From: Minisyncoccota bacterium | GTDB lineage: Bacteria > Patescibacteriota > Minisyncoccia > Phycocordibacterales > PALSA-1337 | Reading direction: 5' to 3' | Assembly (NCBI GenBank): GCA_036517115.1 | Contig: DATDYB010000005.1 | Location: forward strand, 18,970 to 82,969 | Length of the DNA stretch: 64,000 nucleotides | Part shown: positions 1-64,000 of the stretch, piece by piece | Position numbering within the stretch: the first letter of the stretch is position 1 | How the letters are laid out: the number at the start of each line of letters is the position of its first letter | Notes under the pieces: model-generated | What the model was told of the DNA's origin: nothing | The model's input: only the letters and a program-made list of their open reading frames with translations | The model's database searches: none | Made by a program: the position numbers and the translations under genes

Positions 1-618
1 TAAGGTCAATCGATATCCTGCCTCACCCTTATTCTTGTTCACATACCGGCCGATCTTGAAAATATCGGGATTCTTCCAAAAATAAAAAGTAACGTGCTCG
101 CGGTGTGAGGAGCTCGTGGCCTCTTTCCATGCTTTTTCAAGGGCCTCAAATGAAAAAACTTCCGTATCCATGCCGTCCGGATAGGTATAGGGCTCGAGAT
201 TATTCGATGCGTAGTCAAAATCGTGTTCTTTGTAGAACCTGATCGTCTCGTCAATAACCACCGGATCAATGAACGGGCAGTCTGAAGTCATCCTGACGAT
301 AGTGTCCCCCGTCTTCGCGCCGAACGCTTTCGCCGCGCGATAGTGGCGATCAAGTACGTCATGCTCACTGCCAACGAAACAAGGTTGATGTATCGTCTCA
401 TTGTATTCGATCAATGCTCGATCATTGGGATTTTCCGTAGTAGCAACAATAATTTTTTCTATCTCAGAGCTTTTTCCCACCCGTTCAAGCATGCATTCAA
501 GCATGGTCTTTTGCGGTGCTATCCTAAGCAATACTTTGCCGGGCAGTCTCGTGGAAGAGAGCCTTGCTTGGATAATGGCGATGGTTTTTATTTTTCGCAT
601 CATGATGTTATGAGCCAT
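1..618 (-). CDS. CMP-sugar (acylneuraminate/pseudaminate-type) cytidylyltransferase, C-terminus beyond window start
   Basis: I translated the minus strand by hand (the ORF track misses it because it runs off the edge): MAHNIMMRKIKTIAIIQARLSSTRLPGKVL...DCPFIDP. The IIQARxxSxRLPGK motif is typical of the CMP-NeuAc/KDO synthetase (SpsF/NeuA/PseF) family. The likely start is the Met of MRKIKTIAII (about 600), overlapping the stop of the upstream gene. Confidence 0.75.
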   Translation of the reverse strand, partial: MAHNIMMRKIKTIAIIQARLSSTRLPGKVLLRIAPQKTMLECMLERVGKSSEIEKIIVATTENPNDRALIEYNETIHQPCFVGSEHDVLDRHYRAAKAFGAKTGDTIVRMTSDCPFIDPVVIDETIRFYKEHDFDYASNNLEPYTYPDGMDTEVFSFEALEKAWKEATSSSHREHVTFYFWKNPDIFKIGRYVNKNKGEAGYRLTL

Positions 619-1645
619 TAATCAGGCCCTGCAGCGTATCGAGCTTCTTCTTATGACGTCTCATATCTTTAACGAGCGAGCCTTTGCCGTCCGCGATGCC
701 CACAATGCGGGAAGGCTTTTCAATGTTATCGACAATAATTTCTCCGTATTTGCCTAAAAGACCCATGGAGACCAATGTGATACCTTCATCCTCCATGACC
801 TTCCTGCCCATTGATTGGCCATAATGCAACTTAGTCTCAAGCAGAGCGGAAAAAATATGCTTCTGCGCGATGGAGACATCGGCGCGATATACCGTGTAGG
901 CATTGTTCTTTATCACACTCACAGTAAAACAGCCTTTACCCACGTCAATAAGGATCGCGGGACGACTCTTGTCCATTCCCGTAAGCGTCCGTTCATTAAC
1001 GATACCTTTTTTATCAGCGCACGCAATGACGATAGAAGCGCCATCACATGCGTCCCGAGCACTTTCAACTGCCGTGATCGAAGAAAGAGTATCCTTAGAT
1101 TTTATTTCATTCAAACCGTCGACAATCACTTTAAGTTTCTTTTGATCGGGACGATACGCCCGAATAGCCGCGCCGCGCTCAACAAACTTGAGAGCGATTT
1201 TTGAACCGAGGTTGCCGCAACCCACTACGGCGATGGTCGCACCCCCAATGTCGGCAACAAGCTGTCCGAGGATATAATCAACAGCTTCCATGGTCAAATC
1301 ATTGCCCTTATAAGTAATGATGTTTGATTTGAAAATCTTACTCCTGACTTCTCGTTCGATGTTGCCGGCGTCGTTGTTGCCATAATAGCGTTCTTTTATT
1401 TTTTTCTCCGCGTCTACGAAAACATAATCGACCATTCCGTCAATAATAAGGGCTACGGCGGCAGCGGCGGCTACGTCGCGCACAATTACTCCTGTGTAGA
1501 TGAGTCGTTCGGTTTCCCGGATTGGAATGAGATAATAGCGTTTATTGCCGAATGAGCCGGAAGTATTGCCCACAACGAAGGCGGTGTGTCTGCCCCGCGC
1601 GTCTTTCACGATTTTCTCTATCGCTCTGTTGATTGCTTTTTTCAT
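608..1645 (-). CDS. NAD(P)-binding Rossmann-fold protein of unknown specificity (dehydrogenase/reductase-like)
   Basis: 345 aa. Central glycine-rich dinucleotide-binding motif IAVVGCGNLGSKIALKF preceded by a ~130 aa N-terminal domain. Sits between the NeuB-like synthase and the cytidylyltransferase in one minus-strand operon. Confidence 0.4.
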   Translation of the reverse strand: MKKAINRAIEKIVKDARGRHTAFVVGNTSGSFGNKRYYLIPIRETERLIYTGVIVRDVAAAAAVALIIDGMVDYVFVDAEKKIKERYYGNNDAGNIEREVRSKIFKSNIITYKGNDLTMEAVDYILGQLVADIGGATIAVVGCGNLGSKIALKFVERGAAIRAYRPDQKKLKVIVDGLNEIKSKDTLSSITAVESARDACDGASIVIACADKKGIVNERTLTGMDKSRPAILIDVGKGCFTVSVIKNNAYTVYRADVSIAQKHIFSALLETKLHYGQSMGRKVMEDEGITLVSMGLLGKYGEIIVDNIEKPSRIVGIADGKGSLVKDMRRHKKKLDTLQGLINGS

Positions 1646-1647
1646 GA

Positions 1648-4050
1648 CTATATATGATCCCAGGTGAGTGGGTGATCCATTTTTAGGGATTTTTTAGCAT
1701 GTTTACCCACAATGATATCGATGTGTTTCGGCAATATTCCGCCACCAGGACCCTTGATCGAAAGCATGTCTGCGGTGATTTTTTCTCCCCGTTTGATGGC
1801 AACTTTGGCATAGAGGCATTTTTTGAACTTGTTGACGGCCTCAATTTCGCTTCCGACGATGCTTTTTTCACCGCGTCCCTCAATAACCGGTATAAGATTG
1901 CTCAAACGCACCAGCTCCCGCATTTCTTCCACATCTGAAGAAAGGATGTGGTCGGGACCTTCCATAAATCGATCCAGCGTAAAATGCCGTTCGATTACTT
2001 GTGCTCCCTTGGCGATGGCCACGGTGGCGACGGTCAAACCGATGGCATGATCGGAGAGGCCTACGGGCACGCTGAAAACCGTGCGGAGCGTATTCATAAC
2101 CGAAAGATTCATATCGTGCGGAGACGCGGGATATGAGGAAACGCAATGCAGGAGGATGACATTCTTGTTGCCGGTATTTCGTATCGTCTGTATCGCGTCT
2201 TCGATCTGGCCCAGGGTGGACATGCCTGTCGACACGATCATAGGTTTTCCCGTCTCGGCGACCCTTCTTATAAGGGGAAGATTTACCAGGTCCATCGAGG
2301 AAATTTTGTAAAATTTACAGCCGAGCGATTCGAGCAGCTCCACGCTCTCAAGGTCGAATGGGGTCGAGAAAATCTCTATGCCTTTTTCCTCTGCATACGT
2401 GAAAAGTTGTTCATGCTCTTTTCTGCCGAACTCCAGACGATCAAGCATCTCGTACGTCGTCTCCTCAGTATCGACAAGTTTTTCCGCGTACCTGTTACCC
2501 TTCACCTCTTTTGAAATCCGATTCGCAGCCCGATACGTCTGGAATTTCACCGCCGAACAGCCGATTTCTTTCGCACGGTCAATAAGTTCCATGGCAAGCG
2601 GTAGACTGCCGTTGTGATTGAGGCCGATTTCGGCAATAATAAATGCCGGCGCACTGGCGGACACCCTCTTCGCGCCAAGCATGACCTCTTGGTTAAACTC
2701 ATACCACTCGTCTTTTTTTACGAGCTCCCGCTCTTCCTCGGCATCCTCTGAAGTAGCGAGCCGATCGGCAAGATCAAAACCTTTGACATTTAGAATCTGA
2801 AGATCGGCATAGTGAAAATCGCCCCCCGTGCCGATACCGTAGAGCTGTTTAAATGCCGAGAGCTTGCTTCGCACCTCAACAAGTTCTTCTTCGCATTCCT
2901 TGGTAAGAAGCGGGTACACATGTGGGAGAGAGATCATCCGCGTGTCATACACTTCGTTCTTTTTCGCCAGTCCCACAGTGACAAGATCGAGCACGGCGCG
3001 GTCGATGATTTTTTTCTCGTCTGTTTTGTCCAAAGCATCCCCTTTAGTGTACGCGATTTCAAGAGTGAGCACCGTCTTATTCTTTGGAAAGCCCGCGGAG
3101 CAAAATTTCTTCTGTTCGCTCACGCGATGAAAGATGATCTCCGGTGCATCATAATAGAGAAAATTGAACGTATCGGGAATGGCCACAGCTTTTTTAAGCG
3201 CCACGAACACTAATTTCGCTCCGCGATATTTAAGATTGTTTTTTATGCCGACATGTTCCGCCATGATCGGAAACGGGATGGTCGATACTACTCTGTCCGC
3301 AGGGGAAATTGGAATCTTTTCCCCATCGTTAAACATGAGGCTCTGTATAAGCCGATCTGAATGTTCAACACCCGTAAGCGTTTTTTGAAGAACGAGTTTT
3401 CCGCCCGCTTTTTTGAATTGTTCCGCCATCCTTTCAAGAATTCTTCCCGAACCGTACTTACCAACGGCGCTCCATTGGCCCGCATGAAAATGCTCGTCCT
3501 TGGTACGAAAATTTATCCGCTTGGGCGCCCAATTAGCGGTCATTTCTCCAACCGGCACTCCCCATAATTTCTGCGGATAACGGATGAAAAACGTCTCCAT
3601 GAGCGTGGGTCCGACGAGCTCGCGCACATATTCCGAATAATTTTTCGCCTTAGCTCTTTTGGTCTCGTCGAGATGAGCCAGCTCGTACAGAATCTTTTTC
3701 CTTACTTCTTCGGGGAACTTTTTAAGCGAATCGAAGGAAAGCGGATAGTCAAAAAACTGGTCGAACCTGTCCCCTTTGACATTCTTGCCCCAGAATTCGT
3801 TTTGATGGAAAAGGTCACCATATTCTTTCTTCCATATCTCTTCGAGATTTTTGTCAGGCGTATGATAGATGTGGGGGCCGTAATCGAGATTTTTAAATTC
3901 TCCCCAGGTGAAAGAGCCGGCAAGCCCTCCCACGGTCTTTTCCTTTTCGATGACGATGGTTTTAATACCGCGCCGAGCGAGACGGAGTCCTGTGGCAAGC
4001 CCGCTCATTCCCGCTCCGAGTATATATATTGTGCGTGATTTCTTTACCAT
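1648..4050 (-). CDS. fusion protein: N-terminal FAD-dependent UDP-galactopyranose-mutase-like domain + C-terminal NeuB-family sialic/nonulosonic acid synthase domain with SAF domain
   Basis: 800 aa. N-terminus YILGAGMSGLATGLRLARRG...DYGPHIYHT...FFIRYPQKLWGVP resembles Glf/UGM flavoenzymes. C-terminus IAEIGLNHNGSLPLAMELIDRAKEIGCSAVKFQTY is the NeuB/PseI/SpsE signature, and the terminal GEKITADMLSIKGPGGGI... is SAF-like. Confidence 0.7.
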   Translation of the reverse strand: MVKKSRTIYILGAGMSGLATGLRLARRGIKTIVIEKEKTVGGLAGSFTWGEFKNLDYGPHIYHTPDKNLEEIWKKEYGDLFHQNEFWGKNVKGDRFDQFFDYPLSFDSLKKFPEEVRKKILYELAHLDETKRAKAKNYSEYVRELVGPTLMETFFIRYPQKLWGVPVGEMTANWAPKRINFRTKDEHFHAGQWSAVGKYGSGRILERMAEQFKKAGGKLVLQKTLTGVEHSDRLIQSLMFNDGEKIPISPADRVVSTIPFPIMAEHVGIKNNLKYRGAKLVFVALKKAVAIPDTFNFLYYDAPEIIFHRVSEQKKFCSAGFPKNKTVLTLEIAYTKGDALDKTDEKKIIDRAVLDLVTVGLAKKNEVYDTRMISLPHVYPLLTKECEEELVEVRSKLSAFKQLYGIGTGGDFHYADLQILNVKGFDLADRLATSEDAEEERELVKKDEWYEFNQEVMLGAKRVSASAPAFIIAEIGLNHNGSLPLAMELIDRAKEIGCSAVKFQTYRAANRISKEVKGNRYAEKLVDTEETTYEMLDRLEFGRKEHEQLFTYAEEKGIEIFSTPFDLESVELLESLGCKFYKISSMDLVNLPLIRRVAETGKPMIVSTGMSTLGQIEDAIQTIRNTGNKNVILLHCVSSYPASPHDMNLSVMNTLRTVFSVPVGLSDHAIGLTVATVAIAKGAQVIERHFTLDRFMEGPDHILSSDVEEMRELVRLSNLIPVIEGRGEKSIVGSEIEAVNKFKKCLYAKVAIKRGEKITADMLSIKGPGGGILPKHIDIIVGKHAKKSLKMDHPLTWDHI

Positions 4051-4811
4051 ATCGTAAATCCGCCATCCACAAGAATATTCTGTCCCGTAATATATGACGC
4101 GTCAGAAGAGATTAAAAAGCAGATCGTGCCGGTCAAATCGGAAACACCAGCCATTCTTCCCAAAGGCGTTTTGTATTCGTATTTTTCGACGAATGAAGGA
4201 TCCTGACCACTGTATACCCCGCCTGGACTGATCGAATTGACTTGAATGTTATGCTTGGCGAGATAGGCTGCCAGGTATTTGGTAACGTGAATGATCCCCG
4301 CTTTAGTCGCTCCGTATATTTCAGAGCTATTTCTGCCCGAGTCCCCGTAAATCCTAAAATCCGGCGTCGTTATTCCGTAGATGGATCCGAAATTGACAAT
4401 CCGACCGCTTTTTCTTTTGGCCATTCCTTCCGAAAAAACTTGGGAGGAGAGGATGGTGCCTTTGAGATTGATGTCGATGACGTGGTCGAGCTCTTTCTCG
4501 GTCCGCTTTTCAAACGGCGTGTATACACCGACCCCGGCGCAATTTACCAACGCGTCAAGGGGACGCGTCAAACCGCGAGAAACCTTCCTAAGCGACGCGA
4601 GAGCAGTGACATCCATTTCCTTGTACTCGTAATCGGTCAGTTTTTTTTCTTGGAGTTCTTCTTTAAATTCCTTGGGAAACGTGCTCGTGGCATCGGTGAT
4701 ATAGACAAACGCTCCGCTTTCGAGAAGCGCCGTGACCAGGCCTCTGCCGATGTGGCCGCAGGCGCCCGTAATCAGCACGGTTTTCCCTTTCAAATCATAG
4801 GAATTTGACAT
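4044..4811 (-). CDS. SDR-family short-chain dehydrogenase/reductase
   Basis: 255 aa. TGACGHIGRG glycine-rich motif near the N-terminus and YGATKAG (YxxxK) catalytic motif. Confidence 0.8.
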   Translation of the reverse strand: MSNSYDLKGKTVLITGACGHIGRGLVTALLESGAFVYITDATSTFPKEFKEELQEKKLTDYEYKEMDVTALASLRKVSRGLTRPLDALVNCAGVGVYTPFEKRTEKELDHVIDINLKGTILSSQVFSEGMAKRKSGRIVNFGSIYGITTPDFRIYGDSGRNSSEIYGATKAGIIHVTKYLAAYLAKHNIQVNSISPGGVYSGQDPSFVEKYEYKTPLGRMAGVSDLTGTICFLISSDASYITGQNILVDGGFTIW

Positions 4812-4865
4812 TTTTGTATAATATCATCTCATTTAGGAACGCGCAATATTTCCTTTTTACCTCGC

Positions 4866-5110
4866 GGAAATTGCACGCGTATTCCCTAACGAGGTAACGT
4901 TTCACCGCAATATGCAAAAAAGTGTGCGTCATCCCAGTGCCGACATTGCCTAGCCGTTGGGGCTTGGTCCCCACGGTACTGGTGCCTTATGGGACATGCT
5001 CTGAAGAGCGGCAATGTCGGGAGCGGGACGGCCAAGTCTTACCAACTTTTTTGCATATTGCGGTGTGCTTTACTGAATTAACTCGTCAGGGAATACGTGT
5101 GGGAAATTGC
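4866..5110. repeat. extended intergenic palindromic element A (family 1): 21-bp perfect inverted repeat 4903-4923/5046-5066 (CACCGCAATATGC-AAAAAAGT ... ACTTTTTT-GCATATTGCGGTG) with nested inner stems, flanked by further imperfect inverted repeats
   Basis: Read directly. Same architecture (CACC outer stem / A6 / GC-rich structured core / T6 / outer stem) as elements at 14304-14407 and 23022-23088. Lies between the ABC exporter stop and the SDR start, so it could act as a bidirectional intrinsic terminator. Confidence 0.6.
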
Positions 5111-5115
5111 CTCCA

Positions 5116-6945
5116 CTATTTGATATTGTGCGTATTCCAGAAATATGAATTTTTATCCCGAAGCAGGTCCGCCGGAACGCCTGTCTCAATAATTTTTCCC
5201 TTATCAAGGACGACGATCCTGTCGGTGTTCATGATGGTACTAAGCCGGTGAGCAATGATAATGACGGTAAGCTTGCCGCGCAGATCCTCGATGACCTTTT
5301 GAATTTTTGACTCCGACTCGTTGTCGAGCGCGCTCGTCGCTTCGTCAAAGACCAGTATAGCCGGATTCCGAGCAAGCGCCCGAGCGATGACGATGCGTTG
5401 CCGTTGCCCTTGGGAAAGGGTGACGCCTCGTTCGCCGATCACAGTGTCATATCCTTGCGGCAAATCGGCGACGAAATCATCGATGTATGCCGCTCGCGCC
5501 GAATGTTTGATCCTCTCGTCGGTAATGGCTTCATCGTAGAAACGGATATTACTCGCGATGGTATCGTTCATCAGAAAAATATCCTGCGGCACATAACCGA
5601 TATTTTTTCTCCACAAAGAAAGATCGATTCCGTCCGCGGTACTGCCGTCAACCATGAGCCGACCTGCCTGGGGAGTAAAGAGACGCAACAAGATGTCGAC
5701 GAGTGTCGTCTTGCCTCCGCCGGATGGGCCGATGAGACCGATCATTTCGCCTCGTTTGACTGAAAATGTCACGTCGTCGAGCACTTTCCGCGAATCATCA
5801 TAGTCAAAACAAAGGTGATCGAACCGAATCTCTTTCTCGAACCTGAACAGAGCTTTTCCGTCCCTGTTTTCGGCCGCTTTTTTCGAGTTTTCGGTGAATT
5901 CCAAAATGGCCTTGAAGTATGGATAAGAATCATTGATGACGTGGATATGCCGTTGAAACTTCTGCACATAGAGAAAAATTTGCTGGATGAGATACACGGT
6001 CGCCGCCATAGCGGCCAGATTGAAATTCGGCGTCTTGTAGGCAAAAGCGAATATACCCATCACGAATATGAGTCCGAGGGGCTGCATCAAGGAAGGCGGT
6101 AACACTTTCAAAAGGGAGGCCTTGATCTTATAGAGCTTGAGGGTGTTGAAATACGAATAATCTTTGGCGATGATATTCTCTTCCACCCCCATGGACTTCA
6201 ACGTTTTCATACCGAGAATATTTTCGCTGATATGGTGCGCGATGTCACGATTCACCGCTTCCGCTTGTCTCGCGATCCGGCGAGTTCGAACGAGCAGCGG
6301 TTTAGCCACGAAAAGAAACAACACTCCGACCATGATGGTAAGCACGGTGATTGGAAAAGAAATATTGATCGCGACCGCGCTGTACATGATGAGGCTTGCG
6401 ACGACGACGATCAGCGCGCCGAAGTTGTTAAGCAGTAACTCGCAATACTCAATGTTGGTGAGCACCATGGTGTTCAAATGCCCGAGCCGCTCTCGGAGGA
6501 GGTACGGCCAGCCGGCTTTCATGGTGTGGCGAAGGACCCTCCGTCGTGTCTTTTCCGTATAATCCGCGGTGATTTTTATGGAGATATAATCCGCGAACAC
6601 CACCATGAACGTTTTCATCACGAACAACAAGACAACGAGGATAAGCAGATACTTGAGGCGGAATTCGATATTAAAGTATTCGAACGCCTGAACAATGGTT
6701 TTTGAAATCACGTCGTCGCCACTGTTGCCGTTTCCACTGATGAATGAAAAAATTGGAATAAACGCATTAATACCGATGCCCTCTAAGAGCGCGCTAAAAA
6801 ACCCGGCGACCGCGAGCAGCGTGATTTTCCATTTATACTCTCCGAAGCCTTTATGGAAGGACTTTAAAAATGCGAAAAAATTGGTGCGCTTGAAATATGC
6901 GATCAACATGATGTCGATAATACCCCGCTTAATCTTATTTGTCAA
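5116..6945 (-). CDS. ABC transporter, fused permease/ATP-binding (MsbA/exporter type)
   Basis: 609 aa. N-terminal multi-TM region, Walker A GPSGGGKTT, ABC signature LSQGQRQRIVIARAL and Walker B ILVFDEATSALD. Confidence 0.85.
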   Translation of the reverse strand: MTNKIKRGIIDIMLIAYFKRTNFFAFLKSFHKGFGEYKWKITLLAVAGFFSALLEGIGINAFIPIFSFISGNGNSGDDVISKTIVQAFEYFNIEFRLKYLLILVVLLFVMKTFMVVFADYISIKITADYTEKTRRRVLRHTMKAGWPYLLRERLGHLNTMVLTNIEYCELLLNNFGALIVVVASLIMYSAVAINISFPITVLTIMVGVLFLFVAKPLLVRTRRIARQAEAVNRDIAHHISENILGMKTLKSMGVEENIIAKDYSYFNTLKLYKIKASLLKVLPPSLMQPLGLIFVMGIFAFAYKTPNFNLAAMAATVYLIQQIFLYVQKFQRHIHVINDSYPYFKAILEFTENSKKAAENRDGKALFRFEKEIRFDHLCFDYDDSRKVLDDVTFSVKRGEMIGLIGPSGGGKTTLVDILLRLFTPQAGRLMVDGSTADGIDLSLWRKNIGYVPQDIFLMNDTIASNIRFYDEAITDERIKHSARAAYIDDFVADLPQGYDTVIGERGVTLSQGQRQRIVIARALARNPAILVFDEATSALDNESESKIQKVIEDLRGKLTVIIIAHRLSTIMNTDRIVVLDKGKIIETGVPADLLRDKNSYFWNTHNIK

Positions 6946-6983
6946 ACCTAAACTTTGAATTCTGGCCTGAGGTGCAACGCACC

Positions 6984-7976
6984 CTAGCGAACGCTCATCC
7001 TGCTTACGTTATCCCCCATGAGCGTCTCGTGAATATGCCGCCATTTCGCGTCATAAGGGAAATCGTACGCGCTCAACATTTCGTTTTTCTCCCGACGGTG
7101 CTCGGCATTCGAACTGAAAAAATGGGTATCGCTGAACGATTGCATGAATTCAAAATAATCGGCGATAATATTCTTTGATGTTTCTACCAGGGAGTGAGTG
7201 TTGATGAACAGTTCGATATGTCCGTATCGTGGCAATCCTGATTTCAGAAAACGCTGATAGTTTTTGAAACTGACAAAAATGATATATTTCCCGCCCTCAT
7301 CGAGGGATCGCAATTCCTCCAAAGACTCGAGGTACACCAGACCGTATCCTTTAGCCGATCGCGAATTCGATAGATATGTCATGGCTACGGAAAGCGTTTC
7401 AAACAAGTCAATAATAAAATATCTCGAGGTGTTGTTATTGAGCAGAAAAAATTCGCACATACCTCCATACCCTCCCCCGATCTCGCAAACATTCTTAATA
7501 GTGTCGGAAGCGGCGTGTGAAGCTATGAAATTGTTGAATATGGCATATTTTCTGATGTTAGCGTTAAAAAAGAATATGCTTGTCCCTTCCCGTTCCTTTC
7601 TTCGGAAAGAGTAATAGAACTCTGAATGGACGGGGTCAAACGCCGGAAACCGGAGACCCGAGTCGCATAAGAGATCGAAATCTCTGCGGAAGGCGGATGC
7701 TTGCTTTTTCTCCAGCAGCGATATTTTTGGCCATAGATATTTTTTTAAAAAGAATCCGACATGCAAAGTATCGTACGGGTAGGGCCTCGGTCTAAGGTTT
7801 TTTTCAGGCGGTTCAATAAGCCCTGCGCGAAAACTATTGTTATAAAAATGGAGCAGATCGGCAAGATCATGTCTGTCCGCTTGACGCGGATCCCACGTGC
7901 CAGTGTTGCTGAGATCCAGTTCGCCATCATATTTTTTTTCTATGAACGCATGAACGATGTCGGCAGTAATTTTCAT
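6984..7976 (-). CDS. hypothetical protein, possible class I SAM-dependent (sugar O-)methyltransferase
   Basis: 330 aa. VCEIGGGYGGMCEFF resembles methyltransferase motif I. Weak call. Confidence 0.35.
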   Translation of the reverse strand: MKITADIVHAFIEKKYDGELDLSNTGTWDPRQADRHDLADLLHFYNNSFRAGLIEPPEKNLRPRPYPYDTLHVGFFLKKYLWPKISLLEKKQASAFRRDFDLLCDSGLRFPAFDPVHSEFYYSFRRKEREGTSIFFFNANIRKYAIFNNFIASHAASDTIKNVCEIGGGYGGMCEFFLLNNNTSRYFIIDLFETLSVAMTYLSNSRSAKGYGLVYLESLEELRSLDEGGKYIIFVSFKNYQRFLKSGLPRYGHIELFINTHSLVETSKNIIADYFEFMQSFSDTHFFSSNAEHRREKNEMLSAYDFPYDAKWRHIHETLMGDNVSRMSVR

Positions 7977-8066
7977 AAAAATTTCGAGTATCTTAAATTA
8001 TAGCATTACGTTATCGCTCCATGCAATTTTCCCTTACGCATGGATTTTGTCATGATACGAAACATA

Positions 8067-8097
8067 AAATGTTGAACACCGAGTGTTCAACATTTTA
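8067..8097. promoter_or_regulatory. perfect 13-bp-arm palindrome AAAATGTTGAACA-CCGAG-TGTTCAACATTTT in a divergent promoter region (copy 1 of the AACACCGAGTGTT motif)
   Basis: Read directly. Sits between the divergent starts of genes at 7976 (-) and 8136 (+). Related copies at 22976-23010, 43428-43458 and 23230-23244. Confidence 0.5.
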
Positions 8098-8135
8098 TGA
8101 ATATTTGGCAGATATGGCTTCAGTTGCTATGATGC

Positions 8136-9659
8136 TTGCATATGAAAATATGCTTCTTTTTACAGAGACGCTTCGCGTCGATCGGACACGCGCTCGCGTG
8201 CAACCTGAAAGAGCGTCATGGCATCAAAGATTTCTGCGCCTATGTCAGTATGCGAGAGAGCTATGAATTTCTGACCAACCAGACGGACATCGCCTACACC
8301 TCACTCCTCTCCGACGAAGATATTCACAAAAAAATGAAAGACGAAAAACTCGATATGGAGTATCTCAAGAACCTCGAACGAGAATATGGAAACCCCAATC
8401 TGTGGCCGTATCTTTTCATCGACCGAATCGTCATGCACGGCCAGCTTATCCGCGAATACCCACACGACCGGCCGCTCTACACCGAGGAAGAAATGCTTCG
8501 ACTTCTCCAAGTTACCGCCAAGGAGATTATCGGCTTTCTCGATCGGGAGAAACCGGACGTGCTCGTTATCTCCGTAGTGGCTTCCCTTGGAAGCTCACTC
8601 CTCTATTTCATCGCTCAAAAGAAAGGCATAAAAACCATTAACCTTGAACAAACAAGGATCGGCAATCGCATCGCTCTTTCGGAGAGTTATAAAAATTTCA
8701 CCTGGGCGACCAAACGCGCTCGCAATAGAGAAGTGATCTTCGCGCCGTCAGTTATGAAAGACGCCCGCGCGTACATAGAACGGTTCCGCGCCAAACCGAC
8801 CGCATACAACTCGGTATACGATCCCGAAAAGAATCAGGTCAACCGCCGCTCGCAACTGCGATTTCTCCGCCCCGCCAATCTAGCATGGAGCATACTCTGG
8901 CACGCCAAGGAACTGTATCGCGATATCCGAAAAAAAAATCGCGATTTCGACGATGTGCGAATATGGTGGCTCCTGTGGGACAAAGTCAAACGCAAGGCAA
9001 GGACGATGCGCGGATATAACGACCTCTACAGCAGTGTTGATTGGAATAAGCCGTTCGCCTTTTATCCACTACATGTTGATCCTGAAATGGCCACCATGCT
9101 GCTCGCTCCGTGCTACACTAATCAGCCGGAGCTCATCCGCCAGATCGCTAGGGCGCTCCCTGTCGGCTACACGCTCTATGTTAAAGAGCATGTGGTGATG
9201 TCAGGATATCGGCCACGCTCCTATTACAGAGATATCGTCAAAATTCCAAACGTAAAACTGGTGCATCCGGCAGTGCGGGGATTTGATCTCGCCAAGGCGG
9301 CGAACATCGTTGTTACGATTTCAGGCACGGCCGGTTTCGAGGCCGTGATACTCGGCAACCCAACAATCACCTTCGGCGAAATATTTTATAATGACCTCTC
9401 ATTCGTCAAGCGGATCCGAAGCATCGAAGAACTTCCTTTCGTCATACGAGATCAGCTGAATCATTTCAAATGCGATGAAGAGGAGCTGACGCGGTATGTC
9501 GCGGCGCTTTTTGAAGAGTCCGTTGATGTTGACTATATGGACTTATGGCTCAACGCGAAATCAGATGAGGAGATCAGGCGCAATGCGGGAATAACGCGGT
9601 TGGCCGATTTATTGGCTAAGAAAATACTTGCGGTGACGGACAATACAACTAAATTATGA
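8136..9659 (+). CDS. Capsule_synth-family (KpsS/KpsC-like) polysaccharide biosynthesis protein, putative ulosonic/nonulosonic acid transferase
   Basis: 507 aa. C-terminal region ...LYVKEHVVMSGYRP...IVVTISGTAGFEAVILGNPTITFGEIFY matches the KpsS/KpsC/LpsZ pattern (KEHP...T.nST.G.EAl.lGkPv.t.G...Y). Confidence 0.5.
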   Translation: MHMKICFFLQRRFASIGHALACNLKERHGIKDFCAYVSMRESYEFLTNQTDIAYTSLLSDEDIHKKMKDEKLDMEYLKNLEREYGNPNLWPYLFIDRIVMHGQLIREYPHDRPLYTEEEMLRLLQVTAKEIIGFLDREKPDVLVISVVASLGSSLLYFIAQKKGIKTINLEQTRIGNRIALSESYKNFTWATKRARNREVIFAPSVMKDARAYIERFRAKPTAYNSVYDPEKNQVNRRSQLRFLRPANLAWSILWHAKELYRDIRKKNRDFDDVRIWWLLWDKVKRKARTMRGYNDLYSSVDWNKPFAFYPLHVDPEMATMLLAPCYTNQPELIRQIARALPVGYTLYVKEHVVMSGYRPRSYYRDIVKIPNVKLVHPAVRGFDLAKAANIVVTISGTAGFEAVILGNPTITFGEIFYNDLSFVKRIRSIEELPFVIRDQLNHFKCDEEELTRYVAALFEESVDVDYMDLWLNAKSDEEIRRNAGITRLADLLAKKILAVTDNTTKL

Positions 9660-10855
9660 AAATCACCTTCATCACCCCTAAAATAAATTTCGTCTCGGCC
9701 GGCGGCTCGGTCTTCGATATTGATCTTAAAATGAAGGCGTTTATGAAAATGGGAGCGGATATCCGATGCGTGACGCCCTTTTCCGACGACAACGACATGC
9801 CACAGAAACCGCCCTACCCCGTGATCGAAGAGCTCATCGCTAGACGAGGGCTCGCGGGCATCGCATGGGGCGTATATAAAATTTTGAAAAAATACGAAAA
9901 GGGCACGGACTTTTTCCATATTGACGGTCATATTTATTTTTACGGCGCGGGACTCTACAAACGTCTCGGCGGGAAAGTTCCCATCATTGCCTTTTTCAAC
10001 CGCGAGCAGCCCATCTGGGGACACGACAACCCGAAATATTCATTTGGTATGTTCGACGAGCCGGCGGACGCGCGATGGTGGAGAAAACTGTGGCTAAAAC
10101 TTCGGTATCAGATTGAGTCAAAAATTGGCACCTGGCTCGCCAACGCGATTGAGATCGGCACCTTCCATACCCCGACTCTCCAGAAGCGCTACAATGATTT
10201 CGGATTGCATATACAGTATCAACTCATCAATCCTGACTTGGCGGGCATTGACACCAAAGGTGCTTCTCGCAGTGTCGCCTCTTTCACGCATACGCCACTT
10301 CGGCTTGCCGCGGCGGGACGGCTCATTCCCACTAAAGGATTTGATCTTCTCTTCAAAGCTTTCTCGCTTGTACCACGCCGACAACGATTCACGCTAACCC
10401 TTGCCGGCGAAGGGCCTGATGAACCGCGCCTCCGAAACCTCGCCAAGGAATGGGGTATTGAAAAAGAAGTGAGCTTCACCGGCTGGCTAACCCATGACAA
10501 ACTCTTCCCCTTCTTTGAATCATCCGACGTGTTTCTCATGCCGCGTTGGCGGCCGGAACTTTCTTCGGTCGTGCTTATGGAAGCGATGTCCCACGGACTG
10601 GTGGCAGTAGTGCCGAAAGGTGGCGGGCTCGAATGGGCCGGCGGCAAAGCCATCGTCGGTTTTGATTTCGACGATCCGGAGAGTCTGGCTCGGGCAATTG
10701 ATTCTCTCGGCAATCCGGAATTTTTGGCGGAGAAATCCGCGGCCATCGGCAAGCGCATCGAATTTCTGCATTATGAAAATTGGTTGCCCGTCACCTATCT
10801 CTTTATGAAAAAAGTGTTGGCTGAAAAAAACAAAACAAAAAGAGCAGGACGCTAA
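9656..10855 (+). CDS. glycosyltransferase family 4 (GT-B, group 1)
   Basis: 399 aa. C-terminal domain LTLAGEGPDEPRLRNLAKEWGIEKEVSFTGWLTHDKLFPFFESSDVFLMP...VVLMEAMSHGLVAVV. Confidence 0.8.
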   Translation: MKITFITPKINFVSAGGSVFDIDLKMKAFMKMGADIRCVTPFSDDNDMPQKPPYPVIEELIARRGLAGIAWGVYKILKKYEKGTDFFHIDGHIYFYGAGLYKRLGGKVPIIAFFNREQPIWGHDNPKYSFGMFDEPADARWWRKLWLKLRYQIESKIGTWLANAIEIGTFHTPTLQKRYNDFGLHIQYQLINPDLAGIDTKGASRSVASFTHTPLRLAAAGRLIPTKGFDLLFKAFSLVPRRQRFTLTLAGEGPDEPRLRNLAKEWGIEKEVSFTGWLTHDKLFPFFESSDVFLMPRWRPELSSVVLMEAMSHGLVAVVPKGGGLEWAGGKAIVGFDFDDPESLARAIDSLGNPEFLAEKSAAIGKRIEFLHYENWLPVTYLFMKKVLAEKNKTKRAGR

Positions 10856-10898
10856 ACGCAAAATTGATTTCTAGTCGCCTGTCCTATATAGTAGTGGA

Positions 10899-12032
10899 AT
10901 GTCAAAAGTGGCTCTCATTAGCGGTTCAGCGGGTTTAATTGGCTCTGAGGCAGCCCGATTTTTCGCATCTAAAGGATTTCTCATTGTCGGTATCGACAAT
11001 GATATGCGCGCATATTTTTTTGGTAAGGAAGCGAGTACAGATTGGAATCGGGTGCGTGTTGAAAAAAAACTTGGTAAACAATACCTCCATTACAATGTGG
11101 ATATTCGAGACAACACTGCCCTCGAAAAAATTTTCAAAAAACATCAATTTAACATCATCATTCATACCGCTGCACAACCTTCCCACGATTGGGCAATGAA
11201 GGAACCTTTAACCGACTTCACGGTGAATGCTCTTGGTACTCTCCATATGCTCGAACATATGCGCAAATATTCACCCAAAGCCACCTTTATCTTTACCTCG
11301 ACCAATAAGGTGTACGGCGATCTGCCAAATGAGCTACCACTCATCGAAGGTGAGCAGCGTTTCGAGATCGACAAGAACCATTCATATCATAAGCATGGTA
11401 TCGACGAAACAATGAGTATCGATAACTCTATTCATAGTATTTTTGGGGCATCTAAGATAGCAGCGGACATCTTAGTGCAGGAGTATGGAAAATATTTTAA
11501 ATTAAATACTGGCGTGTTTCGAGGAGGCTGTCTCACCGGACCCTCACATAGCGGTACAACACTCCATGGATTCTTATCATATCTAGTAAAATGCATTGCA
11601 ATAGGTAAAAAATATACGATTTTTGGCTACAAGGGTAAACAAGTGCGTGATAACATCCACGCCTTTGACCTTATCAATATGTTCTGGCACTACCACCAGA
11701 AACCACGCAAGGGCGAAGTTTACAATGCTGGCGGCGGTAGACATTCAAACATTTCGATGAAGGAGGCGATTAAAAAAATTGAAAAAATATTAAGGAAAAA
11801 AGCTATTGTTGAATACCATGACAAGCCGCGCACAGGTGATCATATCTGGTATATTTCAGATGTCAGAAAATTTAAAGAGCATTATCCGAAATGGTATTAT
11901 AGCTATTCGATCGACGATATACTCGCTGAACTCTGTAAAGCGTATACGGTCAAGTCGCCAAAGCGGAAAACTTCCACTGGTTTAAGTGAGCGCAAGAGGC
12001 GTAGATCGAAGGGTCGTGTGGTGACAAAATAA
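10899..12032 (+). CDS. NAD-dependent epimerase/dehydratase family protein
   Basis: 377 aa. N-terminal [22 protein letters not shown] Rossmann motif and YGASKIAAD catalytic YxxxK. The last ~40 codons overlap the convergent gene 11903-13663. Confidence 0.75.
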
Positions 12033-13663
12033 TCTATCCTGTATTTTTTGAGCTCCTCACCGAAATCGTTTTTTATGAACATTTTGTATCGCTGTAGGAG
12101 TTCTTCGATCCGCATCGTTGACTGCGGATCGCGCTCTCGTCTGAAGAGATGGTTCCAGTCGGTGAAAAAATACTCGCGTACATCCACTTCATGTGATTCG
12201 AGGTATTCCCGCGCTCCGAGAGCAGTCACTCCCTCAAGCTTCATTTTGACCAAAAAGTTATGATAAAGTCTTTCTTCAGGAGGTACGGCGCCGAGATAGC
12301 CTGAAAGATAAACGTTAGAGCGCGTAAATGCGGGTACGAGCCTCATGAACTCTTCCTTCGGCTCGTCCGCAAGAACCACAGAGTCTTTGGGGGCATGAAG
12401 TGAGAGGTAGTCGAGCACCGGCGTATAGTCCTGCATTGCTCTGAAATGACCCATGGAATAGCTGTAGCTTCGCACACTCGCTATTCCATAGAAAAGACAT
12501 GCTCCGATCACGAGTGCCGAAGAAAGGTACAGTAACCAGGGTTTTTTGTGAATCATTCTAAAGTACACGACCGAGAGTACAATGTATGAAATCGGAATAG
12601 TGTATTGGACGAAATGATAGGGCCATATTGTTCTTCCGGTAATCAATTGCTGACTGAACACAACAATAGAAGTAGCGGCGAGCGCCAAAGAAAAAACAAT
12701 CCATTTTTCTTCCAATATTTTTTGCACCGTGCTTTTCCGATACAGCGTGACCAGCCCGATGATGAAAAGTACGATCGTGAGTGTTGCCACTTTGTTAATA
12801 ATCGGCGCGTGCGTGAGGATGAGGCCGTTCATTACCGCGGCGCGTGCGTCCTCTCCCGCTTTCGCCATGCCGAGCACATAGACTCCATCGACCACAACTA
12901 TGGACAGGACGGTAATCAGGAAGTATCGGAGTGTTAGCCACTCCTTGCGAATAAGTACATACACGATAAGGAGACAGAGGACGGTGAGCGCGATGGCCCA
13001 GGCGAAAATATAGCCGATACATGCTCCGGCGAGCAATCCGGCACCGATCGCGATAGGTACGGATGGCTTTTTAAAAAGCTTCCAAAGCATCAGGAGGTAT
13101 CCGAACAGAAAAAGTGCTCCGGTGATCGGGTTTACCGGTCGCGTCCACAGACTAAGCTGTGTGTCGTGGAGCGAATCGGTTACTACGGCAAGCGTTCGAT
13201 GAACATCGACAAAGTCGTACCCCAAGACCACCAGGAGGGCCGCGGAAAGTGCGGCAAGTGTTGCGATGCCACGGGACATCCCCTCCATAAGCTTACATAC
13301 CAGAAAATAGACGAGCAAGAAGAGCAGGGCTGGAAACAGGAACTTCGCCAACACGATGGCGGAAGCGAATGAAATGCCGAGCATCTTAGCCATACTGACG
13401 TAGAGGAATTCACCGATGGGCGGCACCATTGCCGGGCGATCTTTGTATTCATAGAACACAGGGGAAGCCACGGATGCGTGACCGTCGGCAATTTCTTGCA
13501 TCCGCGCCAGATAATATTCTTCGTTATTGAGATAGAAAAACGGAATGCCGCGATACTCGTTGCCGAGTGCTTGCGGAGCGAGCACTGCCGGCAGCACGCA
13601 TAGAAAGCCCGCGATGAGCGCACCGCACAGGACGGGTAAACATTGTTTAAAATTCTCTGACAT
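11903..13663 (-). CDS. polytopic membrane protein (~12 TM + C-terminal soluble domain), uncharacterized; paralog of 19623-21386
   Basis: 586 aa. Shares the N-terminal motif [13 protein letters not shown] (YY.DRMQEVADGH in the paralog), overall length and TM layout. Confidence 0.5.
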
Positions 13664-14274
13664 TAACTTTTTTGAAGTCTGACATAGAGCATATCCTCGA
13701 GCTTTATAAAGCGGTCCGGACTTGGAATGACGTTTAATTCCATGATCGGATATTCTTTAAAAAATCTTTTATTCTCTTCGAGCGTCCGGATGAATCTGCC
13801 CTGATCGTTTCGGATAAAAAGCTTGGTGATGACATTGTCTTTTTCCGGCTGTGATAGAGGATCGAAAAAATGCAGCATTCCTCCTTTTTTCAATTTTGAA
13901 AAAAGCACCGCGAGAATGCTCCTCCACGCTTCGTCGGAGAGATGGTGGCCGGCGCAGGCAACAAGCACATGGTCAAAGTCAGTCTCCGGAAACGGCTGTT
14001 CTAAAATATCCGCGCACACAAAGCGGATGTTCGGGTACGTACTCCAGTTTCTCGCCGCGGCGGCGATCGCTTCGCAATCAACATCAATTCCCAAGTAGTC
14101 GAAGTCGGCGAAAGCCGCAGTGCTGTTGCCCATCGAACAGCCGAAATCGAGCAGCTTGCCTTTGGTGTGAAAAACAGACGGATACAGCCCAAGCTTCCAC
14201 GCGTTGGCTCCGACGAATGTCTGGAATATATTCCAGACGAAAGGAATGTTGAGGATTTTTTTAATGAGAGACAT
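13663..14274 (-). CDS. class I SAM-dependent methyltransferase
   Basis: 203 aa. LLDFGCSMGNSTAAF motif I and acidic motif II (ADFDYLGIDVD). Confidence 0.7.
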   Translation of the reverse strand: MSLIKKILNIPFVWNIFQTFVGANAWKLGLYPSVFHTKGKLLDFGCSMGNSTAAFADFDYLGIDVDCEAIAAAARNWSTYPNIRFVCADILEQPFPETDFDHVLVACAGHHLSDEAWRSILAVLFSKLKKGGMLHFFDPLSQPEKDNVITKLFIRNDQGRFIRTLEENKRFFKEYPIMELNVIPSPDRFIKLEDMLYVRLQKS

Positions 14275-14303
14275 GAGTTATATACCAGAATGATAACGCT
14301 CTG

Positions 14304-14407
14304 CCGCACCATGCAAAAAAGTTCGCGCTCCGGGCCGCTGGTGTAGGCAACGGCATCTGTAGACGAGCCGGCAGGCCACCGTCTACGAACTTTTTTGCAT
14401 GGTGCGG
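14304..14407. repeat. intergenic palindromic element B (family 1): 22-bp perfect inverted repeat CCGCACCATGC-AAAAAA-GTTCG ... CGAAC-TTTTTT-GCATGGTGCGG enclosing the core CGCTCCGGGCCG...CCGTCTAC
   Basis: Read directly. The right arm overlaps the last 7 codons and stop of rfbB. The core is shared with element C (AAAAAAGTTCGCGCTnCGGGCCG ... CCGTCTACGAACTTTTTTG), while the outer stems differ but stay complementary. Confidence 0.6.
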
Positions 14408-15405
14408 ATTCGCTGTACTGAATTATCTACTGAAGAGGTGCTTTTGTAAAACGCGAGGGTCTTTTTTAAACCAGACTCGAAAGAAATTTTTGGCGACCAG
14501 CCAAGCTCACGTTTGATTTTCGAACTGTCGAGCGAATAACGGAAATCATGCCCGGGTCGATCAGTGACGTATTCGATAGCCCCTTCATCCCTATCCGTCA
14601 AAGCGATGAGTTTCTTGGTCAAATCGATATTGCGTATTTCATTACTCCCACCAATATTATACACCTCGCCACTCTTCCCTCTCTGCCATACAGTGTCAAT
14701 GGCATCAATATTATCCTCGACATAAATCCAGTCGCGAACATTGTTTCCCTTTCCGTAGACCGGTACTTTTTCTCCCTTAAGAAGGCGCGTCATGAAGAGC
14801 GGGATGAGTTTGGTGGTATCCTGCCTCGGACCGTAGTTATTCGAGGACCTAGTGATAACCACATCCAGTCCGAAGGTTTTAAAATACGACCGCGCCAAAA
14901 GCTCTGCGCCGGCCTTCGAGGCACTGTAAGGATTGTTTGGAGCGAGTATACTCTCTTCGGTGAAGCTCTTTTCCCCTTCCTGAAGCGAGCCATATACTTC
15001 GTCGGTGGACACATGCAGGAATCGCGAGACACCGGTTTCTCGGGCAATGGACAGTAGATTGCCGGTACCTGCTACATTCGTTTCGATGAAGATCCCGGGA
15101 TTACTGATGCTCATGTCAACGTGGCTTTCCGCGGCGAAGTGAATCACTCCATTGGGCTTGTGTTTTTTAAAAAGTTTTAAAAGTGCGGCCTTGTCGCGGA
15201 TATCAGAGCGCTCGAAGGAAAAATTTCGGCTCTTTTGTATTTCCAAATTTTTCAAATTCCCCGCGTAGGTGAGCGAGTCCACGCACACGAAGTGAGTGTC
15301 CGTCCGCACAGGGACGTACTTATTAAGATAGTTGCTGCCGATAAAACCGGCTCCGCCGGTCACGAAAATAACAGATCCAGGTTTACTTTTTGCTTTTGAT
15401 GTCAT
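14383..15405 (-). CDS. rfbB: dTDP-glucose 4,6-dehydratase
   Basis: 340 aa. VIFVTGGAGFIGSNY, ...HFAAESHVD... and YSASKAGAELLARSY are typical of RfbB/RmlB. Confidence 0.85.
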   Translation of the reverse strand: MTSKAKSKPGSVIFVTGGAGFIGSNYLNKYVPVRTDTHFVCVDSLTYAGNLKNLEIQKSRNFSFERSDIRDKAALLKLFKKHKPNGVIHFAAESHVDMSISNPGIFIETNVAGTGNLLSIARETGVSRFLHVSTDEVYGSLQEGEKSFTEESILAPNNPYSASKAGAELLARSYFKTFGLDVVITRSSNNYGPRQDTTKLIPLFMTRLLKGEKVPVYGKGNNVRDWIYVEDNIDAIDTVWQRGKSGEVYNIGGSNEIRNIDLTKKLIALTDRDEGAIEYVTDRPGHDFRYSLDSSKIKRELGWSPKISFESGLKKTLAFYKSTSSVDNSVQRIRTMQKSS

Positions 15406-16132
15406 TGCTTTTTTCCCTCATATAGAGAGACGCGTCGAGGAGACTATCAAATGTGCCGATGTCGAACCACGTCTTTTTGAGTAATACTGATTTCATAGAC
15501 CCTTCTTTTATGTACTTGTTATTCAAATGAGTGATCTCATACTCACCCCGCTTGGAAGGTTTTTGACCCTCCAATTTCTTAAACACCGTATTGTCGTAAA
15601 GATAGAGCCCGATGACGGCGAGGTTTGATTTCGGCTTTGCCGGCTTTTCCTCAATTGACATGATGGCGCCGTTTTTATCAAGCTCCGCGATACCGAAGCG
15701 CTGTGGGTCGACCACTTCTTTCAGAAACACCACCGATCCGCCTTTGAAATTTTTCACCTGCGGCGCAATATCATCTTCGATAATGTTGTCTCCCAAATAG
15801 AACAGACAATCATCATTACCGACATACTCTTTAGCAATACAGAGGCCGTAGGCGAGGCCGTTGGCTTCATTCTGGATTCCATACACAATCTGAATCTGTC
15901 TGCCAGTACGCTTGGACTTAAATGCCGCTCCAGAGCCCAAGAGCTTTACGAAATTTTCTATGTGGTGGGGAGAGGTTACGATCATGATACGGTCTATACC
16001 GGCTTCCACTATTTTTTCAATGGCATAGTAAATGACCGGCTTATCATATAGCGATAAAAGATGTTTATTAGTGGCGAGAGTCAGTGGCGCGAGCCTGGTG
16101 CCGTTGCCGCCGGCAAGGATGACTGCTTTCAT
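15383..16132 (-). CDS. sugar-1-phosphate nucleotidyltransferase (glucose-1-phosphate thymidylyltransferase-like)
   Basis: 249 aa. MKAVILAGGNGTRLAPLTLATNKHLLSLYDKPVIYY is a G1P nucleotidyltransferase signature. Shorter than canonical RfbA. Confidence 0.7.
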   Translation of the reverse strand: MKAVILAGGNGTRLAPLTLATNKHLLSLYDKPVIYYAIEKIVEAGIDRIMIVTSPHHIENFVKLLGSGAAFKSKRTGRQIQIVYGIQNEANGLAYGLCIAKEYVGNDDCLFYLGDNIIEDDIAPQVKNFKGGSVVFLKEVVDPQRFGIAELDKNGAIMSIEEKPAKPKSNLAVIGLYLYDNTVFKKLEGQKPSKRGEYEITHLNNKYIKEGSMKSVLLKKTWFDIGTFDSLLDASLYMREKSNDIKSKK

Positions 16133-17097
16133 GGTTGTTTTTTCTTATGGTCGTTAATGATGTCTCTGATTATAAACCGCGGCCGGCCTTTTGTCTCCTC
16201 GAAAATACGGCCCACATATTCCCCCACAATGGAAAGTGTCAGGAGCTGGACCGCCGAAAAGAAAAGAATGAGGACGATGATGGTGGAGATGCCGCGCGGC
16301 GCGTCAGTCAAAAAGAATGAAACGACGTAATACAGCACGCCGATACATGCAAAAGCGGTAGTGCCAAGCGCCAAGTACGTTACCATCTCAAGCGGTTTGT
16401 AGGAAAAAGAGTAAATAGCCTTCCTTGCCCAACGAAAGCCTCCAAGGAATCCTTTCACCGAGACCCCCTTTCGGCCGTCGTAGCGCTCCGGACGCTCATA
16501 AGGAATGCCTACTGACCGATATCCCACCCACGCCCGCAAACCGCGGATGAAACGATCCCGTTCAGGCATGGCGTTTAGGTGATCGATCACCACCCGATCC
16601 ATGAGCGAAAAATCTCCCGCATCAAGCTGTACTGGTATATACGCCAGACGACTGAAGATAATATAGAAAAGATGATAGAAAAGCCACGCCTTAACTTTCC
16701 CCATGCTCGGCTCCCTTTTTTTTCTCGTGCCGTACACCACACTGAATCCCTTATTCCATTGCTTGACGAACTCAACGATGAGTTCCGGCGGATCCTGCAA
16801 ATCGCCGTCCATGATGACAACCGCGTCGCCGGAAGCCTGCGCCATACCACTCGTAAACGCCGCCTGCGCGCCGAAATTGCGCGAATGATTCACCACCGTC
16901 AGGGCGCTATCCTTGGCAGCCAGATCTCGAAGAATCATTTCCGAATTGTCGGGACTGGCATCATTAACATAGATGATTTCATACGAGGAGGTGATATCTT
17001 TAAGCACGCTCGAGAGCCTCTCATAGAGAGCGAGAATATTGTACTCGTCATGATAACACACCACCACCACTGAAATTTTTTTATGCGTCAGTTTCAT
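16129..17097 (-). CDS. GT2 polyprenyl-phosphate glycosyltransferase (GtrB/ArnC/DPM1-like) with C-terminal TM helices
   Basis: 322 aa. ISVVVVCYHDE...IIYVNDASPDNS...VIMDGDLQDPPELI, plus a C-terminal hydrophobic region. Confidence 0.8.
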   Translation of the reverse strand: MKLTHKKISVVVVCYHDEYNILALYERLSSVLKDITSSYEIIYVNDASPDNSEMILRDLAAKDSALTVVNHSRNFGAQAAFTSGMAQASGDAVVIMDGDLQDPPELIVEFVKQWNKGFSVVYGTRKKREPSMGKVKAWLFYHLFYIIFSRLAYIPVQLDAGDFSLMDRVVIDHLNAMPERDRFIRGLRAWVGYRSVGIPYERPERYDGRKGVSVKGFLGGFRWARKAIYSFSYKPLEMVTYLALGTTAFACIGVLYYVVSFFLTDAPRGISTIIVLILFFSAVQLLTLSIVGEYVGRIFEETKGRPRFIIRDIINDHKKKQP

Positions 17098-17831
17098 TTA
17101 AATAGGATATTTCGCAGTCGCGCGTACATTCGATCCGATAGGACGCGGCTCATGCGGGCAATCATCGTGGAGAAGAAAGGAATGTAATAGGTACTGCGAC
17201 GAGAAACGAGGATCTTTGAAATTTTTTCGGCTGCTTGCTCCGGCGTAATGACCGGAAACCCCGCCTTGCCTTCCCACATTGGGCTCGAAACAGGCCCCAG
17301 ATACACTGTGGAAAATAGCACGCCGGTGCCTCTCATGGCAAGGCCGAAGCCTCTGCTCACAAGTGATACGGCTGCCTTTGTGGCAGGATAGGCAATACCA
17401 CGCGAGCCTGGCCGGAATGCGGCAATGGAAGAAAGGATGACGAAGTGTCCGTTTTTCTTGGCAAGAAAATCGTCAAGAAACATCTCGATGCAGTGCATGA
17501 CGCCAAAAACATTCACCTCAAAGACACGTTTCCCTGCCGCAAAATCATGCCGGCCATCCTTTAGGTCATCATTGAAGATTGCCGCGGCGATAATGACCGC
17601 GTCAGCAAGAAATCCCTTCGACCGCATTGTTTCTGTGGCGCTCGCCATGTCTTCTACTTCAGAAATATCTCCGGCGCTCCATTGAAACGAGCCTGCGGGA
17701 AGGCTTCTCTCGAGCGACTGCAGCGCTTCCTTTCTTCTTGCGATTCCCCATACCCTATGACCCTCCCCCGCCAGTCGGCGTGAAAGTGCTAATCCTATCC
17801 CCGATGAGGCGCCGATAATGCAAATGTTCAT
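17094..17831 (-). CDS. SDR-family oxidoreductase
   Basis: 245 aa. MNICIIGASSGIGLALSRRL Rossmann motif and YPATKAA (YxxxK). Confidence 0.75.
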   Translation of the reverse strand: MNICIIGASSGIGLALSRRLAGEGHRVWGIARRKEALQSLERSLPAGSFQWSAGDISEVEDMASATETMRSKGFLADAVIIAAAIFNDDLKDGRHDFAAGKRVFEVNVFGVMHCIEMFLDDFLAKKNGHFVILSSIAAFRPGSRGIAYPATKAAVSLVSRGFGLAMRGTGVLFSTVYLGPVSSPMWEGKAGFPVITPEQAAEKISKILVSRRSTYYIPFFSTMIARMSRVLSDRMYARLRNILFK

Positions 17832-18763
17832 GGTTTTTGAGATTTTAGTAGGGTCTTGATTTTTTCCACCATCGCTTCGGGATGGAGACCTGCTTCTCGT
17901 AAAAGATAGTTTCGATCACCGACGCTTTTGATGAAACGATCGGGAAAACCGAAAGCATGGAATGATTTCTTAGGGTTTGATGAGGCGACCAAGAGCGACG
18001 CTACGGCGCTTCCAAGTCCTCCGATGACGCTATGTTCTTCGATGGTGCAAATAACTCTTGCAGTTTTTGCCCGATCCAGAACCATTTCTTCATCGAAAGG
18101 CTTCACCGAGGGCATACTCACCACCGCGACGTTTCCTATCTTTTCCTCTTCGAGGCGATGTGCGGTTTCCAAAGCGCAATCAAGGACATTGCCGGTGGAA
18201 ATAAGGAGAATGTCCGTACCCTCTTTAATCACGAATCCCCTGCCTACCTTGAAAGAAAATTCCTTTTTCGAATAGTCGAGCGGAGGATTTTTCCCAAGCC
18301 GGAGATACGCTGGCCCCTTTTGCTTCATCATCGCTTTCGTCGCTTCCAGCGCCTCCCACGAATAGGCTGGGGTGATGACGGTCATGTTTGGCAGCGCGCG
18401 CATAATGGCGACGTCTTCCACTGTGTGGTGAGTCACCCCGTGATGGGCATAGTTGAAACCCCCGCCGGTACCGACGATTTTGACGTCGAGATTATGATAG
18501 CAAACATCGGTGCGGATCTGCTCGAAGGGACGCATCGAGGCGAATGAAGCAATTGAGTAGGCGATCACCTTTTTACCCTCCAGGGCAAGCCCTGCCGCCA
18601 CGCCAACCATGGTGGCTTCGGCGATGCCGATATTTAAAAAACGGTCAGGAAAATTTTCTCTGATCGGTTCGAGCGCGTTGAAGCCAAGATCGGCGGTAAG
18701 GAAGATAATCGAACGATCGCGTTCCATTTCCACGAGCATTTGTTGTACGAAATCTTTTCTCAT
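17828..18763 (-). CDS. transketolase, C-terminal (pyrimidine-binding) subunit
   Basis: 311 aa. FLTADLGFNALEPIRENFPDRFLNIGIAEATMVGVAAGLALEGK. Confidence 0.8.
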   Translation of the reverse strand: MRKDFVQQMLVEMERDRSIIFLTADLGFNALEPIRENFPDRFLNIGIAEATMVGVAAGLALEGKKVIAYSIASFASMRPFEQIRTDVCYHNLDVKIVGTGGGFNYAHHGVTHHTVEDVAIMRALPNMTVITPAYSWEALEATKAMMKQKGPAYLRLGKNPPLDYSKKEFSFKVGRGFVIKEGTDILLISTGNVLDCALETAHRLEEEKIGNVAVVSMPSVKPFDEEMVLDRAKTARVICTIEEHSVIGGLGSAVASLLVASSNPKKSFHAFGFPDRFIKSVGDRNYLLREAGLHPEAMVEKIKTLLKSQKP

Positions 18764-19626
18764 GCGTTTTTTCGAATCTGCCGTGCGGATGCTTCGTCGG
18801 CCACGAAGTAATGAGCGGCGAGGGTATTTTCGATCAGGGGCACTCCTTTACCGGCAACAGTCCGCGCGATGAGCACTGTCGGCCGTGTCACTCCCGCAGC
18901 CTTACGGAATTTTTTTTCGAGATCCACGCAGTCATGTCCGTCGGCGTGCATCACCTCCCAGCCGAATGACTGCCATTGCGCGCCGAGGTCAAAGCGATTA
19001 GTTTCCCCTGTGGCGCCAAATCCTTGAAATTTATTGTCATCCACAATGGCGATAATATTCGAAAGTCCTCTGGAGCCGATGAAGAGCGCGGCTTCCCAAA
19101 TCGAGCCCTCGTTGCACTCTCCGTCTCCGATAAGCACATACACCTTTGAAGATGTCCCCGAAAGAGCGAGCGCCATGCCTGCCCCTATAGCAAGGCCATG
19201 ACCCAAGGAACCGGTAGAAACTTCGATTCCGGGAATTGTTCCGAAGGAAGGATGGCCGTGAAAGAGGCCGTCGTTTACGCGATAGCGCAAAAGATTCTTA
19301 ACAGGGAAAAAGCCACAAAGCGCCAGGGTGGCGTAGAGAGCGGCTGCACCGTGCCCTTTGGATAAAATGAACCGATCACGTCGCGGAAGTGCGGGTTTTT
19401 TCGGATCGATGGAAAGTATTCTTCCGTACAATACCGCCAGAATATCGCTTATGGAAAGAGCCGAGCCCGTCTCGCCCGACTTGCTTCTCCATGACATTTC
19501 AACCACCAGAGAACGTATTTCCTCTCCCATAGCCTCGGGGGCAAGGGCAAGGGCCGCCGAAGATTTTTTTTTGGTTTTCACTACGCGCATTGAAGCTATG
19601 CTATACGAGAGCGACAGTCCAGTCAA
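18760..19626 (-). CDS. transketolase, N-terminal (TPP-binding) subunit
   Basis: 288 aa. GHGAAALYATLALCGF...GSLGHGLAIGAGMAL...LIGDGECNEGSIWEAALF. Immediately upstream of the C-terminal subunit in the correct order. Confidence 0.8.
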   Translation of the reverse strand: MTGLSLSYSIASMRVVKTKKKSSAALALAPEAMGEEIRSLVVEMSWRSKSGETGSALSISDILAVLYGRILSIDPKKPALPRRDRFILSKGHGAAALYATLALCGFFPVKNLLRYRVNDGLFHGHPSFGTIPGIEVSTGSLGHGLAIGAGMALALSGTSSKVYVLIGDGECNEGSIWEAALFIGSRGLSNIIAIVDDNKFQGFGATGETNRFDLGAQWQSFGWEVMHADGHDCVDLEKKFRKAAGVTRPTVLIARTVAGKGVPLIENTLAAHYFVADEASARQIRKNA

Positions 19627-21386
19627 CGCGCACGCGACCTGTTATCGAGCTTATATATAGTGAATCGACCGTCGTCGTATACGAGCGAGGCGTTCGACAA
19701 CAGAGACGGCTTGAAGTGTCCCGTGTCGGTTTCTTTATCTGTAATACCATACGCAACCTTGTACGTCGTGAGTAACTCACTGATGTTCGGCCGAATATCA
19801 CGCTCATAGCGGCGGTATAGATCGTCAAAATATTCTTCGCCCGCGTATCCCACCGCTGTGGTCATACTTCCACAATCTCTGAACCAGTCCAGGCGAAACA
19901 TGCGACAAAGCTTTACCTTCCGGTTATACGTCCTGTATTTGTGCTCCGAATTCCCCACTCCCGCGTATTCTTGGTAGTCAAGGAAGAGATCGTTTTTTGT
20001 AAGATGAAAATAGTTCGCGGTAAGATAGCGCTCCTCGACCTCTCTCGATGACAGGAGATGTAGTGCCCCGCCCGCTCGCCACAGTACGTAATGGGGTGTA
20101 AGCATGGTGACATAGCGTACGATTCTACCATGAGGATCTCCCCATATGACCGAAGGTTCTCGCACGTTCTCCCGAAGCCATGAAAGGGGCTTTTCGAATC
20201 CTTGAATGTTCTCTGAAAGTTCCTTGCCGTAGGAGCTTAGGGGAATAACCGACGGACCATACTGGATGAGATAGCGAACATTGGCGACGAGAAGAAAACC
20301 GATAAGAACGGTCACTATCGCCAACTGTCGCGGTTTAAAAAGTTTGAGGTCTCCCCTCCTCTCCCACACAAGAGAAAAGAGGCAAGCGGTAGCAAGCGAG
20401 AGAAGATAAATAATGAATCGCTCGACATGCTGAGGCAATTCAAGATCCTTGCCGGTAATAAGGTTCGACCATGTGACCGCGACGGCGGCAAGGCCCACTA
20501 TGGAAAAAAACAGCGCACTTTGTCTGTCTATCATCCTTCTGAACATCAGCCCGACCAGGAAAATTATCAGAACGGGAAGGCAGGAATAGAGAGCGGCCGC
20601 CGTAGGTAGATGGGTATAGAGAAGACCGATCCGATCCATGGTCTGCCAATAGTCGGGATGGTTGAGTTGTTTCAACGTATACATGATAAGCGGTAGTGAA
20701 GCGAGGATAAAAATGCCGAAAACCCTGAACCATGCGGTTAAAAGATTTTTCCGACCGGAATACCAAAAGAGTGCGGCGGTGAGGAGAAACGCCACGACGA
20801 CGATCTGCCATGCGTACGTATAGACATAGGCCGAAGAAGCTCCGGCAATACCGAGAAAGAGCATTTTCTTGCGACTTTCCGGCTCTCTAAGCCAGAGGGC
20901 ATACGCAATGAGAAAAGCGATGAAAAAAGGAAATATGACCTGCATCGAAACAGGGCGGATGATAAAAAGGTAGAGTTCGAGATAGCAGAGCATTGAACCC
21001 GCGAGAGCCGCCTTCCTAAAACCGAGGACGGTTATCAAAACGTAGGTGAGCAAAAGAAAAATAAAGGACCACAAGAAAAGGTTGACATGAATGGCAGTCA
21101 TAAGCGGTAGACCGAGGATGAGCGGCACCGCGCTTATCCAATCCGCCGCAAAAAAAGCCGGAGCTGGTGCATCACGATGTTCAAAAAAATACGGGTTACC
21201 GAGAAAAGGATGGCCGTCCGCGACTTCCTGCATGCGGTCGTAATAGTAGTCGGTATCATTGTAGATTCCGACAGGCACGCGGGGAGATGCTCCGAGTGTT
21301 AAAAAGGTATGGATGAAAGGCAGTACCGTAAAAAAAAGTGCTGTAATCGCCAGTATGATGAGGTGTTTTGAAGATATGAATTTCAT
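19623..21386 (-). CDS. polytopic membrane protein, paralog of 11903-13663
   Basis: 587 aa. Shared YY.DRMQEVADGH motif, ~12 TM and a C-terminal soluble domain. Confidence 0.5.
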   Translation of the reverse strand: MKFISSKHLIILAITALFFTVLPFIHTFLTLGASPRVPVGIYNDTDYYYDRMQEVADGHPFLGNPYFFEHRDAPAPAFFAADWISAVPLILGLPLMTAIHVNLFLWSFIFLLLTYVLITVLGFRKAALAGSMLCYLELYLFIIRPVSMQVIFPFFIAFLIAYALWLREPESRKKMLFLGIAGASSAYVYTYAWQIVVVAFLLTAALFWYSGRKNLLTAWFRVFGIFILASLPLIMYTLKQLNHPDYWQTMDRIGLLYTHLPTAAALYSCLPVLIIFLVGLMFRRMIDRQSALFFSIVGLAAVAVTWSNLITGKDLELPQHVERFIIYLLSLATACLFSLVWERRGDLKLFKPRQLAIVTVLIGFLLVANVRYLIQYGPSVIPLSSYGKELSENIQGFEKPLSWLRENVREPSVIWGDPHGRIVRYVTMLTPHYVLWRAGGALHLLSSREVEERYLTANYFHLTKNDLFLDYQEYAGVGNSEHKYRTYNRKVKLCRMFRLDWFRDCGSMTTAVGYAGEEYFDDLYRRYERDIRPNISELLTTYKVAYGITDKETDTGHFKPSLLSNASLVYDDGRFTIYKLDNRSRAR

Positions 21387-22234
21387 TTTTTTCTAGCGAT
21401 AATGAACATATTATCACGAGTGTTGAGGGAAATGGATATCCGCGAAAGCGCTCCCCTCCGGAACAGAAACGAGAGACGTTTCCAGAGTGATAATCCCTGC
21501 CATTTATATAGCATTTTGAAAATGTACTGTAGCGTAAACTGTTTGCCGATCGTGGTCAAGAGCAGTGTATCAAATCCCGCTTTTTCTAAAAGTGTGACGA
21601 TATTTCTACGGTTGAAATAGTAGAGATGCTCAGGTGGCACGATGAGATGCCATCTTTTCCCAAAAATTCTCGCCACATTACTACCTGCGTCGGGAGTGTT
21701 GATAACGAGAATGCCGCCCTCCGAGAGCAGCGCATGCGCTGCTGCGAGCTCCTGGTGAGGATTCTCGACATGCTCGATAAGATCAAGCATGGTGATGGCG
21801 TCAAACGAGACTTCTTTGGGAAGGGACTGGAGCGTGCCGGTAACAACATCGAGTCCTTTCTTCCTCCCGAGCGCCGCCGCATGCTCGGAAACCTCCACCC
21901 CCTTAACCTGCCATCCATCCTTCTGGGCAAGATCAATGAAGAATCCAGAGGCCGCACCGACGTCTAGCAGCTTTTTTCCGGCAGGGACATATGACCGAAT
22001 AAGGCGAAGATACCGCATGAAGGTCAGGATCATAGGCTCCTTGTCCGCATCGTAGTCAACGTAACCGAAGCCTCCTTTTGCTCCACCGAAATAGTCTTCA
22101 GAATAAACCATAGCCGCGTCCACGGTTGTCGGATAGACAAAAAGAAGTCCACACGATCCGCACTCGAAAATATCGCAATTATTTTTGCGAACAAAAAATT
22201 TGATGGTAATACTGCTACAAACAAGACATTTCAT
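21383..22234 (-). CDS. class I SAM-dependent methyltransferase with N-terminal Cys4 zinc-ribbon
   Basis: N-terminal CLVCSS...CGSCG and LLDVGAASGFFIDLAQKDGWQVKGVEVSE motif I. The ORF track start (22261) overlaps the upstream gene; the Met of MKCLVC at about 22234 is the likelier start. Confidence 0.7.
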   Translation of the reverse strand: MKCLVCSSITIKFFVRKNNCDIFECGSCGLLFVYPTTVDAAMVYSEDYFGGAKGGFGYVDYDADKEPMILTFMRYLRLIRSYVPAGKKLLDVGAASGFFIDLAQKDGWQVKGVEVSEHAAALGRKKGLDVVTGTLQSLPKEVSFDAITMLDLIEHVENPHQELAAAHALLSEGGILVINTPDAGSNVARIFGKRWHLIVPPEHLYYFNRRNIVTLLEKAGFDTLLLTTIGKQFTLQYIFKMLYKWQGLSLWKRLSFLFRRGALSRISISLNTRDNMFIIARKK

Positions 22235-22941
22235 ACTCGTTTTCGGAAAATCATTTTCCACGGTGCAATGATACCTTCACGAATAATGTGTGAGCTTAAT
22301 TTCGACTCCCCTTCCCGTCGCCGTTTAAAGACGATGGGCACTTCACTCATGCGGGCACCCTTCTTCCACAATGCGTATTTAAGCTCGATCAGGAAAGCAT
22401 AGCCAGACAGGTCAATACTTTTAGTGAAGTTGCTGTCAAGCATCGTTGTGCGGATAAGCATATAACCAGCAGTGAAATCCGTAAGTGGCATTCTAGTTAC
22501 AGCCCGACAATAGAAGCTTGCGAGCCGCGACAACACCCTCCGCCACAACTCCCATCCTTCCGTTCCAGAACCACCGCCAACGTACCGTGAACCGATCACC
22601 ATGTCGCTTGTTTCGGCTGCCTTGAGTATTGCGGGAAGATAGGAGGGGTGATGAGAAAAATCGGCGTCCATCATGACAATATGCTCGATGCCGACATCTT
22701 GAGACAGCTCCTCAAACGCGTGAAGATACGCCTTGCCCAGACCTTCTTTTTTCTCTCTCCAGAGGAGCGACACCTGCTTGTTCGAGGCGGCGATTCTTCG
22801 GACGACATCGGCCGTGCCGTCGGGGGAATTGTCGTCCACCACCATAATATGAATATGGGGCATCAGCTGGAGTACCTCCGGAATAAGCGCCTCAATATTA
22901 TTTCGCTCATTATAGGTCGGAATGACGATGACCGTTTTCAT
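22231..22941 (-). CDS. GT2 polyprenyl-phosphate glycosyltransferase (DPM1-like, soluble/short form)
   Basis: 236 aa. MKTVIVIPTYNERNNIE...HIMVVDDNSPDGTADVV...GLGKAYLHAFEE...VMMDADFSHHP. Confidence 0.8.
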   Translation of the reverse strand: MKTVIVIPTYNERNNIEALIPEVLQLMPHIHIMVVDDNSPDGTADVVRRIAASNKQVSLLWREKKEGLGKAYLHAFEELSQDVGIEHIVMMDADFSHHPSYLPAILKAAETSDMVIGSRYVGGGSGTEGWELWRRVLSRLASFYCRAVTRMPLTDFTAGYMLIRTTMLDSNFTKSIDLSGYAFLIELKYALWKKGARMSEVPIVFKRRREGESKLSSHIIREGIIAPWKMIFRKRV

Positions 22942-22975
22942 GCGAATCAGTATATTCTATTTCCTCCCCACCGCC

Positions 22976-23010
22976 AAATGTTAAACACCGAGTGTTGAAC
23001 AGTGTTGAAC
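22976..23010. promoter_or_regulatory. copy 2 of the AACACCGAGTGTT palindrome motif (AAATGTTAAACACCGAGTGTTGAACA, plus a tandem GTGTTGAACA), upstream of the GT2 gene start
   Basis: Read directly. Imperfect relative to copy 1. Confidence 0.45.
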
Positions 23011-23021
23011 AAAAAGCTCCA

Positions 23022-23088
23022 CACCCCGACAAAAAAGTTCGCGCTACGGGCCGACAGGCCTCCGTCTACGAACTTTTTTGTCGGGGTG
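23022..23088. repeat. intergenic palindromic element C (family 1): CACCCCGAC-AAAAAA-GTTCGCGCTACGGGCCGACAGGCCTCCGTCTACGAAC-TTTTTT-GTCGGGGTG
   Basis: Read directly. Same A6/core/T6 architecture and core as element B, with a different but perfectly compensatory outer stem. A short direct repeat CTCCA flanks it on both sides. Lies between the RT stop and the next gene. Confidence 0.6.
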
Positions 23089-23093
23089 CTCCA

Positions 23094-24086
23094 CTACCTC
23101 TGCTTTTTTGTGATCTGTTGTTGGAGTTTATACCCCTCCCCATGCTTCAAAAGCCCGAGATAGGAAGCGATTGTTGCTGTGCTTGGTTTATCATAGCACC
23201 GCGCAAACATTCTCCTCTTTGTTGTCGTTCTTAACACTCGGTGTGTGGGGAAATGCACCCAGCCGAGGAAGTCCACGCCAGAGGCAAGGGTTTTTATGAA
23301 TACTTTGTCAGGGTGAAGTGACAATTTCAATCGTTCTGAAAGAAATGTGCCGATCTTCACTATCAGATCTTCTAGGTATGCTTTACTGTGGTGCAGAATG
23401 ACGAAGTCATCGGCATAACGAATGTAGTACTTCACTTTCTGTGTATGTTTCACCCACTGATCGAACTCGTTCATGTAGACATTGACTAGGAGTTGGGAGG
23501 TGAGGTTGCCGAGAGGGAGACCAACTCCGAGAGTAGCACTATGGAAACTCTCGATGATATTCTGAAGAAGCCGAAGGATGTCGCTGTCGGATATGTGTTT
23601 TTCGAGAATTGAGAGCAATATCGGCTGATCGATAGAGGCGAAGAACTTGCGGATGTCGCATTTTAATACGAAGCATGTCCGATAACCACAATCCTCCACC
23701 CATGTCGAAAATGACGTAAACCTTCGGAGTGCTTTATGCGTCCCCTTACCCAACCTGCATGAATATGAATCATAGATAAATATTTGGTTAAAAAATGGAT
23801 ATAGCGCACGGAACACTGCGTGATGAACTATTCTGTCTCTCACACTTGCCTTATGGATGTCTCTCGGCTTCGGATCATTTATTTTGAAATGTCCGTATCC
23901 GCCATGTTGATAACTTCTTGATGATAGATCTTGTTGTAATGACATAAGATTCGGCATGAGACGGAGGCCGAACTCTTGAACGTCCGCTCTCTTCGTTTTT
24001 CCTTTTAAAAAAATTCTCCACGAGGTAAGTAGATTTTCCAAAGAGATGATATTCTTATACTGATGAGTAAAATAAACTTGATGCAT
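23094..24086 (-). CDS. diversity-generating retroelement reverse transcriptase
   Basis: N-terminus YKNIISLENLLTSWRIFLKGKTKRADVQEF...KINDPKPRDIHKASVRDRIVHHAV. Motif GLPLGNLTSQLLVNVY (the [ILV]GxxxSQ variant characteristic of DGR RTs, instead of QGxxxSP). YADDFVILHH catalytic motif. ~330 aa. The ORF track starts at GTG 24152; the in-frame ATG at 24086 (MHQVYF...) avoids overlap with avd. Confidence 0.85.
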   Translation of the reverse strand: MHQVYFTHQYKNIISLENLLTSWRIFLKGKTKRADVQEFGLRLMPNLMSLQQDLSSRSYQHGGYGHFKINDPKPRDIHKASVRDRIVHHAVFRALYPFFNQIFIYDSYSCRLGKGTHKALRRFTSFSTWVEDCGYRTCFVLKCDIRKFFASIDQPILLSILEKHISDSDILRLLQNIIESFHSATLGVGLPLGNLTSQLLVNVYMNEFDQWVKHTQKVKYYIRYADDFVILHHSKAYLEDLIVKIGTFLSERLKLSLHPDKVFIKTLASGVDFLGWVHFPTHRVLRTTTKRRMFARCYDKPSTATIASYLGLLKHGEGYKLQQQITKKQR

Positions 24087-24117
24087 TCCATAAATAGTAC
24101 CCACCCCCCGCACGGTT

Positions 24118-24465
24118 TTGCCAGTGCTTGAGAAATTGAAAGATGGATACACATTGTGGCACAGATGTCACGAACTGATGCCAAAAACACAGCGATATTC
24201 ACTTGGCAACAGAATTGATAAATTGTTTATAGAGGCGATCGAGGCGACAGCAACGGCAGCTTTCCTTCCCCCACAAGAAAAGGTGGCGTGGGTTCGTTTA
24301 GCACTTCGAAAAACCGACGTCATACAAGTGTTATTATTGATCTGCTTAGAGACTGATTCATTCGAAGAAAAGCATTTTGTTGATGTATCGATGAAGCTTG
24401 CGGAGATTGGTAAAGATCTAGGCGGGTGGAACGGCAAACTTACAAAACAAAACTCCGGCGGATAA
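24118..24465 (+). CDS. Avd-like accessory variability determinant (four-helix-bundle protein)
   Basis: ~115 aa. ...QRYSLGNRIDKLFIEAIEA... and C-terminal ...EEKHFVDVSMKLAEIGKDLGGWNGKL, which resembles the bAvd C-terminus (..AEVGRILGSW..). TTG start in the track, and other starts are possible. Divergent from the RT. Confidence 0.65.
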   Translation: MPVLEKLKDGYTLWHRCHELMPKTQRYSLGNRIDKLFIEAIEATATAAFLPPQEKVAWVRLALRKTDVIQVLLLICLETDSFEEKHFVDVSMKLAEIGKDLGGWNGKLTKQNSGG

Positions 24466-24487
24466 ATCCTACGGAGAAATGAATAAG

Positions 24488-24615
24488 TTGCGGAAGGACG
24501 AAGGCGAAACCGCCATTGTCGTTCCAGTTGTTGTCCGGCCTATCGTAGTTGGCGTTCAAACAGCGACCGTCATTGTCACGGTTCGCATAGAGCACGTTCG
24601 GATCGCCGTCGGAAT
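24488..24615 (-). repeat. DGR template repeat (TR), 128 bp, non-coding
   Basis: Near-identical to 24931-25058. At all ~23 mismatch positions the TR carries T on the + strand (A in the coding sense of the minus-strand target). In that frame the TR reads S D G D P N V L Y A N R D N D G R C L N A N Y D R P D N N W N D N G G F A F V L P Q (Asn AAC/AAT-rich). Confidence 0.85.
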
Positions 24616-24844
24616 GCGCGAGATTTCATCCCTGCAACTGTAAAATCATAGCTAGTTTTTGTAATTTTAAATTACCCAAAACCCCGCGCCAAGTAGCTTC
24701 ATTTTTTTAAAGAAGTGTCTACATGTACCCTCCGTCTAGAATGATAATTCTAAAGACGCTCTCAATACATGGATACTGGTTTCGGCAGTCCTGACATTCT
24801 GATGCCAAAACAGATTCGCCTACTTCCGTCTGTAAGTATATATG

Positions 24845-24869
24845 AAAAAACCTCGACGTGTGTCGAGGT
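24845..24869 (-). terminator. hairpin ACCTCGAC-GTGT-GTCGAGGT followed by T6 (on minus strand) ~60 nt downstream of the VR/stop; target-gene terminator and possible DGR-associated stem-loop
   Basis: Read directly. A6 on the plus strand precedes the stem. Confidence 0.5.
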
Positions 24870-24900
24870 TGTGTAAAAACCAAAGCCAAGGGACCGAGGG

Positions 24901-25659
24901 CTAGGTTTGAGAAACCGAAGTCGAGGGCTCTTGCGGAAGGACGAAGGCGAAACCGCCATTGCCGTACCAGCTGAAGCCCGGCCCACCGTAGAAGGCGTCC
25001 AAACAGCGACCGTCATCGTCACGGCCCGCACAGAGCACGCTCGGATCGCCGTCGGAATCATTGATCGCGTCATGCATCGCTACGATGTACCAGAGACCGA
25101 GTTCTTCGAGTTCGGCATCGGTGAGAAGGTCTCGAATAAGCGGACCAACTTCCCAATGAGGTGTCTTCCACCCCCGAACCTCTGCGTCTTTGCGGATTGT
25201 TTTGGTGTACCGATCCTTGTTCTTGATCTTATTACCGGGCCGGACAGCGATGTTATACGTCACGCCGGTGGTAGGTGCGTCCGTTGCCCTCCTTAGAACA
25301 TTCTTGCCCCAGTCGGAAACGCGATAGGGCTGCCCCTTGGCATCCTTCTTTTCCTTTTCGAAATAGGTAATCCACTGTTCATTGGTACGACCGTTGGAAG
25401 TGACTTCGAAGTAAATAGTTCCTTCGGAGTCAATTACCCATTTGGAACCCGCCGGAATGGCAGGAATGACTGGCTTGATCGTTTCGCCGCTTTGATCAAT
25501 GAGTACGAGCTTGGCTTTGCCTCTTACGAGCATCGATACAGCCGTGAAGTTTTCTTCTGTCGACAACCATTCAACGTCATTGGTGTCGCCGTCGTTGCGT
25601 TTAATAGCCGTCTCCAATTTGTGACCTGCACCTTGAGTTAGTACGAACGTGCTGTTCAT
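24901..25659 (-). CDS. DGR target (variable) protein with C-terminal C-type-lectin/FGE-like variable region
   Basis: 252 aa. C-terminal ...GLWYIVAMHDAINDSDGDPSVLCAGRDDDGRCLDAFYGGPGFSWYGNGGFAFVLPQ contains the VR. No obvious signal peptide. N-terminal domain unrecognised. Confidence 0.8.
   Translation of the reverse strand: MNSTFVLTQGAGHKLETAIKRNDGDTNDVEWLSTEENFTAVSMLVRGKAKLVLIDQSGETIKPVIPAIPAGSKWVIDSEGTIYFEVTSNGRTNEQWITYFEKEKKDAKGQPYRVSDWGKNVLRRATDAPTTGVTYNIAVRPGNKIKNKDRYTKTIRKDAEVRGWKTPHWEVGPLIRDLLTDAELEELGLWYIVAMHDAINDSDGDPSVLCAGRDDDGRCLDAFYGGPGFSWYGNGGFAFVLPQEPSTSVSQT
24931..25058 (-). repeat. DGR variable repeat (VR) at the 3' end of the target gene
   Basis: Encodes ...DSDGDPSVLCAGRDDDGRCLDAFYGGPGFSWYGNGGFAFVLPQ. 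Ends 28 nt before the stop codon. Differs from the TR only at TR-adenine positions. Confidence 0.85.
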
Positions 25660-25845
25660 AACAGCGTGTCCTTTCTTTTGTTTGAGCGTGCCTTCTATGG
25701 AGCATGCCCTTTTAGTTTATTGAACGCTGGACTCTTCGCCACAGCGGAGAACCCCTTTATTTAGCAAGGCTAAGCCTTGCTAAGAGGGACTTTCTGCTGG
25801 GGCGAATCTCACTTTTTAAGGTACTTTTACCTGCTTAGTGGTATA

Positions 25846-26997
25846 CTACAAATGGGTACAAAAGTCAATGATAGCTCCTGCCCTTTTTTCCCAAGTGTGT
25901 TCCTGTACATCAGTGTACGCTTGTTTCCGCCGTTGTTCTGCATCTTGGGGGTTTTCTAGTGCTTCTCGAAGAGTTTCGGCGAATGAGTGCGAGCTATCGG
26001 ACTGTGCGAAAAAGCAGTTTTTTTCCGAGAGAATTTCCCGTAGCGACGGCAGGTCGGAGGCGACAATGGGACGGCCACTTGCCATGTATTCAAAAAGCTT
26101 CAGAGGTGAGGTATAGCTTTTTGAAAGCTCGCTTTTTCCACTATTAGGAATAACAAGAACATCTGCCGCTTTCATGTAAAAGGGCATATGCTCATGCTTT
26201 GCAAATGGTAGAACCCTTACATTCGCCGCTTCATACTTCTTTTTGAAAAGAGACAGCTCCGGTTCCACCCCTCCAATGAAGACGAACAGATAATCATCTC
26301 CAAACTCTTTTGCTGCCTCTGCAAGCGTCTCCCCTCCTTTCCATGAATAGAGGTGCCCCGTGTAGAGCACGATTCTTTTATCTTTCGGTAAACCGAGTTT
26401 TTGCCTGGCTTCATTTTTTGAAATAGGGATATCAAATTTTTTCAAGTCGACCCCATCTGGCGCAACAAGAATTTTTTCACCCTCAATACCCGCTTCAATG
26501 AGCCTTGATCGCATGATGGAGGTGAGCACGATCAGGCGATCGGGGATGAGGAGGTGTTTTTTAGATATTCCATCAAGCGAATGGAGCTCCGCGACCCGAT
26601 AATGTTTTTTTGCCGAGAAAAAAGAAAGCAGACGAGGATTTCTTGCATAGACCACGCTTCCTTGCGGAAGTGCGGTGAACAAGAGGCGTAGGTGAAAAAA
26701 GAGTGCATCGAGCCGGTACAGCAGATTGCCGAACCGAAGCGTTCTGCCCAAAAAATCCGGACTTGCCACCTTCCTGATTTCGAAATTTCTTTCCACGCCA
26801 TAATAGACGAAAGGGTCATGTTCCTCGCCGGCGTTATTCTTTCGATTCGGCACGAGCAGTGTTACCTCCTGTCCCCCACGGGCGAAGGCCTCGCACATCT
26901 TCATGATCTGCAAACCATGCGCCCGCTCGGTCGGCAACCTGACATCGGCAATGTAGTAGAGTTTCATAATATCGCTAGTATAAAGTAAAAATTTCAC
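25846..26997 (-). CDS. glycosyltransferase family 4
   Basis: 383 aa. ...FIGGVEPELSLFKKKYEAANVRVLPFAKHEHMPFYMKAADVLVIPNSGKSELSKSYTSPLKLFEYMASGRPIVASDLPSLREIL. Confidence 0.8.
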   Translation of the reverse strand: MKFLLYTSDIMKLYYIADVRLPTERAHGLQIMKMCEAFARGGQEVTLLVPNRKNNAGEEHDPFVYYGVERNFEIRKVASPDFLGRTLRFGNLLYRLDALFFHLRLLFTALPQGSVVYARNPRLLSFFSAKKHYRVAELHSLDGISKKHLLIPDRLIVLTSIMRSRLIEAGIEGEKILVAPDGVDLKKFDIPISKNEARQKLGLPKDKRIVLYTGHLYSWKGGETLAEAAKEFGDDYLFVFIGGVEPELSLFKKKYEAANVRVLPFAKHEHMPFYMKAADVLVIPNSGKSELSKSYTSPLKLFEYMASGRPIVASDLPSLREILSEKNCFFAQSDSSHSFAETLREALENPQDAEQRRKQAYTDVQEHTWEKRAGAIIDFCTHL

Positions 26998-27149
26998 AAT
27001 TACTATAAGTCGGAATAGAATCGATAAAATCGCTCATATGCGAGGCGCCGGCGAGTGAGAAGCGAATACTTGTAGCTTCGCAAGACCTTTTGAGACATTT
27101 TCTGAAATGTCCAAAAGGTATACAGTTCCTGTAAGGAATTGCGACCATT

Positions 27150-28148
27150 CTAAATATGCTTGAGAAATTGCTCGGCAAACTTCATCGGGTTTTGATATTT
27201 TTCCATATCGGCCTTGACCATCATCGAGACTAGCTCTTTAAGAGACGTCTTGGCCTCCCAGCCCAAGTTTTTCTTGGCCTTAGCAGGGTCGCCCAAAAGA
27301 TAGCGCACATCAACCGGTCGGATGAACTGCTGGTCCACCCGAACGTATTTTTTGTAGTCCAGTCCGAGCGTGCCGAATGCCGCTTCGCAAAATTCACGCA
27401 CAGAATGACTCTCGCCCGTGGCGATGACATAGTCATCGGGCTTAGGCTGCTGGAGCATCCGCCACATCGCTTCGACATAGTCCCCCGCGAAACCCCAGTC
27501 ACGCATGGCGTCAAGATTGCCGAGTGGTAGGTAGTCGACATAGCCGAGCTTGATGCGTGCCGCGCCATCGGTGATTTTCTTGGTGACAAATTCGATACCA
27601 CGGATCGGAGACTCGTGATTAAAGAGAATGCCGGAGCAGGCAAAGAGCCCGTACCCCTCGCGATAATTTTTAGTCACCCAGTGGGCGTAGAGCTTACCCG
27701 CGGCATAGGGACTGGCCGGCTCGAAAGGAGTTTTCTCGCTCTGCGGATGCGGGGCATTGCCGAACATTTCTGATGTGGAGGCTTGATAAAATTTTATTTT
27801 TGGATTTAAAATTCGAATCGAGTCAAGAATGCGCGTCACTCCGAGGGCGCAGATTTCTCCGGTAGCAATGGCCTCCTCGAAAGACACTCCGACGAAGCTT
27901 TGTGCAGCCAGGTTGTATATTTCATCCGGCTCGCTTTTTTGTATGGCGGTTAGGATGGAGGTCTGATCGAGGAGATCCATAGGAATGAGCTCGATATCTT
28001 TTTTAACGTCAAGGTAATGGAGACGCCAGAAATTCCTTGTGCTTGTACGACGATAACCACCGAAGACCTTGTAACCTTTACTAACAAGGAACTTCGCGAG
28101 ATATGCTCCATCCTGTCCCGTTATACCTGTAATAAGTGCTCGTTTCAT
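27150..28148 (-). CDS. gmd: GDP-mannose 4,6-dehydratase
   Basis: 332 aa. MKRALITGITGQDGAYLAKFLVSKGY...FYQASTSEMFG...YAAGKLYAHW...GILFNHESPIRG are highly typical of Gmd. Confidence 0.85.
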   Translation of the reverse strand: MKRALITGITGQDGAYLAKFLVSKGYKVFGGYRRTSTRNFWRLHYLDVKKDIELIPMDLLDQTSILTAIQKSEPDEIYNLAAQSFVGVSFEEAIATGEICALGVTRILDSIRILNPKIKFYQASTSEMFGNAPHPQSEKTPFEPASPYAAGKLYAHWVTKNYREGYGLFACSGILFNHESPIRGIEFVTKKITDGAARIKLGYVDYLPLGNLDAMRDWGFAGDYVEAMWRMLQQPKPDDYVIATGESHSVREFCEAAFGTLGLDYKKYVRVDQQFIRPVDVRYLLGDPAKAKKNLGWEAKTSLKELVSMMVKADMEKYQNPMKFAEQFLKHI

Positions 28149-28149
28149 A

Positions 28150-29427
28150 TTATTTTTTATAATTTTTTACCAGTTCCTCAAACCATCCCAGCTTGATTTT
28201 CGTCGTTATATCGATGTCCACTTTCTCAGCAATGGCACGACTCTTTCGCGCCATCTCCTGACGCTCGGCAGGAGTCCTTTTAAAAATTTTAAGAATGGCT
28301 TCTGCCGCCTTTGGAATATCATTCATCGGCACACAGTAGCCGTTTTCTTCCCCTGGTACCGCTTTGTAGAGGGCACCAGTGTCATAGACAACGAGTGGTA
28401 ACCCCGAGGCCATAGCTTCAAGCAACGCGAGATCTAGACTGCACGAGCGCTGGGTGTTTGAAAGATTTGTGTAAAGGTCAATGGCTCGATGAAGACGAGC
28501 AAGATCCTTTTCCGAAATACTAGAGAAAAAGTAGCATCTGTCACTCACACCTTCTTCATCAGCGATAGCTTTCCATTTTTTCATACCACCGAGACTTCCG
28601 CAAATTACGATACCAACATCATGTCCTGCCTTGGCAAGAATAGCCACTGCCCTGATCAAATGATCATGACCTTTACGTAGTTCAAATGAACCGACGGCTC
28701 CCGTAAGAAAAGTTTTTTGAGGAAGCTTGAAGTGTTCGCGAAGCTTCTCCTTACTCTCTCCTGTATCTTTGCTATAAAACTGATAGTCACAGGTATCCCA
28801 GAACACTTTGAGTTTTTCTGAAGGAACGTAAGCTTTCATTTCCACGGCACAATTATCGAGGCCAATCAAAAGATCCAGCTTGTTCAGGTATGAGACCCAG
28901 TATTTTTTACGCTCATCTTCATTTAACCGTCTATTTTCGCCCATAGAAAGATCTCGTACCTCAGCATAAACGTCGGCAACGATGGGAATTTTACGGCGAT
29001 TGGCGATTTCTACAGCCATAAATGTCTTCACAAGTACTGCCTCAGCGAGCACAATATCAGGCTTCCACGTCTCGAATATATTATCAAGATACACGCCATA
29101 AGCAGAGTAGAGAAGCACTTCGCGAGTCAATCGTGCACCGGTCATGGTGTAGCTTCTGATCAGGCTCGTATAGAGTACCGGCTTCGATAGAAAATATTTA
29201 AAAAGGAACATGAGTTTAGCAATTTTCCCTGGACGTTTTGAATATTCAAAGAAATAATCACCTCCAGCCCGAAGATCATCAGCACCCTCCGGTTTGTAGG
29301 TAAATGTGATTGCTACCTCATTACCCCACTTTCGCCATGCTCTTGCAGTAAGAAGCATAAGCTTTGGTATGCCGGCATATGGTGGTGGCATACTGTTACC
29401 TGTTGTGCCTGTAATGAGAATTCTCAT
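28150..29427 (-). CDS. glycosyltransferase family 4 (GT-B)
   Basis: 425 aa. N-terminal MRILITGTTGNSMPPPYAGIP and C-terminal GT-B domain (...ICGSLGG...LLEAMASGLPLVVYDTG). Confidence 0.7.
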   Translation of the reverse strand: MRILITGTTGNSMPPPYAGIPKLMLLTARAWRKWGNEVAITFTYKPEGADDLRAGGDYFFEYSKRPGKIAKLMFLFKYFLSKPVLYTSLIRSYTMTGARLTREVLLYSAYGVYLDNIFETWKPDIVLAEAVLVKTFMAVEIANRRKIPIVADVYAEVRDLSMGENRRLNEDERKKYWVSYLNKLDLLIGLDNCAVEMKAYVPSEKLKVFWDTCDYQFYSKDTGESKEKLREHFKLPQKTFLTGAVGSFELRKGHDHLIRAVAILAKAGHDVGIVICGSLGGMKKWKAIADEEGVSDRCYFFSSISEKDLARLHRAIDLYTNLSNTQRSCSLDLALLEAMASGLPLVVYDTGALYKAVPGEENGYCVPMNDIPKAAEAILKIFKRTPAERQEMARKSRAIAEKVDIDITTKIKLGWFEELVKNYKK

Positions 29428-29429
29428 GA

Positions 29430-30557
29430 TTATTTTGAAGTTATTGCTTCAACAACCGCCGCAACCTGTTTCGAAACGTAGTCAAGCTCTTTCTTTGAAA
29501 TGTCAGGTCCACTAGGAAGATAGAGTCCATCTTTCGAAAAATCGTTAGCTACCGGACATGCATTCTTTTTCACCATCCGCCGGCGTATAAATATTTCCTG
29601 CTGGTTATACGGTATGAAATGTTCCCTGGTATCGACACCTCGTTTTTTCAGTTCCGCCATAAATTCCTTCCTCTTTCCCGACAATCTGCCGCGGAGCACG
29701 ATACTGAACATCCAGTATACATTAAAGGCGTAGGGCTCTTCAACGGGCAACTGGATCTCGGGAATATTCTTAAAAGCGCGAAGATAGTATTTCGCCATCG
29801 TTCGCTTTTTTTGTATCACTTCATTGACTTTGCCCATCTGCGCAACGCCGATGGCGGCGGTGACATTGGTCATGCGATAGTTGTAGCCGATGTCCTGATG
29901 CATGAAACGATTTTCTTTGCCGTAGGCGAAGGTTTTTAAGAGACGTGAGCGATCCGCCAACGCTTGATCATTGGTCGTAATCATGCCGCCCTCGCCGGAT
30001 GTAATGATTTTATTGCCGTAAAAGCTGAAACAACCGATGTCTCCGAGCGAACCGACTTTCTTTCCCTTATAGAGAGCTCCGTGAGCTTCTGCTGCGTCTT
30101 CGATGACGTAAAGATTGTGTTTTTTAGCGATAGCGAGCACCGGATCCATATCTACCGGATGTCCGTAGATATGGATGACGATGATGGCTTTGGTTTTCTT
30201 GGTAATCTTCGACTCGAGAAGTTTCGGATCGAGATTCCATGTCCGAGGTTCAGAGTCAATAGGAACGGGTTTCGCCCCCTGATAGATGACGGCAAGAAAT
30301 GTTGCCATGTTGGTAAACGTGCCCACCAGCACCTCATCCCCTTTGCCGATATTCAAGACAGCAAGGGCGAGGTGGAGGGCAGCAGTGCCGTTTGAAACCG
30401 CCACCGCGTGCTTTACACTGCAAAATTTCGCGAACGTTTCTTCAAATTTCTGGAGATACGAGCCTGAGAGTCCGGAAATCTCGCCGCGTTTCATGGCGTC
30501 GTTCACCAGCGCTGTTTCTTCTTTACCGAGCAGTGGTTTTGATACGGGGACGAACAT
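29430..30557 (-). CDS. DegT/DnrJ/EryC1/StrS-family PLP-dependent sugar aminotransferase
   Basis: ...HAVAVSNGTAALHLALAVLNIGKGDEVLV...SFYGNKIITSGEGGMITTND... The ORF track start (30653) adds a ~32 aa non-homologous extension; the Met of MFVPVSKPLLG (about 30557) is the likelier start. Confidence 0.8.
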   Translation of the reverse strand: MFVPVSKPLLGKEETALVNDAMKRGEISGLSGSYLQKFEETFAKFCSVKHAVAVSNGTAALHLALAVLNIGKGDEVLVGTFTNMATFLAVIYQGAKPVPIDSEPRTWNLDPKLLESKITKKTKAIIVIHIYGHPVDMDPVLAIAKKHNLYVIEDAAEAHGALYKGKKVGSLGDIGCFSFYGNKIITSGEGGMITTNDQALADRSRLLKTFAYGKENRFMHQDIGYNYRMTNVTAAIGVAQMGKVNEVIQKKRTMAKYYLRAFKNIPEIQLPVEEPYAFNVYWMFSIVLRGRLSGKRKEFMAELKKRGVDTREHFIPYNQQEIFIRRRMVKKNACPVANDFSKDGLYLPSGPDISKKELDYVSKQVAAVVEAITSK

Positions 30558-30558
30558 A

Positions 30559-30933
30559 CTATAGGAGATTCTCGTCTGGCTTAAAGGTATCCTTATGACA
30601 ATCCATGCCCTTGCTGGGGCCGAAGTTGAATGACAATATTTCCGAATCCTCAAGTGCTAAAAAGGTGTGGACATCGTAAGGATGAATGTGCACTAAGTGA
30701 CCGGCCACCACGATTCTCTTCATTTTTTTACCTTTTTTTATATTTTTGCAATGATATTCGAAAGAGCCGGAAAGGATGTATTCGTACTGCATAGTTTCTT
30801 TATGGTAGTGATTACCGCGCACCGTGCCTTTTTTGCTTGAAATATGCGTGATACCAATATCGTCCACAATCAACAGATCGCGTATTTCTCCCCGATGATC
30901 GGAAAAATTGATTTTTGTTTTTTGCAGTTTCAT
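30559..30933 (-). CDS. cupin-fold sugar 3,4-ketoisomerase (FdtA/QdtA, WxcM-like)
   Basis: 124 aa. ...HRGEIRDLLIVDD...TVRGNHYHKETMQYEYILSGSFEYH... pattern (RG.H.H...Q....SG). Adjacent to the DegT aminotransferase. Confidence 0.5.
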   Translation of the reverse strand: MKLQKTKINFSDHRGEIRDLLIVDDIGITHISSKKGTVRGNHYHKETMQYEYILSGSFEYHCKNIKKGKKMKRIVVAGHLVHIHPYDVHTFLALEDSEILSFNFGPSKGMDCHKDTFKPDENLL

Positions 30934-30991
30934 GGCGAATTACAACGTATTTCTATCACATAACACTTCAAAATACAAACCGTAGCCAAAG

Positions 30992-31690
30992 ATGTTTCTT
31001 CACACTATAATGATGGGCATGAACCCTGCTACTATCCACCAAGCGCTTACCCAAAAGTATGGAAAATTTTTGGAGAAGCTTATGGAAAGACATGCCGACA
31101 TCGAGAAGGCCGGTAAGGGAAACAGAGGCCATGGTTTCGACCACGATCTTTTAGTAGCGCATTATGCTCTCGCTATTCAAGAACAAAGGGAGACGGCGGA
31201 AGCCTCGTGGATCGCCAGCCTTCTGCATAGCTTTGATCATTTTTATGGTGACGCGGCCGAAACTGAAATTATGGCCATGCTTGAAATCGCAACAACAGAT
31301 CTCACGGAGGACACACTCCAAGACATCGCCAGTGCTGTTATGCTACACAGTACTAAAAATGATGAAAACGACAGTATGATAAAAATAACCCTCCAGGATG
31401 CGGATCGTCTGGCCAATATCGGCGGCATCGTGATTATAAGATCAGGTCAATTCAGACCAACAATCCCCGCCTGCGAGATCGGTCGCATCGGGGTGAAAAA
31501 TCCGGAAAGCACGTATAAAAATCCTCGCTCCATTCTGGATGACTTGCGCAACTGTCTTTCATGGGAAAGTGATCCGAGATTTTTGATACGCCTACCCAAA
31601 GCGATAGAAATTGCGAAACCACAATTCGCCTATCTACGAGCGTTTCTCGCACACGTCGAATCACAATTCAGAGAAATCGGACTTTCTTAA
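30992..31690 (+). CDS. HD-domain phosphohydrolase-like protein
   Basis: 232 aa. ...GHGFDHDLLVAHYA... and ...LQDADRLANIGG... resemble HD-superfamily metal-binding motifs. Confidence 0.5.
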   Translation: MFLHTIMMGMNPATIHQALTQKYGKFLEKLMERHADIEKAGKGNRGHGFDHDLLVAHYALAIQEQRETAEASWIASLLHSFDHFYGDAAETEIMAMLEIATTDLTEDTLQDIASAVMLHSTKNDENDSMIKITLQDADRLANIGGIVIIRSGQFRPTIPACEIGRIGVKNPESTYKNPRSILDDLRNCLSWESDPRFLIRLPKAIEIAKPQFAYLRAFLAHVESQFREIGLS

Positions 31691-32460
31691 TCTTTTCTTG
31701 TAAGAAAAAAACTTCTGAGTCCTCCAAGCGCCAGCTCTTCCTGCCCATAGAGACCTCTCCAGTATTGTTCGAAACGCTTTTTCGTCCTGACGTAGCCACT
31801 CCAACGCTTCTTCACTCCCTTAAAAAACCATTTTATTTCTCGCCATTTCCTGTTGTACACAGAGAGCACCGTAAGCATACCAGTAGGAATATAGAGCACC
31901 TTTTCCACCCCGGCGCCATGAAGCGTCTTGAAAATGGAGTGCCACTCACCGTCGCTCATACTGGCGTCAATGCGGTACATAAGGCAAAGTGCGTTGTGCC
32001 CCAGATATTTTTTATTTGCCGCCACCCAGTCGTCTTTCATAAGGTCGAAGAAAACGATCTCGTCACATTTCAAGAAAACCTTTTTTAGCGTCTCGACGGT
32101 TACCGTGGAATAGTCGGAGCAAACAATCTTGACCCCCGGCATCATTTTCTTCATCTGATATTCTAGAGCCGCGCCGCCGACCCCGAGTGAAAATACTCTT
32201 TCAATACCTTCGCGTTTCAATAACTCCGTTACTCCCCTCGCTCTTTCTATAAGTCCCCCATCTTGCCCGTCTTTTTTCACTAAAAGCTCGCTTGCCGAAA
32301 GCCACTCTTCTCGGTTGGGTGAAATAGAAAAATGTGGATGATTGAGACGTAGGGCGTCCCATGATTGCGGAGAATCAAGCGCCTTGTCGCCGAAAACCTG
32401 GTAGTGCTTCATCGAAAACGGAAACGGTATGGAATTGATGTACTTGAGAAACTTTTTCAC
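31687..32460 (-). CDS. hypothetical protein (possible methyltransferase-like Rossmann fold)
   Basis: 257 aa. VFSLGVGGAALEY is weakly motif-I-like. Otherwise unrecognised. Confidence 0.3.
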   Translation of the reverse strand: MKKFLKYINSIPFPFSMKHYQVFGDKALDSPQSWDALRLNHPHFSISPNREEWLSASELLVKKDGQDGGLIERARGVTELLKREGIERVFSLGVGGAALEYQMKKMMPGVKIVCSDYSTVTVETLKKVFLKCDEIVFFDLMKDDWVAANKKYLGHNALCLMYRIDASMSDGEWHSIFKTLHGAGVEKVLYIPTGMLTVLSVYNRKWREIKWFFKGVKKRWSGYVRTKKRFEQYWRGLYGQEELALGGLRSFFLTRKD

Positions 32461-34169
32461 GGCGTTTTGTTATCAGCAAAAAAACTTCGATCGCCATTCT
32501 TACAGTTAAATATGTAGCCCTTCACTCTTCCGTCCTCTGCGGAATAAGTCGTCTTGCATGTCTCCAAATATTTCCAGATCACGGATTGTTTGTCGATCTC
32601 GGGAAAATCCACGACAGCATAATATCCGCTGTAGCTTGCGAGCCTTGAGCGCGTCGATTTGGCGAACATGGGGTCGGTGTAAAAGCGGCGCAAGTATTTC
32701 TTCGACTCGCCAAGCTCGTAGCCGCCGATATCGTAGTAGGTGATGACTTCTTTAATATTTTCATTTCGCACCGCCTCGCCGATTACTGCACTCGCCACCC
32801 TCGGCACACTGCCATACAAAGAGCCTGAAAGAAATTCGGAAGAAAGGACGATATTGTAGGCGAATCCAAGGGCGATCAAAAGCGTCAGGAGTTGATGCTT
32901 GAATGTCGGATTTCGAAGCGTTCGAAAAGCAACGATAGCGACAAGCGCAATGCTCGAAGCGAAAAGAACAAGCGGCACCGAGACGTAAAAACCAGCCGGC
33001 CCCGACCCGCCCGTCACGGGAATCAGAAAATCAACATTAAAATCTTTTATTCTCGAAAGATACTCGCTCTTGGGGTTCAAGGGTAAAATGTCGTGGGGCT
33101 TTAAGGAAACGAGGTATGAGAAGCCGAGCGTAAGAGCCGAAAATATCGAGGCGGAGAGGGCCAGGCTTTTGCGGGAAAGAGAGGAAGTGAATCCGGCGAT
33201 GAGGGAACCGGCGATGAGCGCCGAAGGAATAATGAGAAACATGAGATAGCGCTCGATGGTTCGGTTGGTAAAATCGAAGATAACAAAGTAGAACAGGAAA
33301 TTATAGAGAAGAAAGATAATCCAGAGGCGATAGCGGCGGAGATGCTCCCTCTTGGTGAATACAAGGAAATACCAGACCAAGAGCAACGGTGACGCGAGCA
33401 CAGCGGCCTTCACCGAAAGAAAAAGTACCTGGCCGTAGTTTCGTTCAGTGAAATTAAGGGTGCTGAAATGGCTGACGTACCGCACGAAATCCGCGCTGTC
33501 GGCGATGTGAAATATTTTGATGATAGCAAAGGCCGCACACGCCGAAAAAAAGAACAAAAAAATGATGAGACCAGCCGCTCGGGAGAGCGTTTTTCTGCTT
33601 GGTCTATGTTCAATCACATATTCCGTGAGCAAGGCCGCGATCCAGATCACAAAACTTAACTTGATGAGCAATCCCAGAGCGAGAGCAATCGCAACAAGAG
33701 CAAACCACCGGTAGTTGTGCCTTCCCCGCACATTGCCGAAATCAATCCGATAATAGGAGTAAACGAGCAATAATCCGGCAAACGGTAGGAGTGCGCCGTC
33801 GATATCAACCTGCGTACTGGCAATCACATTATACGCGCTTACCGTCAGAATGAGCGCCGTCCACAGCGCGGCACGGCGACCATAAAGCCGTTTCGCCACA
33901 AGTGACGAGAGGATGAGCACGAGCAGTCCGAAGAATATCGGCACCAGCCGCAGGTTTTCAAAACCCGCGATCTCCCCCGCCGCGCGATAGATAACGGAGA
34001 CGAGTGGCGGATGGTTGCTTTTAAGATCGAGGCCGAAGGCGGGATTGACGATGGTCGCCCATTTGTATTCGTCCTGATGGTAAATCTGACCAAGCGCGAA
34101 AAGCCTCGATACCACGAATATGAGGGCGATGAGCACGAAAACCCAATTTTTTTTCACGAAGGTAGTCAT
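32457..34169 (-). CDS. PMT/ArnT-like membrane glycosyltransferase (GT39/GT83 family)
   Basis: 570 aa, polytopic. N-terminal ...VSRLFALGQIYHQDEYKWATI... and the hydrophobic profile are typical of the ArnT/PMT family. Confidence 0.65.
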   Translation of the reverse strand: MTTFVKKNWVFVLIALIFVVSRLFALGQIYHQDEYKWATIVNPAFGLDLKSNHPPLVSVIYRAAGEIAGFENLRLVPIFFGLLVLILSSLVAKRLYGRRAALWTALILTVSAYNVIASTQVDIDGALLPFAGLLLVYSYYRIDFGNVRGRHNYRWFALVAIALALGLLIKLSFVIWIAALLTEYVIEHRPSRKTLSRAAGLIIFLFFFSACAAFAIIKIFHIADSADFVRYVSHFSTLNFTERNYGQVLFLSVKAAVLASPLLLVWYFLVFTKREHLRRYRLWIIFLLYNFLFYFVIFDFTNRTIERYLMFLIIPSALIAGSLIAGFTSSLSRKSLALSASIFSALTLGFSYLVSLKPHDILPLNPKSEYLSRIKDFNVDFLIPVTGGSGPAGFYVSVPLVLFASSIALVAIVAFRTLRNPTFKHQLLTLLIALGFAYNIVLSSEFLSGSLYGSVPRVASAVIGEAVRNENIKEVITYYDIGGYELGESKKYLRRFYTDPMFAKSTRSRLASYSGYYAVVDFPEIDKQSVIWKYLETCKTTYSAEDGRVKGYIFNCKNGDRSFFADNKTP

Positions 34170-34897
34170 TTCTTTTTGAGAATTATGAGCAATGATACAC
34201 CGAAGGGAAAATTAAACAAACGGAGGGCGTATCGTTCCAGTCCGAAAATAAATTTAAGGACGGCATTTGTAAAGGCGTTGTTGAGATCGAAGTCCGAACT
34301 TCGATTGATTTTCGTACAACGTTCCAAAAAGCGGATCGCTACGATAGGAATAAAAAGCAGAGTATTGAAATACGTACTTCGCACCACTTCAAATCCGCTC
34401 CCCGAAATCGCCTCGGCGAAACTTTTCTTGGTATAGCGCCTCTCGTGTTGTGCCACTTCGTCCTGCAAGCTCCAGAGAAACATGTATGCCGGCACCATGA
34501 TGAATGAATATCCACCACTTTTAGTAACGCGAGACATCTCCCCCAATACCGCCCTGTCGTCCTTGATATGCTCCACTACATCAAGCGCCATAGTAAGGTC
34601 AAAACGAGCGTCGGTAAACGGAAGTCTTTCCGCTTTCGACGCGCTAAGATTCTTTATTCCCCGCTCACTGCCGTAACGGATGGCTTCTTCTGAAATGTCC
34701 GTGCCGGAGGTATTTATAAATCCTTGTTTTTGAAGTTCGCCGACGAAAAATCCCCAGTTAGAGCCTACGTCTAAAATCCCTGCATTCTTTCCGATATCAT
34801 ATTTTTTGAGTATGTCTTCGACAATCAAACGACGCACCACGAACCACCAATGCGTCGCCTCAATGTTCCTGTAGGTGTCATAGAGTTCGGCTTTCAT
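34166..34897 (-). CDS. class I SAM-dependent methyltransferase
   Basis: 243 aa. GILDVGSNWGFFVGELQKQGF motif I and ...TMALDVVEHI... Confidence 0.7.
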   Translation of the reverse strand: MKAELYDTYRNIEATHWWFVVRRLIVEDILKKYDIGKNAGILDVGSNWGFFVGELQKQGFINTSGTDISEEAIRYGSERGIKNLSASKAERLPFTDARFDLTMALDVVEHIKDDRAVLGEMSRVTKSGGYSFIMVPAYMFLWSLQDEVAQHERRYTKKSFAEAISGSGFEVVRSTYFNTLLFIPIVAIRFLERCTKINRSSDFDLNNAFTNAVLKFIFGLERYALRLFNFPFGVSLLIILKKK

Positions 34898-35667
34898 GCT
34901 TTTTTACCGCGGACGATCCAGCCGTTTTTGTTAGGGGGCACCGTAACGGTGACACCTTCAAATTCGGAAAGCAAGTTTCGCGCTTCGGCTTCCGTATAGT
35001 AGTTAGCCACGTCGGGAAGGAGCTGGTCGAAGATAATGCTGTGAACGTGTGAAAATGAAAATTGACTAAGCTCTCTGAAATATGCTTTTTTCGGGCGGAA
35101 TATTTTAAGAAAAATATAATAAAAAGGAATACTAACGCAATAGGTAAGAGCATGAAGTAAGGGTAGTGGTAGCTTGCTGGTAAAGTATCTACGAACCGGA
35201 TTTAGAATCCTAAGGATACCCTCGAAGCCCGCACTGCCATAAACCCACAAGAGCACTTCTCCTCCAGGCCGAAGTGCTTTTTTTATTTCAGTAAGCGCCC
35301 TTTTGGGATCCTTGAGGTGATGGATGACGCCGATCGAGAATGCGAAATCAAATTCATCTCGCCATGGAAGATCATAAATATCTCTAATCTCCGTTTTCGC
35401 ATGAGCGAATTCTTTTAGGTTTTCCTTTGCCCGCGTCACGCTCCGTTCGTCTTTATCGAAGGCTGTGAGTGAGGAAGCCCTCCACAAAAGAGGCCAGTAG
35501 GCGTTCCTGCCCATGCCACAGCCAGCATCGAGAACTTTCTTACCTTTATAGAATTCTTCGCGGAGTGGAAACGTCCAGTTCAAAAACTGGTCGCGATAAT
35601 TTTTCTTATACTCCGAAAGAGAGGAATATTTGTCCCATTCGTATCCGAATCGTTCGCTTGATGACAT
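34894..35667 (-). CDS. class I SAM-dependent methyltransferase
   Basis: 257 aa. KVLDAGCGMGRNAY motif I and ...FDFAFSIGVIHHL... Confidence 0.7.
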   Translation of the reverse strand: MSSSERFGYEWDKYSSLSEYKKNYRDQFLNWTFPLREEFYKGKKVLDAGCGMGRNAYWPLLWRASSLTAFDKDERSVTRAKENLKEFAHAKTEIRDIYDLPWRDEFDFAFSIGVIHHLKDPKRALTEIKKALRPGGEVLLWVYGSAGFEGILRILNPVRRYFTSKLPLPLLHALTYCVSIPFYYIFLKIFRPKKAYFRELSQFSFSHVHSIIFDQLLPDVANYYTEAEARNLLSEFEGVTVTVPPNKNGWIVRGKKA

Positions 35668-35685
35668 AGGCTGTATTGTAACAAA

Positions 35686-37545
35686 TTACTTCAAAAAATT
35701 CTCCCGCCATAATTCAAAGACCATAAGGTTCCAGAGTTTTTTACGATTATCGCGCGCTCCGTCCATGTGTTCGCATTTCAATCTCTCTACGAATTCATAC
35801 TCGAAAATGCCCGCTTTTTTTATTCTGTCCTTTGACAACAACTCCTCGCACAATGATCGAAGAGGACCGCGAAGCCACGTTCCCAATGGAATACCGAAAC
35901 CTTTCTTTTTCCTCCACACAATATCATGCGGCAAATATCGCTCCATCAGTTTTTTCAATATATATTTTGTCTTGAGACCTTTTATTTTGTAGTGGTAAGG
36001 CAATGTGTTTACGAATTCCACCACATCTTTGTCCAGAAACGGAGCCCGCACTTCCAAACCAGAAAGCATGCTCGCACGATCGACTTTCGCCAACACTCCA
36101 TCCATCATGTACGTTCGTTGATACAAGAAAAGATTCTTATTCCGGTCGTCGGAAAAATTACTCTTGCTGTAACGCGCAATGTCATCAAAAGTTTTAACTT
36201 CCGGGGGCTCTCGTAACACCAAGAGGTCTTTCTTTTCTTCATCACTAAATGTCTGGAGCCACGCTTGGTGCCGATAGAAGATGTTTTTTTCACGCACCCC
36301 GTCCATGAACTTTTTGAGTTTAAAATCGACGCTGAAATTTGCATGAGACACCGGAAGGCGTCCCACAGCGTAAGCAAGGATGTGAGCGAAGGTGTCTCCA
36401 AAATGAGAGAGAAGACCCCAAAGCTTTTCTGCCTGAAACGTCGGATAGCCGGCGAACAGCTCATCGCCGCCGTCGCCTCCTAAAGCTACCGTGACTTCCC
36501 TCTTGGTCTCCCGCGAAAGCACATAGGTAGGAACGATCGAAGCGTCGGCGAGCGGCTCGTCGAGCCTCGGAAATATTTCGGGTATGGCGGCAAGAAGATC
36601 ACTGGGCGTGACGCGGTAGACATGGTGATCGGTGCCAAGCGAGCGAGCGACTACTTCCGCGTAACGAGATTCATCAAAACTTGCATCGTCGAAGCCGATG
36701 GAGAATGTTGTAAGCGGCACGGACGACCGGCGCGCGGCATAGTAGGCGACGGTGGAGCTGTCAAGCCCGCCGGAGAGGAAAATGCCGAGCGGCACGTCGG
36801 ACATAAGCCGGCGCTCTGTGGCATTCGAGATCAAGGTGTCGAGCTTCTCCATTGCATCGCCAAAGGGAATATCCATCTCCTTACACTCAGGCTTCCAAAA
36901 CGTTTCCTGACGGACGATGCCATTTTTGTAGGCGAGATAGGTGCCCGCTTCGAGCTTGTACACCCCTTTAAAGATCGAATGCGGCGTCGGAACAAAATCA
37001 TAGCTTAGATATTTATACAGAGCCTCCTCATTGAGCGCACGCGTAAACAAAGAGTGTGCCGAAAACGCCTTGGCTTCCGACGCGAAAAGAAGTGTGCCGC
37101 CGAATATCCCCCAGTAGAGAGGCTTCTTGCCCATCGGATCCCGCGCAATAAAAAGCTCTTTTTTCTTAAAGTCATAGAGCGCAATGGCGAACATGCCGGA
37201 AAGTTTATCGAAGCACCGCTCGCCATATTTTTCATACAACCGAAGAATGACTTCAGTATCGGTCCCGCTTTGCCACTGAGAGGCCTTGCCTCTCAGTTCG
37301 TCTTTTAGCTCTTTAAAGTTGTATATTTCACCATTAAATACGATAGCGAGACTCTTATCTTCCATGAACATCGGCTGGGCTCCCTTGTCGCTCGTATCGA
37401 TAATGGAAAGCCTAGCGTGACCCAGGCCGATGCCTTCGTGGTGAAAAGCGCCTTGCTGGTCAGGGCCACGGTGTTTGATCTTCTCGACCATGCCTTCGAG
37501 CTCCCGTCTGTTCCCATATCCCATAAATCCAGTGATGCCACACAT
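35686..37545 (-). CDS. asnB: asparagine synthetase (glutamine-hydrolysing)-family amidotransferase
   Basis: 619 aa. N-terminal MCGITGF (Ntn Cys2), ...SGGLDSS... PP-loop. Full-length AsnB-like. Confidence 0.85.
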   Translation of the reverse strand: MCGITGFMGYGNRRELEGMVEKIKHRGPDQQGAFHHEGIGLGHARLSIIDTSDKGAQPMFMEDKSLAIVFNGEIYNFKELKDELRGKASQWQSGTDTEVILRLYEKYGERCFDKLSGMFAIALYDFKKKELFIARDPMGKKPLYWGIFGGTLLFASEAKAFSAHSLFTRALNEEALYKYLSYDFVPTPHSIFKGVYKLEAGTYLAYKNGIVRQETFWKPECKEMDIPFGDAMEKLDTLISNATERRLMSDVPLGIFLSGGLDSSTVAYYAARRSSVPLTTFSIGFDDASFDESRYAEVVARSLGTDHHVYRVTPSDLLAAIPEIFPRLDEPLADASIVPTYVLSRETKREVTVALGGDGGDELFAGYPTFQAEKLWGLLSHFGDTFAHILAYAVGRLPVSHANFSVDFKLKKFMDGVREKNIFYRHQAWLQTFSDEEKKDLLVLREPPEVKTFDDIARYSKSNFSDDRNKNLFLYQRTYMMDGVLAKVDRASMLSGLEVRAPFLDKDVVEFVNTLPYHYKIKGLKTKYILKKLMERYLPHDIVWRKKKGFGIPLGTWLRGPLRSLCEELLSKDRIKKAGIFEYEFVERLKCEHMDGARDNRKKLWNLMVFELWRENFLK

Positions 37546-37546
37546 A

Positions 37547-39205
37547 TTAGAATGAATAAATTTCTACATACGGACCGGTCATGCGAATATTCAAAAGTGT
37601 TTGGAAGGGCGAATGCATGTTGTTGGCGATGTCGGTCAAGGAACGTACCTTTTCTGTCGGATACAACGAACGGATAAGCTTGGCAGATACAGGCAGTTTC
37701 ATTTTCAACGCTTGCGCTTCTTCCTCGTTCCAGAAAGAGATGACGGCGTATTTGAATGAAAGGCTCTTGTCCGCGATAGCGCCGAGCTTGCCGTCAATGC
37801 GCGCGAAATATCGTGGCTTCCCGAGAAGCTCCTCTGGCAAAGAAACAATAGCCCTTCGTTCGGTCGTGTCCGCGATTACGCTTTTCTCAGCTGCATACGC
37901 CGCGGCTTTTTTATTCTCCGGAATATCAATATAAAAATTATTGGTAATAAGAGAGGTATCGGCGGGAAGCGTATTCATCACTAAGCTCCGCGCCGATAAA
38001 AGCGTGTTCGGTAGGATGATGGCCCTTGTCCACGCAAGCGGTAAAAGAAGTATGAACAAAACAAGTGTCGAATAGAGGGTGCGCCGAATATACTGGTTCT
38101 GTACCATATCAAAAACAGCGACGATGAAAAACGCCGTGGGAATGACGAGAAACGGCATGGTCGAAACGATGAAGCGTGGTTCCGAATGAACGGCATAGGC
38201 GATGCTTAGGATGTGAACGGCAATATACGCGAACAATCCCAGGGCAATTTCCTTTTTTCTTTTGTACAAATACACAAACGCCGGAATAGAGAGAACGGCC
38301 AAAAGCGTATCGTAGGTGGAAAATATCCAGGCGTAATATTTCAGATTATATAAAAACCCTTCGACTGCTCCCGCCGCTCGTTCGACCGATGGTTGGGTGA
38401 GATAGACGAGCACCCCGGCCGGATGGAGAATGTAGTACACAAGGAGGACGAGGACGAGCGAGACTGTTGTCGCCGTGAAATACTGAAGATGCCTTTTCAA
38501 TTGACCGTGTTCCTTAAAGCGGCGGATCTTTGAAAGAAAGAATACAACAAAGACGGCGTACACGAAGCCGCCGACCAAATGAACACCGTAGGTCAAAAAG
38601 GAAGTGAGGGCAACCCACGCGTAGTCTCGCCGTTTCGGATCCTCTTTTTCATTCCATGAGAGATACGCCATGAGGGCGATGAGGAGCAGGGCAATCTGAA
38701 GCGACCACGCACGGCCAAAATGCGTCACCTGAAAAAACATCAAGTTGAACGACAAGAGAAATGACGCGAGAAGCGCGGCCTTCTCACTCCCCCCTATTTT
38801 CTTCATAACACGGTAGATAAGGAAGCCTGCGAGTGTCGCGAAAAGCGCCGCAATGAGACGAGCGAATGGAAGCAATATGCCGTAGTCGAGCATGACGAAA
38901 TTTTTAAGGGATTCGATGTCGGGGAATATGCCGCTTCCCAAAAGAAACAGGACGAGAATGAGATAAAAAGGAATCTGAAGATAGACCGTCATCGGCAAAT
39001 GATAGAAGGAAGCGTAGTCCGGCCGGAGGGTATGGTCATCGAACATCTTAAAGATTGTGCTCATGATCGTCACCTCGTCGCCCACGTTATTCTTCATGGG
39101 AATGCCGTAAAAAAGTCCGGGAACATGCAGTAAAAAAGCAGCGATGAGAATAATCGCGAGCACCCACTGTGGAGAAGAAAGTTTTAACGCTTGTATGCGG
39201 AACAT
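37547..39205 (-). CDS. PMT/ArnT-like membrane glycosyltransferase (GT39/GT83 family)
   Basis: 552 aa, polytopic. N-terminal ...LHVPGLFYGIPMKNNVGDEVTIMSTI... Confidence 0.65.
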   Translation of the reverse strand: MFRIQALKLSSPQWVLAIILIAAFLLHVPGLFYGIPMKNNVGDEVTIMSTIFKMFDDHTLRPDYASFYHLPMTVYLQIPFYLILVLFLLGSGIFPDIESLKNFVMLDYGILLPFARLIAALFATLAGFLIYRVMKKIGGSEKAALLASFLLSFNLMFFQVTHFGRAWSLQIALLLIALMAYLSWNEKEDPKRRDYAWVALTSFLTYGVHLVGGFVYAVFVVFFLSKIRRFKEHGQLKRHLQYFTATTVSLVLVLLVYYILHPAGVLVYLTQPSVERAAGAVEGFLYNLKYYAWIFSTYDTLLAVLSIPAFVYLYKRKKEIALGLFAYIAVHILSIAYAVHSEPRFIVSTMPFLVIPTAFFIVAVFDMVQNQYIRRTLYSTLVLFILLLPLAWTRAIILPNTLLSARSLVMNTLPADTSLITNNFYIDIPENKKAAAYAAEKSVIADTTERRAIVSLPEELLGKPRYFARIDGKLGAIADKSLSFKYAVISFWNEEEAQALKMKLPVSAKLIRSLYPTEKVRSLTDIANNMHSPFQTLLNIRMTGPYVEIYSF

Positions 39206-39208
39206 ACT

Positions 39209-40150
39209 TTAAAAATTAATCTTTTTCCCGATGGCATAGGTCTCCTTACCAGACGCTTCCCGCGACACACGGATGAAAAACTCGGCAAGAATGCCCATAA
39301 GGATGAAGTTGATTCCCACGATGAAAAAGAGGGCGGTGAAAATCGGCAAGGGCGTCGATATGAAATCCTTGAGGCCGGCGAGCTTGTAGTAGATTGCCAA
39401 GAGAGCGCACACTCCGGAAATAAAAAAAGAGAGAAAGCCGAATCCGCCGAAAAAATGCGACGGCCGATCCTGGTATTTAAATAAGAATTTAATAACAAGG
39501 AGATCCAACAACACTCTCCCTATCCTCGACATGCCGTACTTTGAAACACCGTGAACGCGAGGACGGTCACTGACCGCGATCTCCCCGACCCTGCCTCCCT
39601 GCCAGGCGGCATACGCCGGAATAAACCGATGCATCTCGCCATAGAGCTTCACTGGCTTCAAGTATTCTTTTTTATAGGCTTTGAGGGTGCAACCGTAGTC
39701 ATGGAGCTTTACGCCCGTCACGAGAGAGATGAGCGCGTTTGCCATGCGTGAAGGCAGCTTTCTTCTGAACAGTTCTTTTTTCCAGCGGTCCTTCCTCCAT
39801 CCGGAAACTACATCGTACCCTTCGTTCATTTTTTCCAAAAGACGCGGAATGTCTTTAGGCGAATTTTGCAAATCGGAATCCATCATGACAATAATATCCC
39901 CCTCGGCGAAGGCGATACCGGCGGCGATGGCCGCGGTTTGTCCGCAATTTTTCTGGAAACTGAGTATCCTAAAATTTTTGTTCCCGCGTAGGGCGACCTC
40001 GAGCGCGGGAAGACTCGCGTCCTTTGACCCGTCATCGACGAAAATGACTTCGGATGAGGAAGTTGTGGTACAAAACTCGTTTAATTCACCCGCTAAAATG
40101 GGGATATTCTTCTCTTCGTTGTATACGGGGATGACGATTGACAGCTTCAT
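39209..40150 (-). CDS. GT2 polyprenyl-phosphate glycosyltransferase (ArnC/GtrB-like) with C-terminal TM helices
   Basis: MKLSIVIPVYNEEKNIP...VIFVDDGSKD...IIVMMDSDLQNSPKDIPRLL. The ORF track start at 40213 adds 21 aa; the Met of MKLSIV (about 40150) is the likelier start. Confidence 0.8.
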   Translation of the reverse strand: MKLSIVIPVYNEEKNIPILAGELNEFCTTTSSSEVIFVDDGSKDASLPALEVALRGNKNFRILSFQKNCGQTAAIAAGIAFAEGDIIVMMDSDLQNSPKDIPRLLEKMNEGYDVVSGWRKDRWKKELFRRKLPSRMANALISLVTGVKLHDYGCTLKAYKKEYLKPVKLYGEMHRFIPAYAAWQGGRVGEIAVSDRPRVHGVSKYGMSRIGRVLLDLLVIKFLFKYQDRPSHFFGGFGFLSFFISGVCALLAIYYKLAGLKDFISTPLPIFTALFFIVGINFILMGILAEFFIRVSREASGKETYAIGKKINF

Positions 40151-40231
40151 TGCCTTGTACTCTACCACATCGGAACAACTTTTTGAATGAAACTTAGGTA
40201 TATATCCCACCATCAGGTAAAAAGATCCATA

Positions 40232-40374
40232 AACAACCCTCGAAGAAGCCCTCGGGTATTCCTAAAAAGTGGCCGGATAATTTTTCTGGTGAAAAATTTC
40301 CTAGGACTCCGCGCCGCCGCGCTGCGTAGCCACATTTTTAGAAACACCTTCGGGCTTTGTTCTTCGAGGGTTGT
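40232..40374. repeat. intergenic palindromic element D (family 2): imperfect long inverted repeat AACAACCCTCGAAGAA.../...TTCTTCGAGGGTTGTT enclosing A5-GTGGC-[CCGGATAATTTTTCTGGTGAAAAATTTCCTAGGACTCCG-GCGC-CGCC-GCGC-TGCGTAG]-CCAC-T5
   Basis: Read directly. A 39-nt core is identical to element E (61957-62055). The second small hairpin shows stem covariation (GCGC/GCGC here, GGCT/AGCC in E) with the loop CGCC conserved. Confidence 0.6.
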
Positions 40375-40415
40375 TCCTTGCGCTTTACTGCGAGTTCTTT
40401 TTGGGCCGGCGAAGC

Positions 40416-41138
40416 TTATGAATGCATCCTCTTTCTCATCTTCCAGATGTTTTTAAGTTGGCGGATGATTTCGACAAGAGGTGAGACTTTGCTCGCGCGA
40501 AGCTCGTCCCGAACTTCGCGCCAGGTTACGGGTACTTCGAGCACGCGGTATCCTTTTCTGCAAGCGAGAATCATGAGCTCAGTATCCCAGAACCATCCCG
40601 CGTCCTGAGTCTCCGGAATGAGCTCATGAACAATCTTTCTACTGAATGCCTTAAAGCCGCATTGAGCGTCCTTGAAATTCACTCGAAGCACAATTTGGAG
40701 CAAAATATTATAGATCTTTGAAAGTAGTTTACGTTTAAAGCTTCTTTTGGCGTCGGCATATGGCACATACCGTGATCCCGTCACCAGGTCATACCCCTCG
40801 TCGATTTTTGAAACAATGAACGGAAAATCTTTGAGATCGGTAGCAAGGTCGGCATCCATATAGGAGTATATATCGTAGTCCGGTTTTCTCGCCCACGCCT
40901 TTCTGATGGCTATCCCCCGTCCTGCGTCCGACACCCGATCAGTGACAATAGAAGGATATTTTTTCTTTAAATCCTCGGCAATGGAAAACGTCCGGTCACT
41001 CGAGTTGTTATCGAGGATAAGTATCGTCCACGCGTAGCCGGAGAGGTGCGCCTTGGCATGCTCGAGCACCGCAAAAACGCTTTTTTCGAGCACAATTTCC
41101 TCGTTATAGCATGGAATGGTGATGAGAAGTTTTTTCAT
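40416..41138 (-). CDS. GT2-family glycosyltransferase
   Basis: MKKLLITIPCYNEE...ILILDNNSSDRT...YSYMDADLATDL. The ORF track start at 41234 overlaps the upstream gene; the internal Met at about 41138 is the likelier start. Confidence 0.75.
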   Translation of the reverse strand: MKKLLITIPCYNEEIVLEKSVFAVLEHAKAHLSGYAWTILILDNNSSDRTFSIAEDLKKKYPSIVTDRVSDAGRGIAIRKAWARKPDYDIYSYMDADLATDLKDFPFIVSKIDEGYDLVTGSRYVPYADAKRSFKRKLLSKIYNILLQIVLRVNFKDAQCGFKAFSRKIVHELIPETQDAGWFWDTELMILACRKGYRVLEVPVTWREVRDELRASKVSPLVEIIRQLKNIWKMRKRMHS

Positions 41139-42205
41139 GGTTGCATCATGATAGAGGTAATTTTTTCCGCGAATCGCTCCACGCCGTGACAGCGCACCAC
41201 GATCTCGCGCATGTCTTGCCGCAGCGCCGACCACTCCGAGGGCGGCAGGGCATAAAGGGTCAGTATGGCGCGGGAGAGTCCCTCGTAATCCCCTTTTTCA
41301 AAAAAGAGGAGTGGCAAGTATTTTCCAAGCACTGCTTTGTACGCTTCGTTGCACGTCACAACCGGCATAGCGGCTGCCATGGCTTCAAGCCCCGCCTTGT
41401 CGAGACTTCCAGTCAGGCTGGTGTTGATAAACATGTCGCTTGCGTGAAGGTACGGGAGCATGTTCCTGTATTCTACTTTGCCGTGCATGGTTACCACTCC
41501 CTCAAGGCCAAGTGAAGTAATCATCGTCTTGAGACTTCGCTCGTATGCAACTTGCTCAGGCACTCCAGCCGCTCCAACAATCGAGAGTGAGAGCGGCATG
41601 GCATTTTTGATACGTGAGGCCGCCTTTAAAAGCGTAGGGTGGTCTTTGACCGGAGAAAGTCTGCCGACCATGATAAGACGGCTTCGCGAAGCACTGGTGA
41701 CCTCTCTCGGCCTGAAATAATCGGTATCAATGCCCTGCCCCACCACTCGAATTTTTCCACTACGAAGACGGCAACCGCTCGCAGTCGACGTGAAGATACT
41801 TCGGGAGAATAGCGCGGCAATCCGAAGGGTAAACGGGGTATGCCCGTGGGCGTACCACAAAAATACTTTCTTACCCATAAGCATCCAGAAAGGCGCTCCG
41901 AGGAGAACATACATCTGGTTCATATGCACGAAGACCGCGTCGTAGCTATTCCTTTTTCGTACGATATGTCGCAAGAATCTCCACGTATATTTGATTCTTT
42001 TCGTAATTCGTAATTCAAAATTCACCGCTCGTTCTTTCCCTAATGAATGTACCTGTACATTTTCTGGCAATTGATGCTCCCCCTCATACAGGCAAATAAC
42101 CTCCACCCTTTCAACTTTTTTTGAAAACTCTTCCACCCAGCGGTGCACAAAGCCGAGCACGTCGTCATGCATATCCATTTTCTGAGTGATGAATAGGAGT
42201 TTCAT
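41135..42205 (-). CDS. glycosyltransferase family 4
   Basis: MKLLFITQKMDMHDDVLGFVHRW... N-terminal domain and C-terminal ...GLEAMAAAMPVVTCN... The track start 42256 is probably a 17-aa over-extension. Confidence 0.75.
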   Translation of the reverse strand: MKLLFITQKMDMHDDVLGFVHRWVEEFSKKVERVEVICLYEGEHQLPENVQVHSLGKERAVNFELRITKRIKYTWRFLRHIVRKRNSYDAVFVHMNQMYVLLGAPFWMLMGKKVFLWYAHGHTPFTLRIAALFSRSIFTSTASGCRLRSGKIRVVGQGIDTDYFRPREVTSASRSRLIMVGRLSPVKDHPTLLKAASRIKNAMPLSLSIVGAAGVPEQVAYERSLKTMITSLGLEGVVTMHGKVEYRNMLPYLHASDMFINTSLTGSLDKAGLEAMAAAMPVVTCNEAYKAVLGKYLPLLFFEKGDYEGLSRAILTLYALPPSEWSALRQDMREIVVRCHGVERFAEKITSIMMQP

Positions 42206-42206
42206 G

Positions 42207-42662
42207 TTACGCGCGAAAAATGATTTTTTTGTAGACAAAATAACTACCCACGGCAATCGACAAGCCGATAATTATTTGGGATAAAATATACCAGATGCCG
42301 AATCTGTCCACCAGTACGTACATGAGCGCGGTGTTGAGGGCGAGATTGACGAGCGCCACTAAAAAATATTTTCCGACCTGGATATGCATGTCCGTCGTCC
42401 TATCGTCCCTGAATGTCCAAAATTTTTGAAGCGTAAAACTGATGCAAAAAGCAAATACGAACGCGATGATTGCCGAGGTGATGTACCAGATGTCAAGAAC
42501 GTCGGTAAAGACGTACAAGAACCCCACGTCGACAACAGCCGCCGTGCCGCCGGCGATAACGTATTTGATCTTCCGTCGGTGGGTAAAAGCGTGACCGTAG
42601 AAAAAAGGAAACGCCCGTTCAACGGAGCGGAGAAACCGATAGTAGGCTCTTTTGATGCTCAT
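42207..42662 (-). CDS. GtrA-family small membrane protein (polysaccharide synthesis / flippase-associated)
   Basis: ~150 aa with 4 TM. ...KYVIAGGTAAVVDVGFLYVFTDVL... and ...FTLQKFWTFRD... are typical of GtrA-like proteins. Confidence 0.6.
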   Translation of the reverse strand: MSIKRAYYRFLRSVERAFPFFYGHAFTHRRKIKYVIAGGTAAVVDVGFLYVFTDVLDIWYITSAIIAFVFAFCISFTLQKFWTFRDDRTTDMHIQVGKYFLVALVNLALNTALMYVLVDRFGIWYILSQIIIGLSIAVGSYFVYKKIIFRA

Positions 42663-42672
42663 AATGCGACTA

Positions 42673-43845
42673 TTATACCCCATTACCTTTAAGCGCTTCC
42701 CGCCATGACTCTTGGTAGCGGAGCGTGTATGCTTCTTTGGAAATCACGTGCGACCGCGCGGCGCGGTATGCAGCAACGGCGAACGTTTCTCTTTTCTCTT
42801 TGTTTGCGACAAGCTCGAGCAGTGCGCCGACCAGACACTTCGAATCGTTGACACCGCATACGAAGGCGCTCTCGGCGTCAACGAATACCTCTCCCGCGAT
42901 GCCGACATCGGTCGTCACGATGGCGGACCCCGAGAGGGCCGCTTCAACGAGTGACATGCCATATCCTTCGTACGACGAAGTGGAGAGAACGATGTCGGCC
43001 GACGCATAATACGAAGCGAGATTTTCCTGCCAACCTTCAAAGCGAACGGAGTTAGTAAGTCGCAGATTGTGCGTCATGCGCTCTAAAGCGGCAAGCTCCG
43101 AGCCGGAACCGACGATGACAAGACCGGTTTTGGGGAACTTGTTTACAACCGCTGCAAATGCCTGCAAAGCTGTCGCAATATCCTTTTCCGGTTCGAGGCG
43201 CGATGCCATAAGTATGATCGTTTCGAATTCTGGATATTTTTTGCAGAGATCAAAGGACGGCACCTCATTTTCTATTTTTTCTGCATCCACCAAAATCGGA
43301 AGAACAGTAATTTTCTTATCATGAATCTTAAACCATACGTCGTGAATCAACGCACGTTTGATTCGCTCCGATACGACGCGAACGGCATCGGCGCTACGGA
43401 GTACGCGACCGGCGATCATCACCCGCATCATGTTCAACACCGAGTGTTTAACAAAATATGGGCTTAAAAAATCAGTGTGTATTTGAACATGGAGCCGCAC
43501 CTTCCCCGTTTTTTTAAGCGCGCTCCCGACCATGCCGGACTCAAAGGGATCCTGGACCGTGACTAGAGAGTCTCTCTGGTTGAGATTCCTCTCCTTGATT
43601 ATTCTCTTGCCGACGCGAATAGCATCGAAAATGTAGTGCCATCTGTTTCTCGAGTTGGTGGGATAGAGCCAAACATTCTCGGCAATCTTCTCTTCCTTGA
43701 AGGCAGGATCATCAGTCGTGCGCCCCGTATTAAAAACCACAATATGAAGCTCATTTACCAGAGTGCCATAGAGGCGGGTACGCGCTCGTACCGCACTCCC
43801 CTCCTTAAAAATATTTCTGTCGGATCCGATGCTTATTACGTTCAT
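42673..43845 (-). CDS. glycosyltransferase family 4
   Basis: ...LVIVGSGSELAALERMTHNLRLTNSVRFEGW...SSYEGYGMSLVEAALSGSAIVTTDVG... The track start 43890 overlaps the upstream gene; the Met at about 43845 fits. Confidence 0.8.
   Translation of the reverse strand: MNVISIGSDRNIFKEGSAVRARTRLYGTLVNELHIVVFNTGRTTDDPAFKEEKIAENVWLYPTNSRNRWHYIFDAIRVGKRIIKERNLNQRDSLVTVQDPFESGMVGSALKKTGKVRLHVQIHTDFLSPYFVKHSVLNMMRVMIAGRVLRSADAVRVVSERIKRALIHDVWFKIHDKKITVLPILVDAEKIENEVPSFDLCKKYPEFETIILMASRLEPEKDIATALQAFAAVVNKFPKTGLVIVGSGSELAALERMTHNLRLTNSVRFEGWQENLASYYASADIVLSTSSYEGYGMSLVEAALSGSAIVTTDVGIAGEVFVDAESAFVCGVNDSKCLVGALLELVANKEKRETFAVAAYRAARSHVISKEAYTLRYQESWREALKGNGV
43428..43458. promoter_or_regulatory. copy 3 of the AACACCGAGTGTT palindrome motif (ATCATGTTCAACACCGAGTGTTTAACAAAAT), located inside the GT4 coding sequence (encodes ..VKHSVLNMM..)
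   Basis: Read directly. A 23/25-nt match to the intergenic copies is unlikely by chance. Confidence 0.4.
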
Positions 43846-44858
43846 ATTTTTTTGGAAAGATTTATATACTCCTCCGCCATATCGCCCCATGAATGTCTGT
43901 ACGCGAACGTTTCAATATTCTTCACATATTCCCTGTACTCTGCATCATCCACGAGTCGTAGGATTGCTTTGGTAATTGCTTCCTTGTCGAGTGGATCGAC
44001 GAAGATACCAAGATTCTTTACCGTTTCGTATAAGCCGGTGTCCTTGGTGAGGATGAACGGCTTACCCCGCTGTATCGCCTCAAGGATAAGGTTGGGGCAG
44101 ACTTCAGAGAGCGAAGGCAGGATGATCGCATAGGAACTTTTTATTTTTTCCATGAATTTCTCATGCGGCAACTTTTCCGTATCAAGCTCGATCTCAGGGC
44201 GGATTTTTTTCGCTTCCGCAAAAGCTTCCCGAAGCGTTATTTCATTTTTGATAACGATCGAGCGTGTTGAAAAAATGAAGTTCTTCTTCGACGGTGCTTC
44301 CCCGCCAAGCTTCATTCCAACGTAATTTGGAATGATCTGCGTCCGTGTCGGACTAATGGCATAGGGAGTACTCATGATGTTTTTCTGCCATTCGGTCGTA
44401 AAAGCAAGTGCGTTAGTATTTCGGAGCGCGATGCCCATAAGCATTTTGATTATTTTCTCCTTTACGTTCAGTCTGACGCTTTTATCGCCATAAAATCGCG
44501 AGAGTGGGATCATGTGCTTGCTTCGCTCGACATATGATTCCCACAGAAAATCTCCGCCTATCCGCATGATAACTTTCTTTCCGAACAGTTTGGCGGCAAG
44601 GAGTGCCGGAAGCCCCACACTCCACGTATCAAGAGCCAGAATGAACGTGGTGCCCGGTAAACTAAAAACCGTACGGAAAAAATAATAAAGATGGCGTATT
44701 CCTATAGGCAACTTTTTCTCCAGTCTGTAAGAAAGCACGTTTACCTCATATCCCAACGCTCTAAACTCCCTCTCTAAGTTGAAGGCGTATTCCGCCGGCC
44801 CGCCAATATCCGGAGGATAAATACCAGTGGCGATGAGGATTTTCATTGACTTTTCCAT
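43842..44858 (-). CDS. glycosyltransferase family 4
   Basis: 338 aa. MKILIATGIYPPDIGGPAEYAFNLEREFRALGYEV... Confidence 0.75.
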   Translation of the reverse strand: MEKSMKILIATGIYPPDIGGPAEYAFNLEREFRALGYEVNVLSYRLEKKLPIGIRHLYYFFRTVFSLPGTTFILALDTWSVGLPALLAAKLFGKKVIMRIGGDFLWESYVERSKHMIPLSRFYGDKSVRLNVKEKIIKMLMGIALRNTNALAFTTEWQKNIMSTPYAISPTRTQIIPNYVGMKLGGEAPSKKNFIFSTRSIVIKNEITLREAFAEAKKIRPEIELDTEKLPHEKFMEKIKSSYAIILPSLSEVCPNLILEAIQRGKPFILTKDTGLYETVKNLGIFVDPLDKEAITKAILRLVDDAEYREYVKNIETFAYRHSWGDMAEEYINLSKKI

Positions 44859-44867
44859 TGAAACACA

Positions 44868-46076
44868 TCATACAACATCTTTATGGATTGGAAAAACAGG
44901 ATAAAATACTCTTTTCTTCATATCGGCGACAATCACCTTCCAATCATACCGCTCTTCTGCCATTTTCTTGGCGCTCGCTACGATCATTTCACGAAGAAGT
45001 TTTGCCTCAAGAAAAAGTTCCACCTTTTCCGCAATGCTTCGAGGATTGTTCGGCTCGCAGAAAAGTCCGGTAATCCGATCGAACAGAAAATCCGGAATGC
45101 CACCCACCGGTGTTGCGATGACGGGAAGCCCCGCCGCCATCGCTTCGACAAAGGCGCTACCCATGCCTTCAGAGAGCGAGGGTCGAACAAAAACGTCGGC
45201 GAGGGAGAAATATTTCGGAATATCTTTTTGCTCAACGTACCCCAAAAAACGAACCCGGTCCTCCACCCGAAGCGCGTGGGCAAGCGAGCGAAGTTCTCCG
45301 CGAAGTGGGCCATCTCCCAGAATAAGTAGTTTCGTGGTAAGCGGCATCATGGCAACCGCGTGAATGACATCATCTACCGCGTTTTTAGTGACAAGCCGTG
45401 AAGCAGTGACTATTACCTTGTCTTTCTTGCCAATATTCAGGCCTTCTTCAAGGGCCTTTTTTTCATCGCGCGGCACTTTTGCTCCGAAAATCGCGACATC
45501 CACACCATTAGGAATGATCTCACTTCTTCCCTTATACCCCATGTCCCGAGCAAACTGTTCAAGGAATTTTGAGATGGTCTGCACCATATCGGCCTGTTTA
45601 AAAACTTGTGTTAAGAACGGATACACCAGTCGGATACGTTTTCGCTTTTTAATATGTGCTAACGTGTCGCCGTCTTGTAAGGTCAAAATATAGGGAATTT
45701 TTCGATAGAGCAATTTGAAGAAAACTGCGGAGAATCCCATATAGGTCATGATTGACCAGAGGGCATCGAATTTATTTCTGCGGTCCAACAACACCGCTTT
45801 CAGAAACGCCATCAGCGGATAGAGCACTTTATTCAAATACATCGGGAATCGAAGTAAGTCTTCAGGCGTAGGGTTTCTTTTTGAAAATCCGATTCGGTGT
45901 ACGAGAATGTTACCGATGCGTTCCCGCTTTGGGAGAGTGCTGTCGAAACGCAAAGTAATCATCTCAAATTCAATGTCGGAAGACGGTATCCGGTCAGTAA
46001 TCTCTTTAACTGCAAGCTCCGCCCCACCCAGAAAGGGATGGTATGCAAGGGAAAATATAAGTATTCGTTTCGCCAT
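44868..46076 (-). CDS. glycosyltransferase family 4
   Basis: 402 aa. MAKRILIFSLAYHPFLGGAELAV... and ...SEGMGSAFVEAMAAGLPVIATPVGGIPDFL... Confidence 0.8.
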   Translation of the reverse strand: MAKRILIFSLAYHPFLGGAELAVKEITDRIPSSDIEFEMITLRFDSTLPKRERIGNILVHRIGFSKRNPTPEDLLRFPMYLNKVLYPLMAFLKAVLLDRRNKFDALWSIMTYMGFSAVFFKLLYRKIPYILTLQDGDTLAHIKKRKRIRLVYPFLTQVFKQADMVQTISKFLEQFARDMGYKGRSEIIPNGVDVAIFGAKVPRDEKKALEEGLNIGKKDKVIVTASRLVTKNAVDDVIHAVAMMPLTTKLLILGDGPLRGELRSLAHALRVEDRVRFLGYVEQKDIPKYFSLADVFVRPSLSEGMGSAFVEAMAAGLPVIATPVGGIPDFLFDRITGLFCEPNNPRSIAEKVELFLEAKLLREMIVASAKKMAEERYDWKVIVADMKKRVFYPVFPIHKDVV

Positions 46077-46126
46077 TTCTTACAATGATAAGCTAATTTT
46101 CTTACTAAAACAAACTTTTACACATT

Positions 46127-46154
46127 AAAAAATCCCACTTAGTACAAGCGGGAT
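46127..46154 (-). terminator. possible intrinsic terminator (imperfect hairpin + T6 on minus strand) downstream of 46179-47264
   Basis: AAAAAA-TCCCAC...GCGGGAT read on the plus strand. Stem imperfect. Confidence 0.35.
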
Positions 46155-46178
46155 ATTGAGTCTGCAGAGGATACAAAG

Positions 46179-47264
46179 TTACCGTTTCCCCCTTCGAGCG
46201 ATAGCTCGATTGGAATACTCAGGATCACCGGTGACGTTTCTAATAATCCTGAAAAAAGGAGGAATGTATCGCTTCGCTCCCCGATCCGTCCATTCCATTT
46301 CGAGAAGTGCGAGATCACTCCTGGGTTCATCCACCAGATCCGCTTCACAGAATTGCTCCTGCCAAAAGAAACAGGCTCGTCGCTTCTTGATGGTGTGCGA
46401 ATCTTTGTCTCGGAGCAACAAGAGAGCGTTATATTCTCTTCCATCGATGATCCGATCACGTTCAACACGTATCCCTTTCTCCACCTCTTCCTTAATGGTG
46501 TAGTAGAAGGACGGATCGCCGTGGTCAACACGCATACGCACACGATGCTCTTCCTTCGAGGACGGTGAGACGAGGTAATCCTGTGTGATATGACTCACGT
46601 GATACTGCACAGGAATGTCACGGAGTTCAAATCGCCCGATCAGAAATTTATCCTCCTTTTCAAGCGGTACAGGATCTCCAATGACGTTGCAGACTTCCGC
46701 ACATAGCCGATGAATCTTTTCACTAAAGTCCGTGCTGTTATCGATGACCCGCGGATGCGGATGACGTTTCCATGCCTGCAAAGTTCGCTCGTCAATCACC
46801 CGAGCTTCCTCCGGCGTTTCTTTCCTTGCCTCGTTGTTCGCAAGCGTATAGAACGCTTCCTTACCGAAGGCAGCAGTCCTAAGATGTATTGCAGCGTGAT
46901 AACGCTCTTGGCACAATTCACCAAGTGAGAAACCGAGTCGCTGAACCATTTCCAAAAATGCAGCTTCCTCGACGTATGCCATGCCGTCCATAGCTCCACG
47001 ATCACAAAGGACAACAACTTTACGGCCCTTATTCCGGTACCGAATAGCGGCAGAAAGGAACCGTTCATACTGCATTAGTGTGTCGAAAAGAATTTCCTCC
47101 TGGAACTCTGTTTTCTCGAGTTCAGGCGACCACGGCGTGACCCCACCCATAATGAGTTTGGTTGCCGACTCAGGCACCACCAACACTTTACGCCCACGGC
47201 CAGAAAGCATTTCTTTGAGCTGTGAAAGTCCTGTGCTTTTACCACTGCATGGACCGCCCGTCAC
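46179..47264 (-). CDS. P-loop NTPase (NadR-kinase/AAA_28-like) fused to CYTH-like triphosphate-tunnel domain
   Basis: N-terminal TGGPCSGKSTGL Walker A with ...VLCDRG.. Walker-B-like. C-terminal half has EK.../R.R.../E.E... strand motifs resembling CYTH. The in-frame upstream sequence encodes ...ENIWVIVV before the GTG start, so the true start is probably a few codons upstream (no ATG; CTG or ATA candidates after an AAAGGAG). Confidence 0.45.
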   Translation of the reverse strand: MTGGPCSGKSTGLSQLKEMLSGRGRKVLVVPESATKLIMGGVTPWSPELEKTEFQEEILFDTLMQYERFLSAAIRYRNKGRKVVVLCDRGAMDGMAYVEEAAFLEMVQRLGFSLGELCQERYHAAIHLRTAAFGKEAFYTLANNEARKETPEEARVIDERTLQAWKRHPHPRVIDNSTDFSEKIHRLCAEVCNVIGDPVPLEKEDKFLIGRFELRDIPVQYHVSHITQDYLVSPSSKEEHRVRMRVDHGDPSFYYTIKEEVEKGIRVERDRIIDGREYNALLLLRDKDSHTIKKRRACFFWQEQFCEADLVDEPRSDLALLEMEWTDRGAKRYIPPFFRIIRNVTGDPEYSNRAIARRGKR

Positions 47265-47483
47265 TACGATGACCCAGATATTCTCCCCAACGGTGAGAAG
47301 TGTGTGAGGATTCCAAAGATGAGATATAGTTTTCAGAGACTACTCCTTTCTATTGAGGTTAACAGACAAATTCCTGCCTCCTTGGTTGTCAGGGAGCAGG
47401 AATTCTGCAAGGCTATAGGGTACCTATTCTACAGCACTTGATTATGATCGCATCTTAGCATGTTTTATTAATGCTGTCAATTA

Positions 47484-49529
47484 TTATTTCTCAATCTTGA
47501 GAACATCTCGGAGCACCGCTTCAGGCACTTCCTTTACCGGGACGGAAGGTTGTATGACTGGTGTGGATTCTGACTTTTTGTTTTCCGGCCGACTCTGAGA
47601 TTTTTCTTGTGGCTTTGGAGATATCGGAGTAGGTCCTGTTGTTATCACCTTCGATAATGCGGCACGGAGATCATTCAAATTTTCTTTGCTAGGGGCTTTA
47701 CCGTCATTTTTTGCAGGTGTTTTAAGTGACTGTAATGACACGGGCTTCGGAGTTGTCACTGGCTGTGTAGGTGATGATGGAGTGGGAGTCGCAACAGATT
47801 TTGGAATTACGGGAGCTACAGTCGGAGTCGGTGTTGCTTTCGCTAAAAGCTTCTGGAGTTCACTTTTAAGCGTGCCTCCTCCTAGATCATCTTTAGGGGG
47901 CTCTCTTCGTTCCAACTGAGCCTGTGGAGTAGGTTCTGCTGCTCTAGGTTGCGAAGGAGCCTGACCTGATGGTTCAGATGGTGTAGCCGGACGCTGTAAA
48001 GGAGCCGCGGGACGTGGAGCTTCTTTAGTTGGTGACGATGAGGATGGTCGTGGAGGTTGTGCTGGAGCACTCGGTCGAGGCTCGCTTTTTTCAAGACGAG
48101 TAGGAGCTGGTGCTGGACGTCCCAGTGCCGGAATTGCCTTGCCATTGAGGCTTGGTCCCACATCGGGACGTTGTCCCGAAGGGACCAGCTTTGAGGAAGA
48201 GACAACGTCGGGAGCGGGACGTTTAGGCGCAGGGATCGAAATGGTCTCATGCCATTTTTTGATTTCTCCTTCGACATCGATTCTCGTCTGCGCAAATTGG
48301 CCGCGCGAAGCATCAAGAATCTCTTTTACATAGGTTACTTCTGGCTCCTTGATGGGCGGCAAGGTGGTGGCGGAAAAAGGATGGGAGCTCACGCCGTCGA
48401 TCATGAGCTTAAGATAAATTTGCGTAAAGCCCAGATTCACCAGATCTTCGGCGGTGAACTGCGGCGCAAATTCTTTTTCCAATACTTCCGCGTCATAGGC
48501 GCCGACACGGAACGTCACCATTGTACCGACGTTGCCGAATACTGCCGCCCGCACTTCCTCTTCCATTTGTTCGATGTACTGATGTGCGATGGTAAGGTTC
48601 AAATTGTACTTTCGAGCCTCTGAGAGAATGTCCGCGAAAGACTCATTAGCAAAAGATTGGAACTCGTCCACATAGAGATAGAAATTCGGTAGTGTTTTTA
48701 GTACCTTTGGCGCCACATCCGCACGACTCATGGCAGCCAAATATATTTTGGTAATGAGCATGCCGCCTAGGAGGTTGGCATTCGACTCCCCCACTCTTCC
48801 CTTGGAAAGGTTGATGATGATAATCTTTTTTTCATCCATCATTTTACGAATGTCAAAGGACGATCGCGGCTGTCCGATCATGTTGCGAATGAGAGCGTTC
48901 GAAGTGAATTGTCCGATCTTGTTTTGGATGGCGGGTGTGGCTTCGGCGGCAAACTTTTCAGTGTATTTTCCGAACTCGTCAATCCAGAATGATTTCACCG
49001 CCGGGTCTGTGACGTTATCAACTACCTTCTTTCGGTATTCCTTGTCGGCGAGCATTTTGTTTACACCTAAGAGCGTCGCGTCAGGATATTCAAGAAGCGC
49101 CAAGAGTGTGTTCGCAAGAATATATTCCATACGGGCCGACCACGCGTCCACCCAAATCTTTTTGAAGGTTGACATGAGCCCTGATACCACAAGATGTCGT
49201 TTATCAGCATCGACTTTTTCGAGCACGTTGAAAGAGACGGGATAATCAAGATCGAAAGGAGCGAAATAGAGTACATCCTTAATGCGCTCTTTCGGGACAT
49301 ACTCGAGCAAAAGATCAGCAGTTTTGCCGTGCGGGTCGATAAAGGCCAATCCTTCGCCGTTTTGAATATCTTGCACTGCCATGTTCTCAAGCAGCGTCGA
49401 TTTACCCATACCGGTTTTGCCGATAACGTAGACATGCTTCGTGCGGTCTTTAGCTTTGATACCAAAAGGAGTTTTTTTGTTTCTTGAATCCGCTTGGCCA
49501 AAATATGTAATTCTATTTTCGTCGATCAT
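47484..49529 (-). CDS. TraD/TraG/VirD4-like (type IV coupling protein family) P-loop ATPase with ~250 aa Pro/Ser/Thr/Ala-rich low-complexity C-terminal tail
   Basis: 681 aa. KHVYVIGKTGMGKSTLLENMAVQDI..GEGLAFIDPHGKTADLL Walker A region. ...FYLYVDEFQSFANE... (TraG-D_C-like DEF motif). ...TIAHQY... Residues ~430-681 are PAPTPS repeats. Confidence 0.55.
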   Translation of the reverse strand: MIDENRITYFGQADSRNKKTPFGIKAKDRTKHVYVIGKTGMGKSTLLENMAVQDIQNGEGLAFIDPHGKTADLLLEYVPKERIKDVLYFAPFDLDYPVSFNVLEKVDADKRHLVVSGLMSTFKKIWVDAWSARMEYILANTLLALLEYPDATLLGVNKMLADKEYRKKVVDNVTDPAVKSFWIDEFGKYTEKFAAEATPAIQNKIGQFTSNALIRNMIGQPRSSFDIRKMMDEKKIIIINLSKGRVGESNANLLGGMLITKIYLAAMSRADVAPKVLKTLPNFYLYVDEFQSFANESFADILSEARKYNLNLTIAHQYIEQMEEEVRAAVFGNVGTMVTFRVGAYDAEVLEKEFAPQFTAEDLVNLGFTQIYLKLMIDGVSSHPFSATTLPPIKEPEVTYVKEILDASRGQFAQTRIDVEGEIKKWHETISIPAPKRPAPDVVSSSKLVPSGQRPDVGPSLNGKAIPALGRPAPAPTRLEKSEPRPSAPAQPPRPSSSSPTKEAPRPAAPLQRPATPSEPSGQAPSQPRAAEPTPQAQLERREPPKDDLGGGTLKSELQKLLAKATPTPTVAPVIPKSVATPTPSSPTQPVTTPKPVSLQSLKTPAKNDGKAPSKENLNDLRAALSKVITTGPTPISPKPQEKSQSRPENKKSESTPVIQPSVPVKEVPEAVLRDVLKIEK

Positions 49530-49571
49530 AGAGCAAAGTATGTATAGTATTATATCACGCAGATTGTAGAT

Positions 49572-49620
49572 AAAAAGTTAGCCCAGCACATTTGGAATGT
49601 GCTGGGCTGGTTTAGTTTAT
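49572..49620. terminator. bidirectional intrinsic terminator: 13-bp perfect stem AGCCCAGCACATT-TGGA-AATGTGCTGGGCT flanked by A5 upstream and T-rich downstream
   Basis: Read directly. Confidence 0.5.
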
Positions 49621-49621
49621 A

Positions 49622-49885
49622 TTAAACCATTGCATAGGTTCGAGCCACTCGAAGTGCTCGTAACACCGGAATATCATGTTTTCTCCCTTGAATTACCTCC
49701 ACACGATACTGCGGATCAGTGAGATCCAGGATAGTCGTTGCTTCAAGCTTTGACATCGGAAGATGTTCGAGCATGAGTTGTTGTCCTTGTATCCTCCGCA
49801 CGGAAGCCATCGAAGGCTTCACGCACAGAGGTCTCACTGTCACTCTTCGGACAGACGCTGCTGCCCGTATATGGTGTGCACTCAT
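49622..49885 (-). CDS. hypothetical small protein (uncertain; could instead be non-coding)
   Basis: 87-aa ORF directly upstream (minus sense) of the terminator hairpin. No recognisable motif. Confidence 0.2.
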   Translation of the reverse strand: MSAHHIRAAASVRRVTVRPLCVKPSMASVRRIQGQQLMLEHLPMSKLEATTILDLTDPQYRVEVIQGRKHDIPVLRALRVARTYAMV

Positions 49886-49991
49886 AGGTTGTTACCGCAC
49901 CGACGTTGTTGGTTTTGTTCTAGGAACACGACATGCCTGCTCTAGTGCAAACAAGTTCCGCCTTCCATACTATCAGATTTAATCACATTTG

Positions 49992-51191
49992 TCAATCCCG
50001 TTCATCAGTTGTTGAGGCAGAGAGGAGCGCATCCCGCGTATAGCGATTGGAGGGATTCCATAGCATCCAGGAGTCGAGCCCTGCATCATAGGTCGCCTGA
50101 ATCTGAGCCCTCACTTCTTTCGGTCCATACACTCCACCGTAATTAAAATCCTGCAACCACGGCCTTAATTTCAAAGGAGTAGTGCTCGCGTTCGTTGCCC
50201 GCAAGGCCGCGCTGTCCATTGAGAACTTTATGATCTCGTATGGTACCTTATTCGGATCGGGCCAACCGTTGAAATTCGGCGGGTAATGAGACGGGTAGAC
50301 CATGGGTGCGACATAATCAAAATGTGTCAAAGCATGTTCAAGGATTTGTCCGATATTTAAATCATCCTTGTTGGTCGCTGTCATTCCAAAGAGGTCGGCT
50401 GAAACAGTAATGCCCTCGGAGCGAAGTACGTCGGTAATATAGCTAAAAAATTCATTGATGACCTCGGCTTTTTTTCTGCTACCGGCCCAAGGAAACGAAA
50501 TATCATTCATAGGACCGTCGGATGGAAAGCGTATATAGTCAAGATTGATTTCATCAAACCCTCGCGCATACGCCTCTTTTGAAATCGCCGTGATATATTC
50601 CCATACCGGCTTTGCTCCCGCATCGAGCCATCGCACACCTTTGTGATCTTTCCATTCTGTAGTGCCATTTTTATTTTTCACGGCCAGTTCAGGTCGCTTC
50701 CCTACCAAGTATTGATCTTGGAACACCGAGACTCTGCCGATGACATAAATATTTTTTTCATGAAGGGTTTTAATGAGCTCGTCCAGATCGCTGATGCGAC
50801 GTTCGGACGCTCCCGTCTCTTTGAGTACCGGATCATTCACTGGAAACGCGATGCGTCCTGTGTAATCTTTAATATCAATGACTACCGCATTAACCTCAGT
50901 TTCATCAATGAGTGAAATGACTCCTTGACGCACTGCCGGTGAACCAGCAACATAGCTAGTCATGTAGACAGCCTTGAGCGGCACGGGCGTCGCTAGATGA
51001 AGAGGGATACTAGGGATTACTGCCACCTCGGCCTTAATAGGAGCGACGGAGATATAGGTAAAAGGAAAAAGTTCGGGTATGCCTACATAGAGTGCCGAGA
51101 GAGATAAAAGAGAAAACACCAGAAGTAGGTAACCCCAGACTATTCCGGATTTTCTCTTGGTTTCCGGAAAATGGGAAGCACCTTTTCTCAT
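49992..51191 (-). CDS. membrane-anchored putative glycoside hydrolase-like protein (GHL10/DUF4015-type TIM barrel)
   Basis: 399 aa. N-terminal signal anchor (GIVWGYLLLVFSLLSLSALYVG), then ...AVVIDIKDYTGRIAFP...DEINLDYIRFP... typical of the hypothetical-glycosyl-hydrolase family. Confidence 0.45.
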   Translation of the reverse strand: MRKGASHFPETKRKSGIVWGYLLLVFSLLSLSALYVGIPELFPFTYISVAPIKAEVAVIPSIPLHLATPVPLKAVYMTSYVAGSPAVRQGVISLIDETEVNAVVIDIKDYTGRIAFPVNDPVLKETGASERRISDLDELIKTLHEKNIYVIGRVSVFQDQYLVGKRPELAVKNKNGTTEWKDHKGVRWLDAGAKPVWEYITAISKEAYARGFDEINLDYIRFPSDGPMNDISFPWAGSRKKAEVINEFFSYITDVLRSEGITVSADLFGMTATNKDDLNIGQILEHALTHFDYVAPMVYPSHYPPNFNGWPDPNKVPYEIIKFSMDSAALRATNASTTPLKLRPWLQDFNYGGVYGPKEVRAQIQATYDAGLDSWMLWNPSNRYTRDALLSASTTDERD

Positions 51192-51455
51192 TTAATTAGC
51201 GAGCGTGCTGTTTCGGTTATCGATAAATACCTGATCGGTTGATTCCTTTTCTATGCCACATCCGCATGTTCGTGCGGGATTGTATCTGCGATACCCATAT
51301 GAACCAAGAAGAAAAAACCCTGTCACTACAAGAAGTATTGTTTTCCAAGAATCCGGAAAACCCAAAAAAGGTAGTACTAAGATCCAGATGCCGAGAGTAA
51401 GTACTGTTTGTGACTTTAACATATAGTCATTATATTCTATTTTCCCAAAGCGCAA
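51192..51455 (-). CDS. small membrane protein, hypothetical
   Basis: 87 aa with two hydrophobic segments. Start codon abuts the stop of the upstream gene. Confidence 0.35.
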   Translation of the reverse strand: MRFGKIEYNDYMLKSQTVLTLGIWILVLPFLGFPDSWKTILLVVTGFFLLGSYGYRRYNPARTCGCGIEKESTDQVFIDNRNSTLAN

Positions 51456-51547
51456 ACTGTGGAGAACTCCGAAAGTACCCCTTCGAACACAGGTGTGATA
51501 GGATGATGCCAGAAAAATTGAACCAAACCTTGAAAGGAGGTGAGTCT

Positions 51548-52051
51548 ATGAAGTGGTGGCAATATAGAGCACGGTCACATCCAGGACGATTAGCGGCCCG
51601 ACTTGTGAAATACAGAGAAGGCCAGATCATGTTGGAGTCAAAAAAAGAAAAGGGGCAGGAGACGGAAGTATGGCGAGGCGCCATAGAGGAAATAATCCCT
51701 GTCCGAACCACCGTGCATTTTCATTTGCACTGGCTGGCGAAAAGAAGAAGTGTTTTTGACAAACATTGGTCAAAAAAATGGGAATGGGAATTCGAAAAAC
51801 GCGCTACCAGTCTTCCTTACGTTCTCGATATCCAAACAGGGATCGAACCCGCAGGGTCTGACCCTATTGAACTTGAGAAGGAAATTTTCAAGTTTTATCA
51901 GAACAAACAAAGTAAGTGCGGTGGGATTACTTTTCCCAAACGTTGCTTCTTTGTAACAACACAGGGAGAAAACGGAACGTTGTTCCAACCCTCTGATCCA
52001 TATAACCTGGAGATACGGGGAGACGAGCTCATCGATCCTTTAAGCACATAA
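51548..52051 (+). CDS. hypothetical protein
   Basis: ORF track begins at 51410, but a strong RBS (GAAAGGAGGTGAGTCT) precedes the ATG of MKWWQYRA at 51548. Confidence 0.4.
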   Translation: MKWWQYRARSHPGRLAARLVKYREGQIMLESKKEKGQETEVWRGAIEEIIPVRTTVHFHLHWLAKRRSVFDKHWSKKWEWEFEKRATSLPYVLDIQTGIEPAGSDPIELEKEIFKFYQNKQSKCGGITFPKRCFFVTTQGENGTLFQPSDPYNLEIRGDELIDPLST

Positions 52052-52098
52052 CCCCTACCGAAAGGCCGGGGGTTATCATTTTATACCCAACCCCGAGC

Positions 52099-52800
52099 CT
52101 AATGGAATGACTCCACCATCACCACGAATTCCCCGCGCACCTTTTCAGGATGGCCTTTAAAGTAATTCAGTACCTCTTCCGGCGTACCAGAGACGATCTC
52201 TTCAAACACCTTAGTGAGTTCCCGCGCCACCACAACTTTTCTATTACTTGGAAGCTCGGCTTCCAAGTGGATGTTGAGTGCTTCGAGCGTTTTCAATATC
52301 CGATGCGGGGATTCGTAAAATACGACGGTTCTTTCGGAGTCGGCTATTTCTTTAAAAAGAGTCTGTCGTCCTTTCTTATGCGGCAGGAATCCTAAGAACA
52401 AAAAGTCAGAGGAGGGCAAGCCGCTTGCTGAGAGAGCGGCCGTGAGTGCGGATGCACCGGGAATAGGCATGACAGTCACTTCTCCTTTCTTAAAATGATC
52501 CCGCACTTCTTTCACGATCAAACATCCCGGATCAGAGATCCCTGGGGTACCCGCATCGGTTACGAGTGCAAGATTTTTTCCTTCTTCGAGTAAACCGATG
52601 AGTTGCTCCGACTTCGCCTCGGTACTGTGGGCATTATAGGAAATGAGAGGTTTTTTGATCTCGTATTTGTTGAGTAAGCGGGCGGTCATCCGCGTATCCT
52701 CGCAAATAACGCCGTCAACATTTTTGAGAATGTTAAGCGCCCGAAGAGTAATATCTTCAAGATTACCGATGGGTGTTGCCACAATGTAGAGGATAGCCAT
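52099..52800 (-). CDS. rsmI: 16S rRNA (cytidine1402-2'-O)-methyltransferase
   Basis: 233 aa. MAILYIVATPIGNLEDITLRALNILKNVDGVICEDTR...VTDAGTPGISDPG is an RsmI signature. Confidence 0.85.
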   Translation of the reverse strand: MAILYIVATPIGNLEDITLRALNILKNVDGVICEDTRMTARLLNKYEIKKPLISYNAHSTEAKSEQLIGLLEEGKNLALVTDAGTPGISDPGCLIVKEVRDHFKKGEVTVMPIPGASALTAALSASGLPSSDFLFLGFLPHKKGRQTLFKEIADSERTVVFYESPHRILKTLEALNIHLEAELPSNRKVVVARELTKVFEEIVSGTPEEVLNYFKGHPEKVRGEFVVMVESFH

Positions 52801-52908
52801 GCCTCTACCCTAGCAGATTTTTGAATGTTTACAATACGTGTGCATCGTCGACCGTAGGTAGTAGATTTCATAGTGATTTGTAGTTCGTATTGCTGTATAA
52901 TCGGCCTA

Positions 52909-54138
52909 ATGGACGAGCTTAGAACAACACTCAAAAAAAGACCGATCGTATACGTTACTCGCGACATCGAGCGGGCACTCGGTTTCTTGCCTTCGGATGG
53001 CTATTTTGTAATTAGCAACCGTACCAGCTACGCAGAAAAGATACTCACCAAACATCCCAACAATGTTGTACTCATTGATCGCGTGGATAGTGGCATGCTT
53101 GATACTCATGAACTACTATCCACCTCTGAAGTAGCCACCACAATTTCAAAGCACGCCGCACACGTCATGGTGTTTAAAAATACTTCGGCTATTGAAACGA
53201 TTTGTAAAGAAAGGGGCTGGAGTTTACTTAACCCAAAAGCCGCTCTTGCTGAAATGATTGAAAATAAAATAACTCAAGTTGCATGGCTCGGCAAACTCAA
53301 AAAATTCCTACCACCGCACCGCATCACTACAGGGAAAGATTGTGTATGGAGCAATACACCCTTTATCGTTCAATACGCGCATGCTCACACCGGTGAAGGT
53401 ACGATCCTCGTCAATAACAATGAAACAGCGGAAAACATCCGAGAAACATTCCCTCATCGCGAGGTACGAATCACCGACTTCGTCGATGGTCCTGTATTTA
53501 CGAGCAATAACATCGTCACAGAGGAAGAAGTGCTCCTCGGAAACGTAAGTTACCAGATCACCGGTCTCTCACCATTTACCGAAAATAAATTCTCTACGAT
53601 CGGCAACGACTGGAACTTTGCAACAAGAACACTCTCGCCTACTCAAAAAAGCGAGATCGAAAAAATGGTCCGGGAGATCGGAAAAAGAATGAGAGATGAT
53701 GGATGGAAGGGTCTTTTTGGCGTCGATGTAATCCTCGACTCAAAAACAGGAAAAATATACTTGATTGAAATCAACGCACGCCAACCGGCTTCTACGACAT
53801 ATGAATCACAACTCCAAAAAAAATCTAACCCTTTTAGCATTTCCGTATTCGAGGCTCATCTCGCTTCCCTCCTCGGTCTTTCAACCTTCAACCTTCAACC
53901 TTCAACTATTCTTGATGGCGCTCAAATCATCGCCCGTCATACCAACGCTCACATCGACACAGGAGGACTCGCGACAAAACTTCGCCAAATGAATCTTACT
54001 GTTATAGAATATGAAAATAACGCCCATAATGCAGACGCGTTACGAATTCAAAGCGGCCATTCACTAATCGAGAATGTGAACATACTGAACGATACCGGTA
54101 AACAGATTGCCTCCATCTTAAATCCTCATGGAAACTAA
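52909..54138 (+). CDS. ATP-grasp domain protein (ligase of unknown specificity)
   Basis: ...WKGLFGVDVILDSKTGKIYLIEINARQP... is an ATP-grasp core motif. The track start 52873 is probably over-extended; MDELRTTLKK at about 52909. Confidence 0.65.
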   Translation: MDELRTTLKKRPIVYVTRDIERALGFLPSDGYFVISNRTSYAEKILTKHPNNVVLIDRVDSGMLDTHELLSTSEVATTISKHAAHVMVFKNTSAIETICKERGWSLLNPKAALAEMIENKITQVAWLGKLKKFLPPHRITTGKDCVWSNTPFIVQYAHAHTGEGTILVNNNETAENIRETFPHREVRITDFVDGPVFTSNNIVTEEEVLLGNVSYQITGLSPFTENKFSTIGNDWNFATRTLSPTQKSEIEKMVREIGKRMRDDGWKGLFGVDVILDSKTGKIYLIEINARQPASTTYESQLQKKSNPFSISVFEAHLASLLGLSTFNLQPSTILDGAQIIARHTNAHIDTGGLATKLRQMNLTVIEYENNAHNADALRIQSGHSLIENVNILNDTGKQIASILNPHGN

Positions 54139-54904
54139 CACCTTAACCGAAAAGGCTCTTGCCGTCATCAACGCGTACATGCACCTGCCTATTGGAAATG
54201 GTGTGGCGTGTCCCTACCATAATAATCGCCGACGAAAGGTACGTGCCGGTCTTCGGGCGCTGGTTGGCAAAGGAAGCGTGAACGACATCGTAGACGAAGC
54301 GACGATTATGAGCATTCGAGAAAAGAAACCGCTAGCTGCACTCACCACCCCTGAACTGACTAAATTTCTTGTCGACCATTCGTTAGGCATCGATTGTTCG
54401 GGATTCGCCTATTATGTACTTGATGAAGAGAGTAAAGCGTTTAATCGAGGAACGCTCCGGAGACGTTTACGATACCCTTTCGCCACCTCTCCGCTCCGGA
54501 AATTGATTATCCTTTTGCGGAAAGTTGAGAATGCTGGAGTAAGTACCTTCGCTCACCCCAACAATAGTCGAGAGATTGCTCTTGCTGAAATAAAACCTGG
54601 AGATTTTATTGCCATGACCTATGCCGGAGTAGGCACGGTTCTTGACCACATGGTGATTATTCATGCAGTCGACAAAGAAAACGAACGTGTCAAAACCATT
54701 CATTACTCTAATGCTATCGCTTGGTCTTCCGATGGACTCTACGGACATGGAGTGCGGCAAGGAACTATCAAGATCCTCAACGCCGAAAAATCAATCATCC
54801 ATCAATACTGGACTGAAAACGGGAAATCCGGAAACGAAAATTATACGCTCGTCCGCGCACTGCAATCATCCTCATGTACCATACGACGACTTAATTGGTT
54901 TTAA
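54128..54904 (+). CDS. NlpC/P60-like (papain-fold) cysteine hydrolase/amidase, putative
   Basis: 258 aa. ...SLGIDCSGFAYYVL... (D-C-S-G catalytic Cys motif) and downstream His (..HMVIIHAVD..). No signal peptide. Confidence 0.4.
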   Translation: METNTLTEKALAVINAYMHLPIGNGVACPYHNNRRRKVRAGLRALVGKGSVNDIVDEATIMSIREKKPLAALTTPELTKFLVDHSLGIDCSGFAYYVLDEESKAFNRGTLRRRLRYPFATSPLRKLIILLRKVENAGVSTFAHPNNSREIALAEIKPGDFIAMTYAGVGTVLDHMVIIHAVDKENERVKTIHYSNAIAWSSDGLYGHGVRQGTIKILNAEKSIIHQYWTENGKSGNENYTLVRALQSSSCTIRRLNWF

Positions 54905-54907
54905 AAT

Positions 54908-54990
54908 ACCAATCTACAAATGGCTACGAATACTCTCGATCTTCACATTTGTAGCCATTCGTATATTTGCAAGGATTAGTATATTAGTAT
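54908..54990 (+). repeat. direct repeat R1 (~83 bp): hairpin CTACAAATGGCTAC...CATTTGTAGCCATT + TTGCAAGGATTAGTATATTAGTAT, upstream of mraY
   Basis: Near-identical copy at 56182-56264, downstream of mraY. Confidence 0.6.
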
Positions 54991-55023
54991 CTATTTACTT
55001 AAGCTATTTTTACTGATAAAGTT

Positions 55024-56160
55024 TTGAGCATGAATCTCACCGTAGCGACCATTCAAGCGCTTTCCTCAACCATCGGTTTTGCCATTCTAAGTGCTGTTGT
55101 AAGCTTCGCGTGGAGCCCTCTTTTGATCTTTCTTCTATATAAATACAACATTACGCGCAGAGCGGAATTTGACCCGACACTTGGTATGGAGTCGCGCAAA
55201 GATAAAGCCCATGTGCCGGTCATGGGAGGGCTTCTCGTTATCATCACTGTCGCCGTCATCACCATCGTTTTTAATTGGGAGAGAAGTTATACATGGGTAC
55301 CAATCGGCGTAATGATCCTTGCTGCCGCTCTGGGTGCCGCGGATGATTTACTCAATATTTTCGGCAACAAGCGCCGGTCTCGAAGCATACGCCAAATTTT
55401 CACCCTAATCCGCGTTCACCACGACTGGAAAATGCGTGTGTGGTATGTACTGACATTCCCCTGGTCCCTTTTCAAGCGCACCTCACTCTGGCTCGGCTCG
55501 CACCCGGGCACCGGCATTCATGTGCACGAAAAACTACTGCTTCAATTCATAGCGGGGGCGATCACGGCGTGGTGGGTCTACTTTAAACTGGGCGAAGATT
55601 GGCAATCGCTCTATGTTCCCTTCCACGGCTTTATCGACATCGGCTGGATCATCATTCCTCTCATTATCGTCGTGGTAATGTTTACCGCTAATGCAGTTAA
55701 TATCGCGGACGGCATGGACGGACTCGCCGGCGGCATGCTCATCCCCACCTTCGGCGCACTCGCTATTTTAAGTTGGACATCAAGCTATCATGAAATGGCA
55801 GTTTTGAATGCCACCGCCATGGGGGCGCTTGTGGCGTACACCTATTTCAATATAAAACCTGCTCGCTTTCAGATGGGCGATGTGGGGTCGCTCGGTCTCG
55901 GTGCGCTCCTCGCCATTAACACCATTGTAATCAATCAACTAATAGTTCTTCCGATTCTCGGCTTCATGTTCTACATCGAGGCAGTGAGCGTGGTGATTCA
56001 GGTATCTGGTCGCTATCTTTTAGGTCGGAGAATTTTCAAAATGGCTCCCATCCATCATCACTTCGAGCTCAAAGGCTGGAGTGAGGAAAAAACCATCATG
56101 CGCTTCTGGATCATTCACCTGGCGGCGGTACTTCTCGGGATGTGGGTAGCGCTTCATTAA
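55024..56160 (+). CDS. mraY: phospho-N-acetylmuramoyl-pentapeptide transferase
   Basis: 378 aa. ...NAVNIADGMDGLAGG... and C-terminal ...FKMAPIHHHFELKGWSEEKTIMRFWI... are MraY hallmarks. TTG at 55024 or ATG at 55030. Confidence 0.85.
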   Translation: MSMNLTVATIQALSSTIGFAILSAVVSFAWSPLLIFLLYKYNITRRAEFDPTLGMESRKDKAHVPVMGGLLVIITVAVITIVFNWERSYTWVPIGVMILAAALGAADDLLNIFGNKRRSRSIRQIFTLIRVHHDWKMRVWYVLTFPWSLFKRTSLWLGSHPGTGIHVHEKLLLQFIAGAITAWWVYFKLGEDWQSLYVPFHGFIDIGWIIIPLIIVVVMFTANAVNIADGMDGLAGGMLIPTFGALAILSWTSSYHEMAVLNATAMGALVAYTYFNIKPARFQMGDVGSLGLGALLAINTIVINQLIVLPILGFMFYIEAVSVVIQVSGRYLLGRRIFKMAPIHHHFELKGWSEEKTIMRFWIIHLAAVLLGMWVALH

Positions 56161-56181
56161 AAACCAAATATACGAATGAGT

Positions 56182-56264
56182 ACCAATCTACAAATGGCTA
56201 CGAATACTCAAGATCTTAACATTTGTAGCCATTTGTAGATTTGCAAGGATTAGTATATTAGTAT
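56182..56264 (+). repeat. direct repeat R2, copy of R1; its 3' end contains the ATG of the next gene
   Basis: ACCAATCTACAAATGGCTACGAATACTC..GATCTT.ACATTTGTAGCCATT.GTA.ATTTGCAAGGATTAGTATATTAGTAT shared with R1. Confidence 0.6.
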
Positions 56265-56949
56265 GTACCTTTTCTGGAACAAAAAAACTATAACCGACTT
56301 CAGTGATTCAAACATAGAGTCGCTCTATAATGACGGCTTCGTTTTCACCCGCCTCGGCAAAGGGGTGATGCATCAGACGAGGAGTGCCCGGATCGATCTT
56401 TCAAAGTTCGAACTCTCGAGCGAAAACCGAAGAATTTTAAAAAAAGTGGAAGGGTTATGTTTAGAGAAACACCCGATCCCCTATTTAGAATACTCTTGGG
56501 AAATTGGAAAAATAGCTAAAGATTTTTATACTTCTCGAGATGCTGATTTTTCCGCAAATAAAATAAAGGAATTACTAACCGATGATACTGAATCGAACTT
56601 TAACATCCTACTCGCCTTTGAAGAGGACACCATCCCCTCCCCATCCTCCCCTTTCCAAGGGGAGGTGGCCGAAGGCCGGAGGGGTTATGCTATCTGCTAC
56701 CAATCCCCAACCCTGCTCCACTACAGCTACCCTTTTTATGATCTCTCCGCCCCCAAAGACACCGGTCTCGGTATGATGCTCAAAGCGATCCTCTGGGCAA
56801 AAGAAAATGGCAAAAAATATTTTTATCTAGGTTCGCTCCAACGTCCTACCGACGTCTACAAGCTCCAATTTGCGGGATTGGAGTGGTTCGACGGAAAGAA
56901 GTGGCAAACCGATCTTGCAACAGCTAAGAAAACTCTCAATGAAAATTAA
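56263..56949 (+). CDS. ATE/Bpt-like (aminoacyl-tRNA-protein transferase C-terminal family, GNAT fold) protein, putative aminoacyl transferase
   Basis: 228 aa. ...TGLGMMLKAILWAKENGKKYFYLGSLQ... resembles the ATE_C/Bpt motif (..G.YS.LW.IE.A...GL.Y.YLGYWI). Confidence 0.4.
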   Translation: MYLFWNKKTITDFSDSNIESLYNDGFVFTRLGKGVMHQTRSARIDLSKFELSSENRRILKKVEGLCLEKHPIPYLEYSWEIGKIAKDFYTSRDADFSANKIKELLTDDTESNFNILLAFEEDTIPSPSSPFQGEVAEGRRGYAICYQSPTLLHYSYPFYDLSAPKDTGLGMMLKAILWAKENGKKYFYLGSLQRPTDVYKLQFAGLEWFDGKKWQTDLATAKKTLNEN

Positions 56950-57358
56950 TCTCGTTGTAGTAGGAAAACAAGAGGCTCTTTTTACTGAAGCAGTGCTTGA
57001 ATTTACGAAGCGTATTAAACGGTACAGCGATTTTGAAGTAGTAGAAACGACTGACGAGAAACTCGGTGAGGTCATACAAAAATACGAACGGATGTTTCTG
57101 CTCGATGAAAAAGGTAAAGAATTTTCAACGATGGAGTTCTCCGACCTCCTACAGAAACAGTTAAACATAGGTGGTAAAAACATGTGCTTCGTCATCGGCG
57201 GAGCGTATGGTTTTAGTGCCGAAGTAAAAGAACAAGCCAACGCCACAATCTCTCTTTCCAAACTGACCTTCCCTCACCAGCTCGTCCGCGTCATTTTCCT
57301 CGAACAGCTCTATCGAGCATTCACTATTTTAAATAACGAGAAGTATCACCATCAATAG
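56939..57358 (+). CDS. rlmH: 23S rRNA (pseudouridine1915-N3)-methyltransferase (SPOUT)
   Basis: MKINLVVVGKQEALFTEAVLEFTKRIKRY...CFVIGGAYGFSAEV... is typical of RlmH. The track start 56870 is over-extended. Confidence 0.8.
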   Translation: MKINLVVVGKQEALFTEAVLEFTKRIKRYSDFEVVETTDEKLGEVIQKYERMFLLDEKGKEFSTMEFSDLLQKQLNIGGKNMCFVIGGAYGFSAEVKEQANATISLSKLTFPHQLVRVIFLEQLYRAFTILNNEKYHHQ

Positions 57359-57443
57359 AGATTAGTATATCAATGGTTAGAAATTGGATACCGAAGAATA
57401 AAAAACTCGCGACGGATGGGCCCGCGCGAATCATACACATGTG

Positions 57444-57821
57444 CTATTTTAGTAACGCGGTCTCTAAAGAAACCTGCTGCCAATCACCCGAATTGATCCC
57501 TGAGGTGACAGTCCATCCCTGTGTTTCAAATCTTTGTGTAACCAAAAGAACCGCCTTCTTTTCGTTCGAAAGACACCGTTTCTTGTCCCTCTCGGCATAG
57601 TAATCGTACGGAACCTTCGACTCGAATTCACATACGATCTTGTCATCAGACATCTCAAGCTCGCAAGCACGAAGTTTTTTATCAAGCGAATTCTCAATAT
57701 CCCAAGCTCTTTGAGCTATAAGAAATTCATCCTGCGCTTGTTCCACCTCTTTTTTCCTCTCTGCTTCAGTGGACAGCTTGGCGGTTAGTGCTTCTAAGAT
57801 TGTTTTTGCTGGCATAGCCAT
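57444..57821 (-). CDS. hypothetical coiled-coil protein
   Basis: 125 aa. Charged/helical, no motif. Confidence 0.4.
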   Translation of the reverse strand: MAMPAKTILEALTAKLSTEAERKKEVEQAQDEFLIAQRAWDIENSLDKKLRACELEMSDDKIVCEFESKVPYDYYAERDKKRCLSNEKKAVLLVTQRFETQGWTVTSGINSGDWQQVSLETALLK

Positions 57822-57953
57822 ACTTTTTATCCTTTCATCTAAGCATGAATATAATACGAATATTTATAATGTCAACTCCTATATTTCACACCCATTTTCC
57901 GTTAAACTGAGTAAGTATTTTTACTTTATGGACTTTTCGACTTTATAGACTTT

Positions 57954-59369
57954 ATGACTTCTCCCAAACATATTCACATAGTAGGTATTTGCGGTGTGGG
58001 TACCGGGGCGCTTGCTGTAGCGCTTAAAAACGCCGGTTACAAGGTCACCGGCAGCGACAAAGGATTTTTCCCTCCCGTTTCAACCGCCCTCGAACAAGTG
58101 GGTGTAGAATTTTACGCTGGCTGGCATCCGGAAAAAATGGGCAAACCCGATTTTGTTGTGGCCGGAGGATCAGGCACTTCCCTATCCAATCCAGAAGTTG
58201 TGCGTGCAAAAGAATTGGGTATCCCCATTCAATCATTTGCGCAAGCGGTTGGAGAATTTATCGTCAAAGAAGGAAATTCGATCGTGGTCGCAGGAACGTG
58301 GGGAAAGAGTAGTTCTACAGCAATACTTTCGTATATTCTAGAGCAGGTGGGGTTAAACCCAGGCTATTTCTTTGGAGGACTCGCCACCTCCCTTCAAAGT
58401 GGGAAAATCGGTTCAGGAAATATCAGTGTGGTTGAAGGAGACGAATACCAAGCAGCTATTTATGATAAAAAACCAAAGTTTGCATATTACAAACCTACTC
58501 ACCTGCTGTTGACCGCCGTCTCGTGGGATCATGCAGATCTGTACCCAACCGAAGATGCATACTTCAATACTTTTAAAAAATTAGTTAACTCCATTCCTCG
58601 CGACGGAAAAATTATAGCGAGCACCGATGATGATGGGGTAAAAAGCATCCTCGGTCTTGCGGGAGATGAACACTACGATAAACGTATTGCTTATGGAAAA
58701 GAGGAGTGTTCTTTCCCCTTCTATAGATATCAGAATGTGCAGCAAAGCAAAGACGGGATCACGTTCGAGATCGTCGATCTTGAAGTCAAGACGCATACTA
58801 TCCATTCACCCATGCTTGGTGAATTTCAGGCGGAAAATATCACCGGTTGCTTTGCCATGGCACGAGAGATCGGTATTGAGCCGAGGGCGATCATCAAAGC
58901 TATCGCCGAATTCAAGGGCATGAAACGCAGACTGGAAAAACGGCACGAAGGAGACATCACCGTCATCGACGACATCGCCCATTCGCCGGAAAAAGCCGCT
59001 TCTGTACTAGCTACGCTCCGAAACATCTACCAAGGAAAAATTTTCGTCGTCTTCGAGCCGAATATCGGCGGACGGCAAAAAGAAGCCGTATCGAAATATG
59101 ACAACGCATTCAAAAACGCCAATGAGATAATCATTCCACGACTTACAAAACTTAAAGTTTCAGACGATGAGGACAAGCGACCACTCGAAGGCGACGAACT
59201 TACGAAAGTAATATCAAAAACCCATCCGAACACCTACTACATCGACAACGATGACACCCTCATTCACCACATCACAGCTCACGCAAAGAAAGGTGACGTC
59301 ATCGCCTTCCTAGGATCACATGGATTTAGGGGGATGATTGAAGAAACGATTAAGACATTAAATCGTTAG
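57954..59369 (+). CDS. Mur ligase family protein, Mpl/MurC-like (UDP-N-acetylmuramate:peptide or L-Ala ligase)
   Basis: 471 aa. HIHIVGICGVGTGALAVALKNAGYKVTGSD...VAGTWGKSSSTAIL...VVEGDEY...SWDHADLY closely follows the Mpl/MurC pattern. Confidence 0.8.
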   Translation: MTSPKHIHIVGICGVGTGALAVALKNAGYKVTGSDKGFFPPVSTALEQVGVEFYAGWHPEKMGKPDFVVAGGSGTSLSNPEVVRAKELGIPIQSFAQAVGEFIVKEGNSIVVAGTWGKSSSTAILSYILEQVGLNPGYFFGGLATSLQSGKIGSGNISVVEGDEYQAAIYDKKPKFAYYKPTHLLLTAVSWDHADLYPTEDAYFNTFKKLVNSIPRDGKIIASTDDDGVKSILGLAGDEHYDKRIAYGKEECSFPFYRYQNVQQSKDGITFEIVDLEVKTHTIHSPMLGEFQAENITGCFAMAREIGIEPRAIIKAIAEFKGMKRRLEKRHEGDITVIDDIAHSPEKAASVLATLRNIYQGKIFVVFEPNIGGRQKEAVSKYDNAFKNANEIIIPRLTKLKVSDDEDKRPLEGDELTKVISKTHPNTYYIDNDDTLIHHITAHAKKGDVIAFLGSHGFRGMIEETIKTLNR

Positions 59370-59442
59370 ACGTGATATAACTGGATCCCCGCATCCGCGA
59401 GGATGACAGAAAATATAGTCGGCTTCGCCTCTTTATTTTCTG

Positions 59443-59607
59443 TCACTTCCCTTCATCAACAATCTCGGCCTCAATCTTTTCGTTCGAAATTTCTTTGATC
59501 AAAAGTGAGATACCACAAGTGTCACATTCAACGACTTGGTCTTTTGCCAGGTTGGGATACTGTTCAAGACTGACGTCGTTTTTACATTCAGGACAAATTA
59601 ATTGCAT
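59443..59607 (-). CDS. small Cys4 zinc-ribbon protein, LysW/ArgW-like (amino-group carrier-like), 54 aa
   Basis: Hand-translated (below the ORF track cutoff): MQLICPECKNDVSLEQYPNLAKDQVVECDTCGISLLIKEISNEKIEAEIVDEGK. CPEC-(19)-CDTCG spacing and an acidic tail resemble LysW. It lacks the canonical terminal EDWGE. Confidence 0.45.
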   Translation of the reverse strand: MQLICPECKNDVSLEQYPNLAKDQVVECDTCGISLLIKEISNEKIEAEIVDEGK

Positions 59608-59744
59608 GGGTGTTAGCTTCTAGCTGTAAGCTGTTAGACTGATAAATCTACAGTCATCATTCTAATGCAATGACTTCAATAAAACAAATATTTGGGAACT
59701 AAAAGCTAGTAGCTAAAAGCTAACAGCTTCGCTACAATACAACT

Positions 59745-60626
59745 ATGACTCCACAAGAAGAACGACCTAAACTTACTCTCGCTTTAAGCGCCACGAATCT
59801 CGGTATTGTGTATTTCAAACGTGAAGATCTACACCCCTACAAGTCGCACAAAGGGCGGTCAATCCCCTTTATGATCGACTGGTACAAGGATAAGGGTTCA
59901 AAGGATTTTGTCATCTCTTCCTCAGGCAATGCGGCGCTTGCAGCACTCCTCTATATTCAAGAATGGAACAGCAAGAACACCGACGACGCTCTTTCCCTGA
60001 CCATTTTCGTAGGAGAAAAAATCGCCCAAGCAAAATTCGATCTTTTGAAAAGCACTGCTAAAGACTCTCATGTCTCTGTCACACAAACCACCAGACCCCA
60101 GCAGAGCGCCTTTGAAGCAAGTAAACGGGGGAAAACACTCCTACGTCAGTCAACAGACGAAGTGGCGCTTCTAGGATACGCTACTCTCGCGGAAGAGCTC
60201 GGGCGAATTCAAAATCTCGAGGCGATATTCATAGCTACTTCATCCGGCACCACCGCAGAGGCCCTACATGATTTTTTTAAAAAAGGAGGGGTGTTCCCTC
60301 AGATTCATATTGTGCAAACTACCGGATGTAACCCAATCGCTCGTGAATTCGAACCCTCCCCTCTACAGGAAATTTCTTTTGCCGACGCTATTGTCGACCG
60401 CACCGCCCTTCGAAAAGAAAAGGTGATTAACGCCGTTTCAGCATCAAAAGGTTTTGGCTGGATAGTCTCCAATCAGGAAATCGCGGACGCGGTCAACCTC
60501 GTAGAGCAACATGAGGGGTTAAAAATTTCTCCGAACGGCGCTCTTTCGGTAGCAGGACTTACAAAAGCCCTCTCAAAAAACTGGCAGTGGAAGGGAGCGG
60601 TGGTCTGCGTCATCACTGGAAGGTGA
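59745..60626 (+). CDS. PLP-dependent fold-type II enzyme (threonine synthase / cysteine synthase superfamily)
   Basis: 293 aa. ...VYFKREDLHPYKSHKGRS... (PLP-Lys motif, cf. K.E..NPTGSFKDRG) and ...VISSSGNAALAAL... Confidence 0.7.
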   Translation: MTPQEERPKLTLALSATNLGIVYFKREDLHPYKSHKGRSIPFMIDWYKDKGSKDFVISSSGNAALAALLYIQEWNSKNTDDALSLTIFVGEKIAQAKFDLLKSTAKDSHVSVTQTTRPQQSAFEASKRGKTLLRQSTDEVALLGYATLAEELGRIQNLEAIFIATSSGTTAEALHDFFKKGGVFPQIHIVQTTGCNPIAREFEPSPLQEISFADAIVDRTALRKEKVINAVSASKGFGWIVSNQEIADAVNLVEQHEGLKISPNGALSVAGLTKALSKNWQWKGAVVCVITGR

Positions 60627-61934
60627 TCACTTCATTAGTGCATCAAACGCCTCAATGCGGCTCGTCACGTCCCGTGACTGTTCTTCGGGGCCGAATGACG
60701 GACTAAAGAGGATCACATCTCCTGCGCGCGAACTATCAAAAGCTTTCTTGACCGCATCAGCAAGACCCTCACTGTGCACATGGGTAACACCCTTGCAGTC
60801 AAGCAGATTTTTATGAATCTTAATAGTCCCTGTGCCCGGCACCGCGATAACGGTAGTCGCGTATTGGTTGAGATGTGCCAAGAGAGGTGCCATGTCTTCC
60901 CCTACATCCTTGCCACCCATTATCAGAACGGTGTTTTTATTAACGGAAACCGTACGGAGCGCTCCTAGCGTAGAGTGGGGGGTGACTGACGCCCCATCGT
61001 TATATATTTTCCTTTCTTTTACCATTCCTTTGTATTCCAAACGTCCAGAAAGAGCCCTACAATTCTTAAGTGCCTCTTCAATGATGTCTTCACTGATTTT
61101 AAAAATATGGGCTGTCTCCACAGCACAAGCAACGTCGTCTTTCATCAACTCCCCCTCAAAAAGCGCGGACCACGACAGAGGTAGCATTTGCCGCGACGCT
61201 TTCATGGGGCGACTTCGGATCTTTGTGTCGAGCGCCCGTATCACCTCTTCGGGTGCCACAAAATAGTTGTTGGACGATTGGAATGCATACAGCGCATGAG
61301 TTTCGTCAGCTCCCAACGCTGGACACACCGACACATAAGGACTCATTTTCATGGAAGCAAAATCACGGAGTTGTGTAAACGAAAGTTCGATGATGACAAT
61401 ATCGCCTGAAGCAATGTTCTCAAGCAAGGAAATGAGGCCGGTGTTTTCATAATTCGTTACACAGAAAATATTTTTACGAAGGATGGTTTTTCCTCTTTCG
61501 AGTATATCCCGAATCAGTAACGCTGTGGTTGTTTTGCCTGCACCTCCACCTACCCCAATGACAATAACCGGAGGGGAGAGTTTAGTGAATAATAACTCAG
61601 GTGTTTCTACCTGCACGTTATTGTGTTCGATGGCCTTTACAAGAATGTTGGGGAACGTTACATCCCGCGGCTTTATAATAAGATTCGCGCTGGTGAATAG
61701 TTCAAGATCATAGTTCCCGAAGGAATAATTAAGCCTACCCACCTTCTCTTCCTCCGTCATGAGCTCAAGTGCTGCGATAGCTTTTTCTAAATCAGCCTTT
61801 TTGCCGACATCCGCTATGGTGACGTCAGCTCCGCATGCAACTAAAAACTTTATATCCCCAACTAAGGAGGTGTGGGAACGAAGACCAGTAACCACGACTC
61901 TTTTGCCACTAAAATATTCCCGAGCATTATTCAT
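60627..61934 (-). CDS. murD: UDP-N-acetylmuramoylalanine--D-glutamate ligase
   Basis: 435 aa. N-terminal ...GKRVVVTGLRSHTSLVGDIKFLVACGADVTIAD... and Mur ligase central domain ...IGVGGGAGKTTTALL... Confidence 0.85.
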   Translation of the reverse strand: MNNAREYFSGKRVVVTGLRSHTSLVGDIKFLVACGADVTIADVGKKADLEKAIAALELMTEEEKVGRLNYSFGNYDLELFTSANLIIKPRDVTFPNILVKAIEHNNVQVETPELLFTKLSPPVIVIGVGGGAGKTTTALLIRDILERGKTILRKNIFCVTNYENTGLISLLENIASGDIVIIELSFTQLRDFASMKMSPYVSVCPALGADETHALYAFQSSNNYFVAPEEVIRALDTKIRSRPMKASRQMLPLSWSALFEGELMKDDVACAVETAHIFKISEDIIEEALKNCRALSGRLEYKGMVKERKIYNDGASVTPHSTLGALRTVSVNKNTVLIMGGKDVGEDMAPLLAHLNQYATTVIAVPGTGTIKIHKNLLDCKGVTHVHSEGLADAVKKAFDSSRAGDVILFSPSFGPEEQSRDVTSRIEAFDALMK

Positions 61935-61956
61935 ACGAGGTCAATCATAACACACT

Positions 61957-62055
61957 CACCATTCATCAAAAAAGAGACCGGATAATTTTTCTGGTGAAAA
62001 ATTTCCTAGGACTCCGGCTCGCCAGCCTGCGTAGTCTCTTTTTTGATGAATGGTT
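61957..62055. repeat. intergenic palindromic element E (family 2): CACCATTCATC-AAAAAA-GAGAC-[CCGGATAATTTTTCTGGTGAAAAATTTCCTAGGACTCCG-GCTCGCCAGCC-TGCGTA]-GTCTC-TTTTTT-GATGAATGG
   Basis: Read directly. 20-bp perfect outer inverted repeat. Core shared with element D. Confidence 0.6.
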
Positions 62056-62141
62056 CGCTCTTGTAGACTCTACGTCGCTTCAGAAAGCGACGTCCTCAAT
62101 TTTACAACTACTCGCAAAGCTCGCAGGTAAAATTGGGAAAT

Positions 62142-62170
62142 AAAAAAACAGACTCGAATTGCTTCGAGCC
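62142..62170 (-). terminator. intrinsic terminator (CTCGAA-GCAA-TTCGAG hairpin + T7 on minus strand) of the gene ending at 62184
   Basis: Read directly. Confidence 0.55.
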
Positions 62171-62183
62171 TGATGTGAACTGC

Positions 62184-63572
62184 TTATTTACCGGCGAACG
62201 CTTTGTCCACCATTTTCTCTAACATCGCGATGTTAGATGTGTTACCCGCTTTTACGTAACTTTGATTATGGGGGATTCTATCCCCGTACTCACACCGCCA
62301 ATTTGCAGTAAGTACTTTGTTAAGTGAGCACCGGACGATGTCACATAACTCTTCCTTAGTTAGCAGAGAGCGTGCCACATTCGGCGTCGTGGTGCTCCCG
62401 TTCAAGAGCATATCCTCGTGGCGATACCACATCTCCAGGCTTGGAACGCTGCCCTGCACACATAATTTCTCAAATGGCGGGAGGTTCGCAAGAGGAATGC
62501 GACGTTTGATCGCCTCCGCTGTCCGCACCATACTGACGAGCGTGTCGATAGAGAGACGTCTCTCCCTGACGAGCTTGTCGTTACGGTTCAAGGATATCAT
62601 GGTGTTTCCCGCACTATTCCTTTGGATCACTACCCCCACGTATCCACCACTCCCTGAACGGGCGGCACTGCTGACCTGCTGGCTGTCTGACTCTATATAT
62701 AGCATAGTCAAGCCTCCCGAGTGGTTGTTGATCTGAACATCTCGAAAGACGCCTTTTGTATTTATCTCATCAACAGTTTCCCAATGTTTAACATTCTTGT
62801 TGTACATGTCGATCAATACAAAGGCCACCCAATTGTCGACCCCAGCAAATCCTGATTTTATCAAGACCTTCCGTAAGTGCGCTAGCTCGGTCAAATACAT
62901 GTCTGAGCGTGACTCAGAATCTTTGACCATTTCCTTTGTCGCGAGATACGCCTTTCCTTTATGAGACTCTGCCGGCGCCTTGTCCCACCCTTGGGACACC
63001 GCCAATCGCTCGTAAATGTCCGAGAGGCCTGTTGGGTCAACCGTTGTAGCGATTTGTTCCGCCCCTGTTTCCCAGAGCGCGTCATACGCAGTCGTGGCCC
63101 ATTCTATCACCATGTACATTTTTTTGTACTCCCCCTCTTTATCAGGGTTCTGGCTGTACCGCACTTTGATCAGTGTGGGGAGTTGTGTAGGCCACACCTT
63201 ATCAGACTGATCACAGTGATACACTTCCTCCAGTAAGGGTTTAAGCATAGGATCCGTATCGAGTCCCAACACCTTTGCCGTTAGAGTGAAGGAGCAATCT
63301 CTTGGTTTAACTCGCACCCCATCTATCATGGTGTGTTCGTCGAGGTCGCCCGCACCCACCCCCACAGCAAGCATTCCTGTCTTAAGGAGTGCCTCTGCCG
63401 TGAGACCGCGGGGTAGCTTCCCGTCGTTGATGAAATACACCGGTGCTTTTTCGACACCAGGATATACGTCACCCCCTTTTTTTCGGAGCGCTAGAAACGA
63501 AATGATTTCGTCCCCGTGAGGCTTCAAATGTGTCACCAACTGCTTAACTGAATGTTGAGCTCTAGTTGTCAT
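62184..63572 (-). CDS. hypothetical protein
   Basis: ORF 62184-63683. Likely start MTTRAQHSV at about 63572. No recognisable motif. Confidence 0.4.
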   Translation of the reverse strand: MTTRAQHSVKQLVTHLKPHGDEIISFLALRKKGGDVYPGVEKAPVYFINDGKLPRGLTAEALLKTGMLAVGVGAGDLDEHTMIDGVRVKPRDCSFTLTAKVLGLDTDPMLKPLLEEVYHCDQSDKVWPTQLPTLIKVRYSQNPDKEGEYKKMYMVIEWATTAYDALWETGAEQIATTVDPTGLSDIYERLAVSQGWDKAPAESHKGKAYLATKEMVKDSESRSDMYLTELAHLRKVLIKSGFAGVDNWVAFVLIDMYNKNVKHWETVDEINTKGVFRDVQINNHSGGLTMLYIESDSQQVSSAARSGSGGYVGVVIQRNSAGNTMISLNRNDKLVRERRLSIDTLVSMVRTAEAIKRRIPLANLPPFEKLCVQGSVPSLEMWYRHEDMLLNGSTTTPNVARSLLTKEELCDIVRCSLNKVLTANWRCEYGDRIPHNQSYVKAGNTSNIAMLEKMVDKAFAGK

Positions 63573-63680
63573 TACTATCCTTTCTTTTCTGTTGTTAAGG
63601 TACTTTGATCCTTGGCGCTGGGCCTTGGAATACCTTGGTTTTCTGATGTAAATTATAGCATAAACAGACCAATAAGTCAA

Positions 63681-63722
63681 CAAAAAGAAGACCCTGGAAA
63701 GAAGCCTCTTTCCAGGGTCTTC
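63681..63722 (-). terminator. intrinsic terminator: 15-bp perfect stem GAAGACCCTGGAAAG / CTTTCCAGGGTCTTC followed by T5 on the minus strand
   Basis: Read directly. Downstream of the pyruvate kinase gene. Confidence 0.6.
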
Positions 63723-63739
63723 TTCGACCGGCTGAATTA

Positions 63740-64000
63740 CTAGATGGTCTCCACAAGCACCATGTTGGTGTCCCCACCCTCACCTAACGGCATTGCTGCC
63801 GCAAGGACAAAACGATCACCTTTATTCGCAATCTTATGCTTCTGCAAATATTTCTTTATCTCAGGCAACGCTTCACGCACCCCAATAAATTTTTCGGTCT
63901 TAACTGCTGTACAGCCAAATGTCAGGAGCATCTGTCGACATGTTTTTTCATACGGCGTAAACACATAGACATCCTGTGTTGGTTTGTACCTAGCGATCAT
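63740..64000 (-). CDS. pyk: pyruvate kinase, C-terminal domain (gene continues beyond window end)
   Basis: ...IARYKPTQDVYVFTPYEKTCRQMLLTFGCTAV...GDRFVLAAAMPLGEGGDTNMVLVETI matches the Pyk C-terminal alpha/beta domain. The Met in the track is internal. Confidence 0.7.
   Translation of the reverse strand: MIARYKPTQDVYVFTPYEKTCRQMLLTFGCTAVKTEKFIGVREALPEIKKYLQKHKIANKGDRFVLAAAMPLGEGGDTNMVLVETI

What the first reader, a model, noticed from the sequence alone, without database searches (positions are those of the whole stretch)
1..4050. Fusion of a UDP-galactopyranose-mutase-like flavoprotein to a NeuB-type nonulosonic acid synthase, in operon with a Rossmann protein and a CMP-sugar cytidylyltransferase
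The 800-aa ORF has an N-terminal half with the dinucleotide-binding GxGxxG motif and UGM-like blocks (DYGPHIYHT; FIRYPQKLWG). Its C-terminal half carries the NeuB signature IAEIGLNHNG...AVKFQTY plus a SAF domain. NeuB-family enzymes condense PEP with a 6-carbon aminosugar to make 9-carbon ulosonic acids. I do not recognise a covalent fusion to a Glf/amine-oxidase-type flavoenzyme as standard. The two downstream genes (an unassigned NAD-binding protein and an SpsF/NeuA-type cytidylyltransferase) complete a make-and-activate module, suggesting a modified or novel ulosonic acid.
Basis: partly seen in the sequence, partly recalled or inferred. Interest (0 to 1): 0.65.

Follow-up and report, generated by a model that had tools for sequence, protein, structure and literature searches.

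The report
Mutase-like flavoenzyme fused to NeuB synthase
One 800-residue protein joins a UDP-galactopyranose-mutase-like flavoenzyme to a sialic-acid-type (NeuB) sugar-acid synthase; it is real, is conserved in more than 70 species from ultra-small groundwater bacteria to ocean SAR11, sits in an operon that appears to make a CMP-activated sugar acid, and I found no study of it.

Summary
Window 1648-4050 (minus strand) is one uninterrupted 800-aa ORF. Residues 1-435 are a FAD enzyme whose closest solved relatives, by sequence and by fold, are UDP-galactopyranose mutases (UGM). Residues 469-800 are a NeuB TIM barrel plus SAF domain.

It is not a frameshift artefact. The identical protein occurs on 9 independently assembled contigs. 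Fusions of about 795-806 aa occur in hundreds of protein clusters and in at least 72 species genomes, including CPR, Elusimicrobia, Omnitrophota, Magnetococcales, SAR11/86/116, two archaea, and cultured Arcobacter iocasae and Rheinheimera.

- **UGM half:** it keeps the His loop and all five diphosphate-binding Arg/Tyr residues.
- **NeuB half:** it keeps the metal and catalytic residues, but the N-acetyl-binding Arg314 is an invariant Gly. Stand-alone NeuB paralogues in the same loci keep Arg.
- **Partner:** an uncharacterised two-lobed NAD(P) protein is adjacent in 66 of 80 loci. A CTP_transf_3 cytidylyltransferase lies nearby in at least 43.
- **Missing gene:** a NeuC-type hydrolysing epimerase is almost never nearby.

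Best reading (inferred): the flavin domain takes an NDP-sugar and hands the free sugar to the NeuB domain for condensation with PEP. The product is then modified and CMP-activated. The sugar is unknown.

I rate this a new variant of nonulosonic-acid biosynthesis, present in databases but uncharacterised.

The parts
1648..4050 (-). 800-aa fusion ORF (stop codon 1648-1650): UGM-like flavoenzyme, linker, NeuB barrel and SAF domain.
   Evidence: ORF list. Pfam. 100% identical protein P0001 on 9 contigs. AF2 model with mean pLDDT 86.4.
2746..4050 (-). UGM-like FAD domain, aa 1-435. It has GxGxxG (G12/G14/G17), the His loop G58-P59-H60, and R178, Y299, R309, Y379 and Y414.
   Evidence: PDB sequence and profile hits are to UGMs. 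Residues were mapped onto Table 3 of PMC3624792. The residues are invariant in alignments A1 and A2. Foldseek gives TM 0.70-0.80 to UGMs.
2647..2745 (-). Inter-domain linker, aa 436-468. It is in frame with no stop codon.
   Evidence: AF2 pLDDT is below 50 for residues 436-449. The ORF is continuous.
1831..2646 (-). NeuB-type TIM barrel, aa 469-740. It has E474, K502, Q504, H668, H689 and D700.
   Evidence: Pfam NeuB E 2e-88. Alignment to NmNeuB 1xuu and PseI 8h2c. TM 0.84-0.88.
1651..1830 (-). SAF (antifreeze-like) domain, aa 741-800. Gly767 stands where NmNeuB has Arg314.
   Evidence: Pfam SAF. The R314A mutant 4ipi and wild-type 1xuu align G767 with R314. Gly in 75 fusion hits, Arg in canonical paralogues.
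608..1645 (-). 345-aa two-lobed NAD(P)-binding protein, the most conserved partner of the fusion. Its family is uncharacterised.
   Evidence: Weak Pfam hits to F420_oxidored and NAD_binding_2. No NCBIfam hit. No PDB sequence hit. AF2 pLDDT 94.5, with only distant fold matches at TM 0.46 or less. A homologue lies within the +/-7 kb flanks, usually adjacent, in 66 of 80 loci.
1..618 (-). N-terminal 206 residues of a 260-aa SpsF/KdsB-type cytidylyltransferase (CTP_transf_3), cut by the window edge.
   Evidence: Translation. Full gene on L001 13433-14215; Pfam CTP_transf_3 E 4e-32. PDB 6oew E 1e-33.
4044..4811 (-). 255-aa classical SDR, PtmA/PRK09186-like. It overlaps the fusion start by 7 nt.
   Evidence: Pfam adh_short. 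NCBIfam PRK09186 at 193 bits and FlagModPtmA at 134 bits. It abuts the fusion in about 23 loci.
5116..6945 (-). ABC exporter with fused membrane and ATPase domains, upstream of the operon. Association is looser.
   Evidence: Pfam ABC_membrane plus ABC_tran. An ABC gene lies directly upstream of the fusion in L004, L005, L014, L022, L024, L061 and L073.
8136..9659 (+). 507-aa Capsule_synth (KpsS/KpsC-like) protein. It is a candidate transferase for the CMP-activated sugar acid (inferred).
   Evidence: Pfam PF05159 at 23.9 bits against a cutoff of 20. Homologues lie near the fusion in L006, L007, L008, L027 and L065.

Best explanation
The ORF encodes a genuine bifunctional enzyme at the centre of a pathway for a CMP-activated 3-deoxy-2-ulosonic (sialic-acid-like) sugar.

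Shown:
- One polypeptide carries an intact UGM-type FAD/NDP-sugar site and an intact NeuB-type metal/PEP site.
- It is translationally coupled to a PtmA-like SDR, a novel two-lobed NAD(P) enzyme and a CTP_transf_3 cytidylyltransferase. On the parent contig a class-III aminotransferase follows.

Inferred mechanism:
1. The reduced flavin N5 of the UGM-like domain attacks C1 of an NDP-(amino/deoxy)hexose made by neighbouring genes and expels the NDP, as in UGM.
2. The ring-opened flavin-iminium adduct does not re-close to a furanose. It is hydrolysed instead, releasing the free, open-chain aldose.
3. This would fill the role that NeuC, LegG or PseG plays in known pathways.
4. The sugar passes to the NeuB domain, which condenses it with PEP.
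5. Because the N-acetyl-binding Arg314 is replaced by an invariant Gly, the aldose differs at C2 from the substrates of known NeuB and PseI enzymes.
6. The Rossmann partner, plus lineage-specific SDR/aminotransferase pairs, then modifies the ulosonic acid.
7. The cytidylyltransferase makes the CMP-sugar, and a KpsS/C-like transferase adds it to a surface glycan.
For: **The fusion is real and under selection.**
- The identical protein is on 9 contigs.
- 624 homologues were found; the best 120 are almost all 783-841 aa with the same Pfam set.
- 78 genome loci span many phyla and 2 archaea.
- About 25 clusters at the 50% identity level are full-length fusions.

**The UGM-type site is kept.**
- AfUGM diphosphate ligands R182/Y317/R327/Y419/Y453 correspond to R178/Y299/R309/Y379/Y414.
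- KpUGM H60, F152/Y155 and W160 correspond to H60, F155/Y158 and W163.
- All are invariant or nearly so in the family (Table 3 of PMC3624792).
- Fold TM is 0.70-0.80 to UGMs.

**The NeuB site is kept.** E474, K502, Q504, H668, H689 and D700 are invariant.

**Arg314 is lost.** It is Gly in 75 fusion hits (Ala in 2). Five canonical stand-alone NeuB paralogues in the same loci have Arg.

**Synteny.**
- A Rossmann homologue lies within the flanks, usually adjacent, in 66 of 80 loci; CTP_transf_3 lies within +/-7 kb in at least 43.
- The same triad appears in Pfam-annotated contigs of three other lineages.
- One 1141-aa protein fuses all three.

**The usual NDP-removing enzyme is missing.**
- A NeuC-type Epimerase_2 was found near the fusion in 1 of ~78 loci.
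- It was not among the families matched by 4 or more of 141 flanking ORFs.
- NDP-sugar enzymes (4,6-dehydratases, DegT in 23 loci, nucleotidyltransferases) are common neighbours.

**Relatives act in NDP-sugar contexts.** One is flanked by GT2 genes. Another is fused to RmlD.
Against: - No activity was measured. Steps 1-7 of the mechanism are inference.
- Every residue needed for ordinary mutase chemistry is conserved, so a plain pyranose-furanose mutase cannot be excluded.
- The window's own operon carries a 368-aa protein with a faint Epimerase_2 resemblance (E 1e-3, below cutoff). It could be the NDP-removing enzyme.
- The Arcobacter locus has a strong Epimerase_2 gene.
- About 11 loci carry a second, apparently active NeuB-like domain fused to the cytidylyltransferase. 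There the fused NeuB may not be the only, or the final, synthase.
- A missing neighbour gene may sit elsewhere in the genome.
- The KpUGM-based alignment of the C-terminal two-thirds is weak (-1.2 and 10 bits). The mapping there rests mainly on the single long alignments to the eukaryotic UGMs.
- The triple fusion is a singleton on a 4.3-kb contig and could be a merge error.
Confidence: 0.4

Rival explanations
1. The N-terminal domain is an ordinary NDP-sugar pyranose-to-furanose mutase. It supplies a furanose donor for the same glycan. The fusion to NeuB only ensures co-expression, and the two active sites do not exchange intermediates.
For: All UGM catalytic and diphosphate-binding residues are conserved. 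The nearest stand-alone relative (P0267) lies between GT2 genes in a polysaccharide cluster without NeuB, a typical mutase setting.
Against: Across very distant phyla the fusion keeps a fixed length, a fixed domain order and tight synteny with the Rossmann and CMP-transferase genes. That is more than co-expression would require. The TIGR00031 UGM equivalog score is 50 bits against a cutoff of 304. KpUGM sugar or uracil contacts differ: N270 is Y299, Y185 is F188, and the N84 position is ambiguous (K89 or N90). No furanosyltransferase partner is conserved.
Confidence: 0.2
2. The flavin domain works as a redox enzyme (amine- or alcohol-oxidase-like). It makes the aldehyde substrate for the NeuB domain, or it oxidises the product.
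For: The Pfam Amino_oxidase score (60.7 bits) is higher than the GLF score (27.1 bits). A class-III aminotransferase and dehydrogenases are in the operon.
Against: PF01593 is a broad fold model. Desaturase and amine-oxidase PDB entries match only the first ~60 residues, whereas UGMs match along the domain. The UGM-specific diphosphate-binding Arg/Tyr set and the His loop are invariant.
Confidence: 0.12
3. The flavin domain acts after the synthase, on the ulosonic acid or its CMP ester. One possibility is contracting the ring to a furanose form.
For: The synthase and the flavin domain are in one protein, and a CMP-transferase is a conserved neighbour. From my own knowledge (not checked here), furanosidic Kdo exists in some capsules and its origin is unknown.
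Against: The conserved residues match a diphosphate-binding site, but CMP-sugars carry a monophosphate. Attack by flavin N5 on a quaternary ketosidic C2 is sterically unfavourable (inference).
Confidence: 0.08
4. The fusion is an artefact: two adjacent genes merged by a sequencing or assembly error.
For: None was found.
Against: The identical ORF is on 9 contigs from independent assemblies. Homologues of the same length occur in 78 genome loci, including complete genomes of Arcobacter iocasae and Pelagibacterales CODY6.
Confidence: 0.01

Closest known systems
NeuB / LegI / PseI nonulosonic-acid synthases (PF03102 plus SAF; for example N. meningitidis NeuB 1xuu, C. jejuni PseI 8h2c)
   Same: TIM barrel plus SAF domain. 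31-36% identity and TM 0.84-0.88. The metal-binding His pair and the E/K/Q/D catalytic residues are conserved. A CMP-transferase lies nearby.
   Different: It carries a 435-residue N-terminal flavoenzyme. Arg314 (the N-acetyl contact) is an invariant Gly. It scores below the NCBIfam equivalog cutoffs for NeuB_NnaB (363 against 399.65) and PseI (298 against 340). Usually no NeuC/LegG/PseG gene lies alongside.
UDP-galactopyranose mutase (Glf/UGM; K. pneumoniae 3gf4, T. cruzi 4dsg, A. fumigatus 3ute)
   Same: Three-domain FAD fold. The His loop, the uracil-stacking aromatics and all five diphosphate-binding Arg/Tyr residues are conserved.
   Different: Only about 18-20% identity. It is far below the TIGR00031 cutoff (50 against 304 bits). 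The KpUGM FAD-pyrophosphate ligand R343 is replaced by T408, and KpUGM N270 corresponds to Y299, as in eukaryotic UGMs. It is covalently joined to a C-C bond-forming synthase. Its closest models are the uncharacterised PRK07208 'hypothetical protein' families (167 bits).
NeuC / LegG hydrolysing 2-epimerases and the PseG UDP-sugar hydrolase (the NDP-removing step of known nonulosonic-acid pathways)
   Same: The proposed role is the same: free the aldose from its nucleotide just before condensation with PEP (inference).
   Different: The fold and the chemistry are unrelated: a GT-B fold against a flavoenzyme using covalent N5 catalysis. This is a functional analogy only and is untested.
Other fused sialic-acid enzymes: mammalian GNE (epimerase plus kinase) and the Leptospira NeuB plus C-terminal phosphatase-like domain (PMC3438082)
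   Same: They are precedents for welding an 'adapter' enzyme of the pathway onto a core nonulosonic-acid enzyme.
   Different: The partner domains differ and sit at different positions. None is a flavoenzyme.

Membership tests
NeuB-type nonulosonic-acid synthase (PF03102 plus PF08666) | NeuB TIM-barrel domain scoring above the Pfam gathering score, followed by a SAF domain. | tested here: met
   NeuB 296.6 bits (cutoff 22.1). SAF 42.9 bits (cutoff 21). TM 0.84-0.88 to PseI and NmNeuB.
NeuB-type nonulosonic-acid synthase (PF03102 plus PF08666) | Metal-binding His pair (NmNeuB H215/H236) and catalytic E25, K53, Q55 and D247. | tested here: met
   H668/H689, E474, K502, Q504 and D700 align to these residues. 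They are invariant in 50 family members.
NeuB-type nonulosonic-acid synthase (PF03102 plus PF08666) | SAF-domain arginine (NmNeuB Arg314) that contacts the 2-N-acetyl group of the sugar. | tested here: not met
   It aligns to G767. Gly in 75 fusion hits and Ala in 2. Arg in canonical paralogues of the same loci.
NeuB-type nonulosonic-acid synthase (PF03102 plus PF08666) | Equivalog-level score for Neu5Ac/Leg synthase (TIGR03569) or Pse synthase (TIGR03586). | tested here: not met
   363.1 against 399.65 bits, and 298.4 against 340.25 bits.
NeuB-type nonulosonic-acid synthase (PF03102 plus PF08666) | Condensation of PEP with an aldose to give a 3-deoxy-2-ulosonic acid. | not testable with these tools
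   Needs an enzyme assay.
UDP-galactopyranose mutase family (PF03275 / TIGR00031) | FAD-binding GxGxxG motif and the histidine loop next to the isoalloxazine ring. | tested here: met
   G12/G14/G17 and G58-P59-H60 are invariant and align to KpUGM H60 and AfUGM H63 (Table 3 of PMC3624792).
UDP-galactopyranose mutase family (PF03275 / TIGR00031) | Arg/Tyr set that binds the diphosphate of the NDP-sugar (AfUGM R182, Y317, R327, Y419, Y453; KpUGM R174, Y185, R280, Y314). | tested here: met
   R178, Y299, R309, Y379 and Y414 align to the AfUGM set and are invariant. Only KpUGM Y185 differs (F188).
UDP-galactopyranose mutase family (PF03275 / TIGR00031) | Three-domain UGM fold. | tested here: met
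   Foldseek gives 4dsg TM 0.75, 5eqf 0.80 and AfUGM 0.70-0.72, at E 1e-21 to 1e-25.
UDP-galactopyranose mutase family (PF03275 / TIGR00031) | Family-model score above the curated cutoff. | tested here: inconclusive
   Pfam GLF 27.1 against 26.3 (just passes). TIGR00031 50.4 against 303.75 (fails). So it belongs to the superfamily but is not an equivalog.
UDP-galactopyranose mutase family (PF03275 / TIGR00031) | Redox-neutral interconversion of pyranose and furanose forms through a flavin-N5 adduct. | not testable with these tools
   Needs an assay with reduced enzyme and NDP-sugars.
CMP-ulosonic-acid synthetase (CTP_transf_3, KdsB/NeuA/SpsF type): the downstream gene | CTP_transf_3 domain above the cutoff. 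| tested here: met
   112.3 bits against 22.6 for the full gene on L001. PDB 6oew E 1e-33. KdsB equivalog cutoffs are not reached.
Shikimate/amino-acid-dehydrogenase-like two-lobed NAD(P) enzymes: the Rossmann partner | N-terminal substrate lobe plus a GxGxxG Rossmann lobe, with recognisable family membership. | tested here: inconclusive
   G142-x-G144-x-x-G147 is invariant. Only weak Pfam hits to F420_oxidored and Shikimate_DH. No NCBIfam or PDB sequence hit. Best fold matches reach TM 0.46 or less: OTCase, DpaA, MtdA, PGDH.

The most novel reading that the evidence does not exclude
The UGM fold has been recruited for a new job. Covalent flavin-N5 catalysis strips the nucleotide from an NDP-sugar and delivers the ring-opened aldose directly to a fused NeuB domain for C-C bond formation. 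Together with a new family of two-lobed NAD(P) enzymes, this would define a fourth route to nonulosonic (or related ulosonic) acids, independent of NeuC/LegG/PseG. The product would be a sugar not yet described, displayed by SAR11, SAR86, CPR bacteria and magnetotactic bacteria.
Probability: 0.3. Interest if true: 0.8.

Novelty: new variant of a known kind. Interest (0 to 1): 0.6.

Why it matters
Nonulosonic acids shape how microbes are seen by phages, predators and immune systems. Only three biosynthetic logics are known (Neu, Leg, Pse).

This family occurs in some of the most abundant marine bacteria (SAR11, SAR86, SAR116) and in the barely studied CPR. It pairs the synthase with a flavoenzyme and an unknown dehydrogenase in place of the usual nucleotide-removing enzyme. 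It therefore probably marks an undescribed surface sugar, and possibly a new use of non-redox flavin chemistry.

Two cultured carriers, Arcobacter iocasae KX21116 and Rheinheimera sp. YQF-1, make the question directly testable.

Tried and rejected
- **Frameshift or merged genes:** rejected.
- **Generic amine oxidase or protoporphyrinogen oxidase:** rejected as the closest family. Those match only the dinucleotide-binding start, or match with a poorer E-value and TM than UGMs.
- **Canonical Neu5Ac, Leg or Pse synthase:** not supported. Equivalog cutoffs are missed and Arg314 is lost.
- **Literature:** eight full-text searches found no paper on this architecture. They covered NeuB with mutase or fusion, nonulosonic acid with Patescibacteria, Pelagibacter with NeuB, PRK07208, and protoporphyrinogen oxidase with sialic acid synthase. 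The Leptospira 'NeuB fusion' paper describes a different, C-terminal phosphatase-like fusion. The SugarBase preprint does not mention the fusion.
- **Rossmann partner:** no PDB sequence hit, no NCBIfam hit, and only distant folds. Its reaction could not be assigned.
- **The 368-aa gene on the parent contig:** only a sub-threshold Epimerase_2/CapG resemblance.
- **Triple fusion P0253:** a singleton, so I treat it as weak support only.

Full report
**1. What is in the sequence**

On the minus strand, window 1648..4050 is a single 800-codon ORF with an ATG start. Pfam places these domains:
- NAD_binding_8 at residues 10-74.
- Amino_oxidase at 15-359 (E 2e-16).
- GLF (UGM) at 154-337, marginal at 27.1 bits against a cutoff of 26.3.
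- NeuB at 489-727 (E 2e-88).
- SAF at 745-800.

The flanking genes are tightly packed:
- A PtmA-like SDR (4044..4811) overlaps the ORF's start by 7 nt.
- A 345-aa Rossmann gene (608..1645) starts 2 nt after the fusion's stop codon.
- A cytidylyltransferase gene (1..618) overlaps the Rossmann gene by 11 nt and is cut by the window edge.

The parent contig (L001) shows the rest of the operon: the full 260-aa CTP_transf_3 gene, a class-III aminotransferase (440 aa), a 368-aa protein without a Pfam family, and a Wzy_C/TPR membrane protein.

**2. The fusion is not an artefact**

- The identical 800-aa protein was read on 9 contigs from independent assemblies. NCBI labels it 'FAD-dependent oxidoreductase [Candidatus Paceibacterota bacterium]'.
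- A search of 5.8 billion protein clusters returned 624 homologues. The best 120 are almost all 783-841 aa, cover 97-100% of the query at 46-73% identity, and carry the same Pfam set.
- A scan of one genome per species found 78 loci. They include CPR lineages, Elusimicrobia, Nitrospirae, Omnitrophota, Planctomycetes, Zetaproteobacteria, Magnetococcales, SAR11, SAR116 and SAR86, a Nitrososphaerales and a Methanosarcinales archaeon, the complete genomes of Arcobacter iocasae KX21116 and Pelagibacterales CODY6, and Rheinheimera sp. YQF-1.
- In a library clustered at 50% identity, about 25 clusters are full-length fusions.
- The AF2 model has a mean pLDDT of 86.4. It shows two well-folded halves joined by a low-confidence linker at residues 436-449.

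**3. The N-terminal half**

Every strong match in the PDB is a UDP-galactopyranose mutase.
- The single sequence gives E 2.5e-12.
- A profile of 31 family members gives E 2e-23 for K. pneumoniae UGM and 3e-23 for T. cruzi UGM, the latter in one alignment across residues 4-411.
- Desaturases, amine oxidases and protoporphyrinogen oxidases match only the first ~60 residues.
- Foldseek gives UGMs TM 0.70-0.80.

I mapped residues using the ligand table of a UGM review (PMC3624792, Table 3).
- The five residues that hold the diphosphate in A. fumigatus UGM (R182, Y317, R327, Y419, Y453) align with R178, Y299, R309, Y379 and Y414.
- The His-loop histidine (KpUGM H60) aligns with H60.
- The uracil-stacking and nearby aromatics F152, Y155 and W160 align with F155, Y158 and W163.
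- All are invariant or nearly invariant in the family.
- The differences are KpUGM Y185 (F188 here), N270 (Y299, as in eukaryotic UGMs) and the FAD-pyrophosphate ligand R343 (T408).

The domain therefore belongs to the UGM superfamily with its NDP-sugar site intact, but it is not a UGM equivalog (TIGR00031 at 50 bits against a cutoff of 304). Its best NCBIfam models are uncharacterised 'PRK07208 hypothetical protein' families.

Stand-alone relatives of 420-485 aa at 27-32% identity exist.
- The nearest lies between GT2 glycosyltransferase genes in a polysaccharide cluster without NeuB.
- Others are fused to RmlD or to a membrane domain.
- This is consistent with a family that works on NDP-sugars.

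**4. The C-terminal half**

It aligns over its whole length with Leptospira NeuB (6ncs), C. jejuni PseI (8h2c) and N. meningitidis NeuB (1xuu) at E 1e-47 to 1e-51, with TM 0.84-0.88.
- The two metal-binding histidines (H668, H689) and E474, K502, Q504 and D700 are invariant.
- One feature is not kept. NmNeuB Arg314 aligns with Gly767. The position is identified unambiguously because PDB 4ipi is the R314A mutant.
- This Gly is present in all 75 high-scoring fusion hits (Ala in two others). Five canonical stand-alone NeuB paralogues in the same loci have Arg. PseI also has Arg.
- The domain scores below the equivalog cutoffs for Neu5Ac/Leg synthase and Pse synthase.
- I infer an active PEP-condensing enzyme whose sugar substrate differs, at least around C2, from those of characterised NeuB and PseI.

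**5. Conserved partners**

A tblastn search of the window's operon proteins against 80 loci gave these counts:
- The Rossmann protein is within the +/-7 kb flanks in 66 loci. In most it lies directly after the fusion, sometimes directly before it. Eight of the 14 loci without it are contigs that end at the fusion.
- CTP_transf_3 is present in at least 43.
- A PtmA-like SDR abuts the fusion in about 23.
- A class-III aminotransferase is present in about 20.
- An ABC exporter is present in about 30.

Pfam-annotated contigs from three distant lineages show the same order: fusion, Rossmann, CTP_transf_3. The accessory genes differ: SDR plus Aminotran_3, or DegT plus GFO_IDH_MocA. A Pfam census of 141 flanking ORFs from 29 loci agrees.

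The Rossmann protein belongs to a family annotated only as 'hypothetical' or 'NAD(P)-binding'.
- It has no NCBIfam or PDB sequence match.
- Its model is very confident (pLDDT 94.5). It resembles two-lobed enzymes only distantly, at TM 0.46 or less: OTCase, dipicolinate synthase A, MtdA and D-2-hydroxyacid dehydrogenases.
- One 1141-aa metagenomic protein joins the UGM-like, NeuB/SAF and Rossmann parts in a single chain. It is a singleton, so this is weak support.

**6. How it probably works**

Shown:
- Two intact active sites in one chain.
- An operon with a cytidylyltransferase.
- In the window, a KpsS/C-like Capsule_synth protein (8136..9659), a sugar O-methyltransferase (6984..7976) and an ABC exporter close by.

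Inferred:
- Known nonulosonic-acid routes build the hexose on a nucleotide and must remove the nucleotide before condensation, using NeuC, LegG or PseG.
- A NeuC-type Epimerase_2 gene was found near the fusion in only one of ~78 loci (Arcobacter). It was not among the common neighbour families.
- NDP-sugar dehydratases, DegT aminotransferases and nucleotidyltransferases are frequent neighbours.
- UGM chemistry already expels UDP and opens the sugar ring as a flavin iminium. Hydrolysis of that adduct would give exactly the open-chain aldehyde that NeuB uses.
- I therefore propose that the flavin domain unmasks an NDP-sugar for the NeuB domain. The Rossmann enzyme and lineage-specific dehydrogenase/aminotransferase pairs then tailor the ulosonic acid. 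The cytidylyltransferase activates it.

I put this at about 0.4. That the protein is a genuine bifunctional enzyme of a CMP-ulosonic-acid pathway I put at about 0.85.

**7. What argues against it, and the rivals**

- Complete conservation of the mutase residues leaves an ordinary pyranose-furanose mutase possible (about 0.2).
- A redox role (about 0.12) or action on the product or its CMP ester (about 0.08) cannot be excluded.
- The window's own operon has a 368-aa protein with a faint, sub-threshold Epimerase_2 resemblance.
- In about 11 loci the cytidylyltransferase is fused to a second NeuB-like domain that keeps the catalytic residues, followed by an AsnB-like amidotransferase. In those lineages the pathway may hold two condensations, or the fused NeuB may have another role.

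**8. Novelty**

The architecture is in the databases under generic names. Eight full-text searches found no description of it. The known Leptospira NeuB fusion is a different one. I file it as a new variant of nonulosonic-acid biosynthesis with an uncharacterised flavoenzyme step and an uncharacterised dehydrogenase partner. It is experimentally tractable in two cultured carriers.

**9. Context and side observations**

The whole window is a glycan-biosynthesis island of a Paceibacterota genome. It holds many glycosyltransferases, methyltransferases, NDP-sugar enzymes and GT-C-like membrane proteins. It has no tRNA or Rfam match. Inside the island sits a diversity-generating retroelement.

Noticed in passing
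window 23094-25659 (minus strand): A diversity-generating retroelement. The reverse transcriptase is at 23094..24152 (Pfam RVT_1, E 3e-21). The template repeat is at about 24488-24615. The 128-nt variable repeat is at 24931-25058, in the 3' end of a 252-aa target ORF (24901..25659). The repeats are 88% identical, and every mismatch falls on a template adenine.
   Followed up: yes
L025:10515-12272, L038:10438-12222, L069:10472-12220 (also unfused in L022 and L039): In about 11 loci the gene after the Rossmann partner is a second fusion of about 590 aa: a NeuB-like domain plus CTP_transf_3. The NeuB-like domain keeps its catalytic residues. An AsnB-like amidotransferase of about 640 aa follows. 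These modules therefore hold two NeuB-type domains.
   Followed up: partly
protein P0253 (1141 aa, one 4.3-kb ENA contig): A triple fusion of UGM-like, NeuB/SAF and the Rossmann partner. Its C-terminal residues 875-1129 align to window Rossmann residues 73-324 (E 6e-22). It is a singleton, so it may be a merge error.
   Followed up: partly
proteins P0369 (770 aa) and P0336 (837 aa): Relatives of the UGM-like domain occur in other fusions: RmlD (dTDP-4-dehydrorhamnose reductase) plus UGM-like, and UGM-like plus an LPG_synthase_TM membrane domain.
   Followed up: no
window 8136-9659 (+) and 6984-7976 (-): A KpsS/KpsC-like Capsule_synth protein (507 aa) and a NanM-like putative sugar O-methyltransferase (330 aa) lie next to the operon. 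They are candidates for transferring and methylating the sugar acid. The Capsule_synth homologue recurs near the fusion in five CPR loci.
   Followed up: partly
window 11903-13663 (-) and 19623-21386 (-): Two proteins of 586 and 587 aa, hydrophobic along much of their length and probably membrane proteins, have no Pfam family. They are paralogues of each other (24% identity over the full length, E 8e-16). They may be novel glycan polymerase- or GT-C-like proteins.
   Followed up: partly
window 14383-19626 (-): A separate sugar module: a split transketolase pair (17828-19626), an SDR, a GT2, a nucleotidyltransferase and a 4,6-dehydratase.
   Followed up: no
window 32457-39205 (-) and 47484-49529 (-): Two PMT/GT-C-like membrane glycosyltransferases flank two methyltransferases and an asparagine-synthase-type amidotransferase. 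Further on lies a 681-aa protein resembling a type IV secretion coupling protein (TraG/TrwB-like).
   Followed up: no
L001:15614-16720 (parent contig, beyond the window start): A 368-aa protein at the end of the operon has only a sub-threshold resemblance to UDP-GlcNAc 2-epimerases (Pfam Epimerase_2 E 1e-3; CapG E 0.8). Homologues follow the cytidylyltransferase in L004, L023 and L061. It could be an alternative nucleotide-removing enzyme.
   Followed up: partly

Follow-up and report, generated by a model that had tools for sequence, protein, structure and literature searches.

BIMEs are mosaic combinations of modules. The attC sites of integrons are recombination sites set by hairpin structure rather than by sequence; they measure 57-141 bp, have a variable and sometimes branched terminal structure, and lie between co-oriented genes. 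The REP/REPIN/BIME repeats of Proteobacteria are extragenic palindromes; as single-stranded DNA or mRNA they fold into long hairpins, and from their places between co-transcribed genes they can stabilise mRNA or attenuate transcription. The ends of REPs and REPINs are REP 16-mers tagged GTAG or CGTC (PMC3733652), and in REPINs compensatory changes are commonly seen across the hairpin (PMC3116915). The pneumococcal SPRITE is a terminator-like interspersed repeat of less than 200 bp with AAAA/TTTT ends that are simple A-run/T-run inverted repeats; it has the fold of an oversized intrinsic terminator, occurs near gene 3' ends with no evident target duplication, and perhaps was co-opted for termination (PMC3049150).

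Here we describe palindromic elements of an uncultured Patescibacteria (CPR) bacterium, centered on a window of 64,000 nt. We judge it an even call that three of them, A, B, and C, are members of a modular interspersed element that forms hairpins and is present in seven or more copies in ~81 kb of the host genome. The elements share with SPRITE the nature of a short interspersed repeat, a terminator-like fold, A/T-run ends, and a location near gene 3' ends, but sequence and host phylum are unrelated; SPRITE is AT-rich, has a single consensus for its copies, and has no variable clamp beyond the A/T runs, whereas the elements have modular cores, one type of which also occurs in distant genomes. 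They are extragenic, hairpin-forming palindromes like REPs, REPINs, and BIMEs, yet REPs and REPINs conserve their ends and vary the spacer, the reverse of the variable clamp ends and conserved center found here, and no RAYT gene was seen in 81 kb. Like bacterial MITEs (Correia/NEMIS, ERIC, RUP), they are small, non-coding, multi-copy sequences that form long hairpins and may intrude into gene ends; unlike MITE families, which conserve their terminal inverted repeats between copies and duplicate their targets regularly, they have copy-specific clamps and mostly lack a duplication. The inner part of every copy has the layout of a bidirectional intrinsic terminator (A-tract, hairpin, U-tract) on both strands, but with a branched 27-121-nt core in place of a 3-8-nt loop, 8-13 more perfectly paired bases past the tracts, and sequence modules shared between copies. 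With attC sites they have in common structure-defined hairpins of variable length between co-oriented genes; they lack the RYYYAAC/GTTRRRY core sites, the unpaired central spacer, and the extrahelical bases of attC.

Architecture of the Elements

The three elements from which the analysis departed, with the layers of A, are:

4903..5065, minus strand: element A; clamp arms 4903-4923 and 5045-5065, perfect over 21 nt; nested core of 121 nt; clamp layout CACCGCAATATGC-A6-GT ... AC-T6-GCATATTGCGGTG
4874..5101, unstranded: outer layer of A; imperfect inverted ends 4874-4897 and 5078-5101, 24 nt, 88% complementary
4932..5028, unstranded: innermost palindrome of A; arms 4932-4950 and 5010-5028, 84% complementary
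14304..14407, minus strand: element B; perfect 22-nt arms 14304-14325 and 14386-14407; core of 60 nt; clamp layout CCGCACCATGC-A6-GTTCG ... CGAAC-T6-GCATGGTGCGG
23022..23088, minus strand: element C; perfect 20-nt arms 23022-23041 and 23069-23088; core of 27 nt; clamp layout CACCCCGAC-A6-GTTCG ... CGAAC-T6-GTCGGGGTG

The initial annotation had described A, B, and C as A6-core-T6 palindromes with complementary outer stems, and a repeat finder bore this out: the arms are perfectly complementary over 21, 22, and 20 nt, respectively, and run through exact A6/T6 tracts, with 13, 11, and 9 bp of perfect pairing beyond them. The end of A falls at 5065, rather than at 5066 as first given. The folding energies of the three elements lie at z-scores of -6.8 to -10.3 on both strands, and none of 200 shuffled sequences was as stable. 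B and C had been said to share core ends and to differ in their outer stems, and indeed the window contains two exact copies each of the core ends AAAAAAGTTCGCGCTNCGGGCCG and CCGTCTACGAACTTTTTTG, one in B and one in C (chance expectation 0.00 and 0.02); the B core is the C core with a 33-nt insertion. The core of A is, as noted earlier, different, nested, and longer than the other two.

Further copies had been named beforehand as the test of a family, and ~81 kb of the same genome yielded four: D and F, which lie in the window, and E and G, which lie just beyond it. Those with mapped boundaries, and a neighboring terminator, are:

61958..62054, minus strand: element D; perfect 21-nt arms; two-hairpin core of 55 nt; clamp layout ACCATTCATC-A6-GAGAC ... 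GTCTC-T6-GATGAATGGT(G)
62149..62172, minus strand: canonical intrinsic terminator outside the family, belonging to the gene that precedes D; 10-bp stem, then T7
40221..40386, minus strand: element F; imperfect clamp with 27-nt arms, 81% complementary, and additional pairing; A5-GTGGC, core, GCCAC-AT5
L070:20069-20227, upstream of secA: element G; 94% identical to F

The copies are homologous and mosaic. Exact modules of 12-24 nt, absent elsewhere from the 81 kb, link A with B, A with E, B with C, B with E, and D with F and G, giving the groupings A-B, A-E, B-C-E, and D-F-G. GGTAAGACTTGGCC is common to A and E; A and B have in common the clamp CCGCA..ATGC with the flank TAATTCAGTA.AGC, and the motif ATGCAAAAAAGT. 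D is itself mixed, with a clamp resembling those of E and B and a core homologous to those of F and G. A model built from B, C, and E (R2) also picks up A and D, scoring them at 33-34 bits and with a preference for the minus strand (for A, 33.3 bits versus 23.2 on the plus strand).

Each copy is built in four layers. A structured core is bracketed by a pair of complementary homopolymer tracts (here A5-6 ... T5-6), and these by a clamp stem whose sequence varies; outermost come short flanks that are conserved and in gene orientation read ..AGCG.A on the 5' side and GGTG-YGGAGC on the 3' side. The conserved CACC...GGTG ends reported earlier hold for the 3' GGTG, kept in five of five members, but CACC is present in only three of five, so the ends are not strictly palindromic. 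Homology does not extend outward past the A/T tracts; the cores are 85%-95% identical, while the clamps, which change fast, differ and remain complementary. The cores have been copied or exchanged recently, with the clamps differing.

An 8-bp direct repeat, GGAAATTG, at 4866-4873 and 5102-5109 abuts the outer inverted ends of A, the one copy in which a pattern of terminal inverted repeats and target-site duplication is clear. The CTCCA proposed as a possible target duplication does flank C on either side, but it is at least partly the flank motif GGTG-YGGAGC common to B, E, and G, and hence not clearly a duplication. A relative of the innermost palindrome of A (78.6% identity over 103 nt) lies at 48120-48221, within the ORF 47484-49529.

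Genomic Position and the Limits of Termination

The elements occupy intergenic space and are co-oriented with the downstream gene, in all seven copies 8-163 nt ahead of its start. The proposed location between a minus-strand stop and the next start applies to A and C, the latter lying 5 nt past the stop of a DGR reverse transcriptase ORF; B overlaps its upstream gene, a dTDP-glucose 4,6-dehydratase-like ORF, whose stop codon (14383-14385) it contains. Together with its 5' flank, B forms the last ~17 codons of this ORF, and homologs end ~17 residues sooner.

Are the elements simply bidirectional Rho-independent terminators that arose independently at each site and resemble one another by convergence? 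In every copy a hairpin stands between A6 and T6; five of the seven copies overlap an upstream co-oriented stop codon or begin no more than 65 nt from one, with D at a distance of 129 nt; and simple A6-hairpin-T6 terminators occur in the same genome. We nevertheless regard this reading as very improbable, and exact modules of 12-48 nt common to copies already contradict it. The initial annotation had argued that termination alone is not a sufficient account; where D and E are located, and the overlap of B with an ORF, likewise speak against plain terminators. E is flanked by divergently transcribed genes and has no upstream gene to terminate. D lies ~95 nt downstream of the canonical terminator at 62149-62172, which is also kept in the close relative L078, so that D is not needed for ending the upstream gene. 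Among 53 unrelated A6GTTCG...CGAACT6 terminators of other bacteria, just three have an outer pairing of at least 6 bp, which indicates that the clamp is not a generic by-product of A/T-tract terminators. Located outside the U-tract, the clamp would be unable to form in the terminated RNA, so its complementarity is probably kept by a constraint on the whole hairpin. The elements are more than ordinary terminators.

Compensated Change and Strand Preference

The stems alter only by compensated changes. The D core is 85% identical to those of F and G, with every difference at a compensated stem position; between D and F, 12 substitutions all fall in stems P1 and P2 and are all compensated, the remaining ~50 core positions being unchanged. 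In a five-sequence comparison, both sides had changed in 20 of 35 pairs, and 92.8% of cells were paired, versus 41%-57% with partners slid. In most copies the sense strand folds more stably and has more G-U pairs (33 versus 17), favoring a constraint at the level of RNA or of one specific DNA strand over a symmetric DNA palindrome.

These data bear on the main rival to a copied element, a host-functional, cis-acting structured RNA family transcribed with envelope genes (murD, murB, secA, glycosyltransferases), whose copies would be paralogous rather than mobile DNA. Clamp and core would then form one long hairpin in read-through mRNA, serving as a processing or stability element (e.g., an RNase III site of ~20-22 bp) or, bound by a protein, as a regulatory leader. 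We consider this possible but doubtful. Covarying stems with fixed unpaired and junction nucleotides speak for such an RNA, as do the more stable and G-U-richer sense strand, the uniform orientation ahead of downstream starts, the perfect duplexes of 17-22 bp in five copies, and the lengthening of the C and E clamps by two extra G-U pairs on the sense strand only. However, the clamps of A through E contain no G-U pair in 101 bp, unusual if the constraint acted on RNA only; modules are shuffled among copies, A shows inverted ends with a direct duplication, and no Rfam family matches the elements. F and G, at unlinked loci, are 93.75% identical over 160 nt, non-structural positions included, which argues for recent copying.

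Clamps that are strictly Watson-Crick on both strands and a structure kept while its sequence is free would also suit structure-specific sites acting at the DNA level, by cruciform extrusion or folding of the lagging-strand template, and read by a recombinase, nuclease, or replication protein. On this account, modelled on integron attC sites or IS200/IS605 ends, the likeness to terminators would be incidental; the uniform orientation of the elements along a stretch of uniformly negative GC skew also counts for it. We think it unlikely: no integrase or HUH enzyme gene was found in the 81 kb read, the R/L boxes of attC are missing, and the elements are separated by multi-gene operons of ~9 kb rather than by cassettes. 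A Y1 transposase with flanking hairpins does exist in a related genome (L085, 12742-13368), but these hairpins are unrelated to the elements in sequence.

Homologs in Other Patescibacteria

A covariance model of D, F, and G detected homologs in two other Patescibacteria genomes, L079 and L085, conservation in related genomes having been named beforehand as a test; the top background score for the core model was 16.7 bits in 420 kb. One core type is thus common to distant Patescibacteria. It recurs beside murD in three genomes and beside secA in two, as a structured RNA serving these genes would. Upstream of murD the core is conserved between L079 and L085 although MurD is only 68% identical and the surrounding intergenic DNA cannot be aligned. 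Against a host-functional RNA, the homolog is absent upstream of murD from L084, which is equally related, and from L083; D is missing at the orthologous site of L078, whose MurD is 92% identical; and D and L085 have the core in opposite orientations with respect to murD. At least some copies represent insertions or turnover between relatives. The tracts of the L079 and L085 homologs are in T...A order, which means that these cannot terminate and that termination is not a conserved property.

That the palindromes are assembly artefacts is barely conceivable. Assemblers can create palindromes, and a control locus (L049) has a 79-bp inverted repeat at a contig end; the element sequences, however, are found base-identical inside long contigs of at least five independent ENA and JGI metagenome assemblies.

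Discussion

The initial annotation had left the choice between a propagated, MITE-like family and a structured RNA; copies and homologs support a family of this general description, though the clamps depart from the classical hallmarks of MITEs. We favor, at about half of full confidence, a family of hairpin elements of the REP/BIME/MITE/SPRITE kind, modular and propagated by copying, that serve here as bidirectional terminators. Several marks of insertion or turnover count toward it: the direct repeat at A, the ORF extension at B, the absence of D from a relative, and the patchy homolog upstream of murD. On the other side, neither a transposase nor a RAYT gene was seen in 81 kb; clamps that vary between copies are not classical terminal inverted repeats; flanking direct repeats are clear only at A and doubtful at C; the murD-upstream core persists amid non-alignable DNA, and its recurrence at murD and secA also suits a host-functional element; the sense strand is the more stable and the richer in G-U; and the T...A homologs depart from termination. 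Empty clamp palindromes, as possible insertion targets, were looked for and none was found.

We propose that the copied elements have spread or been reshuffled at the DNA level as non-autonomous palindromes, related in kind to REP/BIME mosaics, MITEs, and the pneumococcal SPRITE. The constraint on the whole hairpin would act on single-stranded DNA or on sense RNA from read-through, and the clamp is likely maintained by selection together with arm-to-arm re-copying (quasi-palindrome template switching). All copies in this genome have their tracts in A...T order, which suggests that the inner part, with a hairpin and then U6 on each strand, may serve for intrinsic termination in both directions or as an insulator between operons of cell-envelope and glycan genes.

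A family of clamped palindromes

Seven palindromes of one layout occur in 81.3 kb of the genome of an uncultured Patescibacteria (CPR) bacterium, comprising the window and the contig sequence joined to its ends. Each has a structured core between an A tract and a T tract, and an outer complementary stem beyond the tracts, here termed the clamp. Three of them (A, B and C) had been described in the initial annotation, and their sequences read exactly as laid out there; the search for further copies that it called for yielded four more members of the family (D to G), two of them on L070, a contig extending the window.

Members of the palindrome family
A: 4903-5065, minus strand; arms 4903-4923/5045-5065, 21 nt, perfectly complementary
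B: 14304-14407, minus strand; arms 14304-14325/14386-14407, 22 nt, perfectly complementary
C: 23022-23088, minus strand; arms 23022-23041/23069-23088, 20 nt, perfectly complementary
D: window 61958-62054, minus strand; 21-nt perfect arms
E: L070:17586-17650
F: window 40221-40386, minus strand
G: L070:20069-20227; 94% identity with F across 160 nt

The arms of A, B and C were located with a repeat finder, by which the clamps are perfect duplexes without bulges; a purpose-written scan resolves these arms into 9-13 variable bases, exactly six A (or T) and 2-5 inner bases. Across the family, outer pairing runs for 8-13 further bases beyond the tracts, and the cores (27-121 nt) are branched. Copies measure 65-230 bp (n=7 within 81 kb), have no coding capacity and occur at a density of about one per 12 kb. 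On folding, A, B and C are far more stable than shuffled sequences on both strands (z of -6.8 to -10.3), and since their sequences are identical across independent ENA and JGI assemblies, they are no assembly artefacts.

A minus-strand cluster for glycan and envelope biosynthesis makes up the left half of the window, on whose flanks lie secA, secDF and murB. Among named organisms, those with the nearest homologs of MurD and the dTDP-glucose dehydratase are Nomurabacteria, Minisyncoccia, Paceibacterota and Parcubacteria. The lineage is isolated: besides one relative with 92% MurD identity (locus L078), the best MurD match is 33% identical. A query that joined six window proteins end to end, directed at the orthologs of that relative, returned only unrelated long glycosyltransferases. 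About 2.5-4 kb past the right end of the window, on the adjoining contig L074, lies a stand-alone bacterial 16S rRNA gene (3922-5471, 1355 bits) with an internal AT-rich hairpin insertion of about 100 nt, no 23S gene behind it and a simple A6...T6 terminator alongside; a tRNA-Ile(GAT) follows at 6405-6480, and its 3' part is partially duplicated close by.

Modular composition and orientation

The copies draw on a small set of modules in different combinations, a mosaic of the kind seen in BIMEs. The core ends that B and C had been noted to share are indeed confined to these two (chance expectation 0.00 and 0.02). B and C share the module GTTCGTAGACGG, and A and E share GGTAAGACTTGGCC. B and E both carry GGCCCGGAGCGC, of which C has a version with one change, and A and B both have TAATTCAGTA.AGC directly 5' of the clamp; none of the four occurs elsewhere in the 81 kb. 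D, F and G have the whole stretch from A tract to T tract in common, at 85% identity, and F and G are near-identical though at unlinked loci. Between copies, homology does not extend outward past the A/T tracts: the cores are 85-95% identical, and the clamps are unrelated or rearranged, each still perfectly complementary. Short motifs recur in the flanks (in gene orientation, AGCG.A ahead of the clamp and GGTG-YGGAGC behind it), and the unit therefore exceeds the palindrome. R2, a covariance model of B, C and E, also detects A and D (33-34 bits) and prefers the minus strand, so that all copies have a single orientation, the same as that of their downstream gene.

Compensated change in cores and clamps

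Structure is what is conserved in these elements. Between D and F, all 12 core differences fall in the helices P1 and P2 and all are compensated, the other 50 or so positions being identical; P1 reads GAGAC/GTCTC in D and GTGGC/GCCAC in F, with the first tract pair also exchanged, and P2 reads GGCT/AGCC and GCGC/GCGC, respectively. When aligned, the A and B clamps read CCGCA[AT/CC]ATGC, and each of the two changes has its counterpart in the opposite arm; the E and D clamps differ by 2 nt inserted in each arm. In a five-sequence alignment that included two other genomes and was fitted to the model, both sides have changed in 20 of 35 pairs, and 92.8% of cells are paired, compared with 41-57% when partners are slid.

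Is this constraint exerted on RNA or on DNA? The main rival to a copied element is a structured RNA with a function in the host, which we consider rather unlikely. For whole elements, the sense strand is the more stable in 9 of 12 cases and carries 33 G-U pairs against 17 on the antisense strand, and the clamps of C and E are lengthened by G-U pairs on the sense strand only. This asymmetry hints at sense RNA, or an equivalent single DNA strand, as the folded form, and is statistically not decisive. In the 101 bp of the A-E clamps, however, G-T pairs are absent altogether, and this speaks for a constraint that is symmetric or templated. A structure-specific site acting at the DNA level is a further alternative, and to our minds a distinctly improbable one.

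Relation to transcription termination

What sets these elements apart from ordinary terminators? In all seven copies an inner stem of at least 2-5 bp abuts T5-6, with A5-6 on the opposite side, as in a bidirectional terminator. Five of them (A, B, C, F and G) stand at the 3' end of a transcription unit that would need one. None is a compact stem-loop (stem of about 5-14 bp, loop of 3-8 nt, nothing beyond the tracts), and a consensus terminator scan made no call at the elements. The clamp itself is rare in terminators of similar sequence: a genome collection scanned for AAAAAAGTTCGN{27,57}CGAACTTTTTT gave 53 unrelated terminators from many phyla, the host genome not among them, and outer pairing of at least 6 bp accompanies only 3 of these 53 A6GTTCG...CGAACT6 hairpins. 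A scan of a metagenome collection for CCGTCTACGAACTTTTTT gave 12 chance matches, in a collection that lacks the host and from which B and C themselves were not recovered. Within the same 81.3 kb, only two simple A6-hairpin-T6 terminators occur unclamped. Because the 3' arm of the clamp lies beyond the U-tract, it is never transcribed in an RNA that ends there, and we infer that termination cannot select for the clamp.

The initial annotation had held that termination alone does not explain these elements, and three positions bear this out. The genes on either side of E are transcribed divergently; a separate canonical terminator, kept in the close relative as well, precedes D by about 95 nt; and the stop codon of a gene falls within B.

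14383-15405, minus strand: dTDP-glucose 4,6-dehydratase-like gene, about 20 residues longer than its homologs, with a short N-terminal extension and a C-terminal tail

B and its 5' flank module encode a 17-residue tail of this protein, SSVDNSVQRIRTMQKSS, which is absent from homologs; a search for dehydratase homologs found no close relative, the next best being 67% identical. That the copies are ordinary terminators that arose independently is, in our view, essentially excluded; the suspicion of something more was right, and the finding is real. An outward promoter in the 3' flank was considered and dropped, the hexamer matches being inconsistent between copies.

The control scan also brought up a nested double A6/T6 palindrome that a Sodaliphilus sp. 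MAG (Bacteroidota) carries in three copies (AAAAAAGTTCGTCACAAAAAAGT...ACTTTTTTGTGACGAACTTTTTT; L016 7214-7292, L050 1572-1650 and L056 2728-2806); it is terminator-like and unrelated to the A-G family.

Comparison with known repeats and mobile elements

There are signs of insertion and turnover. A has additional imperfect inverted ends (4874-4897/5078-5101), directly flanked on both sides by the 8-bp repeat GGAAATTG; these outer ends have no second copy in the 81 kb. The CTCCA proposed as a target-site duplication of C is present on both sides of it (5 bp), and overlaps the 3' flank motif common to B and E. Direct repeats were looked for at all copies, and B, D, E, F and G showed none. In the close relative, the site of D holds a different palindrome, and the near-identity of F and G at unlinked loci is a further sign. 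No transposase was seen in the available 81 kb of host DNA, no RAYT (Y1 transposase) among the ORFs scanned in the window and no integron integrase among the proteins scanned.

The closest known kinds include MITEs. As in these, the copies are multiple, dispersed, small and non-coding; the conserved terminal inverted repeats of MITEs are absent, since clamp sequences differ between copies. SPRITEs are likewise terminator-like interspersed repeats with A-run/T-run ends, and REP, REPIN and BIME sequences are likewise hairpin repeats with compensatory changes and mosaic structure. A REP or REPIN is defined by a conserved, imperfect 20-40-bp palindrome that is tagged terminally by GTAG or CGTC, and by inverted doublets. 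Here the ends, [C]ACC...GGTG or other, are variable, the conserved part is central and no such tagged palindrome is present; the architecture is the inverse of that of REP/REPIN and MITEs, with variable ends and a conserved centre. Integron attC sites are marked by R''/R' core sites (RYYYAAC / GTTRRRY), a central spacer that stays unpaired, extrahelical bases and a neighbouring integron integrase; this identity was set aside because the clamps are perfect duplexes without bulges and the scanned proteins include no integrase. Membership among retrons, DGR hairpins or ribozymes was also considered and rejected, as with attC and REP. Insertion into pre-existing palindromic targets is unsupported, there being no empty clamp-like palindromes in the 81 kb.

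Rfam 15 gave no gathering-level match in the window and, at E<=5, none overlapping any element; local Rfam scans returned only spurious matches to miRNA-precursor hairpins (14-30 bits, against gathering scores of 60-100). Viral contigs scanned with the core patterns gave no matches.

Neighbouring retroelement and other repeats

Element C begins 5 nt after the stop codon of the reverse transcriptase of a complete diversity-generating retroelement (DGR; window 23094-25659, minus strand):

25659 to 24901, minus strand: target gene, 252 aa, no Pfam match
25058 to 24931: variable repeat, in the target gene
24615 to 24488: template repeat
24118-24465, strand opposite to the DGR: candidate Avd ORF, weak bAvd match
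24152 to 23094, minus strand: reverse transcriptase with LGNLTSQ and YADD motifs

Variable and template repeat differ at 16 positions, each of them an adenine in the template (11 A->G, 5 A->T). A DGR-associated structure was rejected as the identity of the family, since only C adjoins the DGR and the other six copies do not.

Several further palindromes lie in the region. Two 87-nt repeats (window 54907-54993 and 56181-56267; 93% identical, arms such as AATCTACAAATGGCTACGAAT) flank an MraY-like glycosyltransferase gene and are unrelated in sequence to the A-G family. A third type, built on CCCAGCAC (AGCCCAGCACATT...AATGTGCTGGGCT), occurs at window 49575-49613 and in the close relative at L078 2259-2299; upstream of murD in that relative, where the window has D, there is a related 19-bp perfect palindrome of the CCCAGCAC type. 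Palindromes and repeats containing TGTTGAAC/GTTCAACA (window 8063-8099 and 22985-23015, L070 17745-17805) lie upstream of envelope genes, namely a divergent pair at about 8.0 kb, a glycosyltransferase at 22941 and murB, and look like operator sites of one regulator. Finally, A's innermost palindrome has a copy at window 48120-48221 (78.6% identity, 103 nt) that is part of the reading frame of a T4SS coupling-protein-like ORF (47484-49529, minus strand) and codes there for a stretch rich in Pro, Ser and Gly; this copy is either a palindrome inserted into the gene or the sequence from which A's inner segment came.

Homologs in other Patescibacteria

Together with the 81 kb or so of host genome, the analysis covered five short loci from other Patescibacteria. 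Conservation in related genomes, which had been named as a test of the family, was found for the D/F/G core in two of them. A covariance model of this core matches L079 4323-4405 at 35.5 bits (Minisyncoccia GCA_049287305.1), where a small ORF and secA lie downstream, and L085 3594-3688 at 25.5 bits (GCA_040384045.1), directly upstream of murD; its best score is 16.7 bits in 420 kb of unrelated DNA and 15.7 bits elsewhere in the CPR loci. L079 9689-9825, also upstream of murD, is judged by eye to be orthologous to the L085 element and to contain an insertion. MurD is 68% identical between these two loci, and the clamps are entirely different yet complementary. In both, the tracts stand in T...A order, an arrangement that cannot terminate transcription in either direction, and the core is oriented relative to murD opposite to D. 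The murD-upstream element is absent from loci L083 and L084, whose MurD (63-74% identical) is as close to those of L079 and L085 as these are to each other.

A second clamped family is present at L079 9833-9973 and L085 6381-6500, non-orthologous sites with a fully compensated stem swap. No homolog of the B/C/E-type core was detectable in the loci from other genomes. One core type is common to lineages in which MurD is only about 31% identical.

These loci hold two other features. An IS200-like Y1 transposase, possibly a RAYT, lies at L085 12742-13368 with the hairpin TGTCAAAGTGTCTCTTTGACA on both sides and is absent at the syntenic L079 site. Upstream of secA, L079 4180-4268 and L084 4787-4873 share a conserved structure some 90 nt long, whose arms (AAATTACTTTTATCTGTAGCGGGTGATCGC...) measure 29-30 nt, without an Rfam match at E<=1.

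Interpretation and significance

We regard as the most likely reading, held with about even confidence, that A-G are a modular, copied family of palindromic elements serving here as bidirectional terminators or insulators. Together with their homologs they may define a class with a sequence-conserved branched core, complementary homopolymer tracts and a clamp whose sequence is replaced entirely while its arms always remain complementary. More tentatively, this could be a Patescibacteria-wide class of structured nucleic-acid elements, undescribed as yet, being either a mobile hairpin element or a cis-acting RNA of envelope genes. In the former case, it would be a new hairpin-borne element whose arms are regenerated from each other via a single-stranded intermediate or by template-switch copying; in the latter, a new class of cis-acting RNA tied to cell-envelope genes (murD, murB, secA and glycosyltransferases).

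Patescibacteria genomes are tiny and streamlined and are thought to be poor in repetitive DNA, and a family this dense is notable for that reason. To our knowledge, almost nothing is known of how transcripts are ended, processed and regulated in these bacteria. If the elements are mobile, they would represent an unusual inverse of the REP/REPIN and MITE architecture and a natural case of portable terminators; if they act as RNA, they would constitute a new structured RNA class beside essential envelope genes. The elements also bear on how long palindromes remain perfect, whether by selection or by templated correction. Either way, they make transcription-unit boundaries and genome dynamics accessible to concrete tests in a phylum that is uncultured.

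Follow-up and report, generated by a model that had tools for sequence, protein, structure and literature searches.

A 23-bp palindrome, TGTTNAACACCGAGTGTTNAACA (that is, TGTTNAACAC-CGA-GTGTTNAACA), recurs across the window, the 64-kb stretch of DNA analyzed here, and is probably the REP-type cognate element of a RAYT-like Y1 HUH enzyme that is widespread in Parcubacteria/Paceibacteria (Minisyncoccia) Patescibacteria. The best reading is a low-copy REP/RAYT-type system, a known kind of system in a new version, and the palindromes of the window would be three scattered copies in its most frequent dialect. In the organism of the window, the tie to the enzyme rests on analogy, because a RAYT-like gene was found neither in the window nor in ~84 kb of its 96.9-kb contig; the same ~84 kb contained no further palindrome copies outside the window. 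RAYT-like loci are present on contigs from the same Rifle samples (L151, L152, L187, L158, L160, L180 and L200), which are not assignable to this genome.

The repetition of the palindrome is confirmed. The 23-mer has exactly three exact copies in the window (8070-8092, 22979-23001 and 43431-43453) against 0.02 matches expected from shuffles, and a separate search with a 13-nt core agrees with this count. All three full copies read CCGAG on the plus strand, and their N positions are G/C, A/G and C/T, respectively. Half-sites standing alone are not enriched away from the full sites. The full copies, a partial copy and a related palindrome are located as follows.

8063..8099, no strand assigned: site 1, full palindrome with core TGTTGAACAC-CGA-GTGTTCAACA at 8070-8092, exact match
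22979..23011, no strand assigned: site 2, full motif TGTTAAACAC-CGA-GTGTTGAACA at 22979-23001, plus a third half-site
23230..23246, opposite orientation: partial copy (centre and one arm) towards the 3' end of the DGR reverse-transcriptase (RT) gene 23094-24152(-)
43431..43453, no strand assigned: site 3, full motif in the GT4 gene 42673-43890 (minus strand), exact match
52246..52268, no strand assigned: palindrome of a possible second dialect, ACTTGGAAGC-TCG-GCTTCCAAGT, with perfect 10-bp arms and a C-YSR-G centre

The genes 6984-7976(-) and 8136-9659(+) diverge from site 1, which has a predicted -35 box on either side, at 8053(-) and at 8105(+). Non-conserved flanking sequence extends its arms to 17 bp, and as single-stranded DNA it folds at -16.5 kcal/mol (z = -9.8). 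Site 2 is positioned 38 nt upstream of the start of a GT2 gene (22941, minus strand) and ~10-20 nt from a long terminator-like hairpin (23022-23088). Its arms are imperfect at the N positions, a third tandem half-site GTGTTGAACA follows at 23002-23011, and the site is conserved in five of five related contigs (L001-L005). The hairpin of site 2 is weak (-5.5 kcal/mol, not significant), and neither site 2 nor site 3 folds better than shuffled sequence; thus, sequence rather than hairpin stability is the conserved feature. Site 3, translated as F-V-K-H-S-V-L-N-M, is truly within the GT4 coding sequence, with Pfam Glyco_transf_4 covering residues 52-204 and the motif approximately residues 146-153.

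The partial copy in the RT gene comprises 13 contiguous specified bases (23233-23245), matches at 4/9 positions of the left arm and has no significant fold. Its peptide HRVLR appears as HR(I/V)LR, through other codons, in the DGR RT orthologue of L076. With an estimated chance probability of ~0.03, this copy may be a relic or a coincidence. An rsmI-like methyltransferase gene on the minus strand (52099-52800) contains the palindrome at 52246..52268, and the gene product has five extra residues at this place. The expected number of palindromes with this architecture is 0.05 per window, and the AAGCCGAGCTT at the centre of this one matches the RAYT-flanking dialect TGTCCTAAGCCGAGCTTTGGACA exactly; by its sequence it is possibly a second dialect of the same architecture and a candidate member of the family. 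An invertible promoter, with 22984 and 23233 as inverted repeats around 236 bp, is a disfavoured local reading: its second repeat would be just half a copy, within an RT peptide that is conserved, and sites 1 and 3 would be left partnerless. A DGR cis-element was rejected, since the motif also occurs at a distance from the DGR and in genomes or loci that have none.

The original prediction had judged the repeat to be far beyond chance and a signal at the DNA level. Both judgments are borne out, the first by three exact 23-mers against 0.02 expected and the second by constant synonymous sites in coding copies. It had counted four occurrences, of which three are full copies, whereas the fourth, in the RT gene, consists of one arm and the centre. 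The 13-bp arms given for site 1 are in fact 17 bp long (8063-8099), and the coding copies, described as lying in different frames, place the centre in the same codon register in both genes, which reads V-K-H-S-V-L-N in GT4 and, with the orientation flipped, T-H-R-V-L-R in RT. The GAAC-N7-GTTC symmetry holds at site 1 but is lost at sites 2 and 3, where the N positions differ, being neither conserved nor symmetric. A LexA/Cheo-type GAAC-N7-GTTC reading was rejected on this ground, and the prediction had rightly set the motif apart from the LexA/Cheo box. The full copies have only the palindrome in common, with no shared sequence outside it and no larger known repeat that contains them, and no pattern with GC shifts or contig breaks was seen that would make the motif a border of horizontally acquired segments.

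The same 23-mer is found well beyond this organism. A scan of public genomes that left the central triplet unconstrained returned at least 119 stretches with the motif, nearly all from Patescibacteria MAGs, and the centre was CGA/TCG in 118 of the 158 matches listed although the query did not specify it. Copy numbers are low: among the matches listed there are up to five exact copies per MAG and one to four per 200-360 kb contig, values that are lower bounds. With its three copies in 64 kb, the window exceeds the density of these contigs. Most loci carry singlets and REPIN/BIME doublets are rare. Flanks contribute no more than 0.5 bit per position. A flank-extended hairpin of 4 bp or more is present at 25 of 152 copies, against 3.3 expected. 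A phage origin was discarded, as IMG/VR viral contigs gave a single match. In the literature, no paper with the motif sequence was found, and none connecting REP or RAYT with Patescibacteria.

Among the matches listed, the sole recurrent neighbour of the motif is a Y1_Tnp protein, seen at 23 loci, while the next family reaches five. This protein is 210-220 aa long and scores 35-41 bits against Pfam PF01797 (cut-off 23) and 33-40 bits against NCBIfam NF047646, the RAYT equivalog, which is below the cut-off of 80. To judge from its sequence, it is a distant RAYT relative and not an equivalog. The His-x-His residues H90 and H92 and Tyr150 are invariant in an alignment of 20 sequences, as are N89-H90-F91-H92 and Y150 in one of 32. 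The best PDB match of the predicted fold in Foldseek is 4ER8, E. coli TnpA-REP with its REP hairpin (E 1e-6, TM 0.70 on target), which ranks ahead of the IS608 and ISDra2 TnpA structures.

In most of 20 loci picked via the motif, the palindrome occupies fixed positions at this gene: one copy precedes it by 12-31 nt, one is internal at +170 nt and one follows the stop codon by 0-19 nt. In a second sample of 80 Y1 loci chosen by protein alone, an internal palindrome is present in 70 (exactly at +170 in 54), and the same arms, with at most 2/20 mismatches, recur upstream in 51/66 and downstream in 51/67 loci (about 76%); shuffled controls never fell below six mismatches. Arms and centres are lineage-specific, forming dialects that are common to all copies of a locus or genome. 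In several MAGs, for instance, RAYT-flanking and distant copies have the same centre variant, and the Y1-gene copies and the dispersed copies of one genome shift jointly between lineages. The segment encoded by the internal copy is a low-confidence loop in the model (pLDDT <50), and its peptide follows the dialect. Together, gene and palindromes form a unit of ~750 bp. Synteny of the Y1 gene is conserved within sub-lineages and differs between them, the neighbour being tRNA-Gly, tRNA-Thr or neither. No locus read has more than one RAYT-like gene, and most 90% clusters are found on only a few contigs.

From the biochemistry of E. coli TnpA-REP and IS608, we infer palindrome binding, cleavage and function for the RAYT-like enzyme. 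By this analogy, the enzyme would bind the hairpin that the palindrome forms in single-stranded DNA and would cut and rejoin beside it, and copies may be spread or homogenized in trans through these reactions. The copies in the window would then be by-products or co-opted sites and no locus-specific switch, presumably tolerated in intergenic DNA and at codons where the peptide was already near V-x-H-S/R-V-F/L-N. Among the three roles originally proposed for the motif, a recombination target came nearest, its sole consistent partner being a Y1 HUH gene bracketed by the motif; nothing was found in favour of a restriction- or protection-related site. Points that count against the RAYT reading are the failure to find a RAYT-like gene in the ~84 kb of this contig, the weak folding of sites 2 and 3, the low copy number, the ~45% of copies that are coding, the lack of GTAG/CGTC, the NF047646 score under the cut-off and a GT4 copy that arose with no indel.

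The motif occupies the corresponding codons in GT4 orthologues (45-56% identity) of four other lineages, perfectly in L131 and with one mismatch in L133, two in L132 and three in L134. Within the motif 6-8 of 9 third-codon positions are identical, compared to 0.29-0.51 in flanking codons; coding copies are thus held constant at the nucleotide level. Relative to its homologues the GT4 copy has replaced codons with no indel, so simple insertion of a mobile 23-mer does not account for its origin, and motif-bearing GT4s are dispersed among motif-less close relatives, as judged by nearest-neighbour identities. Elsewhere, 40 of 49 coding copies use the reading frame that places the centre as in the GT4 and RT copies.

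In a further reading, possible though doubtful, the palindrome is no selfish REP and serves as a host-maintained cis-element, conserved over a phylum-level group and read and possibly rewritten by a domesticated HUH enzyme in a genome-maintenance or genome-marking system. Copies would enter housekeeping and cell-envelope genes by substitution, at codons that were pre-adapted, and their synonymous sites would then stay constant, and the three sites of the Y1 gene, loop copy included, may act as a self-templating or autoregulatory device. If true, this would be a previously undescribed system in ultra-small bacteria. It is unlikely that the element is instead bound as a duplex by another conserved protein, in the manner of the chromosome-organizing parS or matS sites, and selected in place, with the RAYT-like gene as one carrier or regulated locus. 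The few copies, their very deep sequence conservation, the orthologous positions in housekeeping genes with conserved synonymous sites, the birth of the GT4 copy by substitution and the retention of arms even at weak hairpins all suit a duplex site. So does the centre, which shows no orientation bias relative to gene strand (41 vs 47) or GC skew (44 vs 42), a bias that was looked for because lagging-strand targeting would predict it. However, a duplex site leaves unexplained both the fixed three-copy positions at the Y1 gene across differing synteny and the joint change of arms and Y1 gene, and no other protein family recurs beside the motif. The canonical parS consensus is the 16-bp TGTTNCACGTGAAACA. 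On inspection, the palindrome does not match it, having the arm TGTTNAACAC and a 3-nt spacer, and ParB is absent among the recurrent neighbours.

A transcription-factor operator for a glycan or cell-envelope cluster, or for a stress regulon such as SOS, is very unlikely. In its favour, two window copies are immediately upstream of predicted -35 boxes, one glycan locus holds three copies, the motif recurs in GT4 orthologues and adjoins a GT4 pair in L009, and the copy ahead of the RAYT-like gene falls on the probable promoter or 5' UTR of that gene. A 2017 study reportedly covers the LexA regulon of Patescibacteria, with a published LexA motif. Against an operator, host and adjoining genes elsewhere are unrelated in function (tRNA synthetases such as MetRS and PheT, PyrF, YchF, SecA, the DNA ligase LigA, MurB, RF and others), 68 of 153 copies (about 45%) are within ORFs, and the N positions contradict a GAAC/GTTC reading. 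Intergenic DNA is still enriched in copies relative to its share of the genome, but these are equally frequent in convergent, divergent and tandem settings and many adjoin stop codons. The operator of a glycan locus first proposed is not upheld: the same 23-mer occurs in many Patescibacteria genomes inside or beside unrelated genes, with no recurrent regulator gene nearby. The density of the window and the GT4 position that bears the motif in four other lineages are residual points for a local role.

An RNA-level hairpin, acting as a bidirectional intrinsic terminator or as an mRNA-stabilizing or processing site, is likewise highly improbable. It would fit the terminator-like call at site 1 (17-bp stem and T-rich tail), the weak flank bias to A-rich 5' and T-rich 3' sides, the many intergenic copies 1-10 nt past a stop codon and the over-represented palindromic flank extensions. 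Nevertheless, a terminator is needless between the divergent genes of site 1, coding copies occur in both orientations, sites 2 and 3 fold like shuffled sequence, no Rfam family matches anywhere in the window, and a stem of 20 nt whose sequence is conserved throughout a phylum-level group is not a property of terminators. CPR bacteria have genes for competence machinery, and the motif is reminiscent of Neisseria DUS and Pasteurellaceae USS in its dialects, in the preferred frame of coding copies and in the palindromes located at gene ends, but a DNA-uptake signal for natural transformation can be dismissed as barely credible, with a density of ~1 per 20-300 kb that is orders of magnitude short of the ~1 per kb of DUS/USS, half-sites not enriched away from full sites and the fixed three-copy Y1 arrangement left unexplained.

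REP/RAYT systems are a classic case of transposase domestication, and what the host gains from them is a long-standing question. To our knowledge, most descriptions of such systems come from Proteobacteria, where REPs are species-specific and number in the tens to hundreds. The REP-type reading would place a RAYT-like system in the Candidate Phyla Radiation, among streamlined, repeat-poor genomes, with unusual traits: a single 23-bp dialect conserved over many candidate phyla, an obligatory copy within the enzyme's own gene that co-evolves with the flanking copies, and copies in essential genes that are constant at synonymous sites. With one small protein and one 23-mer, the host role of RAYTs and the copying of REPs become directly testable. 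For annotation, a conspicuous repeat in CPR glycan loci would be accounted for with no local regulator, and a simple sequence signature is provided to locate RAYT-like genes and their sites.

The closest known counterparts are the REP/RAYT systems, or REPtrons, which include E. coli TnpA-REP (YafM/RayT, 4ER8) with REP/BIME and the Pseudomonas RAYTs with REPINs. In both cases the enzyme is of the Y1 HUH type with intact catalytic motifs. Its gene is bracketed by its own palindrome, is apparently single-copy and has conserved synteny within sub-lineages, and the palindrome covaries with the enzyme between lineages (PMC3333891, PMC5581495). Dispersal of the palindrome through the genome that has the enzyme, as in REPtrons, is suggested for the Patescibacteria by the distant copies in several MAGs. 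TnpA-REP is also the nearest solved fold to the Patescibacteria protein, and its binding and cleavage of REP single-stranded DNA have been assayed by EMSA and cleavage tests (PMC3333891). Unlike REPtrons, the Patescibacteria gene has an extra copy at +170, where the model shows a low-confidence loop. Its palindrome combines 10-bp arms with a 3-nt centre that is conserved and lacks a GTAG/CGTC tetranucleotide at its foot, and the protein is under the NCBIfam RAYT cut-off. One dialect is conserved over many candidate phyla where REPs are species-specific, nearly half of the copies are coding, unlike classical REPs, and most are singlets rather than REPIN/BIME doublets. A handful of copies per genome among the matches listed also differs from the tens to hundreds of REPs; Bertels et al. 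give ~12-14 occurrences of the flanking 16-mer in RAYT groups 1 and 4, compared with 57-140 in groups 2 and 3 (PMC5581495).

Another family with a Y1 HUH fold is IS200/IS605 (IS608 and ISDra2 TnpA), in which, likewise, a small transposase gene lies between subterminal hairpins in a unit of ~750 bp. These elements have distinct left and right ends, whereas the same palindrome is found on both sides here, and no multi-copy identical elements were seen among the Patescibacteria loci read. In addition, the Patescibacteria gene is in conserved tRNA-linked synteny, its motif is nearly absent from viral contigs, and its predicted fold is nearer to TnpA-REP than to IS608 TnpA. Finally, parS and DUS/USS resemble the palindrome as short conserved sequences in or between genes, with a preferred frame, lineage dialects and maintenance at synonymous sites. 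The palindrome differs from parS in sequence and from DUS/USS in its far lower density, and from both in being tightly coupled, physically and evolutionarily, to a Y1 HUH gene.

The palindrome is a 23-mer, TGTTNAACAC-CGA-GTGTTNAACA, with three exact matches in the window, against 0.02 expected from shuffled sequences. The original prediction that it is real and far beyond chance is thus upheld.

8070-8092, site 1, exact 23-mer match, CCGAG on the plus strand
22979-23001, site 2, exact 23-mer match, CCGAG on the plus strand
43431-43453, site 3, exact 23-mer match, CCGAG on the plus strand

The half-site GTGTTNAACA occurs eight times in the window versus 0.44 expected, and seven of these lie inside the three sites. 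The 23-mer can also be parsed as CCGAG between two 9-bp mini-palindromes, TGTTnAACA; site 2 has an extra (third) unit at 23002-23011. Site 1 is a perfect palindrome, as first described, but its arms are not limited to 13 bp: they reach 17 bp through unrelated flanking bases, and its single-stranded DNA fold is -16.5 kcal/mol. Sites 2 and 3 are mismatched at the N position and fold at the level of shuffled sequence. Four copies had been claimed; three are full sites, whereas the fourth (23233-23245) comprises the centre and a single arm only. It codes for HRVLR of the reverse transcriptase of a diversity-generating retroelement, whose orthologue has the same peptide in other codons, and it is doubtful as a copy of the palindrome.

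Contigs from Rifle aquifer metagenomes (ANAN16 scaffold_1025 and a second of 96.9 kb) match the window, and NCBI lists the GT4 glycosyltransferase that contains site 3 under Candidatus Paceibacterota, so the organism is one of the Patescibacteria (CPR). The palindrome extends well beyond this organism. One genome per species was scanned with TGTTNAACACNNNGTGTTNAACA, the centre being unconstrained, which returned at least 119 stretches; nearly all of the matches listed are from metagenome-assembled genomes (MAGs) of Patescibacteria, including Nomura-, Niyogi-, Zambryski-, Sung-, Kaiser-, Taga-, Vogel- and Nealsonbacteria, Paceibacterota and Minisyncoccia. With the centre left free, CGA/TCG still occupies it in 118 of the 158 matches listed, and the N positions are complementary to each other in 108 of the 158. 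The flanks are unconserved apart from a weak bias (A-rich 5′, T-rich 3′), and no GTAG/CGTC head was found in the flanks of the copies. In 25 of 152 copies, where 3.3 would be expected, these non-conserved flanks add 4 bp or more to the palindrome. IMG/VR gave one match to the palindrome, an Rfam search of the window gave none, and a literature search found neither the palindrome sequence nor a connection between REP/RAYT (REP-associated tyrosine transposase) systems and Patescibacteria (CPR). Two contigs assigned to bins outside Patescibacteria, labeled 'uncultured Methanosarcinales archaeon' (L059) and 'Candidatus Omnitrophota' (L106), carry the motif in tandem. Both are probably CPR sequences placed in the wrong bin; gene transfer or a CPR-host association is less likely.

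Clustering of every ORF within 1.5 kb of a motif revealed a single recurrent neighbor family, found at 23 loci, the next family being found at five among the matches listed. Its members are proteins of 210-220 aa that match Pfam Y1_Tnp above threshold and score 33-40 bits with the NCBIfam RAYT model, below its cut-off of 80. All 20 sequences in an alignment of these RAYT-like proteins have a His-x-His motif (H90, H92) and Tyr150, and a wider N-H-F-H motif is invariant in a 32-sequence alignment. The AlphaFold model (pLDDT 78, pTM 0.79) is closest to 4ER8, Escherichia coli TnpA-REP with a REP hairpin (E 1e-6), followed by the TnpA proteins of IS608 and ISDra2. A word-indexed search retrieved 1,989 homologs, which the sources, where they give a name, call 'transposase' or 'hypothetical'; all named hosts are Patescibacteria/Parcubacteria groups or an unclassified 'bacterium' MAG, and most 90% clusters are seen on few contigs each. 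The gene adjoins tRNA-Gly(CCC) in some lineages and tRNA-Thr(CGT) in others. None was found in the window or in about 84 kb of its contig.

At most of 20 loci found through the motif, the palindrome stands 12-31 nt upstream of the start codon of the RAYT-like gene, again inside the gene at +170 nt, and once more 0-19 nt past the stop. Since these first loci had been picked via the motif, 80 more were fetched from metagenomes by protein patterns only. An internal palindrome, counted as such when 8 or more of the 10 arm positions pair across a 3-nt centre, is present in 70 of the 80, and in 54 of the 70 it lies at exactly +170. When the internal 23-mer was used as a probe on the flanks (up to 110 nt, at most 2 of 20 arm mismatches), its arms were found again upstream in 51/66 and downstream in 51/67 of the protein-picked loci, while at least 6 mismatches remained with every shuffled flank. 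To our knowledge, the internal copy has not been described before and is an addition to the REP/RAYT pattern.

The arm sequence differs among lineages. Only about 40-45% of the protein-picked loci have the TGTTNAACAC dialect; others have the arms TGGTCAAAGC, TGTCCNAAGC, TGTTAAAAGC, TGTTGGAAAC, TGCAACAC and more, every dialect retaining the C-CGA/TCG-G centre and the outer TG...CA. Each locus uses one dialect, common to all three positions, and the peptide of the internal copy tracks it (FVKHSVFN, FVLSRALD, GQSRALT etc.), in a model segment (residues 51-61) with pLDDT below 50. Centre variants are likewise common to the RAYT-flanking and distant copies of the same genome: CCG in VMFT (four copies), CAG in LCRY and JBAYHD, and TCA in CAYJBK and CAYYYM. 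The enzyme gene and its palindromes are in concerted evolution, a hallmark of REP/RAYT systems.

Several further palindromes were observed. L008 carries a more divergent RAYT-like gene (44% identity) whose flanking palindrome, GTGAGCGATATC-CGATATCGCTCAC (3600-3700, 4300-4345), is quite unlike the others; the TGTTNAACAC motif occurs as well, at three further loci of that genome, which suggests coexistence of two RAYT/palindrome pairs. Irregular tandem half-site arrays of 3-7 units, 1-10 nt apart, are common beside RAYT-like genes (L045 5060-5135 and 6255-6305; L048 587-640; downstream regions of L179 and L182), and where full palindromes overlap, alternative hairpins could be centred on either the CYSRG spacer or the 9-mer. 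The window itself has a perfect palindrome, ACTTGGAAGC-TCG-GCTTCCAAGT, at 52246-52268 within an rsmI-like methyltransferase gene whose protein has five extra residues there relative to two homologs. It shares arm length and centre with the RAYT palindromes, and the central AAGCCGAGCTT matches another dialect exactly; this organism may therefore host a second one.

Of the 153 copies listed, 85 are intergenic (among them 21 in convergent, 16 in divergent and 31 in tandem settings), many of them 1-10 nt past a stop codon, and 68 are in ORFs. Exact copies are scarce, at least 1-4 per contig of 200-360 kb, with a listed maximum of five per MAG. Centre orientation is random with respect to gene strand and GC skew. 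Among coding copies, 40 of 49 use the frame V-x-H-S/R-V-F/L-N, and the two coding copies in the window, previously said to be in different frames, share a single register for the centre codon. Site 3 does lie within the coding sequence of a GT4 glycosyltransferase (42673-43890, minus strand), where codons are replaced and length is unchanged relative to homologs; the family consensus there, F-x-K-[E/H]-S-[F/I/L]-L-N, is already near the motif translation. Four GT4 orthologs (45-56% identity), chosen by peptide alone, show the motif in their DNA at the corresponding codons with 0, 1, 2 (a symmetric pair) and 3 mismatches, and His-Ser is CAC-TCG in all four; their nearest relatives are without the motif. 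Third-codon identity within the motif is 6-8 of 9 per pair versus 0.29-0.55 in the flanking 120 codons. Pairs of MetRS, PheT, PyrF and YchF have the same excess, with an ascertainment bias from selection by motif that the GT4 set is free of. Coding copies are thus preserved as nucleotide sequence, or repeatedly formed anew, in agreement with the DNA-level signal originally proposed.

Low copy number and conservation inside genes also match a parS-like host signal bound as duplex, which fits in part; however, such a signal does not account for the fixed three-copy arrangement at the Y1 gene or for co-variation with it. The heterogeneous contexts contradict an operator of glycan genes or SOS: hosts and neighbors are unrelated housekeeping genes (MetRS, PheT, PyrF, YchF, SecA, LigA, MurB, Fmt, TruB, release factor and others). 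It retains a small probability through the local density of three copies per 64 kb and the reappearance of the motif in GT4 orthologs, both otherwise unexplained. Among the roles first suggested, the locus-specific operator is accordingly disfavored, and the recombinase-related signal gains from the bracketing of a Y1 HUH gene by the palindrome. The copies in coding sequence, the place of site 1 between divergent genes and the weak folds of sites 2 and 3 contradict an RNA hairpin or terminator, and motif density contradicts a DNA uptake sequence.

Other elements lie in the window. A complete diversity-generating retroelement (DGR) occupies 23094-25659, mid glycan locus:

23094-24152, minus strand, reverse transcriptase (RT)
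24488-24615, template repeat
24931-25058, variable repeat, at the 3′ end of ORF 24901-25659 (minus strand)

The two 128-nt repeats are 88% identical, with all differences at template adenines. A bAvd-like gene is called in the contigs matching the window (L001 and L002), and called lengths differ between the two strains (RT 339 vs 287 aa, bAvd 95 vs 134 aa). Long intergenic hairpins ('element C'), with arms ...AAAAAAGTTCG / CGAACTTTTTT... that are 100% complementary over 20-22 nt and a partly conserved inner segment, CGNGCCGNCAGGCC..CGTCTACGAAC, are found at 23022-23088, 14304-14407 and 4903-5065, and also at 61958-62054 and 40264-40339. All are downstream of minus-strand genes and have no Rfam matches; they probably act as bidirectional terminators or else form a different repeat family. 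An 87-nt direct repeat with internal inverted symmetry (54907-54993 and 56181-56267, 93% identical) brackets ORF 55024-56160, a Glycos_transf_4 family gene by position in L128, and has no relation to the 23-mer.

The palindrome is most likely the cognate element of the RAYT-like Y1 HUH gene family in Patescibacteria, and the window has three dispersed copies of its commonest dialect. By analogy with the biochemistry of TnpA-REP and IS608, the enzyme would bind the palindrome as a hairpin in single-stranded DNA, after which cutting and strand transfer could copy or homogenize the sites (PMC3333891, PMC3479197). Compared with classical REP/RAYT, copy number is low, the tetranucleotide head is missing, one dialect is deeply conserved, many copies are in coding sequence, copies arise by substitution, and the enzyme gene has an internal copy. 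Because of these departures, the system is classed for working purposes as REP/RAYT-like rather than as a proven member. Systems of the REP/RAYT kind are already known, whereas the CPR form is new, and is relevant to those who work on domesticated transposases and on CPR genomes.
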